A model generated the notes under the pieces. It had not been told where the DNA came from and searched no databases. It worked only from the letters and a program-made list of their open reading frames with translations. Shown here one piece after another: positions 1 through 64,000 of a stretch of 64,000 bases of DNA. The first letter of the stretch is position 1. The number at the start of each line of letters is the position of its first letter. The translations under genes and the position numbers were made by a program. Source of the stretch: Octopus vulgaris (Eukaryota). The stretch is taken from the NCBI GenBank assembly GCA_951406725.2, contig OX597815.1, positions 91,140,001 to 91,204,000 on the forward strand. The letters are read 5' to 3'.

Positions 1-2
1 TC

Positions 3-161
3 CAAAACAAAATTAGACAATACAACGCTGCACTACAGTTGACATCATTTGGAGCCACAAGAGATTTAACTGAGTCAGGTTTCATGCAAACTTTCAAGAT
101 CCAAGGTCAGGTTTATCATCGAATTGGTTCTCTACTACCTCTGTCAAATGAATCACCAAAA
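3..161 (+). mobile_element. Helitron Rep/Helicase N-terminal fragment (runs off the window start)
   Basis: Frame from nt 3 reads QNKIRQYNAALQLTSFGATRDLTESGFMQTFKIQGQVYHRIGSLLPLSNESPK, matching the Helitron motif IRxYNxAxxxTSxG...TFKIQGQVYHRIGSLLP; stops shortly after. Confidence 0.85.
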
Positions 162-830
162 CCGGCCTTTCATTGTTTATAATCTATATATGCACATGCA
201 TAAATATATCTACGTAAAGCGAAACAAGAGTATATAAACATAGGCGCATAAGTGCTCTTAAATACGCATATATACATACACCTTCGCGTACTCATATTTG
301 AGTGAATATACATGTATAAATACTATTATCACCAGTATATAAATTTTACAGCCCTTCGAGTTGTAACTAGCTTGATAAGTGCCAGCACACGAAGCTCTCA
401 ACCTTTGAGTCATTCTGTTGTTTCTGTTAAATATTAAGAAAAAAGAGTATGTGTGTATGAGAAAGTGTGAGTGTGCGTTTGCAACCGCACATGTAGATGA
501 CTACACACATACATCCAGATGTATATACATATATACGTTCAGAAGCAAGTATATGTGAATATATACACACATTGATACATAATACATGCGCATACATGCA
601 TATAAGTATACAAACGTAAACTAATGCAAAAATTACCTGAGGAAATATGCATGTTGAATTAATGGGATCCATAGAGTCTATGGATATTATAAATAATATT
701 TAATGATATCCTATGGATATGGTGAGGTGGTCTCATAAAAACACACGTCATGCCGAAACATGTGTAGCAATGTATTAACAAAAATATAAAATCGCCATCT
801 GTGAAGTACTTCTAGCTATAGATAGAACGG

Positions 831-831
<1 letters not shown>

Positions 832-915
<84 letters not shown>
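832..915. repeat. (GATA)n microsatellite
   Basis: Perfect AGAT tandem run. Confidence 0.98.
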
Positions 916-916
<1 letters not shown>

Positions 917-1191
917 TGCAGTTTTTACTGGTTGTAAAGCCCACGTCTTGAATTTTTTTAAACCATAGTTTGTACCTATTAAACTGCTTTTTCAAATCCG
1001 TTCACCTTAGTCACTTAGTCATTTGTCATATCTCTGAAATCCCTTTAATTCCATGGCCTCCGGTCAACTTCAAGTCTTATGAGAGAAACTGAGTAAACGG
1101 AAGCACAATGTGATGTTGATGCCCGAGGTTTATGCTAACAATATAAATGTCTCATGAGTCCCTAGCTGCTTACATTATAATTTAGTAAGTA

Positions 1192-1192
1192 C

Positions 1193-1258
<66 letters not shown>
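1192..1258. repeat. (TA)n microsatellite
   Basis: Direct reading. Confidence 0.97.
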
Positions 1259-1260
<2 letters not shown>

Positions 1261-1436
1261 CGTTTAAATACTTGTTGTGCAAGATTTTTTATGTGAAGTC
1301 GTGTGTTGAAACAGATATTGTTATATTTCGGAATGGTCATATTGCCAGTTTAGCCAATAAAAACACACGCACTATATATTTGGTGTTATTTTGCTTCAGT
1401 GATATTTATTTTTTACATTAATCTTAATCTTATTTC

Positions 1437-1481
1437 GGCCAGAGTTCTTTCGTCACACTCCTGTGACCGCATCAGTGGTCC
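1437..1481 (-). ncRNA. Hammerhead-ribozyme-like motif (type I, variant core), left arm of IR1
   Basis: Minus strand GGACCA-CUGAUGCG-GUCACA(GGAG)UGUGAC-GAAA-GAAC-UC-UGGCC; stem I CCA/UGG, stem II 6 bp; core reads CUGAUGC rather than CUGAUGA. Confidence 0.45.
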
Positions 1482-2208
1482 TTTGTTTTCTTCTTTCGTA
1501 TTTATGTCTCTCCTTACTAACCGTCAGCCATTTTGTATTTCTATTGTATGTCTTCATTTGCGCATGCTTATATCTCTATGTGCGTCTATGTTTATTTAGT
1601 GTGTGTGTGGGGGGATGCCTGTAATATTTGTATCTTCTGTTTATATACATTCATGTAATTTGTATTTTGTTTTTGTTGTTGTTGCTTTTGTTCTAATTTT
1701 GTTCATGTGTTTACATCCACCCAATATTATCATTACATATGCTTGTATGTATGTATGTATAACAACAATATTAGTAATAATAAAAATAAATCTAATCGAA
1801 AAGAAAAAAAGAAAATCTAATCGAAAAAAAAATATATATATATATACACATATATATATGTGTATATATATGTGTATATATTTTTTTTTTTCGATTAGAT
1901 TTATTTTTATTATTACTAATATTGTTGTTATACATACATACATACAAGCATATGTAATGATAATATCGGGTGGATGTAAACACATGAACAAAATTAGAAC
2001 AAAAGCAACAACAACAAAAACAAAATACAAATTACATGAATGTATATTAACAGAAGATACAAATATTACAGGCATCCCCTCACACACACACTAAATAAAC
2101 ATAGACGCACATAGAGATATAAGCATGCGCAAATGAAGACATACAATAGAAATACAAAATGGCTGACGGTTAGTAAGGAGAGACACAAATACGAAAGAAG
2201 AAAACAAA

Positions 2209-2253
2209 GGACCACTGATGCAGTCACAGGAGTGTGACGAAAGAACTCTGGCC
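2209..2253 (+). ncRNA. Hammerhead-ribozyme-like motif (type I, variant core), right arm of IR1
   Basis: GGACCA-CUGAUGCA-GUCACA(GGAG)UGUGAC-GAAA-GAAC-UC-UGGCC; putative CUC cleavage triplet at 2246-2248, 2-bp stem III. Confidence 0.5.
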
Positions 2254-2494
2254 GAAATAAGATTAAGATTAATGTAAAAAATAAATATCACTGAAGCAAA
2301 ATAACACCAAATATATAGTGCGTGTGTTTTTATTGGCTAAACTGGCAATATGACCATTCCGAAATATAACAATATATATATATTTCTTTTGATTAAACAA
2401 CAGTCACACTCAAACTTGAATACAATAGGACATCTACAACGTGTATGTTTTCTCAGTTAACATGAGTCCTCCATCACCAACCATTATCTTGCGA

Positions 2495-2497
<3 letters not shown>

Positions 2498-2560
<63 letters not shown>

Positions 2561-2561
2561 A
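2498..2561. repeat. (TA)n microsatellite
   Basis: Direct reading. Confidence 0.97.
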
Positions 2562-3359
2562 TTAAATGTATGTATAGGCAATGTGAACACAGGAGTTTGT
2601 GTACGAGTATACTAATGTGCAGACAAGTGTATGTAAATGAGAGTGTATATACGTGAATATAGATGGTTATCTTCCATCTTTCCATCTTTTTCCTTCTTTT
2701 CTTCCTCTCATAATCCTGTGTCTTCAACAGATGTAAACCAAAACCACAGTAAGTTATAAACAGTACATTATAACAAACACGTAAATAAAACATTTAGAGA
2801 GTAACGGACATATTGCCATTGTACTTTCTCTCAGTGATTCAACTATTTGTGACTTGTATTATAGTTGTTGTTAGTTTTGATGTCGGTTGTATTGTTCTTT
2901 TTTTTTCATTTTTCACTACTGTTGTTATTCTTATTTCTTCTGTTCGTCGACGCAACACCTGTTAGTGTTTCTAGTAGCCATATTTCTTGAATTTTGGCTA
3001 ATATCACTTTTATAGTTGTAGTTTTTGCTAATCTAACTGTTAGAGGTGCTGTTTATAGCGTTGATGACTGTGGTGAACTTTAACTGTTTTTGTGTTTGTT
3101 CGGAAGGTCAAATGTGACCTACGATCAAATGCATCGCTCCTTCCTTGCACTTCTACGTCGTATTTCTATTCACATGCATATGCACTAAATGTACCCTTCC
3201 TTTTTTTTTTCGGTAATGCTCCTATTTCTTGTGCGTCTAGCAACCTCGTTGTGGCCTTTCTGTTCTCCGTAATTTTAGTTGACATTAGTGTTGCTATTGT
3301 AGTTATTGCTTCTGCCGCAATACTGTTGCAGCTGTTGTTGTTGCTGCTGCTGTTGTTGT

Positions 3360-4177
3360 GGATCTTTTCCTTTTGAACGGCACTTTGAAACATAATTTCT
3401 AGTTAACTAAACACTTTTAAACTTCGTATACTGGTAGAATGTGTTTATAAAACAATTTTTCTTGGCTTTATTGAGAAAATTCTATAAGTTGTAAGATATT
3501 TCGTCTGAAATTTCGAGCATTTCGGCAATTTTAACCAATCGCTGGAGTCCATTTAGGTAAACAACATTCCGTGCAGTATGAATATGTCTCTCCTTTACGA
3601 AACAGATTGGGTTTATTTACATTTGTGAAGAAAAAAAGATACCCTTCCTCAACCCCTAACCCTAACCCTGAATCTAAAATAGATTGAAATGCAATAGATC
3701 GATACTAGGGCCATAATTATGGGTGACATTTTCATTTGGCACCTAGAAAAGAATCCCATTTTCCGTAGCGGTGTTGTATGAAATTGTCACCCATAATTAT
3801 AACCCTAGTATCGATCTATTGCATTTCAATCTATTTTAGATTTAGGGTGAGAGTTAAGGTTAGGGTTAGAGTTAGGGTTAGGGGCGGGGAAGAGTATCTT
3901 TTTCTTCACAAATGTAAATAAACCCAATCTGTTTCGTAAAGGAGAGACATATTCATACAGCACGGAATGTTGTTTACCTAAATGGACTCCAGCGATTGGT
4001 TAAAATTGCCGAAATGCTCGAAATTTCAGACGAAATATCTTACAACTTATAGAATTTTCTCAATAAAGCCAAGAAAAAATGATGTTTTATAGACACATTC
4101 TACCAGTATACGAAGTTTAAAAGTGCTTAGTTAACTAGAAATTGTGTTGAAAAGTGCCGTTCAAAAGGAAAAGATCC
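3360..4177. mobile_element. Foldback/MITE-type non-autonomous DNA transposon with ~380-400 bp TIRs containing (TTAGGG)n-like repeats
   Basis: Starts GGATCTTTTCCTTTTGAACGGCAC and ends GTGCCGTTCAAAAGGAAAAGATCC; arms 3360-3735 and 3778-4177; flanked by GTTGTTGT at 3352-3359 and 4178-4185 (8-bp TSD, within a GTT run). GG termini and 8-9 bp TSD fit MULE- or Merlin-like superfamilies (inference). Confidence 0.9.
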
Positions 4178-4767
4178 GTTGTTGTTAAGCAACAAGACAG
4201 GTAAGGGTGATTAGGTGATGGTCTAGGGCTTAGGGGCGGGAGACCCCAGACCTTGGAAAAAGAAATCTTTGGTCGTCTTGTTGTAGTCGAGGGTTCTTCG
4301 TTGACGCCCGACACCGCTGGGAGGTGGCCCTCGAAGTCGCTGGAAATGGTGATCTCCAGGTCCAAATTCTTGAACAGCTAACTGTTGCAGCTGGAATAAT
4401 CAGCAATCACCTGATGTCATGATTCGCTAGAATATTTTCCACACGATCAAATTTGACTAATCACAACTTCACGGGAAAAAATATCACCTCGTGATCAGCA
4501 AAATCTGTACAACCACGACTTTGCGTGGAATAGGTTTCAGTGACAATTTCAATTGTCTTTTATTACTCTTCAACTCGTTCCCATCGTTGTTATTTTTGTA
4601 ACAGCAGCTTCCATTTTGCTGCCGCTGTGTTGATACTGTCGCGTAATTATAGGCTAGCTCTGATAAAACAGAACTGTGATCAACGGTGTTCTAGATCTGA
4701 CTGTTCCCGCCTTTTTCCAAAGTACAGTGAGCGCAGAATCACTTTATACACAGACATATTTTCCAAA

Positions 4768-5187
4768 GAGATAAGGTATGATATGAGGGAAATTTGGTGG
4801 CTATTTCTAGCACGTCAAACAACCACGTAGAGACCCCATTGCTGGCACCTTGTTAATGTTATTATTTGTTAATGATGATGATGATGATGATTCTAAACCC
4901 CAACACAACCCTAATCGAGGAAACCTATGTTCAAACTTATTCTGACCTTGATCAGCCCGCTTTCGTAAGATTGACTTGAAAGATCTACATTACATAAATA
5001 TGGGAAGAAAATTTCCATATTTAAGACGCTATAATGTTATACGAGAGAGATTTATCTGTTGTTTATTACAAGTCAAACAACTAGATAGGAATCCCATCCA
5101 CGTTATCCAACGCGTGTTTTACTAAGTCTTCATGGAAGGTGTTCTTTGAAAGTTATTCTGCTGCTATTTCTAAGAGATAGAGCGACT
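4768..5187 (+). repeat. Cluster of degenerate copies of an old dispersed repeat (GATTTGGCTGCTATTTCTAGCA-type motif)
   Basis: Motif variants at ~4790, ~5048 and ~5155 plus AACCCCA...CCCTAATCGAG...ACCTATG segment; same family at 12480-12720 and 45410-45600. Confidence 0.6.
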
Positions 5188-5309
5188 TTATAATATTCTC
5201 GATGCGATGACATCGAGAATATTATAACGACGATGTTAATGACGCTGTTATTATTTTCGTCGTTGTGTTCATTGCTGTCACGGCTGTTGTTGCTATCTCT
5301 TTAATCCAA

Positions 5310-7120
5310 GCAACGCAGGTGGCTCTTGACTACTTTTTATGACGAGAAAATCAATTCATTTCGTTAACACAGTAGAAAGCAGTGTTGCAATTTCTAATGC
5401 ATGATTTCTTAAAAGTATATATATTTCATTTATAGGTTCGGATTAACCCTTAAACTTGCTTAGAGCAATAAGAAGAAATGGGGTACAAAGTTTTGTTTCC
5501 AATGCCAGATTTATTCATCGAACATTATAACAGGTTTTGTTATTCTTTTTGAACACGGAAACACGTTGACCGTATTGAAAAACGTTAAAGAAATACTGTT
5601 AAACTGATACAAGCGTTATATCGATTGCTAAGGCATGTCTTCTCACTTCGGTAGGTTGAGGGATCTATCACATGGAATGAGTGGGCGGACGGATAGTTAG
5701 ATGTGCGAGCGTTTATGTTTGCCGATGTGGCATCAAACTGCATAAATTAGTGATCCAATAAATATACACCGATAAAATAAGTTCCAGGCAGAAATGAACA
5801 GGCTCAGTTATGGTCAGTCATAATCTTATGATTGAAACTAGTGAAAAAATATTCCAACATCGATTCTGTTTTCTGTTCTTTCAACGAGTGCTGGAAAATG
5901 TAACGTCTCAATGTTCGAATGTTTTCAGGTGAGTTACAAACAATCACAGCATTGACTCAAAGTTTTTGGTGTTGATACAAGGATTGAATCAGTGGTCCTG
6001 AGACACAGATTTGACCCTTATAATTTCAAACATGAATCATTTATCTGGTTAGTGATATTAGTAAAACTGCCAAATTCATATAAACATGTGTTGTCTTTGA
6101 TTCCACAATGTGAACGCCTTTAACATCATACAGAGTAATTTCATCTTACAGTTCTTAGAATTGCTTGAACATATTTTCTCTGTTTTGGCAATTTACATTC
6201 ATATTTCGAGATCCTTCAAAATGTCTTTAAATTCTATGTTCATTTCCTGTCTTTTATTGATTTAATGCATTTTGTGATCATTTTCATTACATTGTTATTC
6301 TAAGGGAGAATAAACCGAAAATTATATTGGTGACTAAAGAAATGACACTATTGAAGATATTAGAATCTGGCTGACAATTCACCAATTCTCTCTCGATTAA
6401 AGCATGTCCTTTTTGAAATCCGACTCTAGATTTAGCACCGACCATAACTGCACCACGATTAAATCAAAATAATTTATTGTTAATTTAACTTCAGAAAAAA
6501 AAAGACCTTCTCTGGTAGTTTCATATATCGAATTTAAGGCAAGTAAATTTCTATTCATTGATTTGCCAACCAATTTTTTCTCTTGTCTCGGATTTATTAT
6601 ATCTGTTGTCTCACCTTGCAACTATCGAATAAAACTCAATTTCAAGAAAACTTGAATAATATTAGCCATGTCTTTTATACGTTCAGAATTTATCCTCCTG
6701 ACAGCTAATCTACTCAATTTAACTTTTCTAGAGTTAAAATTTGTGCAATAGCATCATACGCTCTTTAAGAAATTCGCTTTAGATGTGCTCACATTGCAGA
6801 AGAATTTTCCTTAATAGGTTCCTTTTTAAAAAAGTAGATTGCTGTTTGCATAAAATTTCTTTTAGAAATGTCAGTTTGTTTAAATGCAAAGCTCGTTTCA
6901 GTTTTTTTTATTCTTTATGGTTGGCCAAATAATCATGTCCAATATTGCATGCTTTTTTAACTACAACAGAATCTTTATAAATTTGAAACATATACTTTCC
7001 ATTTATTTCTGTGGAAAAAAAAACAATTATCCACTCATTTTCTATTGAGCAAAGAATTTTCTCCGCTACCATTTTGTCTTTTCTTAAATCAAAACCATTA
7101 CAAAAGAGGTTACTTTTATG
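5310..7120 (-). pseudogene. Highly decayed hAT transposase (GTF2IRD2/Buster-Charlie-like)
   Basis: Minus-strand pieces in colinear order across stops and frameshifts: TEINGKYM..IYKDSVVVKK..NIGHDY, KQQSTF, EFLKERM, IKDMANNI, GETTDII, LLALNSIYETT, FTNITNQINDSCLKL*G, HFPAL, NHALEIATLLST, FSS*KVVKSHLR (hATC-like). Confidence 0.75.
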
Positions 7121-7554
7121 CCCTTTACAATATTGATTTAAAACCTTTAATTAAAATAGGCAACTGAACCATAAATGTTGCCAGCATTCGAAATCATTGC
7201 ACTTAATTTGCAATTACGTAGACGACAACTAACCTGGACAAAATTTAAATTCACACTGACTGCTTATCACAGACATCAATACCTAATCAGACAGAATAAA
7301 TTCCCACAAGCGATAAGAATTTGAGGTATTAAAGAGGAAGAACAAATGCTGAATAGTAATTGGTTGCAATAGTGATTATTACGTCATTACTCCATATGTA
7401 TTCCGACTCATTAATAATATCACAGGACAAATATTACTATTAAAAGCAATTTCTTTATGCTGTATGGAGTATTTAAAATAACTTAAATTGAATTATTCTT
7501 TTAGTCTTAAACTTAAAACTTTTTTTTAGGTAGGTGTCAAAGAACTTTCTTGGT

Positions 7555-7585
7555 GGGCGGATTCAAATTTGAACGCATGCGAAAA
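7555..7585. promoter_or_regulatory. Candidate promoter motif cluster (GC box, palindromic TTCAAATTTGAA, CGCATGCG)
   Basis: GGGCGG-A-TTCAAATTTGAA-CGCATGCG-AAAA contiguous in a CpG-retaining region; no transcript evidence. Confidence 0.25.
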
Positions 7586-8489
7586 TTTTCCTTCGGGCAA
7601 TCAGTTCCCTGCTCCACACTAAAACAAGATTAATTATAGTTGTCTTAAACATCAAAGAAACCAACACATACTGAAACCTTTGAGGTTATAATACTACTGT
7701 ATAACATTTCAAATAATTTAAATGCTTAATTCTCTTACATACTCTGATAGCAATAGTCATTTGCGAATCCATTATGTGGGCGTTCGATTTGATGGAATTC
7801 TAGTCACATTTCCTTCATTTACAGCCTGATTTTGCATGCGGGTGATCAGTTCCCTTCCAGTCAAGCAGTAATTCGGTGGAAGGACATGTAACAAGACTCG
7901 AAACCGAGTCGGCAAATTACGAAGTTTAAGTCATGACATAGCACAACCTTGTTCAAGTGAGAGGTCGAGTTATTTGCCAATCAACAGCCAGACTTCGCGT
8001 GATAGATAGCGCCGACTTTCAGAGTGCGTTATAATCTGCCGACTTGCTACACATACTCTCTTACCGTTTATAATAGTCATTTCTACGACTATCTGCTCAG
8101 CTTGGATACGTCGGTTTAGTTGACCGAAATGAATCTACTGTAGAATATATTTCCTGTCTTGACAAATCTCAGTATAGAGCTTTTGTAATCAACTATTTAT
8201 GAACACTACTGATTTATTCCTTCAATTGTGTCGACCTGTCTTGGAACTTTCTAATTCATGACCAATCTCGATATTACTTATGCGGTCAAATAAAAGTTAC
8301 TATTAAATGTTTGCTTGGTGTTGTTATATCATTCACACGCTGCTTCACATGCATACATACTAAGCAACAGATACATTAGATGATATAGCCCTAGATACAT
8401 CATTTCTGAACAAAATACTGGATGACTCGAATACCTTTACTCATGACTCTACTTAACCAGTGTTAATCTTGGTTAAACAATAACGTTGG

Positions 8490-8690
8490 AGCCTCGGCTT
8501 GATTGCTTGAATTACAAGAAATAGTAACCAAAATTACCTTCGTACCATCTTTAAAAAAAACGACGTACTTAAAAGTGTAGTCTATGATATACTGTGGCTG
8601 AGCAAACTAACGTAGTTGTTGCAGTTGAAATTCCTTTGATCATAAGTCTGTTCAAAGAGAGGTTACAGGAGTCTAATAAACAGCAACAAC
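8490..8690 (-). repeat. Old dispersed repeat, degenerate copy
   Basis: Reverse complement of the 12480-12720 family (CAAGAAATAGTAACCAAAATT...CCTTTGATCATAAGTCTG...AAACAGCAACAAC). Confidence 0.6.
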
Positions 8691-9927
8691 TAGTCAATTA
8701 TTTAACCTTTCATTTACTAAAGGGCCAATTACTATTGACCTCATACACTGAAATGTGCAGAGAGTGAATGGGATTTGTTGATGTTATCTTTAATAGTGGC
8801 CAAATTAACAGAAATTTAATCTGAAGGCTATCCACACAATTCACTTTGAGTTAAGCATATACACATACAAGAGTCTATTCATACATACAAATAATAGCAA
8901 CTCTGTGTGTGCGTGCGCGCGCACATGTATGTGTGTGTGTAAATACACACACTAACATTCAATGATTTCATATATCAGTACAAAACTAGAATTTCATAAT
9001 GAAGAGTATCATATCAACGATTAAATCTACTCAGAGTATATTACTACGATTTAATTTATTGACTCCAGAACCATGAAAGCCAAAGTTCGCCCCAGCTGTT
9101 ACTCTTCTTAATCTATCCCATCTTTCATACACACAAATGTGATATATTCATATATGTTTTATATAGATATACTTCAACAGTATGGCTACATACAAAAATA
9201 GGTAAAAATCTGCATCATGTTCACCTAGCAAAACTCCAGCAGTACCTTGATCGTGATACCTATAACAAACCAAATAACATTCATTTTTAGCATGTGTGTT
9301 TAAATTAGAAACCAACATGTATGTATGTATGTATGTATGTATGTATGTTCTCTTCAATTTTTAGTTATTTGAAGTATTTCTATAAGGAAGGAGTTGGTTT
9401 CTAACAAACACACGTTGGAATATAGATAACAAAAATAAATTAACATCTTACACTTGAGTAATGTTTCATATTTGCAGTTTTCCAGATTTTCCAGGCCGTC
9501 ACTTAGAAATTTACTAAGCAAACCAAGTACACCAGTAATTATTGTTATGTATGGAAACAAGAATATATGTATGCCTGTATGTATGCATTAATGTATGTGA
9601 TTATTCCGTTTTATTTCAAGATTTCTTACCAATAGAGAAAGTGCCGGTTTCTAACCTAGACCAAGGCTCCTTCATTCGAAATTTTAACATCAACAACAGG
9701 ATACTTTTGTATGTATGTATGTATGTATGTATATGTGCTGATTTGTGTTTTGTTTTATGTATGTATTCTCATGCATGTACTTGCATATCTAGACATGGTC
9801 GTATATAGTTAAAAAATAAACTTCTGGAAAGTTTTACAGATTTTTAGTTCCAGTAATGGATTGGATCTGTAATTTTCGAATCAGCTTTCTCCTTTCTGAT
9901 TTTGAGAAGTCTAGTTTCTCAAAAAAA

Positions 9928-10105
9928 TGTGTGTGTGTGTGTGTGTGTGTGTGTATGCGTGTATGTATGTATGTATGTATGCGTGTATGTATGTATGCAT
10001 GTATGCGTGTATGTATGTATGCGTGCATGCATGCATGCATGCATGCATGCATGCATGTATGTATGTATGTATGTATGTATGTATGTATGTATGTATGTAT
10101 GTATG
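9928..10105. repeat. Compound (TG)n/(TATG)n/(CATG)n microsatellite
   Basis: Direct reading. Confidence 0.97.
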
Positions 10106-10384
10106 ACTTCCTTTCTCCCACTCACTCTCTCTACCTCTCCTTCTCTCACTTGTCGATTTTGACATATGAGGTTCCGTCCGTTCAGTCAATTTACTCAACA
10201 CTTGTGTCTACAATGAGACGCAATAGTAATTAATATAAAATGAACAATTGAACCACTCATGCAATAATTCTATTGTAATGATGAAAAGTTGTGCACAACG
10301 ATCTATACCTTTTTTGGTCAAGTCGTTAACGCCAAGATGGTACAACATATTCCACAGACTTGGAGAGCGACAAAGCTTAGGTTT

Positions 10385-10551
10385 TTCCCCGCAACCTAGT
10401 GGTTCGGGGGAAAAAAGCTGACAGAATAAGTACCAGGCTTTACAAATTTAAAATAAGTACTGGGGTTGGTAAGTTCGACTATAAATTCTTCAAGGCGGTG
10501 CCACAGCATGGCCGCAGTCTAATAACTGAAACAAGTAAAATATAAAAGATA
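10385..10551 (+). mobile_element. SINE-A, 3' part
   Basis: GAATAAGTACCAGGCTT...AAGGCGGTGCCACAGCATGGCCGCAGTC...GAAACAAGTAAAA matches the tail of the full copies. Confidence 0.8.
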
Positions 10552-10565
10552 AACACGTACATATA

Positions 10566-10975
10566 GGCGTAAGAGTGGCTGTGTGGTAAGTAGCTTGCTT
10601 ACCAACCACATGGTTCGAGGTTCAGTCCCACTGCGTGGCACCTTGGGCAAGTGTCTTCAACTATCGCCTCGGGCCGACCAAGGCCTTGTGAGTGGATTTG
10701 GTAGACGGAAACTGAAAGAAGCCTGTCGTATATATGTATATGTGTATGTATGTGTATGAATATGTTTGTGTCTGTGATTGTCCCCCCAACATTGCTTGAC
10801 AATCGATGCAGGTGTGTTTACGTCCCCGTAACTTATCGGTTCGGCAAAAGAGACCGATAGAATAAGTACTAAGCTTACAAAAGAATAAGTCCTGGGGTCG
10901 ATTTGCTCGACTAAAGGCAGTGCTCCAGCATGGCCACATTCAAATAACTGAAACAAGTAAAAGAGTAAAAGAGTA
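10566..10975 (+). mobile_element. SINE-A: tRNA-derived octopus SINE with CORE-like segment and internal microsatellite, full length
   Basis: A-box-like TGGCTGTGTGG, B-box-like GGTTCAGTCCC, CORE-like CCTTGGGCAAGTGTCTT, internal TA/TG tract, (GTAAAAGA)n tail; at least 10 copies in the window. Confidence 0.92.
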
Positions 10976-11394
10976 CATACCAACTTCCAAGCATTATATT
11001 TCACCTGTAATGATTCAGACTGAAGGTAAAATACAGTAATTTCACCTATGCGTATATATCATTATGACCCCCGACTAGAAAGAGTTTGAAAAGGATACTG
11101 GGTACTAGGATACTACCCCTTCTACCCAAACTAGTAAACGGAGAAACGAATTTACTGCTGTTGCTATTGCTGCTTTCCTGAGGATGTGGGGAGAGTGTTT
11201 CTGTTACTAATTTTGCAGCCAAATTAAAAGACGTGGAGTCTAATCAGTGTTTATAGCTAACACATAGCCTTACCGCTTTCACATAAAATAATATATATTT
11301 CTAATAAAATATTCATTGCTTTCAGTTTTCATTTTACTTATTCAATATAAATATAACATTTTCTTTTTAAATAGGAAAGTCTAGTCTCGACACC

Positions 11395-11577
11395 TTCTCT
11401 CTTTCTCTCTCTCTCATACACACTCTCTCTCCCTCTCCTTCTGACTCTCTTTGATATATATATATGTGTGTGTGTGTGTATATATATATATACACATATA
11501 TATATATATATATTATATATGAATGTATATCATATCATTAAATATATATATGTATATATATTATATGTAGATGGATG

Positions 11578-11616
<39 letters not shown>

Positions 11617-11649
11617 TGTATATATATCAATGTAATCATATATGTATAT

Positions 11650-11706
<57 letters not shown>

Positions 11707-11734
11707 TATAATACATCCATCATGTAGATGGATG

Positions 11735-11779
<45 letters not shown>

Positions 11780-12107
11780 AATATATATACAAATATATGT
11801 ATGTATGTATGTATGTATTTGTCATTCTATAAATAGACGGGTATCTATCTATCTAATCATCATCCTGTCTGTGTGTATATTTATCTATATAATCATCTTT
11901 CTATCTACATATATTCTGTTTCTTCTTCTATGTATCTTTCTACCATCAATCTACATATATTTAGTACTTTTTTCTTGTTTATATATCCCAACATGTATGC
12001 GTATATACACACACACACACACACGATCTATATATGTGTGTGTGTGTATATATATGTGCAAGTGTGTTTGTATGTATATATGAATGTGTGTGTATGTTTG
12101 TACATAC

Positions 12108-12172
<65 letters not shown>

Positions 12173-12435
12173 CGTGTGTGTGTATGTGTATATATATATA
12201 TATATATGATATAATAATACATACGAGCATTCAGACAGACAGACAGGCCAACTTTATTGATGGTCTGTTACATTAAGAATGATGTATGAATGTTCAGTAA
12301 GTTTACAAATATCAATATTTGTATATATCTTGGTCTATAAGTGTGTGTGTGTTTGTGTGTGCTTGTGTGTGCTTGTGTGTGTGTGTGCTTGTGTGTGTGT
12401 GTGCGTGCGTGTATGTGTGTGTATGTGTATGTATG
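11395..12435. repeat. Long compound (CT)/(TA)/(TG) microsatellite and low-complexity block
   Basis: Direct reading; source of many spurious ORFs. Confidence 0.9.
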
Positions 12436-12477
12436 TGGGTGGATAAAAGTATGAAAGAAAAGTAGAAAGCAATCAGT

Positions 12478-12720
12478 TGTTATTGTTATTTAGCCCAAGG
12501 TCAGCTCTGATCAAGCCAACCCATGAATAAAAAGCATTCCAGCTGTGATCATTCAGTCTTATCTATTGCTGTTGTTTTTTTTCTTTTATTTATATTCTAT
12601 CTTGGAATACATTATCCAATATATTCCTTCTTCTTTCAAGTTGGTAATGAGTGATTTGAGAGACATTTTGCTGCTACTTCTAGAGGTGAAACAACCAAGT
12701 GCAAGCTTCCTAAGCAGCCA
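12478..12720 (+). repeat. Old dispersed repeat (~250 bp), well-preserved copy
   Basis: TTTAGCCCAAGGTCAGCTCTGATCAAG...ACATTATCCAAT...GTGATTTGAGAGACATTTTGCTGCTACTTCTAG; colinear with 45410-45600. Confidence 0.7.
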
Positions 12721-13243
12721 ATGTCAGAGTTTAAATGATGATAGAGATGATAAGCACATGACTGTCTTGTTATGTCTGGTTATGACGTCATCAAGTCTGC
12801 TGTAATTTTCTATATGAAACATATATTCTTCACTCAAGTCTTTGGCACACTGTAAAGCTGCTGTTGCTATAGAAGTCATGTCTGTGTGTGCGTTTCTGTA
12901 TTTGTGTCTATGTCGCTCAGTCTGTCTGTATGTATGTATGTAAGTACATATGTATTATCTGTCTATCTGTGTTTTTTCGCTTCTTGATCAGAGTTTTAAA
13001 GTTTATTTAACCAACCTATGCTCAGTTGTAATGTTGTACTAGAAACCATTTTTCTATGAGAAATGAGCAACTTATGTGCAAGCATTTACTCTTTAAAACT
13101 TAAGGTCTTGTAGATTTTTATAGAGCTACTTTCTGTATCCAAGAATTCAAGTTCAGCTATGCTTTGATCCACCCAGTTGATACCTATCTTACCACTCCAA
13201 TATTAACACTGTGTAAGATGACTTTTTTCTTTGGGTAGCAGCT

Positions 13244-13646
13244 GTTATTTCCTATTTGCTTACCCCTAGAAAGTATGAAAATGGCTAATATTTCCTTCAA
13301 ACTTTGCTTTTGTTACATTTATCCAAACCACAAAGAATCCCTCTCAACTCATGGCTATGATACTCCCCCACAACTCTTGCTCATGATCAGAGATACACAT
13401 ATTGTCAGCCACTAAGGGATATGCTCAAGTGCTTAAGGTCAAGCAACTGACAAGCAAATCTGTGGTATTGAGCAGAGTATTTGCTATAACCATATTTCTA
13501 CTATAGCAACTCAGTGCTGAGTCGGTCTGAAATGTAACGGAACATAGGTCAGTTTTAAAACATATATATACAGGTCACAAAAGCAAAGTTTGAAGGGGAT
13601 AATAGTCATTTCCTTTGATTTCTAGATAGAAGCAAATAAATAACAC
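13244..13646. mobile_element. MITE, ~400 bp with ~70 bp imperfect TIRs
   Basis: Left TGTTATTT...CCTTCAAACTTTGCTTTTGT vs right ACAAAAGCAAAGTTTGAAGG...AAATAACA. Confidence 0.8.
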
Positions 13647-13879
13647 TTACTGACCAAAGACAAAAGAAAATTTTTATTTTGTTACACAGTGTAATGGGTG
13701 TAAAAGTGAAAGTATATTTTTATGCCTTTGATTTGCAACCTTCTCTACAATGGTCATAAAGGTCTCCTCTACCTGTATTTTTCTCTCTACATGATGGGTA
13801 TATCTTTATTTTGCAGTTGCAGACAATAATATCAGTTTGGTTGTTTTAATTCTTAGAATTCCACCAATGCTCTTTTTCA

Positions 13880-14372
13880 CTGTCATCATTTTTACCTTTC
13901 TCAATCTATTCCAGACTGCTCTGATTACCACACCATGCCACATGTGAAGATGTTTCTAAAGAGCATTCTTTTAATTGGCAATGATGTGGCTTATATCTTC
14001 GCATTTGACTTTTACACAATCTACATTTGATTGATAGCTGATGCTTTTGTCTTTTTGTAAATTGTGTGGTATTTGGAGATCTTTGTCTTATACAAGTGGC
14101 AAGAAACATTCTCAGTGAGATGTTATAAAGTTGTTGGCACTCCATACCAGTCATTAGCTGCTGTTTATTAAGTCTAAGCTTTTCATTTTAAGTACTTATA
14201 GGCATAGGGGTGGCTGTGTGGTAAGTAGCTTGCTTACCAACCACATGCTTCTGGGTTCAGTCCCACTGCATGGCACCTTGGGCAAGTGTCTTCTGCTATA
14301 ACCTCGGGCCAATCAAAGCCTTGTGAGTCAATATGGTAGACGGAAACTGAAAGAAGCCCATTGTATATATGC

Positions 14373-14417
<45 letters not shown>

Positions 14418-15010
14418 TGTGTTTGTGTCTGTCCCCACAACATTGTTTGACAACCGATGCTGGTGTGTTTATGTCCCCCATAACTTAGCAATTCAGCAAA
14501 AGAGACCGATAGAATAAGTACCAGGCTTACAAAGAATAAGTCCTGGGGTTGCTTTGCTCGACTAAAGGTGGTGCTCCAGCATGGCCACAGTCAAATGACT
14601 GAAACAAGTAAAAGAGTAAAAAGAGTATATATAATCTTTGTAGTGAACAAGTTTATAGTTATTCATATCTTATTATTCTTAAAAAGGACTTTCCCATGTT
14701 TCTTGGAGGGCAAGATCTGTATCAGATTTTATGTGTTATTTCATGTCTCTCCTTAACTTCAGTAGCAATATTACATTTCATTTGCTTTTACATTTGGCTT
14801 CACAAACGTGAGTGAAATAGCTACTTAGCTTTTTTCTCTGTTGGAAATGTTGCTTCAGTTTTACAGTCTGTATCTTGTACAATGTTAACACAGATTTACA
14901 GCCACTACCAGCCTCTTTGAGTAAGAACCATAATCTATCAGCATCTTTAATGAGATTAAAATTTCCACTAACACCAACCAGGTTCCATCTTTCTTAAGTC
15001 TTGTAGCAAC
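13880..15010 (-). pseudogene. Decayed non-LTR retrotransposon of RLE type (R2/R4/NeSL-like), split by SINE-A at 14201-14627
   Basis: Minus strand DADRLWFLLKEAGSGCKSV resembles the DRLYxxRKxGGRGLxS post-RT motif; downstream KCRLCKSQCEDISHIIAN...WHGVVIRAVWN resembles the CCHC/RH motif preceding the REL endonuclease. Confidence 0.65.
14201..14627 (+). mobile_element. SINE-A, full length
   Basis: Colinear with 10566-10975. Confidence 0.92.
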
Positions 15011-15182
15011 CAATTCAGAAGACCCGATATAAGTGCAAGAAGTTACGGGCATGTAAACAAATTAACATTGGTTGTCAAACAATGGTGGTGGGGACAGATA
15101 CAATGACACCCACATAAATATATACATACATATATATGTATATATACACATATATACATATATGTATATATATATGTATATC

Positions 15183-15551
15183 CTTTTATTCTTTTACTTG
15201 TTTCAGCCATTTGACTGGGGCCATGCTTGAGCCCTACCTTTAGTCAAACAAATCAAACCCATGACTTAGCCTTTGTAAGCCTAGTACTTATTCTATCAGT
15301 TTCTTTTTGCCAAACTGCTAAGTTACATGGACGTAAACAAACCAGCATCGGTTGGGGTACAAACAAAGACACGCAAACATATACATATATACAGGCTTCT
15401 TTCAGTTTCTGTCTACCAAATCTACTCACAAGGCTTCGGTCAGCCTGAGGCTATAGCAGAAGACATTTACCCAAGGTTCCACACAGTGGGACTGAACCCA
15501 GAACCATGTGGTTGGGAAGCAGGCTTCTTACCACACAGTCATGCTTGCACC

Positions 15552-15552
<1 letters not shown>
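15183..15552 (-). mobile_element. SINE-A, near full length
   Basis: Reverse complement of the SINE-A head and tail; a further partial copy lies at ~15025-15115. Confidence 0.88.
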
Positions 15553-15583
<31 letters not shown>

Positions 15584-15584
<1 letters not shown>

Positions 15585-15722
15585 GACTGCTTCATACTAC
15601 ATGCATTATATGCACTACTAACAGTTTCACATACATAAGTACATTCATCAGACGCTAATGAACGTACTTATTTACACAAAACTATCAGTAGCACATGTAA
15701 TGCATGTAGTATGAAGCATTTA
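15584..15722. mobile_element. Small hairpin MITE (~135 bp), probable TA TSD (Tc1/mariner type)
   Basis: TGCTTCATACTACATGCATTA...TAATGCATGTAGTATGAAGCA, ~60 bp imperfect arms with a 9-nt loop; many mismatches look like CpG decay. Confidence 0.75.
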
Positions 15723-15734
15723 TAGTAACATATA

Positions 15735-15905
15735 CACATACGATGGGCTTCTTTCAGTTTCCATCTACAAAATCCACTTACAAACGCTTTGGTCAGCCTG
15801 AGGCTATAGTAGAAGACACTTGCCCAAGGTGCCATGCAGTGGGACTTAAACTGGAACCATATGGTTGAGAAGCAAGTTTCTTACTACACAGCCATACCTG
15901 TGCCT
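15735..15905 (-). mobile_element. SINE-A, 5' half
   Basis: Reverse complement of head and CORE-like part. Confidence 0.85.
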
Positions 15906-16632
15906 ATGCATATATATGTACATTTTCTTTAAGACTATCTCCAATACTGAGCCTTCAAGTACATGTTATTGTATAACATTTTTGCAGTAGTTACTGTTTT
16001 GTATATTTTGATAAACATGTATATATGTAGTTTTGGGATATATATTTAAATTTGTATGCATGTGTACCTGTGTGCTCATACCTTAGTAAGCTTTTTGGAG
16101 AGTTTTTTGCATGGGTACACTGTTCTGATGGTTACTGATTGCAATCTTTTTTCTAGTTTGAATTCATACTGTCAGAATCCATACACTGAAATACATGAAA
16201 GTTCTAAAACTGTTTAAAATTTATTTTAAAAATTTCTTGGGATCAAAGTTTTCATATTAAGAGAAAAATTTAAATACTTGGTTAAATATTCAGCATTTAG
16301 TTGATATTTTCACTTAAAAGATAAAAATATGCACTGAGCACTTGATTCCTTCTTCTTTACAGACATACTTTTATGACGTTAGTGATTACATATGATATAT
16401 AGTGTTGGAGACTGCATATTACATATTAGCTAACCAAATGAATTATTCATTTACAAACTTGACATTTTGGTGAAAAAAACCTGGAATTTAGAGTTTATTT
16501 TGGAATAGACCTTCCTTTATTTTCTTTCAAGGTTCTTAATTGGATTATTTCATCTTCAACAATATTTTATCAATGCTGGGGAAGGATTTTTCAATTAAAT
16601 TAATCCCTGTACTCAATGATACTTTCGTTATA

Positions 16633-16847
16633 GGCATAGGAGCGGCTGTGTGGTAAGTAGCTTGCTTATGAACCACATGGTTCTGGGTTCAGTCCCACTG
16701 CGTGGCACCTTGGGCAAGTGTCTTCTACTATAGCCTCGGGCCAACCAAAGCCTTGTGAGTGGATTTGGTAGACGGAAACTGAAAGAAGCCTGTCGTATAT
16801 ATGTATGTATGTGTGTATATATATATGTGTGTGTGTGTGTGTGTATG

Positions 16848-16884
<37 letters not shown>

Positions 16885-17100
16885 GTATGTATATGTTTGT
16901 GTGTCAGTGTTTGTCCCCCCAACATCGCTTGACAACCGATGCTGGTGTGTTTACATCCCCGTAACTTAGGAGTTCAGCAAAAAAAGACCGATAGAATAAG
17001 TACTAGGCTTACAAAGAATAAGTCCTGGGGTCGATTTGATCGACTAAAAGGCAGTGCTCCAGCATGGCCACAGTCAAATGACTGAAACAAGTAAAAGAGT
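16633..17100 (+). mobile_element. SINE-A, full length
   Basis: Colinear with 10566-10975; long internal TA/TG tract. Confidence 0.93.
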
Positions 17101-18233
17101 AACCCCAAAAAGATAAAATGCAATGGGATTTGAGCATAAAATGTCAGAAGAAATACTGCAAGGCATTTTACCAGACACTGTAATGACTAGGCCAAGACGC
17201 CACTCTATTATTATAATGATATTAGTCTTTTTTTGAAGTACAAGTATATAAAGGATAGTTATTTTAGCAACTGACAAACACATTAGATTCTAATGAGATT
17301 TGAACTTCACACCCAACCGATGTATCTAAATCCTGAAATACTTCTGGTTCAATGTTTTACTATTTCTGTTATCTCCACAATCCACAATCCTCTGCTGTAT
17401 GTAAATAAGGATTTTGATTGACTGTGCAGGCAGACAGTCAGTCTTCATGATAAGCTAATGTAGACTTGACTGAAATGATTCCAGTATTGTTATAAGGAAA
17501 TGATTTATTATTTCCTGCATGTAATTTGCCTAACAATCTCCACTACTTCTATCTTCTTCCATTCTGCCAACTGTTATATTCCATATCAGATTTCTTGAGA
17601 GTTCTTGAGAAATAATATGAAAGTACTAAACTAAAGAAAATATAAGCATTCATGCAGTGATGGATTTAGGCACAAATAAACAAGCTGCAGCTTAAGGTCT
17701 CACAATATGCAGTGGCCTCAAAATAATTGAATAGCATATATGTTTTCAATTTTCCTTTTTGAAACCTTCTGGTGGAATTTTTTTAACAAGGGACTGGCAA
17801 GCTTTATTGCATGAGGCCTCACTACATGTAAATCTGGTATTACATACATAAGTAAAAAAAAGTATGTTACTACTTTATCAATTCTTGACAGATGAAGCAT
17901 AATGCTGTTCTGAATGTCAGAAGATAGATTAAAAACTGTAGAGACAGTATTCTGCCAGTTTTGTCATCTCACTGGTCTTCAAAACAGAACTGTGAGACAG
18001 TGAGACTATTTAGCTATCCATAAGTCTCCAGGCTTGGTAGTCTTCACTGCCTGTCAAAACACTGAACTGTAGACATATTTAATTATCTAGTATTCTACAA
18101 GTTTGGCTGACCTCTCCATTCTTCAAAATATAGAACAAAAATGAGCCAACAAAGGTTTTCAAGAGATACAAACAAGACAATCTTCGTGCATAACAAACTC
18201 TAGTATCTTAAAGAAGGGAAACACTGAACAATG

Positions 18234-18636
18234 TACTCTTTTACTCGTTTCAGTCATTTGACTGCGGCCATGCTGGAGCACCGCCTTTAGTCGAGCAACT
18301 CGACCCCGGGACTTATTCTTTTTGTAAGCCCAGTACTTATTCTATCGGTCTCTTTTGCTGAACCGCTAAGTAACGGGGACATAAACACATCAGCATCGGT
18401 TGTCAAGCAATGCTAGGGGGACAAACACAGACACACAAGCACACACACGCATATATACATATATACATATATACGACGGGCTTCTTTCAGTTTCCGTCTA
18501 CCAAATCCACTCACAAGGCTTTGGTCGGCCCGAGGCTATAGTGGAAAATACTTACCCAAGGTGCCATGCAGTGGAACTGAACCCGGAACCATGTGGTTGG
18601 TAAACAAGCTACTTACCACACAGCCACTCCTGCGCC
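18234..18636 (-). mobile_element. SINE-A, full length, young (CpGs retained)
   Basis: Reverse complement of SINE-A. Confidence 0.93.
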
Positions 18637-18797
18637 TATTTTAACATGTATAAGGAAACCTTTTTTGTCAAAAATTAGATTCAAAATATATGGGAGTTTC
18701 TTATACATGGATAGTATTATAATCCCTTACAAAACCCTTTTTCAAAATTTTAAGCCCCAAAACTTAGGGGGCTCCTTATACACGTTAAAATATGGTA
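18637..18797. mobile_element. Mariner/Tigger-type MITE (~160 bp), left terminus interrupted by SINE-A
   Basis: TATTTTAACATGTATAAGGA ... TCCTTATACACGTTAAAATATGGTA inverted termini; internal CTTATACATG subrepeat. Confidence 0.65.
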
Positions 18798-19061
18798 ATT
18801 TGAAATGAACTGTAGATGAAAAGGAGAACAGGATGGTTGCTATTTAAGCAACTTTCATCATAGACCTGTTTGATTAGGACTGGCAACCAACAGAGGAGTG
18901 AATAACTATTAAGAGAACCTCTAAATGATTGTCTTACTTGGTAAAAATAGCTGTCTAAACTCCCCAGTGTCTTACCTTACCATCTCAAAAGTTAAGAACG
19001 CATTAGATAATTTTATCCTATATACATTATATCCCCCAAAAATTATATGAATTTTTCTTTT

Positions 19062-19411
19062 TTTCTTTTATTTGATTTAGTCACTTAACTGGGGCCATAC
19101 TGGAACACACTTCAGGGGGTTTAATCAAACAAATAAACTCCAGGACTTATTCTTTTCTAAGCCCAGTACTTATTCTATCAACCTTTTAGGCCAAACCACT
19201 AAGTTACAAGGACATAAACACACCAGCCTCAATTGTCAAGCAATTATATATATATATACGATGGGCATCTTTCAGTTTCTATCTACCAAATCCACTCACA
19301 AGGCTTTGGTTGGCCCAAGGTTAGAGAAGAAAACACCTGCCCAAGGCGCCATGCAGTGGGACTGAACCCAGAATAATGTGGTTGAGAAGCAAGCTTCTTA
19401 CCACACAGCGA
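19062..19411 (-). mobile_element. SINE-A, diverged
   Basis: Reverse complement of SINE-A. Confidence 0.85.
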
Positions 19412-19849
19412 CACTATAGTTAGTAAGTTTTGAATCATAAGTCTTCTCAACTAGGGTTGTTCTGGGGCTAAACAAGGTAAGCTTTATAGGAGAACGTTTT
19501 TAGTTGAGTGGATTACATTAAAGTTGTAATTGGAATAATTTTATCAATCCCCAGAGGAAAATGTAAAAAGTTATCCTCAACAGGATTAAAACTCTGGTTT
19601 ACTCCAACAGGTAATTACTGTCTGGGACCTCTTTGCTACTCCACCCCTATTCACTGTAGCAGAGCTACATAATATGTGAGTTGACCTGCACACACAAAAA
19701 TGTCTTATGGTGATTCATACTGTTTTTCTATTTAATAGTACACACTTGAACTGCCAATGAAAACTGCTATACTGTGCATCAAGTTAAATAATGATTGTTT
19801 TCATAAATTATTGTTCTCTTAGCTGCTTTTTGTGGATGGTAAAGGTTTT

Positions 19850-20000
19850 AAGCATTACTTATTTTATCGACCTATCAACCACAGAAGGACACATGACAAC
19901 GTAACTTGGCAGGTTTGAACTCAATGTGTGAATGGAGAGAGTAATATACCACAAGGCATTTTATCCAGTGCTTTACTAGTTCTGACAATCCACTGCATTT
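19850..20000 (-). mobile_element. SINE-B (Meta-domain-like), degenerate
   Basis: TACTTATTTTATCGACC...TTTGAACTCA...GCATTTTATCCAGTGCT matches the reverse of 23400-23613. Confidence 0.55.
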
Positions 20001-20455
20001 AACAGCATGTAAAATAATGAAATACAAACAATTTGTGTGTGTGTGTGTAAGTGGGGAGGAGGAATAGCGTATGCAATTTTGAAACCTGACTTCTGCAATT
20101 CTCTAAGGGTGAACAAATGATAAATGAATAAATAAATAATGAATGAATAAAAAAAGAGAAAAATAGCCGAAAAAATTGTAAACTTATTTAGTGTGTTAAA
20201 AGAATATTGTCTCGCCTAGTTTCATTACTCTTCGAGTTCATCTTTGAACTAATTGAGTAAAATTAAGGAACACTTTTGAATAAATTTATTCAATTTAAAT
20301 TCATTCCATTTAGCTTTAAAGAAAATATCAAAAATTTAATTACATACAATAGCTAATACAATTCCAAATTCTCCAAGAACCTTATAAATTGGCTTCTTTG
20401 GCTATTCAATAACCAATACTTTTTTTTTTTTTTTGATTCTGTATTCTTTGCTACC

Positions 20456-20620
20456 AGGCAGCAAATTGGTGGAGTCATTAGAGCATCGGATAAATGACTT
20501 GCAGTATTTGTTCCAGTTCTCTGCACTTTGGTTTAAAATCTAGCAAATGTCATCGTTGCTTTTCATCACCTTAAGCTCAATATATAATACATCAATCCTG
20601 AGCAAAGGCACTGAGATAGA
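20456..20620 (+). mobile_element. SINE-B (Meta-domain-like), degenerate
   Basis: GGCAGCAAATTGGTGGAGTCATTAGAGCATCGGATAAATG...GCTTTTCATC head and central domain. Confidence 0.6.
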
Positions 20621-21810
20621 TCCTTCACTTTTTCTTCCTTTCTCTCATAATCAACTGCAGTGTCCAAGTCTGTGCCCAATGACAAATGAAGTGACACATT
20701 GACTTGAGCACCATAACATCAATGAAATGGATTCGCTTGGACTGAATAGAGTTTGTGGAGTTTTCTTTTTTATCATTGCTTTGTTTCCTCTTATTTACAC
20801 ATTCTATATCATAATTGGTTAGCAATATCATCGTCGGTTACAGGCTTCCAACAATACAGTTGCAGATTAACAGTAATGGGTGAGTACACATAAGTCACTC
20901 TAAAATAAATATCATAGAATTTCATTAAAAGAGCAAGAGTTTTCATGTAGGTGTAAGCTGTACGTGTTCAGTGTGTGTATCTGTATGTGCACGTGTATGT
21001 ATGTGCATGCGCATGTGTGTGTGTGAGAGAGAAAGAGAGAGTAAAGTGAGATTCCACTCAGCTTCCATTATCTAAACCAAATTCCACACACAGTATATTG
21101 ATCAACTGGAGTCTAAAATAAAGACCACTTGCCTAAGGCACAACAGAATGTTTCTCAGTTGAATCCAGTAATTCTTGACAGTGAAATGAGTTTTTTAACC
21201 ACATAGCTATACCAGTACCCATTTAATTAAGAGAATATAAAAAATTTGTCCATTACTTTTTGAGATGAGAGCAGCACTCATGATGCTCTGTGATTTGGTT
21301 AAGAAAAAGAAACAGTTGTCTGCAGACTGGGAAACTGACATGTATGCTTGTAACAGAGTAAACAACCAAGAGGTAAGTGGTGTTGTTAAAGTTTGAGTAA
21401 AAGAAACATATATACACACACATACACAGAAATTTGTTTTAAAACCTCTCTTCAACCAGAACCCTACTTAAAATGTAAAGGAGAGATTTTCTGATCATAC
21501 CAACACGAAAGAAAATATGTGCTTGGATACTGATGGACTACTGGTGGACCATAATTATAAAAGAGTTTCTACTATCAGTGCTTCCCACCACCACAGTCTG
21601 GAGACTCAGCACAAGGTTTGCCTCACCAACTTATCACATGCAAACATACATGCATTTACACAAACATGTTCACATGTGATTATAAGTCTGGACACCCACC
21701 ATATCCCCATTTTCCACTCCCACCTCCCCAACCCAACACCAACCCCATGGCACCTGTACTGAAGTCCCAACTCCACTCTATCAGAATTAGGGCTTTGGTG
21801 CAGGTGGTAT

Positions 21811-22145
21811 GAGGCGTGACTGTGTGGTAAGAAGCTCGCTTCCCAACCACATGGTTCCAAGTTCAGTCCCACTGTGTGACACCTTGGGGAAGTATCTTCT
21901 ATTATAGCTGTGGGCTGACCGAAGCCATGTGAGTGGATCTGGTTGACAGAAACTGAAAGAAGCCCAGCATACATATATATATATATATGTTTGTGTGTTT
22001 GTTTGCCCACCATCACTTGACAACCTATTTTGGTGTGTTTATGTCCCCATAAAGGCTTACAAAGAATAAGTTCTGGGGTCAGATTTTTTTTTATAAAGGG
22101 AATCCTCCAACATGGTCACAGTCGAATGGCTGAAACAAGTAAAAA
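21811..22145 (+). mobile_element. SINE-A, internally deleted
   Basis: Head, CORE-like part and tail recognisable. Confidence 0.85.
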
Positions 22146-22521
22146 TATATATGTGGGTGTGTGTAATGAATAGGGAAAATTATACTCTGTATATTGCTCA
22201 ACTATTTAGTGCTCAAAGTTAATTGGCCTATTGAAATATTACAGAAGATTTGGGATTTGAGACAAAATTCTGGGTTATCAGTCCTTCCATGAAAATTAAA
22301 ATTTCAATCCATTAAATATATATGTAAAATAAATATTTCGATATGATAGGTAAATGTACGCATTGAAACAATATATAGTCAACGATACTGAAATCATATA
22401 AATTTGTACATACAGGATCAGTTCGTCACATCAAATCTGCTAATATCAAAGCACACAAGAGTATATAGAAAGTTCAAAGGGAGAATTCCGAGTTAAAATC
22501 TAAATGTGAAAATTAACGTAT

Positions 22522-22612
22522 ACATCCTACAGTCGTTTCAGGAACATAGTGGTAAGAGTAGATATTGATTTAAAATCCATTCTAGTATTGCTACTTCCTT
22601 CATCAGAGATAC
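22522..22612 (-). ncRNA. Type I hammerhead ribozyme motif, left arm of IR2
   Basis: GUAUCU-CUGAUGA-AGGAA...UUCCU-GAAAC-GACU-GUA-GGAUGU. Confidence 0.7.
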
Positions 22613-22690
22613 TAATATCTCGTATGGATCACATTTGGTACGTTTGTTCAAAGATGTTGAAGTACCAAATGTGGTCCATACGAGATATTA

Positions 22691-22781
22691 GTATCTCTGA
22701 TGAAGGAAATAGCGATACTGGAATGGATTTTAAATCGATATCTACTCTTACTACTATGTTCCTGAAACGGCTGTAGGATGT
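22691..22781 (+). ncRNA. Type I hammerhead ribozyme motif, right arm of IR2
   Basis: GUAUCU-CUGAUGA-AGGAA(~50 nt)UUCCU-GAAAC-GGCU-GUA-GGAUGU; intact core, wobble-rich stem I, minimal near-palindromic stem III, predicted cut after A22775. Confidence 0.75.
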
Positions 22782-23077
22782 ATACGTTAATTTTTACATT
22801 TGGATTTTAACTCTGAATTCTCCCTTTGAACTTTCTATATACTCTTGTGAGCTTGCACATCTGATGTGACGAACCAATCCTGTATGTACAAATATATGAT
22901 TTAAATATCATTGAATATATATTGTTTCAATGTGTATGTTTTCCTGTCATATCGAATATTTATTTTACATATATATTTTTATGAAGCATATAATGGACTG
23001 AAATTTTACATTTCTATATGGAGAGATAACGCGGAACTTTGTCTCAATCCAAAATCCTCCGTAATATATATATAGTA

Positions 23078-23250
23078 AAAAGGTACCCAGTATATGCTGT
23101 AAAGTTGTTGGTATTAGGAAGGGTGTGCAGCTGTAGAGATCATGCCAAAACAGTTAGTAGGGCTTGGTGTAGACCTCTGGTTCATTAGCTATCAAATCCA
23201 ACCCATGCCAGCATGGAAAACAGACGTAAAAGGATGATGATGGTGATATA
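23078..23250 (+). mobile_element. RTE LINE 3' tail fragment
   Basis: TTAGGAAGGG...CAACCCATGCCAGCATGGAAAACAGACGT...(GAT)n, as at 62160-62335. Confidence 0.8.
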
Positions 23251-23399
23251 TCTTGTTTCAGTCGTTGGACTACTGCCATGTTCGGAGGATTTGTTTTGCC
23301 TGGCTTTGAAGTATACTGTGTTTTTTAACAATGTGCATCTTAAAGTGTGCACTAAGTGTTTGGGAGTACATTAGTTTGTTAATATATTAGCTTATGATA

Positions 23400-23613
23400 A
23401 GGTAGCAAGCTGGCAGAATTGTCTGCATGCTAGGCAAAATGCTTAGTGGCATTTCATTCATCTTTACATTCAGAATTAAAATTCTGCTGAGATCAACGTT
23501 TCCTTTCATCCTTTTGGAGACAATACAACAAATACCAGTTGAGCACTGAGGTCAATGTAATTGCCTTATCGCACTTCTCCAGAATTACTGGCTTTGTTCC
23601 AAAATTTGAAACC
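23400..23613 (+). mobile_element. SINE-B: tRNA-derived SINE with Meta-domain-like centre
   Basis: Head GGTAGCAAGCTGGCAGAATTG...AAATGCTTAG; centre CCTTTCATCCTTTTGG...TACCAG; tail CCAAAATTTGAAACCA. Confidence 0.75.
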
Positions 23614-24285
23614 AACATATTAACAAATGAGTGTACATGTATGCACTTTGTATTGAAGAGGAAACATGAGTGGCCAATGTTGGTTTTGTGTATGCGCGCG
23701 CATCTGAATATCTGTGTACATGTGCATGTGTGCACGTGAGTGTGCGAATATTTATTATCATCATCATTATCATTATCATGATCAACCACTCCTTCCTCTT
23801 TCTTGTCATTATCCTGACTTTCACTTTGACCACCAGTAACATTTTCCTTATCAATTTTGTACTAACATGGCCAATAGTTGTCTGGAATAAAGACTCTTTC
23901 TCTGTATTCTAAAACTTGCAACATTTCATCTAGTTGGCTCAGCTGTGTTTTAAAAGTCAATTTGATTTCCTCTTTTGTGTTTATTTGGTATTACTGTAGC
24001 CTATTCTGTTATTTTGAGGTGAGGCAATGAGTAACAAGTACTTCCATATCTCATATATTCTCTACTACCATCTCTCAAAATTAAGGTAGCTACATAAACC
24101 TTTTATATCACATGTCAGTACAAGGTCAGATATTTCCCTTCTATATGCTTATTGATATTTTTTGATAATCCAAGTCATTTATCAATCTGTTTATACCTAG
24201 GGGGTTCATAAGAGAGTTGGGATAAGTCAATTGTTGTAGACTATAACCAAAGCAGCAACAATGCTACTTTGCTCTAATCCATATT

Positions 24286-24489
24286 GGTTTCAAATTTTGG
24301 CACAAGGCCAGCAACTAGAGGGAATGGGAAAGAGAATGTCATTTACATTGACCTCAGTGCTTAATTGGTACTTATTTTATTGACCCCCAGGAGGATGAAA
24401 GGCAAAGTCAACCTTGGTAAAATTTGAACTCAGATAAAATGCTGCAAAATTTTACCCAACATGGTAACGATTCTGCCATCTCGTCACCT
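24286..24489 (-). mobile_element. SINE-B
   Basis: Reverse complement of 23400-23613 (TGGTTTCAAATTTTGG...GGATGAAAGGCAAAGTCAACC...TTCTGCCA). Confidence 0.8.
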
Positions 24490-24522
24490 TATTTGTTTTA
24501 TTTCATATTTTCAAAAGAATAG

Positions 24523-24650
24523 TGTTGTGTAACACTTTCGATGTACGATATAACGATGATAAATAACGTCCTCGCAAATAGTCCTACTCAAGATACACAA
24601 TACTTGTAATTACACTCGACAATATGCAACCCTCAGCTTTACACAACTCT
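24523..24650 (-). mobile_element. Gypsy 3' LTR remnant
   Basis: Starts TG; colinear with 29963-30090 (TCCTCGCAAAT...TCAAGATACACAATACTTGTAATTACACTCG...GCAACCCTC). Confidence 0.85.
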
Positions 24651-26257
24651 ATTTCTTTTATTTAGACACATGGCCTTTATAAAGAGGGGACACCACAAGG
24701 ACAGACAAAACAAGACACTGGGTACATATAAATATATATCGTATGAATTATAAATATGAGGAAAATGAGGATGAAATGGCTTACTTGCCCCCCCCCCCAC
24801 AGATTTACTTTACAGTCTCGCATTTTTTAACACAAAATTACGACAAATACTGTACTATATCGTCAAAAATTACAACAGGCGGCAGCTTGTATCTATACTG
24901 AAGCGGTGTTATTTCAACTCTTTATTTTTCTTTAAATAGTTCTACTAACCTCTCCCCTCTTTCTCTCTCCAACAGCACACTCTTCTTACCTTCATGGTTT
25001 GCCATTTTCACTCTGATAACATTTTTCATTTTAACAATTTCGACGCTTTTTTCATATACGATGAGGCTTCTTCAGTTTCTCTCTGTAGGTATCATTATGA
25101 TATCCTTCACCACTCTCTTCGTCCGTCATAAATACCTCTGTCTCTAATTCGCTATCTCTTTCGTTTCCTTCCTTCTTTCGTACTCTTTCTTCCTTGCTTG
25201 CTGAAGGCGACGGTTCGTGCGTTCGCACATCACTTGATTTTTCATTTGATTTTCCAATTTTTCTCTTTTCATTCTTGTTCTCCTCTTCGTTTGTCTTTCC
25301 TTTTTTTCTCCTTGGGGCTTTTTGGTGGTGATTCTAAGTTCTTTTTTCTTTTCACCACCGTAAATTGCTCCTCCATTTTCTCCTCCTCTACGACTGTACT
25401 CTCTTCTTCTTGAATTTCTTTTTCTGTTATTTCCTCTTCGTGTTTCTGAGGAGACTTGGCCTTCATGTGTCCCCTTACTCCACACAAAAAATATATTGGA
25501 AGTCTACCCTCCACAACAATCTTCAATTTAGTCTCATCCGGCAAAATCAGCTCTTCCACAATCTTATGGAGGTCTGGTAGGCTTATATGGACTGTTACCT
25601 GTAGCCCATATCCCCACCAGTTCACCTCCGTAGTTTTGGACATTTTCAAAATTTCTGCATCTTCCTCTGTATGGTAGAGGATGGCTGCCACCAGCCATGC
25701 CTCGTCAATTTCAGGAGTCACTCTACCTATCTTTACTCTGGCCGCACGTTTGCCACAGTAAGCAGATAGCAGAGCTCGCTCAGCCGATCTCAAGGCCACA
25801 GTGGAGCACTTCCCCGCCGCTTACAAAGCACACTCCCACCGTGCCGAACTTCCGTCCTCCGGTGTAGAACGTGGTAAAGTTCTTCACCTCTCTCAAACAC
25901 CCCGACCACCAGCACCGCTGCCACCTCCAACTTCCTCACTGCCATGTTCAACGCTGCGCAGATAATAGTTCCCCTCTCGGCACTTTCAATAACTTCTTCA
26001 ACAAGTCACTACACCTCTCGAAATTCCTGTCCCCAACTTCCACTTTACGAACCCGCAGTAGCTCCGCTGACAGGCCCACGCCCGTCACTGCAGCACAACT
26101 GCCCACCTGCACCGGTCCACCACTCACTATTTCACCCACAAATGGGGAAGACAAATAAAAATTCCAACAAATTCAACAACAATGCAACAATTCAGGAAAC
26201 AACAGGCCAACAACTACAGTGCTCACACTTCAACTCACTCAAATACAACGACGCGGA
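24651..26257 (-). mobile_element. ORF1-only retroelement, copy A (~1.6 kb, frameshifted)
   Basis: TSD TTTACACA(A/G)CTCT at 24638-24650 and 26258-26270; ORF pieces 25948-26154 and 25269-25799 with RVKIGRVTPEIDEAWL, VVEGRLPIYFLCGVRGHMKAKSP; AATAAA/A-rich 3' end; no APE or RT. Confidence 0.85.
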
Positions 26258-26270
26258 TTTACACAGCTCT

Positions 26271-27760
26271 CTTTCTTTATTATGGCCACAAGGGCTCAAA
26301 GTAGAGGGGGGTGACAAGAACAGACAGGACACCACAGAGGGGACAATACATAAAACGAATATGAATGAGATGATTATATAACAACGAGATTATGAATGGC
26401 TGCATGCGCTCCTCATCACATGCAGTACCATTAAGCTTGTTTACAGTCCATTATTATCGGGTATTTACATAACAACTAATTAACATGTAACATACCATTG
26501 CAAGTCGCCAATCTGTATATTCTCCAACGGTCCACATAGGATTCTTGATGCATTGTCTTTCCAATAAAAAGTCTTATTACTCGCTATCCATTGATTGAGG
26601 ACTATCTAAAAGACAGTCCTTTATTAACGGTATCACGTCATCCCAGTCAATTACTGGTTCCAACTTTTCAAACTCGACTTTAAACTGTACCTTTCCCAAA
26701 TCGCACCTTTTTTTTTAACTCCTCATAGCAATTCGGTTCTATTATTATTGCTTTAGTTCCATCGTTACCCTCACCCTTAGGTAATTTTACCCGTGTCACT
26801 GGCTTCATTTTCAGGAGCTCTGCTTCTATATGTATACTCCTTTGGTATTCTACATAATACCATCTCTTCTTCGTCTGGTTTTCACTCCCTCCTTCATTCC
26901 TTTTTCCTTCACCTCTCTTCAACTTCACTTTCAGAGGAGACACTTTCAAACTTTCCTCTTCTGTCTATCTTATCACCAATTTTTTCTCCATTACATCCCA
27001 TCGCCTCTTTTTTCTTTTTCAGCTTCTCCGATGGAGAACCCCTTCTACTTATTCTTTTCCGCGGTTTCACCTCCACGAATTTCTCCTTCTGTATCCACTG
27101 TTTCAGCTTCTTCTCCGTACTCTTCCACTGTTGCCTCTCTCTGTGTCGAACTCTCCTCCCTCTCTTTTTCCTTGCTTCGGGGGCAGTCCGCATTTTTGTG
27201 TCTTCTTTCGCTACACAAAAAACATTTCAAAGGCCTGCCCTCTACCACCACATTCAACTTGTTTCGTTCGGGCAATACTATTTCTTCAGTTATGGAATTC
27301 AGGTCTTCCAGGGTAGCTTGAATTTTCATTTCTAGCCCGTATTCCCAAAAGTTCACCTTTTGAGTTCTTGTTGCCTTAAATATTTTCGGATTCTGTTTTA
27401 TATGGAATAAGACTGCCGCCATAATCCACGTCTCGTCGTATTCGGGTGGGATTTTAACCACCCTTACTCTCACCATTCTTTTCCGCAGTACCTCAGTAGG
27501 AAAGCCCATTCGTCGTTCCTAATCACGTCTACTGCATGCTCTGCTGCTACTTCCTCAGATGCGAACCTGACTTCTACCACTCCGAATTTCTGACCTCTCG
27601 TTACAAACGTCGCCAGGTGTTTAATATTTTTTAGTATTTTTTCTATACTCTCAGTTGTCGCGGTTTCAATTTTTCCTGTGGATGATTTTAACGTTTTGTA
27701 CAGGACCGTCCTTTTTTGTAAACTTTCCGAAAATTCCTTTGGCGGTACCAGAGAGAATGC
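26271..27760 (-). mobile_element. ORF1-only retroelement, copy B (5' end lost, fused to Gypsy pol)
   Basis: ORFs 27470-27781, 27045-27509 (RVRVVKIPPEYDETWI, VVEGRPLKCFLCSERRHKNADCP), 26680-26949; 3' end GGCCATAATAAAGAAAG abuts the TSD of copy A. Confidence 0.85.
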
Positions 27761-29947
27761 TGTTCTTTTGTACAGTCCCATTTAGTGTATTTCTTTAACA
27801 AATTATTCAACAGAGCTCTTAGCTCATACATTTCAGGTATGTACAGCTGGTAATAACTTACCAGACCTAAAAATGCTTGTAATATTTTTGTTAGTGGGAG
27901 CAGACATATTTTTTATCACGTCAACCCTAGAAGGGTCCGTTTTCATCGATCATCTGTCCCAAATACTTCATTTTTGTTTTAAAAAATTCGCGTTTCTTTT
28001 CACTTAAATCCATAGTAGCTTATTCTTTTAAAAATATTTTTATAGGTTCAATATGCTGGTCCCTCGATTCACTTTTGATCAATATGTCATCCAAGTACGG
28101 GACTGCAAACTCACAGTCTGCTAACATAGTGTCCATCATTTGTTGAAATATTGTCGGTGCGACCTTAACTCCAAATGTCAGTTTTTTGAAACGGTAGAAA
28201 CCTTTATGGGTATTAATTGTTGATACCTTAACACATTCCTCATCTACCAGTAATTGGAGGTAGGCCTCTGACAAATCCAGCTTGGAAAAAGTTTTCCCAC
28301 CATTGCACTTAGCAAATATTTCTTCTGGCCTTGGAAGCGGATAGTTGTAATTTTTTAAACAATCATTTAGACCTCTCATTTTGTTGTTTTTCTTTTTTAT
28401 ATATGCAGTAGGAGCCACCCACTCTGAGTAGTCTACTTTTCCAATTACCCCCAGGTCTTCCAACCTTTTTAGTTCCTTCTCAACTTGATTTAACGCGCAT
28501 TCCTTTTCGATTTGAACACCGGCATCGCATTTTCTTTCAACTCAAACTTTACTTTGATTTTTTTTTTTACATGTTCCGAGCTCCTTCGGGAACACATCAG
28601 AGTACATCTTTAATTTTAATTTTTCCGACGCATTATCTGACACGAACTGTGACACATTCACCTTATTACATAATGTATTCAATGGTAGATCCCACAGGTT
28701 GAATTCTTTCATTAAATCTGTCCCGAACAGATTCATTGTATTTTTAGATACCATTATTTTACTTTTCCACGTCATTTCTTTAAGTTTTATTTCTGGCGAA
28801 ATTTCGCCCAAGAATTAAACCACTTCTTCCGGCACACCGTGATCTATCTTAGTAGTTTGTTTTTTGTTTTGTTTTGTATGCCGGTCTTCCTATCTTAATC
28901 CATGTTGCCGTATTAATTATCGATACATCTGAACCGGTATCTAATTGCATTTTCTTCTGCAAACCATTTATTTTTACCGACACAAATTTTCGGTTTTCTA
29001 TGGTATAATTTATTTTTGTTAAGTTGACTTTCTTCGGTTTCTCATTTTTTACATCTTTCTTCAACAAGCGCCCAGTTTTACCGCACTTAAAACATTTTTG
29101 ATCTTTAAAGGGGCAATCTTTCTTAAAAAGCATGTCTCCGCAACCATAGCACGTTTTGGATTTATCTGTCTTTTTTTCTTTCGATACTTTCTTTACACGT
29201 TTGTACGCTATTATTATTATTATCATCTTCTATTTTTCTTGCATCTTCTTGAATATTTATTATCTCTTGGCATTCCTCAGCCACTTTCTGCAAAGTTAGT
29301 TCAACATCTTGCTTCAACTTTGATAATGTTCATTTTCTAATTTTCGCGTCTTCTGTTGCCACAAGCCCTTTAACGAATATTGGGCACTTGAACAGATCTG
29401 GCGTTAATTCTCCAAGCTTTATTAACAATACTGGCATATGTTACAAAGTCGTCTGACTCATCTTTAAATTTAAACATTCCCAATGGATGTTAAATAGCGA
29501 ACGTTTTTCGCTAAAAATATTAGTCAGAATATTTATCGTTTCATCAAAATACAATTCCGCGGGCTCTCTCGGCAAAATAAAGTTACAAAAACTTTTGTGT
29601 TCCGGAGGAGTAAGTTTTCGAAAAAGGAACCTTACTTCCTTTCACTAGACCATCCTTTGCATTCCTCTCTGAATATGTTTCCGTATCGTCTGTAATACGC
29701 GGTAAAGGTAGTTCCTTCATCCGGTTTGTACTGAAATTCTTCGATGGAGTTTGCAACACCGTCTGCTGAAAATAATTCTATCGTATTTCTCGACTGCAGT
29801 AACAACTCTGTTAACTTCTGTAGTTGCTGCTGCTGCTCTTGTTGTTTTACGACTGCTTTCAGTAACTCTTCCATTTTGGTACTATTTTCAGTTTCAATAT
29901 TGTTCGAAACCTCGATGCCACTGTTGTATCAATGGCAATACTGTCCG
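27761..29947 (-). pseudogene. Ty3/Gypsy (Mag-like) gag-protease-RT, decayed; RNase H and integrase missing
   Basis: gag FQYKPDEGTTFTAYYRRY (29632-29874), two Cys knuckles CYGCG..DCPF/CFKCGKTG, protease LDTGSDVSII, RT SEWVAP, FSKLDLSEAYLQ, YLDDILI, then LQAFLGLVSYY...LLKKYTKWDCTKE. Confidence 0.93.
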
Positions 29948-29961
29948 AATCCTCGTCGCCA
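29948..29961 (-). other. Primer-binding site of the Gypsy element
   Basis: Minus strand TGGCGACGAGGATT directly after the 5' LTR and before gag. Confidence 0.8.
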
Positions 29962-29962
29962 C

Positions 29963-30102
29963 TATTGTATTGCACATTCGATGTACAATATAATGGGATA
30001 ATAAATAGCATCCTCGCAAATCGTTCAAATCAAGATACACAATACTTGTAATTACACTCGTCAATACGCAACCCTCGGCCTTACACAGCTCACCAACTCT
30101 CT
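29963..30102 (-). mobile_element. Gypsy 5' LTR, PBS-proximal part (remainder probably 31780-~31850)
   Basis: Homologous to 24523-24650; interrupted by copy C; resumes as (CT)n then ...GTGGCACA. Confidence 0.85.
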
Positions 30103-31779
30103 TTTTCATTTTATTGGCCACTGTGGGTCCAACACAGAGGGGACGAACAAAGACAAATGACACAAAGTGGGGTCAGAAAACATAAACGAATGAATGAAAT
30201 GAATTTATATAATGAATGAGGGTGTAATGGTTACTTGAGCCCCACTCTCGAGTAGTACCATTTAACTATTTTTTACACTAATGTTTATCAAACTATAATT
30301 ACCGTATTAGATCATATACTGTCTCAAATGTTCAGATTCCACCGCGGGAGGTAATCATATCTCACCTCCCGTCCTGGTGGGTCTAAGTCATTGCCAAAAA
30401 TTCCTTTTAATTTATTATGATTGTTCATGTCTATTAATATGCATTTCATGCCCGGTACGCACCATTCTTCAGGCAGTTCAACTCTTATTATCGATTTGAT
30501 TTTTGCAATTTTTTTCATTGGCTATGTCCGTCATATAGTTCGTCAGATGTGCCCTACTTCTATGACTGGCCTGTGATGTTTGTGTGCCTGCTTGTGTGTC
30601 TATATGTGCTTCTACTAGTGTATGCTTATCTGGACATTCTGGGATGTCTGTGGTTTTCTTGGGTGTTTGCGGTGGTATGGTAGACTGTGTGGGTGCTTGT
30701 ATGCTACTTCTTTCTTTTTCTTTTTGTTCGGATTCTTCGGCGGGGGGAGGGTTTTTTAGGTCCTTCCTCTTTCTATTTTGTATCTCCTGGAATCCCTTGT
30801 CTCTGCTTTCTACATTTGATTCTTCCATAGTTTCCTGTATCTTCTCTGTTGTTGTTCTCTTCTTGCTTTTCCTCCGCTGGTATCTGGTTGTTAAAAAGGG
30901 GCAGCTCGCCTTTATGTGCCCCCCTCTTTCTGCAGTGGAAACAGCTTCACTTCTGGTAGCTCTATTTCTTCTACAATTTCTTGTAAGTCCAGTGAGGCGG
31001 CCTGGATTATAACTTCCATGTCATATCCAACCAGTTCATTTGCTTTGTCCGACTTACCTGCAGCACTCCTGGATCCTCTTTTGTCCCTGTTAAGGTTGCT
31101 GCAAGTAGCCACATCTCGGCAATCTCGGGGGTGCACCCTGTCAATCCTCACTCTTGCCATTCGTTTACCGAGATAGGTTGGAAGAAGTAAGTGCCCATTC
31201 TTTCGTTCTCGATGCTGTAGGGGAGTGTTTTACTGCCTCCTCTATGGTAAGAAAGTGCACCTCCACTGTGCCGAATTTTCTCCCTCAGCAGAAAAATTTA
31301 ATGTCGCTCTTTATTTCTTCCAAGCACTCTTCTATTGCTTCCTCACTAGCTATCTCTATTTTCTTGCTTGTACGTGACATGGGTTATATACATCATTATC
31401 TTTTTATTTTTCTTTCTTGTTACATTTTCCGGGGTGGTCAATTTTAGTCTTGACCTCTCTCTTTGAATTAATTCCTTGCTGCTTTTTAATATTTCTAAAT
31501 CCACAGGTACTTCCTTCACTTCCAGCTGGTTAACAGCTAAATCCTCACAACCTGCTACTGAAGCGTAGCTCCCAACACATGTTTGCAACACTTCCATAGC
31601 TTACTGCTATTTTCGCCCCCACTGGGGGAGAAATTAATAGCAAAAGCAAGGAATACAACAATCAATCAACAATGGTTTAACAGTTCTGACAATAGGTAAC
31701 CCCACTAGAGAGGACCTTCAACAAAGGATAACCTATCCGCAACAATAACTGATTCAACACTGAACAACACAGTTCAAGG
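30103..31779 (-). mobile_element. ORF1-only retroelement, copy C (~1.7 kb, frameshifted)
   Basis: TSD TCACCAACTCTCT (30090-30102) / TCGCCGACTCTCT (31780-31792), both mismatches CpG-type; GSYASVAG start region, RVRIDRVHP, knuckle CFHCRKRGHIKASCP across a G-run frameshift; GGCCAATAAAA 3' end; no ORF2. Confidence 0.85.
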
Positions 31780-31785
31780 TCGCCG

Positions 31786-31816
<31 letters not shown>

Positions 31817-33329
31817 TTCTGCGCATGTCCATTTATATTGTGGCACAGTACATTAGGAGCCAACCAAATTGGGGTGTTCTACTTTCACACAACAAATAGC
31901 AAGGCCCAAAACTTTAGTGTTCACACCATGGACTAACTCTTACCAACACAGTTCATCAATTTCCTCAAATTCCTGATTTTACCATACTTGCACATGACAT
32001 GTGCCTTAAGCCAATAGCAGTCATAAGAAGACTAATACAGCTCATATTATAAATCAAAACGGTTGTATTTAACACATTTCCCTTGTATAAATCCAATATA
32101 AACATACACAGTGGAAGTTTCAAAACAGATTCAGTCAAAAGGATACAACATTACCCAGGGGATTAGTTTTTGTAGTTTATCTAATGAAAATCAATAGCTC
32201 CTATTATTTTCCAAACTATATTCAAGGAAGGATTTAAACAGCAAAACAAACCATTTGTCAATTATAAAGTAAACCATATTTTTATGGTGAGTCGCATGAT
32301 AAATCTGATACATATTCACAACTAAGGAGATGAATACAGCATGAGTCATATCTCATGTTTAGTGTGGGCCCATAAATCCATTAATTCAGCTAGCTGCAAT
32401 TCTGACTGCAATGCTGTATTAATACTAACATTCTGAATACTAATATAGGTATGTGTATTAAAATTCTGGTTTTTCTTTAGAGTCTGTACTATTCTTTCTT
32501 TTTCATTTCAAGATTTTAAAATGTTTATTCAAATTTTATTGACTAAAAGTTGAATTTTTTTTACCAATCCTAGATTCTTGAAAATACAAAATAACTGTTT
32601 TTTTCTTATTAATTACTACAATATCTTCACAAAATATATGAGAAGAATTAATTATTTTATGGCGATAACCATAATTGACAGAGAAAAATATTTAAAAATC
32701 CTATAATGAACTTTTAAAACTTTTAATGATTTTAATTAAGCTCTATCTAATATTGTTTCTTTTTACAGATACGATAATTTTTGTTATAGAGTTGAGTCTA
32801 GAAAGTTACAGGTGCTAGTATTGATAGTAATTATTTTATTAATCACCAAATAAATTAAAATTTTTAAAAATAACACTAGTGCTACAAAACTATTATTAGT
32901 AGACTCTATCTACCAACTTGTCACCAAAATTAAGATCTGATATAGAGTTATTTTAATTAAACATAATTCCAATTGTGTGGAGTAAAAGACTAAAATATAA
33001 CTTATTTTTCTCAAACCAGTATGTCAAATCAGCACCTCACTTTTCAAATGTATAAGGAAGATATGCACACACAAACACACATACAAACTCTCTTTTATAT
33101 ATATGGAAAACGAGGGGCTATTTATCTATGGAAGAAAAGGAAAGACGTTATATGTAGTGTATTGTTTGAGTACGTTGGTAAATTTTAGTAAATCTTAATC
33201 ATAAAATCTTAAACAAGTATAAAATCACTTTACCTTTCACTTGTTTAACATCTGTTGCTGGACATATTGTAAAAGTATTGACTGAGTATATGACAGTTAA
33301 TTCACTGAAGTGTATGCATTAAGTGATAG

Positions 33330-33683
33330 GAAGAAATGAAAGAACAAAGTATTAAAATTCTGTCTCTCTCACTCTCTCCCTGTCTGTCATTCTCTCTATC
33401 TGTCTATCTCTTCCTGTCTCTTCCCCTCCCTGATGTCAGGCACCCTCATTATGCCACATTTCCCTAAACCTAACACTATTGCACCCCACTCATTTTATCA
33501 TGTATTAGCCCAACCCCTGTAGTTGATCCATTATCGATTTTTTTTTAAATCCAATTAACCTGTAATTGAACAGGATGTTAGTTCAACATTTACACAAAGT
33601 TTGTTGAAGATTGGTTTGCTGGTTTGGGCATCGAGATGGTAACAGACAAACGGACAGACAGACATTGCCATTTATAATAAAGA
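33330..33683 (-). mobile_element. Possible non-autonomous Helitron-type element, 5' end (left boundary uncertain)
   Basis: Minus strand begins A|TCTTTATTATAAATGGCAATGTCTGTCTGTCCGTTTGTCTG, i.e. TC terminus followed by (GTCT)n; no clear CTRR end found. Confidence 0.4.
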
Positions 33684-35261
33684 TTACTGCAAAACCAATG
33701 GTCACTCTATGATAGCCATTAGCCATAACATTTAACTTCTTTAAAAATATATTACTGCTCTAATGCTTCTTTTTTTTTCTTTTTTTCTTTTTTGGATATA
33801 TGAAATACTGACAATATATATATATATAACTAGTGCCTATTTTATTGATCATTTAACAATTGCAAACCAAAATCATTTCTGTGTAAATTCAACTCAGAAC
33901 TAAGATGGCTGAAAATACATTGAGCCTTGAACTATACTGTCTCTGCATTGTCTGCTGGTCTATGTAAATGAGGGAGTTTCTATTTAATCACTCAATATAA
34001 CAGCCAAATTCCCCTTGTAAATTTTGTCTCTGAAGTAAGGTACACATGTTTTAAGACTTATATATTTGAACAGCATATTCCAAAGGAAAGATTGGATGTC
34101 CACAGCTAGAAACTGATTAGAAGTTTTGTTTGACCAGTTATTGCTTCCTTATAAGCTTGTTTGCTCATGTGGAAATGACAGGAAATACTTAATACTTGAA
34201 ATAAGCTATAGTTAATTCATTAGACAGTTTCTAATTTAAATGTTTGAGATATACATGGAAACTACATTATGAATTGAAACACTCACCAATTTTTAATCAG
34301 GCTTTCCACGAATACCAAGATGAATAAGAAAAAGTTATAAAATTTTGTGGCTTGTGGAGTTGGATAATAAGTTGCAAATATGTCCAGGGCTCTTGAGAGT
34401 GGGATTCAGCCAGTACATTGATCTAGGGTTCAGAGAGACAAGGAAGGTCTTGTGTCTATCTACCGGGCCCCCACACAAAAAAAAAAGAATAAGAATAATA
34501 CATAACCTCATGGCCTCCTTAAATTTTAAGAAGCCTACATATCCTGGAGCCTGAAAACAGTTTGGCTCCACCTTGCTGAATTTCTCTTGGACACCCTGGT
34601 TGAAGAGGTATCACCATGCTGTAAGAGTCTTTTTCATTGTTGATTTCTACATATTTCTTTCTGAGATATTCTTTGTGTTATTACATACTCATTTTTACTG
34701 TATGGTTATCCTGTTTCCCAATAACATATCATGCTGCTGTAGTTGAGAAATACATGCAGCAGAAATATGTTGCATCTAAACTGTCTTTCATCCTCATCGC
34801 ATAATAAATCATCACTAGATCATCACTAACTTTCTTATAGAACTGGTTCATTTCACAAGTCCACTGGAAATTCTCTCAATCGTCCCAAAATCATTTTTAT
34901 GTATGTATGCACATATCAATGTATGTATGTATGCATGTATGCATGTATGTATGTATGTATGTGTTTTTGTGTATATACGTTTGTATTAAGAGTATAATTT
35001 GACACGCTGGGTTGGGGCTTTATAGAAGTGCATTTTCTAACATCTTCAAGTAGCTCTAAAGTATTAACTGTGTGTCCTATCATTCATCACTTACTTTTGA
35101 TCTTGATGTGTTATTATATAAGCTTAGGTAAACTAGAGGAAACTGTATTATAACTTTGAAAGCAACTATTCACCTATGAAGCTCTCGTAAATAAAATATT
35201 TTCATTGCAGCAAGGATAGTGCTATGAATTTTCCATCAACACAATTTCATTTCACCATACA

Positions 35262-35459
35262 GGTATACACATACACACATATCCATGCATACATACATAC
35301 ATAAATATAATATACATAAATATAATACATACATACATATATATATGTGTGTGAGTGTGTGTGTGTATATATATATAAAGATATATATATATATACATAT
35401 ATATTTATACACATATATATATACACACACACATATACATATATATATATGTATGTATG

Positions 35460-35491
<32 letters not shown>

Positions 35492-35497
35492 TATATT
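35262..35497. repeat. Compound TA/CA microsatellite
   Basis: Direct reading. Confidence 0.95.
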
Positions 35498-35662
35498 GGT
35501 AGACTGTAGCGTTCACTTGTTAGTGAGTATGACACAGTAGCAGTTGCCATGTTTTAGCTATTTGTTTTATATGCCTAAGTATTTGCAAATAGACATAGAC
35601 CCACATTCAACCCTCTCACATTTAACTCAATAGGACACCAAGGGTGTGACAAATGGTGGATA

Positions 35663-35693
<31 letters not shown>

Positions 35694-35704
35694 CGTGCAC
35701 TCAC

Positions 35705-35818
35705 TGCTCCTCATTTTCATCTGTGATGACAACAGCAATGTGAATTAAAGAGGTTTACTCAAGGATACATGAAACCCTGACCTTATGATTGTTAGTCTAA
35801 AGCCCTAACCACTTGGAG
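35705..35818 (-). mobile_element. Degenerate tRNA/CORE-like SINE
   Basis: Minus strand CCAAGTGGTTAGGGCTTTAGACT...TCCTTGAGTAAACCTCTTTAATTCACATTGCT. Confidence 0.5.
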
Positions 35819-35837
35819 ATCTGCCTGAACTATATGT

Positions 35838-36068
35838 GTGTAGTAGTAGTAGTAGTAGTGGGGGGCAGCATCAGTGGTGGTAGCTGTTGCTATTGTATTA
35901 GTAATAGTAGCAGCAGTGGCAGCAGCAGCAGCAGAGGTGGTGGAGGTCATGATGGCTGTGGCAGCGGTAGTGGTAGGAATATTTGCAGCAGCAGTAACAA
36001 TAGTAGTAGTAGTAATAGCAGCAGCAGTAGTAGTTGTAGTAGTAGTAGTAGTAGCAGCAGCAGCAGCT
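35838..36068. repeat. (GTA)/(GCA)/(GTG) trinucleotide low-complexity tract
   Basis: Direct reading. Confidence 0.95.
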
Positions 36069-37049
36069 GTTGAGCAACAAATTCTACACAATAAATAAAA
36101 CAGACAAAAACACAAGGTAACAACAAAAACATATAAAGTATATTACATAAAGCAAATGTTCTTTGACTACAGAAGTGTTAAAAATATAGAGAAAACACAG
36201 CATGTGTGTTATATCCAATCATAAACTAGCATGAATAATATATCAGTAAAACACCAATGCTAAAATTTCCTTTAGAAAATAACACCTTCAAGCCACCAAA
36301 CAAATGTAGATGATTAATATAATTTAGAAATTTGTATGCAAGTATCAAAGTCGTGAACTTCATGACTTTAACTGTTATAGTGGACATGCCCGCACTTTCA
36401 TTTTCTTGTCAGTTAACCAAACATGTAGCTATTGCAATATATTACATTACTCAATACACCTTAAAGCAAAACTAGATATACAAAAAAATTGATTATATAA
36501 CTATCTTATGTAGAGCTCCAAATATAGAAAATTTATGAGTAAAATGGTCACAAAAGCTATATTAATGGCAAAATGTAAAAATTAAATCACATATAGGGTA
36601 TCCTAGCAACAAACTAAAATCAAAATCTCCCTTTCTCATTTCTTTGATTCCCACTGTTGATTCTGCCACTCTCCACATTCCATCAAATGCCAGAATCTAT
36701 TTGGCTATTACATGTCCTGCATCATGAACATTTATTTCATTCTTCTCTGAAGTCATTGTCTTTTCTAATTTCTATGTTCACTGTTCTTCTTGATCTTTAT
36801 GCTCTTCTCACGTAGATGTTGATAGAGTAAAAACCAAGCCTTTTGCTATCTTGAGTTATCTGTAAAGATTAGTATCCTCACCTTAGTTGTGTCCTAGCAG
36901 CAAATTGACATTTGTGAGAGGGTAGAACAAAATACTTAATTCCCACTGAAATAGATTTTATCCTTCAGCCTTTCAGGATCAATAAATTCTAGCATCTGTC
37001 TCTTTATTTACAATGGATGGATAGGTGTCCTCACCTTGTTTGTTGCTTC

Positions 37050-37092
37050 CATATCGTTTCAGCTAATGTACTCTCCAGCCTTCATCAGGTGT
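37050..37092 (-). ncRNA. Minimal type I hammerhead motif, mutated (left arm of IR3)
   Basis: ACAC-CUGAUGA-A-GGCUG...UAGCU-GAAAC-GAU-AUG; the cleavage-site U is substituted. Confidence 0.55.
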
Positions 37093-37216
37093 TCTCCTGG
37101 AATTTTAAACCAAAAAAAAAAAAGAAAAGAAATCAGTAAGAAGAAGAATACCTTAGGAATGAAAGCAGAGTACCCCTCTTAGTCAAATAAAGGGTTGGGT
37201 TCAAAATTCCACCAGA

Positions 37217-37258
37217 ACATCTGATGAAGGCTGGATAGTACATCAGCTGAAAATTGTG
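37217..37258 (+). ncRNA. Minimal type I hammerhead motif, mutated (right arm of IR3)
   Basis: ACAU-CUGAUGA-A-GGCUG...CAGCU-GAAAA-UU-GUG; stem III damaged. Confidence 0.55.
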
Positions 37259-39964
37259 GAAACAACAAACAAGGTGAGGACACCTATCCGTCCATTGTAA
37301 ATAATGTACATAATTCCTCATCTCAAAAATATAGAATAGTATCTGTCTCTTTGCATTCTGAATTCTAAGATGGTAGACTAATCCATCAATCCACCAAGTC
37401 AGTTGGTGCCTTTAGTAGAATTCACTCTGTTGCAAGCATTGAAGACAAGTCTCCAGTTTGAGGATTACTTCAATCTTTTGTTCTAACCAGTCTCAAAGGC
37501 CTTGTAAAATGAAGGCTTATAGATGCTGCCATTTCCTCCTTAACAACTTTCTAAAATATTCCCCTTGCTGACATGCCAAATACTCTGCATTTCTTTCTTA
37601 TCTTCAAACTTTGTCTTTACTAAACAATCTTGAACCTATTGAAGCATTCAACCAATCTTTAATCTAGGCTATGCAAGACACATAATAACACTGAACAATA
37701 GCACTTTTTGAAACATGCAAATGAAGGCCATCTGACTGTTTAGCAATTAAGAGCAGTAGACAAATGAAAAGTTGAGTAAATTCATGCCCGTTGTATTTCC
37801 AAAGGTTCTAGAAGTTTTGTTCAAGGTTATAAAAAACTGGAATATTGCAATCTCAAATACAGCCACCATAGACACTACACAGAATTCTGTTGTTTAATTC
37901 TAAGAAATGTGTTCACACTTACTTCTTGTTTTTGTGTAACTTTGTATACCATGTTTGGCAAAGAGTGATGAACTTTGTTCTGTAATGTCAAAATGCATGC
38001 ATATCTATACACATGTGAACATCTTTTTATATAATTACCACCTTATTCCATTTTGTAATAACTATTTACATATATCATGTAACAGTGTTAACTGGAACAT
38101 TATAAAGCTTTAAATGCCACATACAAGCCAGCAAATAAGCTTCCTGATATAATTCACTTGTACACTTTGGTCATTCATGTAAAGAACACAGTCACTTTCC
38201 TTCAACCTAGTTACCCTGAACAACCCAACAATAACATCTAATAAGGAAATATGAATTTTTTATATAAAAATAAACTAAAATTTAGGCACAAACAGTATTT
38301 TAATAATACACACTTGGAAAAAATTTGCGATGTTTGGTTAAATGCCCAAACATTTTGGGTTCCTATCCTGCCAAGGCCAACTTTATTTGTAATCCTTCTG
38401 GATGTTGGTAACCCTAAGTACCAGTGAAGAGCTAGAGTCAATGTAATAGATAATAATCTTATGTGGTCTTGTATTGGTATGAAATCTTTATTTTTATCAC
38501 TACATGTTTAAAAGGAAAGCTTTTTCCATGCACACACATATGCACTTACTTGCAGATACATTTATAAAAGTGTATCTAATCTCGAAGAAATACTCTCAGA
38601 GATGTAATTGGTAACTCAATCATTCAGGAATTCGTTGATGTAACTCAGATCATGTTTCTCACTTTGTTTTCTTTTGCAATCTCCTGTTTGTATTTATAAA
38701 GATATAGTGTTTTACTATTCATTATATTCACATGTTAACTGTTTATGCTAATGTGTATGTCTATGTGTGGATCATCGTGTATAACTACATAATTTCGTTT
38801 TATTAGTCATCCATCATCTAAAACCTTAGAAATGAAAGATATTATAAATATTCTTGCAATTATTGCCCTGCAAGTGATATTCTTTTTATCATATATAATT
38901 TGACAGCTTGCTATATAATTCAATATATTTCCTTTGTTCTTACACAATTTTATCACTAACATGCATTCATATATTCATCAATTTTAGTGACTTGTTCCAT
39001 TCCCATAGTTGGTTCAGGCACTCACTTAAATACCTTTGTAGTATTATATAAATGTTACTAGTTTTATTCACACTCATATGCTAATGGAGACTACAGTTTC
39101 TGCCAGTTGCAGATTGAGGTTGTTTTATATCATTGTGAGAGAAATTATTAATCATCACAAATAGAAGAAAGAATTCCTTCTGTTTCCCAACTGATAATTC
39201 CATCATAGCAGCTTCCTAAATGATAGAATGTCAATCAGTAGTGTTTTATGACATCTCTGCTAATCTCTGTCATCAACAGAAGTAACTCGATTTGATGTAA
39301 GTGCCATAATACAACGTGAATAATACAATATTTGTTTACTTTATTACATCTTATGACACTGAGTAAAAAGAATTAGCTTCTGGAAGACAAAATATGTTTA
39401 TCTTTATGTCATCTGTCTTCTATTCCATGATTCCATCTATCTGTTATTACTGTTCCAATACTGCAGCAGCATATTTGTATACATGCTTATTTTTGTTAGT
39501 TTATCTTTTTCTTTTTTTTTCCATGGGAGTTATTGTTTTGAAAAGGGAGCTAGCTCGATTGATTTTAGTTTTATGATTTGATTTTGATAAAAATGACAAG
39601 ATTAATTTTATTTCAAATAAAATTAAGCATGTTTTTGCTGTTGACTAAAAGTTAATCTGCTACTACACCAAATCTGTAATAAAATTTTGGATTCCCAATT
39701 TAGAAATATTTCATTTTACTGCCTATGCTGTTGGCACAGTATAGCCAAATGGTACAATCTTGGCCCATACCTTGTTACATACTGTATCATGCTGCTGATT
39801 CTGTCTGAGAATTGCATTAAGGGTATCTGTGTCCATGGAATACTTAGCCACTTACAGTTTAACTCAGGATCAGGTAATTCTGTTGATTAAACAACTAATT
39901 CCTCATCATCAAATGACAAAGGGCCAACCTTACTGTTTTTTTATTTTTTATTTAAAATGACTGT

Positions 39965-40272
39965 GGAGGCACATGGCCTAGTGGTTAGAGCAGTGGACTC
40001 GCTGTCAAGGGATCATGGGTTCAAATCTCAGACCGGGAGATGTGTGTGTTTATGAGCGAAACACCTAAGCTCCACGCAGCTCTGGCAGAAGGTAATGGTG
40101 AACTTCTGTTGACTCTTTCACCACAGCTTTCTCTCACTCTTTCCTCCTACATCTAGCAGCTCACCTGAAACGGACCAGCATCTTGTCCAGGTGGGGAACT
40201 TATATGCCACTGAAACCAAGAAACCGGCCCTTATGAGCCAGGCATGGTTCGAGAAGGAACAAACAACAACAA
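39965..40272 (+). mobile_element. SINE-C: tRNA-derived SINE with V-like central segment and (AAC)n tail
   Basis: A box TGGCCTAGTGG, B box GGTTCAAATCT, tRNA-like head; CACCTGAAACGGACCAGCATCTTGTCCAGG centre; AACAAACAACAAC tail. Confidence 0.8.
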
Positions 40273-40619
40273 AAATGTAAAGTGATTAAATTGACCCTCA
40301 TCATCATCATCATCATCTTTATCATCATTCAACTACAGCTAAGGAAAGCCACATTTTTCCTCCACCCTTGTAACTTTCATAAACCTGACCTTCAGAGGGG
40401 AATTTCTAGGTGGATATCTTCTCCAATGTTCTAACTATATGGATCCATGTTAGTGATAAAATTGTGTCAGAACAAAGGAAATATATTGAATTATATAACA
40501 AGCTGTCAAATTATACACAATAAAAAGAATATCACTTGCAAGAATATTTATATCATTCATTTCTAAGGTTTTAGATGATGGATGACTGATGAAACAAAAT
40601 TATGTAGTTATACATGATG

Positions 40620-40880
40620 ATCCAGGCACACATTTTCATGGGTTTGAACTGGTGTTTTAATGAGCTCAAAAGAATGAACAGCAAGGCTGACCTCAGATTA
40701 CAGAGGGCCAGAACAAATACCACAAAATATTCTAATCGATTCTCTAACAACTCTGCCAATCTGCTACCTTGACTAGAAATAGACACTCCAAAGACAAACA
40801 GCGAAATCAAACCTGACAAGGTTTGAACTCAGAATTTACAGAGATAAAAACTAAGCTTTTTCTTCATTGCTCCACCACTC
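40620..40880 (-). mobile_element. SINE-B fragments
   Basis: GAATGAACAGCAAGGCTGACCTC, TCTAACAACTCTGCCAATCTGCTACCTT, TTTGAACTCAGAA. Confidence 0.55.
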
Positions 40881-41169
40881 CTGCTAAATGCACTAGATAA
40901 CAAGCTATGGTACTCTTTCAAAGAATATTTTTTCTTTCTGTTGATTTCTTTAGGTTAAATTCAAAGCTATTACTTTGTAGACAAATTTATACTGTCAGAT
41001 GAATAAACCTGCATACTACTGGCATTTATTCTCAAAACACTGAAATATATGGAGGAGATGACAGAGGACTGAGATATGTGACACATTGTTGTAGTTGAGA
41101 AGACCTACCCACCACAACAGAATTGAGATCCTAAAACCAAAGTGCCATATAGTGTGAGTGCTGATACCA

Positions 41170-41380
41170 CATAATAAGCACTGGTGATGGTACCACATAA
41201 ATAGCATCTAGTACACCCTGTAAAATAGTTGGTGTTAGGAAGGGTACCCAGCTGAAGAAAGCAAGCCAAAACAGACTATGGAACCCGGTGCGGCCCCTGG
41301 CTTTGCCAGCTTCTGTCAAGCCATCCAACCCATGCCAGCATGGGAAACAGGCATATGTTGAAGATAATGATGATGATGAT
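41170..41380 (+). mobile_element. RTE LINE 3' tail fragment
   Basis: TTGGTGTTAGGAAGGG...CCATCCAACCCATGCCAGCATGG...(GAT)n. Confidence 0.8.
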
Positions 41381-42129
41381 TTTACTGAGTCTGCACAAAG
41401 GAAAGTGACAGTTAACCCTGACAGGATTTTTAATCTGCTTCCACTCCTTCCATACCTAACTCCTACCTTTTATCTATCTGGTGATCACCTTCCCTCTTTC
41501 ACTCATACCCCATTCACTTCAATCATCTCATCCTCGTATCAATCATTTCTCTCTACCTCTCGTCTCCCAACCATCTATGAAGCTCACAAACTATGAATGT
41601 TTGCCCTACATACTGACCCACCACTCTATCTCACCGACCCTTCATTACACCCATGTATAAATGTATAAGAGACTGCACTTCTCTATCCTCATCAACTCGC
41701 TTTCAATGATTTTCTCTAGACACTTGCAATCCTCTTCTATTTTCTCTCTTTCATTTTGTCATTCCTCCACACCTTCCACTCATACTCACCTTTATAAAGT
41801 GAGATAACCCTGAAGTTTCTGTTCATACCCCACCTCATCACAAGTTACAACCTTGTTCCTCCCTTTCTCACTAACCACTGACACTAATCCCTTCCTTTCC
41901 CCTGTCCCTCTAGCACACTCTTCCCTGATAGTGATTGCTCTTTTACACTATCCACTATCACCTTCCTACAACTATAAATTTGTTCCTTTCATCATATTTC
42001 ACTCTCTCATCATCTTGCCTAAATTCTGCCCCCTTTTCTCCCCTCCCCTTCTCTCTCTCTCTCTCCTATACTACTTCTCTTACAATGGCCACTTTGGGTT
42101 CTTTAGTTTTGCAAGTTTCAAAATGACCT

Positions 42130-42312
42130 AACTAGTGCTGGTGCAAAGGAAAAAGTGCCCAGTACACTCTGTAAAAGGATTAACATTAGGAAAGGCATCC
42201 ACCCATAAAAACCGTGCTAAAACACATTGGAGCAAGATACAATTCTCCAACTTGTCAGATCATGTTGAACAATACAACCTAAGTCAGCATGGGAAGCAGA
42301 CATTAAACAGCA
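42130..42312 (+). mobile_element. RTE-type 3' tail, diverged, preceded by a pyrimidine-rich tract
   Basis: CCCAGTACACTCTGTAAA...TTAGGAAAGGCATCCA...CAGCATGGGAAGCAGACATTAAAC. Confidence 0.65.
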
Positions 42313-44273
42313 ACAGCAGAGGAGGAGGAGGATGGTTAATGAAGAAACAAGACTAAACATTGTTAGAGAAACTTTATACTGTTTCAGAATTGAGTACAAA
42401 ACCAAAAATTTGAAGCAGAGAGGTGTAATTCATTGAACAGACCCACATTCAAGCAAATTCTACTCAATTGTTTTGCTGATGCAGATTACAACTAATTTTC
42501 ACAGACTTTAATTTTTATTTGTGTATGTGGGCAAAGAATAGAAGTTTAAAAAGTGAGATACATATGGGCCAAGTGATACTTACTGTTGTTTATATTTTAA
42601 TATATGTAAATATGTTAGAAGTGATATATCTAAAGAGATAAGAAATTAAATTGACTGTTCCTGTATCAAGAATTTAAATTCATTGCAACATTTCCTCAAT
42701 CCACCTGAGTATCAAGAATAATTACCAGATTTACCTGAGAAGTTTGTGATCAAATCTTACTTGAATCCTACCCAACCCCCTTAAAAATGGAAGGTTAATT
42801 TTGTTTGGGATATAGAAAGGAACTAGACATATATATCTGGGATATAGATGGTGATATAGATGGTGAAGTCTGCTCAAACTTAACTAAAAGACCTTGGTGT
42901 TAAATAACAACAGCAACAACCAACTTTGATGGCCGTCAAAGATAAGCAGGTATTGTATGACAAAGGAAAGAGTATAATTATTCTATTTAAAAAATGGATA
43001 CTACATTTAGCATTTATCAGCAGAATTATGTCTTGGTCAGAGGAATAATGTCAGGGCTATTGGAGGATATGAACTCAAGAGTTCAAGTTCTACTACAACC
43101 ATTGTGGTGTGTCATTAAACAAAGCAAGTGACTCTACTTACTCCAGTCTATCTGATTGGTGAGGACAAAACACCCAATTCATTCTTTATGGTTGAGTGGT
43201 TATTTGCAAGAAGGGCTAATATTTGCTTCAATATAAAACTATCCCACCAATACAAGTAAAGAAAAATTATTGTAAAACAGCAATAAGTATTGCAATCTTT
43301 TTATATCACTTATGTTCCTGTTTTTGATTTGAAAATGATAAGGTGGTTAAATTTAATTTCTTAATAGTCTAGGATTATTCAAAGAATATATTTGAATCTA
43401 TTAGATATAAACATTGCGATAAACATTTTATCTTTATCTGAATTTCCTGTTTATCCAGCTCAATATTTACATTCAGTTCACATAAATATATAGTCAGAAA
43501 TCATAAAGTGCAATCTATAATTTATGGAAGGGAATTTTAGATCTCAGGTGTGTGAGCAGAATAGTATAGTATTTCTAGAAGGGACAGCAACTGTTCATGC
43601 CTAAAATGTTTTCAGGTCATGAAAAGGAATTTTGGTCTGCCATTGAATTTGATGTTGTGCACCATTACATTGTCCTACTATAATCCAGTATGGTTACCAG
43701 AAATCCAGGAAGAATTTTGTTTCTAGTCTATTTTACAAAAATCCTTGCATTAACACTTTCACTTTATGTGTTTTAAATCAAAGATAGTCAATTTAATAGC
43801 ATGCCTGATAACTCAGCTAAGATGATCAGTTCGATAGCAAGTCTGGTAACTCAGCGTAGCAGTCCATGATGCATATCTTATCACCAGTTCCACTATGTAC
43901 CTAGAAAACTTGGTTCTCAACTGTTCAGTCTACTTAGCTGCAGGTAGCTACTTCTTCATGGTGGTATATAATTCATCACTGTAAGACAGTGACAACACTC
44001 TGAAACTATCAACTATTTTATTGACTTACAATGCTGAGTTCAGTTCACTTAGTAAATAAAGCCAGAAGTGTTGTTGACTACCACTGGTCTCATTAACACA
44101 TTGGTGGTGTTGATAGTAGAGAAGGTTACCAACAAAGTAAACATTGTATCTAATTGGCCATCTCACCTGTATTCAGAATATACTAATATATGAAGAATTT
44201 CTGTTATATATTTTCTCGAAAAAAGAAACTTAGGAAAACATTTTTAAAAGAAAGATCAAGAAGTCAAGTTGAT

Positions 44274-44510
44274 GAAAATATTCAAGGAGTGGAATATTTT
44301 TGGTCAGAGAAACAAGGTGGTGTAGCATCAGATGAATTGAAGCTAGTTCCATTTATATAACAAATTAATAAAGCAACAACAATAAATAGCATCTCGTTAG
44401 AGAGATAACAGTTGAAACAGCAAGGCTTGTAATGACACCCAAGAATTTATGACATTTCAAAGAAAACTAATACAGATGAGACAATAAGAACGTATTGTTC
44501 CAGAACTGAA
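44274..44510 (+). pseudogene. Possible Penelope-like RT N-terminal fossil
   Basis: One frame with stops: SEKQGGVASDE (cf. ADKGGxVVxD) and PRIYDISKKTNTDETIRTYCS (cf. PRIYGLPKIHKxDxPLRPIVS). Confidence 0.4.
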
Positions 44511-45409
44511 ATAAAATGAAATAAAATACAATATAAAATTGTCTGGTGAATGTGTTAATTTTTGTTCATAAAATAACAAAGGAGAGGGTAAAAGAAAACT
44601 GCTCTGGTTGTTGGTCTACAAATTCACTCAATCAACATTTGAATAGAGGTAAAAAAAGAATGGAAAAATATTGAATATCAAGCAATTTCCCTTTATTTAT
44701 TTCATAATTCTGTCGTTCGTTCTTTCTTTCTTTTCCATATTATTCTTTCAAAAATTCTTTGACAGTAAACACATATTTAATGCTCCAATTTTATTTTTAT
44801 CACACAAATTTAAGTCTTCTTTACAGGTTGGAAAAATGTGATACATATTGATTGGCATAGTAAATTGAATCTTTCTGAAAAGTGCAGTATGACAGAAAGA
44901 AAACAAAATAATGACTTAATAGAAGAAATACATGGTTCTTTTCAGACAGAATAAAGGCAAATAATAAACCATTTAAAATCATCCTTCGTTGAAAGCTCTC
45001 TAATAAGTTGACTAATTTCATTGTGTTAGAAAATATAACAAATGCTTTGATTAGCTGAGCTCTATGTGGTGAATATTTGGTGCTGCTTCTTTCATGAGAT
45101 CTCTCGTTGAGAGCAATAATAACACAACACATATGAAAGAGATGCAAGGAGTGGAAAATAAACACATTTCACCATTTTGCTGTAAGAATATTTTCAATAA
45201 CAACTTGGAATCAATAACTAAGGAGGTTGCTCACCAAGCCAAACCAGTATAAAAAAAATAATAAAATGACCATTATGAAAGAACTACCATAAACTAATGT
45301 CTTTGTATCTGTGCGTAGATGTCAGTGTGTGTTTCATGTTACTCTGAAATATGACAAATTCAAGAATGTCGTCATCATCATCATCATCATCATTGTTGTT
45401 GTTGTTGCT

Positions 45410-45600
45410 GTCAGTTCCATGTCAGCCCTGGTCAAGGAAACCTATAATAAAAAGTATTCAAGCCAAGACCATTTTTTAAAATATATCAGATTCAAATTAT
45501 ATGCCACTGTCTTATACAATAAACTCTACTCTTTTTTAACATGACAGGGTGTCATTTTGAGCGGAATTTAGCTACTATTTCTAGCAAGTCAATCCACACA
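45410..45600 (+). repeat. Old dispersed repeat copy
   Basis: GTCAGCCCTGGTCAAGGAAACCTAT...GGAATTTAGCTACTATTTCTAGCAAGTC; same family as 12478-12720. Confidence 0.7.
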
Positions 45601-46071
45601 AGAGTGTGGGTCTATATAGTGATTCAGAGTAGTTCAACAGCAACAATCCAACAATCTTACAACTTACTTTGAACAATTAAAAGAATAAAGGACATTTTAT
45701 CATCATCCTCCTCATCATCATCAGCAGCAGCAGCCTACCTTTCCCACTCCTCTTAATATCGGAGTGACCTGAAATTTTTAAAGTTTCACTTAGGTAGCTA
45801 CTTCTACTCTATCTCCTACAATCATCATCATCATTTAATGTCTGCTTTCCATGCTGGCATAGGTTGCACAGTTTGACAGAAGCTGGCCAGGTAGGAGCCT
45901 GCACAAGACTTCTGAGTCTGTTTTTCATTATTTTGCGGGAAAAATATTTTCAGTAAACAACTTGAAACAACAACAAAGATATATCTGTACAGACATGCCA
46001 GCACATGCACATGCACACACATATACATACACAGAGGGACACACATGCATTAATAAATAGCAAATAGAAAT

Positions 46072-46406
46072 AGTGGTTGTGATACCTATGCCGGTGGCAC
46101 ATAAAAAGCACCATCCAAACGTGACTGATGCCAGCACTGCCTTGACTGGCTTCTGTGCTGGTGGCACATAAAAAGCACAAACCGATCATGGCCGCTTCCA
46201 GCCTCCCCTGGCACCGGTGCTGGTGGCACGTAAAAAGCACCCACTACACTCACGGAGTGGTTGGCGTTAGGAAGGGCATCCAGCTGTAGAAACACTGCCA
46301 GATCAGACTGGAGCCTGGAGCAGCCTCCTGGCTTCCCAGACCCCAGTTGAACCATCCAACCCGTGCTAGCACAGAAAATGGACATTAAACAATGATGATG
46401 ATGATG

Positions 46407-46408
<2 letters not shown>
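46072..46408 (+). mobile_element. RTE LINE 3' UTR fragment with three GTGGCAC(A/G)TAAAAAGCAC units
   Basis: Colinear with 52100-52352 and 62040-62335; (GAT)n tail. An oppositely oriented short tail lies at ~45823-45920. Confidence 0.9.
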
Positions 46409-46438
<30 letters not shown>

Positions 46439-46706
46439 GTGTGTGTGTATATATAAACATATATATTCAAAATGTGACCGCGTGTGTACCATTGGCGATT
46501 TTTTTTTCTTCCGTCTTCCCTTCCTTGGATCTTTCCTTTTCCTATGTCTCTGAGTGTCCAATAGCACTATACTTGTTCCACATCCCCGCGTTGTTGTGTT
46601 TTCTCTTTTTGCTTTCATGTTTGGATTAACTATATATATATATATATATATATATAAATATACATATACACACACACAAGAATACATATGTATACACGCA
46701 TGCATG

Positions 46707-46747
<41 letters not shown>

Positions 46748-47039
46748 CATAATACTATTATGTATTTAAATATTAAACCACAATAAATTAAAATATTTAA
46801 TCTGCATGATAAATATGAAGCAGAAAATCAGGCAACTCAGAATAATCACATAAAAATACACATGTGAAAATACCAATTTAGTGCCGGGAGAGGTCCTGTC
46901 TTTGTTAAGCAAATTCATGACTTGCTTCGTCAGTGAGCTTTAACAAACAAGAAGACAGGTAATTGTGCCATCATCAACGTATCCAGCACCAACTCAATTG
47001 TTGAGATTTTTATGTGTGTATTTTATTGCTTGGTCTTTG

Positions 47040-47725
47040 GTACAAACACCAGCATCACCAACATCTACCAATTCAACCCTTCTTCAATTTCTCCTCTGTC
47101 AGCTAATACCATCATCAGTTCCATAGCCATTTTCTTCATCATGATTACTATCAACATCACCAATATCAACATCTCTACATGCTGATCTTTTCTTTCATTA
47201 GTCCATCCTCACCCCCTGCTAACTACATTACCATCATTACCACAACCACCACCATCTACTTCATCATCATCATCATCACCGTTATCATTATCATCATCGT
47301 TGTTATCATCGTCATCATCATCATCATTATCATCTTCATCATTCAGCCACTGCTACCTCCATCATCACCACAACTTCATCTTAAAACAACATTACCACCA
47401 CACACTTCAACCATACAGCACCAACACTACCAAACTGTCACAATCATTTTTCCACCATTTCTTCCTCCCCTGCCATACCATCTCCAATGGTTCTATCACC
47501 ATCATCATATATATCACCATTGTCTACCACCACCACCACCCACCCCTATCACCAAAACTAATACCAGCACTCTCACATCTAATTTCACCCTTGTCACAGT
47601 TACTATCTCCATTACCACAACCACCACCAACATTATCATCAACATCTAATCATCTAATCATCAACACCACCACCATTATCATCTTCAACATCATTTATGC
47701 CATCATCATCACCTTCATTAATTCT
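47040..47725. repeat. (CAT)/(CAC)-rich low-complexity tract
   Basis: Direct reading. Confidence 0.9.
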
Positions 47726-48363
47726 TTTGGGTGCACCACTACAAACATATCTGGCATTAATTTAACCCCATTACCAACATTGACCTTGGCCCCTACCCAC
47801 CACTTTGCATTGCATCTACCGTTATGGCTATCTTCTGTCATTTTGACTTCAACATAGATTTTGTATAGAAGGTGTACTAATTATCCTAGATAAGTTAGCT
47901 TCTGGTGTGCTTTTGTATGAAACAAAATGCATTCTGTCAAGCTCACTGTAATAAAAGCTTCATCAGGATTTGTAAATGTAGCCAGCTGTATGCTTTATTT
48001 AAACTATTACATGATACATTGCTGAAATCAGTAGTTAGAACTGAGAACCTCCAAAGGGAACATCTAAGTTGTTGATGTGTAATTTATTTCCTTTGTTTAT
48101 ACATAGGAGCAGTTAAAAATGACTGTTCAAAATACATTGGTGTTTACAAAGACTAAGCTCTGACAAGTACTTACCAGAAAAAGGTTAACAGAATGGATTT
48201 TAAAACCACCACATACAGGAAAATATCAAATATTCATCACAAATTACCTCATGTCAAATCTAGATATTCTGCTCACTCACTCACTTTCAAACTAAAGTCA
48301 GTTACTCACTTAGGCATTCAGTATAAAGCATTGGTTGATATCATGTGTTGATGATATATATAT

Positions 48364-48424
48364 AGGCACAGGGGTGGCTGTGATAGGCACAGGAGTGGCT
48401 GTGTGGTAAGTAGCTTGCTAACCA
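48364..48424 (+). mobile_element. SINE-A head (21-nt head duplication), interrupted by copy D
   Basis: TAGGCACAGG(G/A)GTGGCTGTG occurs twice, then GGTAAGTAGCTTGCT. Confidence 0.85.
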
Positions 48425-49893
48425 GCTTGCTTCCGGTTACCCATACTGCATTTGGTTTGTCGATTGTGTACGAGTCGGAGGTCGATTGTGTGCGAGTCGG
48501 AGGTCGGTTTTGTTGCTGCGGTGAGACAATGTACTCGGACCTTACCGGGTCTGAGTTGTTTTCAGAGGAGGAGCTCATGAGGTCGGTCATAGCAATGGAC
48601 AGTGTACTGAAAAAGACCAGAAGTTTTGCAGAGGTCACGGGGAAGAGACGAAAGGAGCTGGACTTGGCTGGTCTGAAAAACCATGGCAAGATGCTACAGA
48701 AGGTGGGAGGGGACGTAACACTGTCGCCCCTCCAAAGGAATTATGGAGAAGATGGAAAGGAAGACTATCACCTATAAGGTGTTCTCTTTAAAAGGAAGAA
48801 GGGCTGAACAGGTGGAAGCGGATACAGAAAGAGCGCTAAGTAAGAGGTCAAAAGAAATCACATACATCACAAAAGGAAAAAGATACGGAACAATGGTCGT
48901 CCAATTTAGGACAGCTGAAGAGGCAATGAGGCTGGCAAGTGTGGTGGTGAAAACGGAGGAGGTAGTGCTCCTGCCCAAATACCTGGGAAGAAAAACTTCT
49001 AAAGTGAGGGTAGAAGCAATTCCGCCGGATATAGAAGGGGCTTGGGTAGCGGCAGCTGTCCTTGTTGAAAGCGAGGAGAAGGTGGCTGTCCTCCAAGCCA
49101 CAGAAACAGAAGAAGAAGGGTGCAAAGGAAGGACGCTCGAATTAATCATTTAGACGGAGGAGGAACAACTTGAGAACTTGGCAGAGACTGTGACACTGGG
49201 GAAAATCGTGCTGAGGGTGTGGGTAGAGGGCAGAGTACCTCGTTGTTTTAAACGTGGCCAAAAGGGCCACATTAGAGCATACTGCCCTCTACAAAAGACT
49301 ACGGTCGAGGGTGTGGTTGCAGAGACAGAAGAGAAAAGAGAGGAAGAAGAAAAAATAGACGAAGGAAGCGATGAAAAGGAGGAATGGAAAGTTGCAGAGC
49401 GCACAAGAAGAAAGAGAAAAAAAAGAAAAGACACTGAGTATGATGTGGCACCCAGTCCAACCCCATCCTACCCAAAACCACTCAGACCCACCCTCCCCAC
49501 ACAGACACCAAACCCACCCACCCCATTTCCCCTCAAGAAAAAAAAAAAAAAAGAACAGACACCACAAAATTTAGAAGACCCCCCTCCCGGCAAAAAAGGT
49601 TATGAATGCATGACAGAGAGAAGGTTACCATCAAGTGACAGGACTGAACGAAAAGAGAAAAAGGACTCAGGTCCCAGAGACAGCGAGTTGTGTTACTCAG
49701 TGTGGGGTGAGTAGCACACTCTTCATAATATCATTTTCAGATATCATTCATATTATCATATTTTAATTTGTTCTTCATGTGCATTTTCATGTTCATTCAT
49801 TATATCATATTTTATTTTTTAATTGTTATATGTCCCCACATGTGTTGTAGTGTCCCATCTGTGTACTGCCTTTATGGCAAATTTGATAAAATA
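48425..49893 (+). mobile_element. ORF1-only retroelement, copy D (~1.47 kb)
   Basis: TSD AAGTAGCTTGCT(A/T)ACCA at 48408-48424 and 49894-49910; ORF pieces RSFAEVTG, KVRVEAIPPDIEGAWV, WVEGRVPRCFKRGQKGHIRAYCP; GATAAAATAAA end; no ORF2. Confidence 0.9.
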
Positions 49894-50187
49894 AAGTAGC
49901 TTGCTTACCAACCATGTGGTTCTAGGTTCAGTCCCACTGCGTGGCACCATGGGCAAGTGTCTTCTACTATAGCCTCGGGCCAACCAAAGCCTTGTGAGTG
50001 GATTTGGTAGACAAAAACTGAAAGAAGCCTGTCATATATATATATATATATATACACACATACATATGTGTGTGTGTGTTTGCCCCCCACCCAACATTGC
50101 TTGACAACCGATGCTAGTGTGTTTATGTCCCCATAACTTAGCAGTTCAACAAAAGAGACTGATAGAATAAGTACAAGTAAAAGAATA
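49894..50187 (+). mobile_element. SINE-A body (continuation after copy D)
   Basis: Resumes exactly at AAGTAGCTTGCTTACCAACC with B box and CORE-like part. Confidence 0.92.
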
Positions 50188-50413
50188 TATGTGACCAGAA
50201 ACTGTCAAGTAATATATAAAATGGATGGAATACTCATGACCAAAACACATTTGTTAATACGTCTACTTGTTGAGGACTGACCTGAATTTAAATGACAACA
50301 GCTAGTAAAGGAATGCTTATTTAGTGTGCTCAGCTAATTTAGTGTAGAAACAAATATTCTCTCCTCAAACACTCTACCAATGTTAAAATGATTATCACCT
50401 CTTTAAGTCTTAA

Positions 50414-50621
50414 CCCTTTAGCATTCAGCTTATTCTGTCAAATGTAATGCTCTTCCATTCACACTGTCTTTAATTAATCATGCATTATTTTGTAGCTTCA
50501 AAATTCTGATGATGCGAGTATATATATTTTAAAATGGCATTGGTAGGCTGGATCTGGCTGGTTAGAACATAAAACTGGTAGCAAATTTGGGCCAGATATG
50601 GTCAGTTTAAAAGCTAAAAGG
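50414..50621. mobile_element. piggyBac-type MITE (~210 bp)
   Basis: TTAA|CCCTTTAGCATT ... AAAGCTAAAAGG|TCAA; degenerate right TIR and TSD. Confidence 0.7.
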
Positions 50622-52035
50622 TCAAACCTTAAATCATTCTCACTTTTAAATCTTGGCACATCTTACTCACAGTACTGACAGTTTAACATAGCTTAATAAA
50701 GTACTTCTGATTGTCTGCAATGCAGTAACAAAATCTATGGGAACAGAACTGCTTTTAGCTAATCAGCCCTTTTATCTATGACCAGATCAGTTTTATTGTC
50801 ACATTCTTACTTTTATTGAAGGCATATTTAAAATAAAATATATAGTCTGAGGAGAAAATTGCTGAATTTGTTGATTGTTAGCTGCCAGGTTAAATATCTT
50901 CGTTTCTTCTCTGACTAAAAATATAGCCTGAAACTATAACATCTCACAGCACAGATGTATGCACAAGCCAAGGGAGCTTTTACATGACTACACAATCTGG
51001 TCCTATTAGCAAGTAAATTTCTTTCAAACAAACTCCATATTGGACAATGCTACCCAAAATACCTCTAAGAAGACAAGGTGGTCACAACTCAGATGTATGT
51101 CTTTATAGATTTGCTAAACCATGGTTGACTTAGAATTAAACAAGAACAGCAATAACAACAATCTCTGCCATTCAGTTTATAATTCCAACTAATCATAACC
51201 TTTCTTACTGGTTCAAGTTCTTTGGGCAGCCTGGTTTTATGGTGATATACAATATTATGAGCATAATGTCCTCAGCCTTAAATACAAGTCTACAATTTTA
51301 AAGATACAAAGAAAAGAAGACCTAACTGCTACACTGAGAGGTCAAGTGACTACAAAGAAACCCTCAGACTTATACATATTCAACAGCAAGAAATATAGAC
51401 TTCATTTTTTTTCTTTCTCTTTTTCACATCTGTCCAAACATATTTCATTGTTCAGAAATGTTGTTTATATAAAGAAGCTGGCTCAAAGCTGTAACATTGT
51501 TCAAATATATTGATCTGATCTCGTGTAGTTTGCTATCAATGACAGATCTCAAATAATTCAATTCTGTTCAGTAGGAATCAAATGAAGTCACCGTTATTCT
51601 TAGAGTCAATATAATTCTATGAAATAAAACACATCAGGTATTTTTGAGCAATAACATAATTTTTTTATTTTTTTATTATTGTACTATTGTTGTTACTGTA
51701 CTGCAATTGTTGCTGCATATGTCTTTGTTGTTGTTGTTGTTGCTGCTGTTGTTGCAGCTGTTGACATCCTAAACACTACAGTGTTATTCATACAATCCAT
51801 TACACAAGATGGAGCTATGATTGATCACAATCATGAAATCCCATAGTTTATACTTGCTTCAATGAATATTCAAACACTGGTCAATAAATAAGTTATTCAA
51901 ACATTTTGGTAGCAATGTCAATGATATAAGCTATTGGGTCACAAGGACACAGTTAAACATCTTTGTCCTCGTGATGTGAGAATCAATCAAGTAAACCTCA
52001 TTTCTCACTCTTTCTCTTTCTCCCTCTCTCCCTCC

Positions 52036-52089
<54 letters not shown>

Positions 52090-52099
52090 ATATATATAT

Positions 52100-52352
52100 C
52101 GGTGGCACGTAAAAAGCACCAACCAATCGTGGCCGCTGCCAGCCTCCCCTGGCACCCGTGCCAATGGCACGTAAAAAGCACCCACTACACTCATGGAGTG
52201 GTTGGCATTAGGAAGGGCATCCAGCTGTAGAAACACTGCCAGATCAAACTGGAGACTGGTGCAGCCTCCTGGCTTCCCAGACCCCAGTCGAACTGTCCAA
52301 ACCATGCTAGCACAGAAAACGGACGTTAAACGATGATGATGATGATGATGAT
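52100..52352 (+). mobile_element. RTE LINE 3' UTR fragment with two subrepeat units
   Basis: Near-identical to 46160-46408. Confidence 0.9.
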
Positions 52353-52854
52353 ATATATATATATATTTGTGTGTTCTTAAATCATGAAAGGACACTTAGC
52401 TTTGCTGCTCACAAATGAAACACAAAAAGACATCACTGCCACCTTTACGTCCAACGATAGTAAGTAGCTCCACAAAGTACTTTAACTTGGGTTGAACAGT
52501 TAATATGTCACTGTGCATAGATACAGGTCAGCATCAATGAGAAGGTATGAAATATCAGTTTGTTAACCAGTACTTGGTGAACCATTCAACAATAAGATAT
52601 TTTCAGACTGCACACCACAGAGACTCTTGTAAATATGTTACTGACCATCAGCTCTCAACAACAACCAGCTGTACTTCTATATCTATCTTTTGTAATGGTT
52701 CATTGGATCAGCAGCAAGGATTCATTGTTATTGCTACCTGACCTTGATTGAACATACTGGTGGCTAAAAGTATTCTAGCCATTGCTATCTCATTTTCTTT
52801 TTTCAGTCATAATGTGTCTGGCAATACATTATCTAATATTACATTTTTGTATTT

Positions 52855-52970
52855 GATTTGCAAGATTCTTGATGTGGAAATGTGTGTTGAAACTGATATT
52901 GTTGTATTTTGAGAGGGCCATACTGTCATTAAAAACACATATACTGGTTATGTTTCACTTCGGTTTTATT
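52855..52970 (+). repeat. Diverged solo copy of the IR1 outer end
   Basis: TGCAAGATTCTTGATGTGGAAATGTGTGTTGAAACTGATATTGTTGTATTT aligns to 1278-1329. Confidence 0.7.
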
Positions 52971-53654
52971 ACCAATAAGATAATTTATTACTATTGTTTA
53001 ATGATTAATTATCTAAATTACTGTTAGTAAAATTGAAGGGAAACATAGCCAGCATGTTTTCACTGGCAGTATGACCTCCACCAAATGCATTATCATATAT
53101 GTTATTCTCTTCTAATAAGTACAGGGAATGGTTTGAAATAAACCTCACTGCTATTTCTGAAAGACCAAACAACCATCTAAAGGCATCCCTATTATCTCAT
53201 GTAGAGGCTCATTCATTGTCACACCCACAAACATTCACTCCCAGTCAGCCTGATACAGTTACATGAAGTAAGCAAAAGAAAATAACTCAACAATGGAAAA
53301 TCAAATATGTGTTGCTGACCCAAGATACAACTACTTTACGGTACTTACACGCTCAAAGAATATGTCCTTGCAGTTGTGTTCTTAGTTTTATATTGAACAG
53401 ACAGACTTATGTCAAACTAAGTTTCTAATCTCTTAAAATCATATCTACCAGCCACAAAATTCTAAGTAACATGTTAGAAATTTTTCCCAAAACTTTCACT
53501 TTCTTCATCCTTTGTAATCTTGCAAACTCAAACATACAAAGTCTAATGTTACTTTAACATAATAATACCTGACTTTCATTAACAAACCGGTATTTTCTTT
53601 TCTTTAATGCCAGGTGCTTCTCAGTATATTTCGGTTTTTCCTTCATGTTGATAT

Positions 53655-53932
53655 ATATGTATGTAAATATAAATATTATGTATGTATGTATGTATGTATG
53701 TATGTATGTATGTATGTATGTATATGCATGCATACACATACATATGTATATATGTTTAACATGTGTGTATGTATGTGTATATGTGTGTAGAATATTGTAT
53801 TAATATATACATGATAATGCATACACATGTACATATGAAGTATAATTTTTCTCATACAAACACACACGAAAACATATACGCATATAAATACATGAATGCA
53901 CACACACAAACATACACATGCATACATAGATT

Positions 53933-53980
<48 letters not shown>

Positions 53981-54008
53981 TACATACATACATACATACA
54001 TACATACA

Positions 54009-54040
<32 letters not shown>
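53655..54040. repeat. (TATG)n/(CATA)n/(CA)n compound microsatellites
   Basis: Direct reading. Confidence 0.93.
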
Positions 54041-54041
<1 letters not shown>

Positions 54042-54339
54042 TTGCTTTCTGTTAAAAGATTCACACATGTACTTTATATTGAAACTTCATGAAAAATTCC
54101 ATATCATTCATTTTATCTTTTTTGTACATCATTATGTGTTTTGTTTTATTATGGTTTTTTACCTTTAAGATTTCTTTTGGATTTTCTTTATCACTTTTCT
54201 TTCTAACTTGAGCTTTTCATTTGTTCTTTCGTTATGCAAGATTAAAAGTTAATGTATTTTTCTGTTCCTACACTTTGAAGCAAGATTCATCACTTCAATT
54301 TATTTAAAAGCATAAGCAAAAGTAACAGCATATACATCC

Positions 54340-54985
<646 letters not shown>

Positions 54986-56379
54986 ATTTGAATAAGATAC
55001 CGTTTTTATCAGCTTGTAGTCGTGTCTGATTTTGTTTAAGTTTTGTATTCTCAACATAATAATTTACTACTTACAGCAACCAATGCAAGCAACTTGTCAT
55101 ACTGTTTTCTCATTTTTTTATATTATTTATTTTTGATTATTTCTCTACTGTATCAGTGCTGCTGCTAAATATAAGAAGACAAAGGTTATGATATTAATAG
55201 CATCAGCAAGATGAAATTTATCAGACAAACAGGAATATTTTCAACCTTGAATTAACTTTCTAAAATGCAATGTATCTTTAATATAATTTTTTTTTTTAAA
55301 TATGTTATAAACCTACTATACGGAAGTTGACTTTTCAGTTAAAATCTTGTAAAACTTGGAAAGGTTTTACTTCAAGGTCCACAATAAACTAAACTTATAA
55401 TGTTATGTTATAAAATTTTTTTGAAAATAAGGAAAATGTTTCATGGCAAAGCAAATTATTTCTTCGACTCCATGAAGAGCATAGGAGATCGGTGGAAAAT
55501 GTAAATGTCAAGTGTTTTTAAAAAGGTGTAAATGACTGTGTAAATATTCTTAACAGGCCTTAAAGGATTGATTTTGTATTCAGGAAAGAAATTAAACACC
55601 TCAGACTATTTAATTTTAAACTCAAATATCAATGAGGTCAATATTGAGGATAATTATCTTGAGATTGATAGATTAATTATCAGTTATTGCTTTTTAACCT
55701 GAAGTCATTCTTGCTCCAGAGATGTATAATGAAAGATGTTCCAGTCAACATGAACCACACAAGCTTTTATTCCAACTTGATTCATCTAAAATTGTATTAT
55801 CTAATCTATTCTTCCTTTCTAAAGAGAGTAGGAAGTAATCTGAGAGAAATTTATTTATCTTGGGGGGGATAAAAGTAAAAGTCAACTGACTTGTATTTGA
55901 ACTCAGAGAGTCACAACAGATATCATAAAGTGCTTTACCTGACACTCTAATGATTCTGCTACTTCAAAACATTATTTTCTCCTATCATCATTTTGTTCAC
56001 CTTCAACAGTTCTAGACTAGTATATACAAATAGCTTTATTTTTGAGATGTTTAAAGTGAGATATAGTCTTGTTGCATTTTATTTATTTCATTTTTTTTTA
56101 GACATTGTGTATCTATAAGTACACTTATACGACAGTGGACTATGATTTCAGCAAAGTTTTGCTTCTATTTCTAGCAGGGTGATAAACCATATATGGGTTC
56201 TCTTATTTGCTCTGCAGATATGTGTTTTGTGAATAAAGATAATATCTTATACTTCAAATGAGCAGATACTTTCTGCTCTATTTTCATCTTCAAGAGTAAA
56301 AGCTTGAGAGACATTGATGCCAGAAGGAACAAGAGATGGCTACTTTATCAAACTAATAGCTCATTATAGAAAATTAGAT

Positions 56380-56570
56380 GTGGTGGACTGGCAGAATTGA
56401 TAGAGCATCTGACAAAATGCTTCATGGCATTTCCTCCAGTTCTTACATTCTGGGTTCAAATCCCAGTAAGGTCAACTTTGCCTGTCATTCTTCCAGGGTC
56501 AATAAAATAAAGTATTAGTCAAGTAATAATGACCATCTCAGAAGTACTGGCCTTGTTCCTATATTAAAAA
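56380..56570 (+). mobile_element. SINE-B
   Basis: GGTGGACTGGCAGAATTG...GGGTTCAAATCCC...GTCAACTTTGCCTGTCATTCTTCCAGGGTCAATAAAATAAAGTA; an inverted partial copy lies at ~55850-55960. Confidence 0.8.
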
Positions 56571-56689
56571 CCACAACTTTCAAGAAGTAGTGATTCACCT
56601 AGACCAATGAGCACTTTAAACACACCTTTCATTGTCCTATAACTGGAGAGGCTGTTGTAACTGCCCTAGATTATTATAATTTTAGCGTA

Positions 56690-57883
56690 TCATTGCTAGG
56701 CATCTAATAAGCTGACTTGGTAACATTTTGATTGAAGGAGACAGCTACAATGGTACTTTGAACAGACCCCTACTAAACACTGCGTGTTACAACTGACTAG
56801 TTTGCAGAATGCAGTTGGGACATGAAGGCTATTTGGAAGCTCACTATTCAATAAAGTTTTGTGTTAAACTTGGCACAAACGCTACAGAAACTTAAGAAAT
56901 GCTTCAGACTGCTTATGGATTTAACTTGTATGAGCTGAACATCTGTTTTTCATTGGCACAAGACATTCAAGATCTGTAAAGAAGAGGTGAGAGATGATGA
57001 GGTGTGGGAGGGAGAGGTACGTCAGAACATCAGAACTGGTTGAGAAAATTCACAATTTTCTAGATGAAGACCATCGTGTGTCTATAAAGACAGTAAATAT
57101 AGAGTTTGGAATTAGTGTGGCAACTGCACACAGAATTATTTGTGAAGCTCTACACTTGTGAAATTTGAGTAAAGTTTTATTCCCAGGGTGCTCAGTAATG
57201 AACAGAAAGAAAGACGTGTTGGTGACAGCAGGGGAATAGTTAAGCACATTATCTCCAGTCCAAGGATACTTGAGTTTCTGGTGACCTGTGACAAAAGCTG
57301 GATTTAGTGTTATGATCCAGACTAAAAGACAGACTGCCCAATTGAAGCATCCTGGCTACCCCAGACACAAGAAGGTCAGGCAAAACAAATTCACAAGGAA
57401 GCCCATGATGATCACCTTTTTCATCAGTAAGGGCATCATCTACATCCATTGGGTTCCCTCTGGCCAGATTATTAATAAAGAGTACTCTGTGAAGATTTTG
57501 AGGGAGTTCAGGAAGAGATTTTGTCATAAAAGGCCAGAGCTCTTCCACTATGGTCAGTAGCACCAGTACCAGGACAATGCACCAGTCCATGATTCCATCC
57601 TGGTAACTAGATACTTGACAGAGACTTAGGCATCAAAACTGCCCCTCACCCTCCTTACAGTCCAGACCTTGCTCTCTGTGAATTTTGGTTATTCCCCAAG
57701 CTGAAGGAGAACCTCAGGTGCAGTCATTTTGAAGGACTTCCATGGGGGCCTTCTAGAAATGGTTGGAGCTCTACCACATGTGCATTGATGTCAGGGGTTC
57801 CTACTATGAAGGAGATTCAAGTTTTTGAAATGATTAAATGTCTCTCCAGTTAAAGTCTCGAAATTTCTGGAATGTCCCTTGTA
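56690..57883 (+). pseudogene. Decayed mariner (DD34D-type) transposon; left boundary uncertain
   Basis: SIKFCVKLGTNATET*EMLQTAYG, VFHWHKTFK, VTCDKSWI*CYDP, HQDNAPVH, HPPYSPDLA..FWLFPKLKE; right end ...GGAATGTCCCTTG|TA. Confidence 0.92.
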
Positions 57884-58507
57884 TCTAACATCATTTGTCA
57901 TATTACCTTGTCTTTGCTTTATTTTTTATAGTTATTTTCTTCACAGGCAGCAGGAAGTACTATCCCATTATGTTACTTTTTACCACTTTCTGTAAATAAT
58001 TTCAAACATAAGGTATGCATTTTTTCATAAATAAAATTTTAACTTAGCCTCAAAAAGTAAAAAAGTAGGTTCAAAAAGATCTGACTTGCTTTTAATCTTC
58101 ATAGATATTCACCAGAGAAAGAATATTCATCATTTCTCCAGTCTGTCTAATTTACATCATACTGCATGCACTGATGACAGATTAATTAATTCATTCATAG
58201 TTCACTACACAGGGTTTTTTGATAATTTGAAATATAAGATATATCTTTAAATAAATATACAATTTTAGCCTTGCTGTCAATAGCAAACAAAATGCTTATC
58301 CACATGCTTTATTTCTATGTCAGCAGAAAATAATGTGGTTAAGCTGACCAGTTTCTAGTTTTTCATATTCTTTATCTGATGACAATTTAATAAGATAATT
58401 TGTTTTTCTTCCCATGAAAAATAATACCTGCAGTATAACCACTTAGTTTATATTTCTTAGTAAGGCTAAAATTGCAAGCTTATTAAAAAATGATGATATA
58501 CCTTATC

Positions 58508-58700
58508 ATCATAATTTAATATCCATCTTGTATGCTGTAATGAGTTGGACAGTTTGATAGCACCCAATAAGCCAGAGAATTGTATCAAGCTCCAATGTCT
58601 ATTTTGAAATGGTTTCCACAGTTGGATGCGCTTCTTAGTGCCAACCACTTCACTGAGTGTACTGGGTGCTCCTTTAGGGACACTAGCATGAGTGAGGCCA
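58508..58700 (-). mobile_element. RTE-type 3' tail fragment
   Basis: Reverse of the (GAT)n tail, GTTGGAC, TTGGATGCGCTTCTTAGTGCCAACCAC, GAGTGTACTGGGTGC. Confidence 0.7.
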
Positions 58701-60644
58701 ACAAGTAACTAACTAACAAGACAAGACCCCTCAAGTGAGTGAAAGTGTAGTAAAGAAGGATGTGGCTTTACGCAGATGTTGAGAGGATAAAGTATGGCAG
58801 AAGGACAGGAACAGACATCTTGCTGTAGAGGAGATATATGATTACCATGCATTATGTAAGTGTAGGTGGGAGCAGCTAGAAAGAAAGCTAAAGATGGTGA
58901 TGACAAGGTGTCAGAACATACTCTAAAGTTACAAGGTGAATATAAGAGAGAATAGTGAAGAAAAATTTAAGTGCACAAGATTTTAATTATTCAAAAATGC
59001 TATGGAGAACACAATGAATTAATTAACATTATCTATTCTGAATATGAACTGCTTCATCTTTTCAACATCTTATTAACTTTATCTTTGTGTGTTTCTCAGT
59101 TACTTGTGAGAATATATTCTTCATCTTTTTGTCATTGTTATCATAACTACTGTTTTCGTTGTCATCACTGTTATTGGTGACGATCACATTGCACTAAGCA
59201 CTGATGTTGTTATTACAGTTTCTGTTTCTGTAGTCACTAGTATATTCACAGTATTATTGGGTATGTGGGTTTTATGAAAATACCTAATGGGGTAATGGGT
59301 ATGCCATATATAGTTACAGATTGCCATTTGGCAAGCCATAGCACTCATTCAGTCACCCTGCCAGGGATATATGGTGAAGTCATAAGACTGCAGCATGGTG
59401 AATTTTGAAGAGGTAATGGAAGAGCTCAACTGAGCCATCAGTGCTTCTTAGATTGATGCTGAGCAGAGGAGTCCTTGAAGATTAACAGTCAAGATAACCA
59501 AGCTCTATCAAGAGAATAACTGCAATGAATCCATAGGGGTGGTATCCATGGTTATGTAATCATCTATTGAAAGATTCACTATGACACAAGCTCTCAGTTC
59601 AAATTCATGATAATGGAATTGGATGGCCACAGAGAGTCATGGGAATCTGTAAAAGCATTGAGAAATCATAACTGCTGATGCTCTTGATATAAATGTTGTT
59701 GCTTACTCTGCAGCACTAATAACTGCTATTACCTCTTTTGCTGTCTCCATATACCAGTAGAATAATACCAATATGAGAAACACTAAAAAGAGTAATGTCA
59801 TGTTTTTCCCACTCAACCAGAAAAATGCATGTTAAATGGGAATCAAAACTGTATTGCTCAACAAAATTCTATCATTTCAAATTCCTTAAGAAAATACTAC
59901 CACAAGAGCTTCAATAAAGTAATTCGAACATCATTAATAACAATGGTGATGATAATTATTTAGTAATGGTAATTATTTGTCTTTGCTACACAAGGGAAAA
60001 AAGGATATTTTTTAATGAAACAACTAAATGATTCAGAATGGACTTCTGCCAAAAGGTATCATACACAATATTTTCTTTTGTCTTGCTAAGAGTATATCTA
60101 GGATAGACAAAATTTTCAGGGTTCATTAATATTTAGCTCACCATACCCATGGAGACCATGCTTCATCAATTGCTAAATATATGTAATATACACATTACCT
60201 TCCCATAAGAAATAATTCAAGAAAGCCACCACATTCAAGAAACCCATGTCTTTCATTATAATCCCAAGGCAACAAATTGAGAGATTGCTATATATATATA
60301 TTAGCTACACAATTCAACCTGGTCTGAATGCAGCTATTTCATACATTGTTTCATGTTGTGGCTATAATGCCGTTGAAAAGTGTTCATTTTTCACTCAATA
60401 AGGAAGCTGAACATTTTTTATGGTTTCTGACAGATGTAGAGATCAGTTCAATTTTTCATAAAAATTATTATTAAATGATTAATTGTTATGTTTTCAATTA
60501 GTAATTGGGTGTCAAACTAGTCTGGAAATGTATTGCATTTAATAACATTAATGATTTCATAATGCTTCTATAAATTCGAATATATCATCTGCAGAGTTGC
60601 ATTTTTATTCAACTTTTGCATATATCATATTTGTTTTATATAAT

Positions 60645-60716
60645 ATATGTGTGTGTGTGTGCATGTGCATGAGTGTGTGTGTGTACATACATATATATAT
60701 ATACATATGTATACAC

Positions 60717-60772
<56 letters not shown>

Positions 60773-60880
60773 TACATATACATATATATATATATATATA
60801 CACACACATTTATATGTGCACATATATATATGTATATGTGTGTGGGTGTTGTGTGGGTGTACTCATGTGTATATGTATAT
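60645..60880. repeat. Compound TG/TA/CA microsatellite
   Basis: Direct reading. Confidence 0.95.
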
Positions 60881-60882
60881 CT

Positions 60883-62334
60883 GTATCAGCCCCTTCTTAT
60901 TCATCATAATAATAGAGGAATTCAAGACAGAGTGCCCCTGGGAGCTTCTCTATGTTGATGACCTTGCTGACTCATAATCAGAACTAGAGAAAAAGTTTCA
61001 GATGTGGAAACAAGGATTAGAATCGAAGGACCTTAGGGTCAACCTAGCTAAAAACATCAAAGGAAGGTTAACTGGGAAGATAGCTTTTGTGTGTAGCAGA
61101 TGCATAGGGGCAATAAACACCACAGATGCTCAGAAAACTGATTCCATCACATGCCAGGGAGAAAAACTACAAGTAGTTGATAGCTTCCATTACCTAGGAG
61201 ATCATGTCAGTAGCCAGGGTGGATGCTCTGAAAGTGTAGCTGCTAGAATAAGAATAGCCTGGGTAAAGTTCAGGGAGCTCCTACTTCTGCTGGTGACAAA
61301 GGGCCTCTCATTCAGAGTAAAAGGTAGACTGCATGACGCATGTGTACAAACAGCTATGCTATGGCAGTGAAACATGGGCCATGACTGCTGAGGACATGCA
61401 TAAGCTTGCAAGGAATGAAGCCAGTATGCTCTGGTGGATGTGTAATGTCAGTATGCATACATGACAGAGTGTAAGCGCTCTGAGAGAAAAGTTGGACTTA
61501 AGAAGCATCAGATGTGGTATACAAGAGAGACGACTGTGCTGGTATGGTCATGTGCTGTGAATGGTTGAAGACAGCTGTGTGAAAAAATGTCACACCCTAG
61601 CAGTTGAAGGAACCTGTGGAAGAGGAAGACCCGGGATGAGGTGGTGAAGCATAACCTTCAAACATTGGACCTCACCAAGGCAATGACTAGTGACTGAGAC
61701 CTTTGAAGATATGCTGTGCTTGAGAAGACCCAACAAGCCAAGTGAGACCATGAACCATGGGCTATGCCAATGATGTATAACCAGCCCACTTATGAGTACT
61801 CTTCATTCATTGGACAATAAACTTTGCTTGTGAAGACCTGTTGAGGCAAGTGAAATTAAAATCACTGACATGGCCAATGACTACCGCCTGATTGGCACTC
61901 GTGCCAGTGGAACATTAAAAGCACCATCCAAGCATGTTCATTACCAGGGTTACTAACTGGCTCCCATGCCTGTGGCATGTAAAATGCACCATTCAACCGT
62001 AATCGTTGCCAGTGTCGCCTTACTGTGGCACATGAAAAATAACATTCGAGCATGATCATTGCCAGTGCTGCCTGACTGGCTCCCATTCAGGTGGCACATA
62101 AAAAACATCTTTTGGGTGTGGTCGTTGCCAGTACCGCCTGACTGGCCCTCATGCCGGTGGCACGTAAAAGCACCCACTACACTCTCAGAGTGATTGGTGT
62201 TAAGAAGGGCATGCAGCTGTAGAAACTTTGCAGATCAGATTGGATCCTGGTGCAGCCTTCTGGCTTGCTAGACCTCAGTCAAACCGTCCAACCCATGCCA
62301 GCATGGAAAGCGGACGTTAAACGACGATGATGAC

Positions 62335-62335
<1 letters not shown>
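60883..62335 (+). mobile_element. 5'-truncated RTE-clade LINE (RT C-terminal part plus 3' UTR)
   Basis: SPFLFII...PWELLYVDDLA, WKQGLESKDLRVNLAK, VDSFHYLG, ARIRIAWVKFREL, KGRLHDACV, YGSETW across a frameshift, RRLCWYGHV, GRGRP; (GAT)n tail. Confidence 0.93.
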
Positions 62336-62373
<38 letters not shown>

Positions 62374-62490
62374 TGTATTTATATAAGTATGCACATATGT
62401 ATGTATTATGTATATTTATATATAAATATACATATGTATATATATATATATATATATATACATATATATATTGTGTGTGTGTGTGCATGT
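62336..62490. repeat. (GATA)n and (TA)n microsatellites
   Basis: Direct reading. Confidence 0.95.
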
Positions 62491-62984
62491 GTTATTTATG
62501 TAATTTATTTAGTATGTTTAGTTATGTATTTCGTTAGTTGCAATTAATTATTAACATTTTCTTTTCTTCTTTTTCTTTGTCTATATACTAACCTTTGGTG
62601 AAAGGTTAAAAAGATATCCACTCACAAAACTTCTAACTAAGAATGAAACTATTCATTTGAAATAAGCTGTCGGACAGTTTGGTATTTAATATTCCATAAG
62701 AAAATTACTGAAACATGTAACATAAAACTGACTCATTGCATTTGCTAGATTTCGGTAGCTAAGCCAAAATATAACCCATTATCATGAAACCATCAGAAGC
62801 TTATGCTTTTAAGATTTATTAGAGCAGATCCAAAAACACCAATTACTGATTTTCTTCTCTGCTACTCGTTATTAATGGAAATTATATGCTGCTACCAAAA
62901 TGCGATTCCTAAATTCGTAAAGCCTAAACATGAAGTATTTGATGCAATTACTATATTTGTGTATGTGCGTCAGTGTCTGTCAGA

Positions 62985-63306
62985 GATACATGTGTGTGTA
63001 TGGGGGGGGGGTTGTATCTGTATTTGTGCAAGTGTGTATGCATGTAAATCACATATATATATACACATGCACATATAATATATATATGCATGTGTGTGTA
63101 TATATATATATACACACACACATATATATACACACACACACACATGTACATATATATATATGTGTATGTATATGTATATATATATATATTTTTATATATA
63201 TATACACATACAAATGTATATATAATCTAATGTATCATACATTATAGATGCATATTTATTCATATACAAGAGTTTGTGTGTGTGTATGTGTGACCACGTA
63301 TATCCA

Positions 63307-63341
<35 letters not shown>

Positions 63342-63530
63342 ACACTTAAATGCAAAAGCACACATATCACACACAGACACGCACATATACATATGTATAC
63401 ATGCAGAGACAAACACACACACACATATATATGTATATGTAAATATGCATGTATGCATTTATGTATGTATATATATATACACATACACACCCATAAGTAT
63501 ACACATAAGCATATAGACACATAGACACAT
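62985..63530. repeat. Compound TA/TG/CA microsatellite block
   Basis: Direct reading. Confidence 0.9.
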
Positions 63531-63534
63531 GCCA

Positions 63535-63720
63535 TGTGCAAGAAGAACACCAAGGAAGAATTGGAATGAAGTGGTGAAGAATGCTCTTAAAGTTTTGCAT
63601 CTCATGAAGGAAATGACAGAGGACAGTGATGATTGGCAATGCACATTGCTGGAGGAAACCTGGTCACTCATGCATGCATAACAAATCCTATGTGAAAATG
63701 TGGATAGTAATAATGGCTGT
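63535..63720 (+). mobile_element. Short RTE-like 3' end, diverged
   Basis: GRPRK-like AGAACACCAAGGAAGAATTGGAATGAAGTGGTGAAG resembles 61620-61740, followed by a degenerate tail. Confidence 0.55.
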
Positions 63721-64000
63721 GATATATGATACAAAAAATTCTTTCACAAATATATATATGTAAAAAAGATAAGTGATAGAAAATGTATTGGACAACATTC
63801 TTTATTTAAAATCGTACAATTGTTTTGACACCTTTTTTACATTCATAGTACATTGGTGTGATGTTGTGTTATCAATACCACCATGCAAGGTGTAAGATGT
63901 GCCTCCACGGGTGACTGTTTAGATAAGTTCTTCATAAGATTCTGCTGTCATGACAGTAGGATACAGTAGCGAAAGCATTTCCACTGTATGAGGACATCAA

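Follow-up and report, generated by a model that had tools for sequence, protein, structure and literature searches.

Probable ORF1-only LINE-type elements without reverse transcriptase in the genome of Octopus vulgaris

Results

The window analysed here, namely a single 64 kb stretch of Octopus vulgaris DNA, contains four copies of an ORF1-only element with a unit size of 1.5-1.7 kb: copies A (24651-26257), B (26271-27760) and C (30103-31779) on the minus strand, and copy D (48425-49893) on the plus strand. The coordinates and strands given in an initial annotation of this DNA were borne out, and the copies match one another in tblastx searches. In particular, A and B share 40% identity over 127 amino acids (E 1.8e-34), while A and D match with an E value of 5e-17. 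In other words, the four are homologous yet very divergent, with 25-46% amino acid identity between unbroken pieces, and blastn between them gives no match at all. Searching the 64 kb with the family profile, and by tblastn with family proteins, revealed no family loci beyond these four, all of which are broken by frameshifts or stops, as the initial annotation had stated.

Copy A, delineated by tblastx, the family HMM and its TSDs, is a full-length element with both frameshifts and stops. Copy C, full-length by tblastx and the family HMM, has several frameshifts, with its stop at 30307-30309 and its 3' UTR at 30103-30306 (minus strand), and lies within the 5' LTR-like repeat of a gypsy element. 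The coding part of copy D, likewise full-length, starts with an ATG at 48529, is frameshifted near 48720-48745 and continues in a long frame (48743-49714, plus strand) with an internal stop at 49151-49153; by inspection, its N-terminus resembles that of homolog P0008. Copy B, according to tblastx and the TSD test, is 5'-deleted: it starts at a junction near 27760, where it is fused to gypsy pol, its 5' part is missing and it has no 5' TSD. The 5' ends of A and C are weakly similar (z 3.7), and the A-D and C-D comparisons show no similarity.

Copies A, B and C share one host, a decayed gypsy-type LTR retrotransposon whose interior (27761-29950, minus strand; DUF7083, aspartyl protease and RVT_1 by Pfam) is truncated after the RT, at the start of B. 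Its 5' LTR-like segment (29961-30102, minus strand), downstream of C, is 84% identical over 127 nt to positions 24525-24649, in the 3' LTR-like segment (24525-24650, minus strand) downstream of A. The A-TSD-B tandem and copy C sit 11 nt apart in homologous positions of the two LTRs of this one remnant. Three of the four copies are within 11 nt of the homologous LTR position, and the chance of any one such pair, estimated roughly and post hoc, is 0.004. This clustering, in a set of four copies only, may be a Tx1-like targeting pattern; copy A may simply have used the A-rich tail of B as its target. Copy D, unlike the others, is inserted in a SINE. Tx1 families with LTR retrotransposons as their targets are known, and so are insertions in tandem with a TSD sandwiched between them (PMC4494074). 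An earlier reading of this DNA overlooked the gypsy-LTR clustering as well as the C-terminal domain described below.

Copy A is bounded by a 13 bp TSD with one mismatch, whose 5' copy (26258-26270, minus strand) lies between the 3' end of B and the 5' end of A, and whose 3' copy (24638-24650, minus strand) forms the start of the right-hand LTR-like segment. The 13 bp TSD of C has two mismatches, with its 5' copy (31780-31792, minus strand) on the margin of a (GA)n tract (31787-31820) and its 3' copy at 30090-30102 (minus strand). In the case of D, a 17 bp TSD with one mismatch has its 5' copy (48408-48424, plus strand) within a SINE-like repeat, which resumes after the 3' copy (49894-49910, plus strand) and continues to about 50050. 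In 3000 trials with random end pairs, an equally good TSD arose once for A, 40 times for C and twice for D; no TSD was found for B, where 34% of the random-end trials match as well. What is more, the 17-mer of D is single in all six aligned empty SINE paralogs (of eight found), which proves this TSD authentic. The B-TSD-A junction is also spanned by one contig from sequencing data. The TSDs of 13-17 bp initially reported for A, C and D are hence present on all three, and the accompanying claim that the ORF2-less unit is what moved holds for these copies, B being 5'-deleted.

The sequence between the terminal stop and the 3' end measures 187 nt in A, 306 nt in B, 204 nt in C and 179 nt in D, and the longest run of codons without a stop is 53, 56, 39 and 55, respectively. 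Because only 179-306 nt, with at most 56 open codons, follow the stop, there is no ORF2 in any of the four. Each has a single ORF1-type coding region, with endonuclease and RT absent between the stop and the 3' end, and in the window this is true of all the TSD-bounded copies (A, C and D).

The family protein is predicted to be a type I ORF1, with two RRMs, a CCHC knuckle and a long charged linker. Namely, the AF2 model of homolog P0046 has a pLDDT mostly above 90 over its core and finds its best Foldseek matches among tandem RRMs (E 3.2e-4), while zf-CCHC occurs in 28 of 90 aligned family members. In the window, the family HMM places the second RRM, the CCHC region and the start of the charged linker in an unbroken frame of A (P0001, 25272-25820, minus strand), and the second RRM and CCHC in one of B (P0002, 27048-27518, minus strand), whose first RRM is in a different frame (P0004, 27473-27760, minus strand). 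According to the accessible part of PMC5203782, an RRM together with CCHC marks a type I ORF1 and is consistent with Tx1, type I ORF1s being found outside L1/Tx1 too and hence not exclusive to Tx1. This combination is present in the family by model and by Pfam, and the architecture initially named L1/Tx1-type is thereby supported as a type I, L1/Tx1-like ORF1. PF23057 and PF23058 are absent among the best 25 of 72 Pfam families for the aligned members, no significant Pfam family was obtained for window pieces P0001-P0004, and Transposase_22 has no match in the window pieces or in 46 homologs. As for the motifs attributed to all four copies, RV..P..W is indeed common to all. Copies A, B and D carry the motifs RV.V..(I/V)P.....W, VEGR and the knuckle; in C, the first extends across frameshifted pieces and the VEGR-knuckle stretch is degraded and unreadable as such. 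The S(Y/F/C)AxV motif is found in A, C and D only, copy B being without its 5' part.

An extra conserved C-terminal domain of about 85 amino acids follows the linker in A (25062-24844), B (26862-26619) and C (30518-30313) and is absent from D, so that a linker leading straight into a short 3' UTR, initially described for all copies, is confirmed for D alone. Together with the terminal TAA, the domain occupies 24838-25062 in A (minus strand, one internal stop; CTD profile E 1.5e-8) and 26577-26862 in B (minus strand, frameshifted; CTD profile E 1.8e-9). It is predicted to be a small beta/alpha domain, present in most subfamilies: the best VIA Z of its model is 5.9, to ferredoxin-like folds, with no Foldseek match at E 0.001 and no usable ESM Atlas match. 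This structure comparison names no family and demonstrates no new fold.

The 3' UTRs of A (24651-24837, minus strand, with AATAAA adjoining the end), B (26271-26576, minus strand) and C are homologous over about 180 nt, with leave-one-out nhmmer E values of 4e-14, 5e-15 and 2e-14, respectively, and pairwise alignment scores at z 10-13 above shuffles. They are conserved, while the synonymous sites of the coding part have come close to saturation. In A and C, the homologous part starts almost directly after the terminal stop; the UTR of B is about 100 nt longer, and it is its last 200 nt or so that are homologous to A and C. The tail of D is only weakly similar (leave-one-out nhmmer E 0.09; z 3.0-6.8), and the tail claimed to be common to four copies is therefore well established for three of them. 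In its strict form, the proposed motif TGTCCC..CT..GG(C)..ATAAA occurs in A and D, is missing from B and C and is also found at one unrelated site, 42156. Only a few bases separate AATAAA from the TSD, and a long poly(A) is absent. There are no other tail copies below E 0.07 in the 64 kb, nor does the window hold an autonomous helper with a matching 3' tail, and metagenome scans (JGI) gave no match. RNA structure in the 3' UTRs received no support (z +0.86, +0.52, -0.86 and -1.00; 2 of 15 pairs in the consensus structure changed on both sides), and nothing was found by Rfam (24400-50300) or ARAGORN (window).

At least 132 of the 150 protein clusters listed belong to the family, although some of these 132 may come from autonomous elements, as their ORF1s, or represent decayed fragments. 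The family is thus large and, by this count and a quick tree, diversified, as initially proposed; in that tree, which is the only phylogeny cited here, D falls in a separate clade from A, B and C. Among 30 homologs looked up, all 17 with a named taxon are octopods (16 Octopus, 1 Argonauta), so that the lineage once called cephalopod is documented here for octopods only. In three DNA-type sequencing runs, the contigs over A, B and C add up to a depth 4-100 times that of the flank, and 2 of 32 contigs listed (each about 13% divergent) run colinearly from the B stop into the UTR, for 124 and 69 nt. No EEP or RT domain was found in the 46 scanned of the 150 matches listed, and the sole longer match in a search for longer homologs is a helitron chimera. 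Word-index searches for homologs proved insensitive (3, 2 and 1 matches), and their lack of long ORF1-ORF2 fusions is weak evidence. Twenty homolog records sit on contigs of 1131-2722 nt, as fits a short unit, though such contigs are generally short and are given no weight here. No run that contains the sequence is listed as RNA. Run X4, which is only guessed to be RNA, covers A, B and the interior of the gypsy element but leaves most of C bare, and it is not taken as a sign of expression. RefSeq lists several of the homologs as genes.

Of the 11 piece pairs, 7 give a dN/dS of 0.18-0.73, dS being saturated in the other four. The alignments behind these values were guided by the protein, the pieces are short and close to saturation, and one pair accounts for the 0.73. 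Read at this level, the comparison shows apparent purifying selection on the ORF1 protein between subfamilies rather than neutral drift.

Discussion

We consider it probable that copies A-D represent a long-lived lineage of ORF1-only, non-autonomous LINEs, mobilized in trans by an L1/Tx1 ORF2 protein. Since the copies encode only a packaging protein and no RT of their own, they likely spread by a borrowed one. A master copy would be transcribed from its own 5' end, its own ORF1p would coat and chaperone the RNA in cis, and this packaging may be why ORF1 is retained. The helper ORF2p would then bind the conserved 3' tail, nick the target and prime reverse transcription, leaving a TSD. The helper endonuclease likely prefers certain repeats, and such a preference would likely account for three insertions by the (GA)n edge of the LTRs of one gypsy. 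Candidate helpers are present in O. vulgaris, as its L1-Tx1 families are abundant and some of them recently active: PMC13282606 gives 80 families, of which 13 have been active recently, their 421 near-full-length insertions having a mean length of 5.4 kb. The ORF2-less state is likely older than the divergence of A, B and C from one another. Once the gypsy element had arrived, several strongly diverged subfamilies would have been moving within one period. A bolder version, which we regard as tentative, is that one ORF1-only lineage without its own RT has persisted since before the Argonauta/Octopus split, with dozens of co-active subfamilies and a family-specific C-terminal domain whose role is to recruit a helper Tx1 ORF2 or to direct insertions to other repeats. 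If true, this would be a protein-coding LINE parasite that surpasses the known HAL1s by far in age and diversity.

Could the copies be by-products of complete elements instead? The masters might be Tx1/L1 elements that are autonomous and have two ORFs, and the copies might descend by retrocopying from a short ORF1 transcript that stops at a polyadenylation signal within a conserved inter-ORF spacer; selection on ORF1 and on the apparent UTR would then have acted in the masters. No independent lineage would be needed to explain either the purifying selection or the stop-to-UTR junction that copies have in common, and O. vulgaris is rich in autonomous L1-Tx1 families (PMC13282606). We nevertheless find it unlikely, given that all four window copies are without ORF2 and that no separate copy bearing the tail or an ORF2 occurs in the window. 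Moreover, polyadenylation cleavage is expected 10-30 nt downstream of AATAAA, whereas here AATAAA is a few bases from the TSD and no long poly(A) follows, which better fits a LINE's own 3' end. Also unlikely, in our estimation, are independent internal deletions, one per subfamily, from different autonomous parents in the manner of HAL1; the copies would then be short-lived passengers and not one old lineage. HAL1s did arise independently several times (PMC5753468), B has extra UTR, and D stands apart by its tail, its clade and its lack of the C-terminal domain. On the other hand, the stop of A and that of C join the UTR in the same way, nothing of an ORF2 being left between them, and the tails of A, B and C are homologous over some 180 nt. 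Because independent deletions would hardly share this junction, a single origin of A, B and C is favoured. Copy D may have a separate origin, in view of its weak tail, missing C-terminal domain, other clade and other target.

It is very improbable that the copies are processed pseudogenes of a domesticated host gene family, akin to ZCCHC3 or L1TD1. An ESM Atlas cluster of ZCCHC3 RBD at 0.90, with 168 shared features, is a lead only in this direction, and the RefSeq annotation of several homologs also agrees with it. The family, however, comprises more than 100 divergent clusters, many of them fragmentary, with multi-copy depth per subfamily, and the insertions are nested in other repeats and have LINE-type ends. 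Copies A-D, being broken, TSD-bounded and multi-copy, do not look like an intact, low-copy syntenic gene; a domesticated member may exist elsewhere.

Understood as trans-mobilized ORF1-only LINEs, these elements provide a natural test of ORF1 retention in non-autonomous elements. Selection on the protein despite the lack of RT suggests a cis benefit of packaging one's own RNA, and the conserved 3' tail offers a handle for the helper search and for tests of stringent tail recognition and Tx1-type targeting. RT-based surveys of mollusc LINEs would miss ORF1-only elements by design. Gene annotation is affected as well: in the gene sets of octopuses, family ORFs surface under the label of uncharacterized CCHC proteins or as part of gene models that are probably chimeric (C2H2 zinc finger, RGS, SNF2).

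Comparison with known systems

The literature searched, which includes cephalopod and mollusc repeat papers but neither subscription journals nor Repbase and Dfam, nowhere describes ORF1-only LINEs for cephalopods. As a category, ORF1-only non-LTR elements are already known, as HAL1 and TRE5-A.2 attest. Invertebrate examples with only a Gag/ORF1 are Drosophila HeT-A and Anopheles Ag-Sponge, of Jockey- and CR1-group origin, the former telomere-specific; we set them beside the octopus family by description only.

Mammalian HAL1 is, like the octopus family, a non-autonomous LINE derivative encoding only ORF1p (PMC5753468, accessible part). HAL1 has several origins, whereas the octopus copies A, B and C apparently have one. 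What is more, the mammalian L1 ORF1 is of type II (Transposase_22: coiled coil, RRM and CTD; PMC5203782, accessible part), while that of octopus belongs to type I and consists of RRM-RRM-CCHC, a charged linker and the extra C-terminal domain. We rejected HAL1 in the strict sense on the absence of a Transposase_22 match and on the model of tandem RRMs with a knuckle. Dictyostelium TRE5-A.2, as presented in the accessible part of PMC5633606, is likewise without ORF2, is trans-mobilized by the ORF2p of an autonomous relative and requires a 3' module. It differs in being a direct deletion derivative of a known parent, with an ORF1 that has no homology to other ORF1s and with tRNA genes as targets.

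The closest parallels in the Tx1 clade are Tx1-8_Crp and Tx1-4_AMi, which target LTR retrotransposons, Kibi, which targets (TC)n, and SINEU-3. The octopus family resembles these in its type I-like ORF1, TSDs of 13-17 bp, insertions within other repeats and TSD-sandwiching tandems (PMC4494074). Unlike the octopus family, SINEU-3 encodes no protein (PMC4494074), and the octopus elements, in turn, differ from the Tx1 clade in having no ORF2 or RT, and hence no placement in an RT tree. Finally, ORF1-only families are not described in the available text and supplement of PMC13282606, its Zenodo library lying outside the search. The L1-Tx1 families of O. vulgaris presented in that available part belong to the same host group and are the likely helpers, and some of the 80 could themselves include ORF1-only elements.

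Results

The four copies of the ORF1-only family, A (24651-26257), B (26271-27760) and C (30103-31779) on the minus strand and D (48425-49893) on the plus strand, match one another reciprocally in tblastx (A and B are 40% identical over 127 aa, E 1.8e-34), while blastn finds no nucleotide match between them. Searching the 64 kb window with a profile made from 90 family proteins, or with the family by tblastn, returns the same four loci that the initial annotation had proposed, and no fifth one. All four coding frames are broken, as had also been claimed; damage is slightest in D, which has a frameshift close to the start, a single internal stop and one changed knuckle cysteine. The N-terminal motif said to be common to the four copies is missing in B. 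Namely, B begins at a junction near 27760, where the reverse transcriptase (RT) frame of a gypsy-type element ends, and for this reason lacks the 5' UTR, the motif and the 5' target site duplication (TSD). Missing along with B's 5' end are the gypsy sequence past RT and the upstream portion of the 3' LTR. The 5' UTR of D contains a 22-nt tandem repeat in 2.5 copies (48459-48513). Elsewhere in the window lie a mariner-type transposase fragment (57285-57557; Pfam Transposase_1, E 1.4e-10) and open frames resembling a LINE ORF2 end (60640-61370), which we take to be RTE-like; 60978-61367 has no Pfam match.

The TSDs reported for A, C and D are borne out at 13 bp with 1 mismatch, 13 bp with 2 mismatches and 17 bp with 1 mismatch, being equalled by 1, 40 and 2 random end pairs per 3000 trials, respectively. 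The TSD of C is the weakest because it is partly GA repeat, and the ends of B match no better than chance (34% of random trials were as good). D splits a SINE-like repeat with eight paralogs elsewhere in the window, 83-93% identical (10563-10747, 14198-14382, 15379-15529, 15730-15907, 16627-16810, 18454-18639, 19245-19412 and 21812-21988), which served as empty sites; D's 17-mer is single in all six aligned paralogs. The distance between terminal stop and 3' end is 187, 306, 204 and 179 nt in A, B, C and D, too short for ORF2, the endonuclease/RT frame, so that the proposed lack of ORF2 holds in every copy. AATAAA lies a few bases from each 3' end; none of the four ends in a long poly(A), and no support was found for RNA structure in the 3' tail. 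A, B and C share a homologous 3' UTR (shuffle-based z 10.1-13.4; leave-one-out E about 1e-14), to which that of D is weakly similar (z 3.0-6.8; E 0.09). The homologous part begins a few tens of bases past the stop in A and C, and about 100 nt further on in B.

A, B and C are all nested in the same decayed element of gypsy type (DUF7083, protease and RVT_1, the last at E 3.5e-17) on the minus strand, with its interior at 27761-29950 and LTR-like segments, 84% identical over 127 nt, at 24525-24650 and 29961-30102. In the 5' LTR, C sits where a (GA)n tract has its edge. The corresponding site in the 3' LTR, 11 nt farther on when the two segments are compared, holds B followed by A, arranged as a tandem with one TSD between them. 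The chance of any one such pair of LTR positions is 0.004, a rough and post hoc figure. Since A's end match reaches 21 nt, its insertion may have used B's A-rich tail instead of the LTR target. A second short repeat lies at 24281-24490, a little to the left of the 3' LTR segment, and is extremely abundant: its summed depth exceeds 1 million in two runs.

A phmmer search with P0007, a homolog from O. bimaculoides, returned 258 clusters at E 0.001. Among the 150 listed, 132 count as family members, their match covering the second RRM or C-terminal domain and not the knuckle alone; fragments inflate this number, and many of these hits also went into the profile used to obtain it. The 17 taxon-labelled homologs (30 sampled) come from Octopus (16, three species) and Argonauta (1), and point to an octopus as the probable host. 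An AlphaFold2 model of the homolog P0046 (90 sequences) has a mean pLDDT of 75.7, its core mostly above 90; its top Foldseek matches are tandem RRMs (IMP3 RRM12, E 3.2e-4), the second domain aligns to ferredoxin-like folds in VIA (Z up to 8.1, rmsd 2.5, 79 aligned), and 28 of 90 members have a zf-CCHC match. The predicted RRM-RRM-CCHC fold agrees with the L1/Tx1-type architecture suggested at the outset, and on this model the protein is a type I ORF1 as defined in the accessible part of PMC5203782. The linker had been described as running straight into the 3' UTR, which is correct for D, but in A, B and C a domain of about 85 aa intervenes (E 1.5e-8, 1.8e-9 and 3.4e-15). This domain, absent from D, is matched by 12 of the 150 listed proteins and modeled as a small beta/alpha unit with a middling best fold match (Z 5.9, rmsd 3.7, 68 aligned). 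A quick tree, with C left out, places D in another clade than A and B (SH-aLRT 98 and 95). None of the 46 scanned proteins among the 150 carries an endonuclease/RT domain, weak evidence because ORF2 is normally a separate protein. Gene models P0008, P0061, P0074 and P0101 fuse the family ORF with C2H2 zinc-finger arrays, a helitron helicase, an RGS domain and a GRF/SNF2 protein; these are probably annotation chimeras, although exaptation may be an alternative source. Three long, apparently unbroken proteins of 527-623 aa, P0028 (O. sinensis), P0088 (an ENA contig of 2209 nt) and P0064 (Argonauta), are candidates for intact masters or for the ORF1 of autonomous relatives.

Across the subfamilies, dN/dS is 0.18-0.73, below 1, in seven of eleven pairs of unbroken pieces (A-B 0.26 over 102 codons), and dS is saturated in the other four; the pieces compared were short, and the proteins guided their alignment. 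Contigs from three DNA-type runs, of organisms A, B and D, cover the copies A, B and C at a summed depth that exceeds a flank bin about 4-100-fold, indicating many related copies, yet giving no copy number. Among the 32 matches listed, two contigs about 13% divergent traverse B's stop and keep their colinearity for a further 124 and 69 nt, and an organism D contig bridges A|TSD|B, showing 17 differences over 605 nt. Run X4 (guessed to be RNA, 17.6 Mb of contigs) has identical contigs on A, B and the gypsy interior (24742-29907), and leaves most of C and the flank 32059-32300 uncovered. If it is truly RNA, 24742-29907 is transcribed.

Discussion

Directly observed are TSD-bounded ORF1-only units, a conserved tail and a selected protein. 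It is likely, in our view, that such units are mobilized by a helper: their own ORF1p would wrap its RNA in cis, and an L1/Tx1 ORF2p would attach to the tail and then run target-primed reverse transcription. As for potential helpers, the accessible part of PMC13282606 gives 80 L1-Tx1 families (56.3 Mb) in O. vulgaris; 13 of these show recent activity and account for 421 insertions with a mean length of 5.4 kb.

Could the copies instead be retrocopies of a short ORF1 transcript made by autonomous masters? We consider this improbable. The stop-UTR junction is common to A and C without an ORF2 remnant, which suggests that ORF2 was already missing when the subfamilies of A, B and C split; selection on ORF1 would then have operated within ORF2-less masters. 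That the subfamilies are products of repeated independent deletions is, given this same junction, quite unlikely. Our preferred reading is helper-driven mobilization of a probably long-lived ORF1-only lineage. At the rate of 0.0036 per My quoted in PMC13282606, LTR divergence would put the gypsy insertion very roughly at 25 My, and A, B and C, only 31-43% identical in aligned pieces, would represent three subfamilies all mobile later.

ORF1-only non-LTR elements include HeT-A and Ag-Sponge. The family is real, and probably an undescribed form of this known class: the literature searched, including the accessible text of PMC8967140, PMC9115989, PMC10294476 and PMC11203168, holds no account of ORF1-only LINEs in cephalopods, while Repbase, Dfam or the Zenodo TE library may hold them as L1-Tx1 or unknown. 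The A|TSD|B tandem and C in the gypsy LTRs may have a parallel in the accessible part of PMC4494074, which describes Tx1 families with a preference for LTR retrotransposons or (TC)n, as well as tandem insertions that enclose a TSD. TRE5-A.2 (PMC5633606, in part) is a further ORF1-only element, as is HAL1 (PMC5753468, in part), which works alike but has a different ORF1 type, and for this reason the octopus family is not a HAL1.
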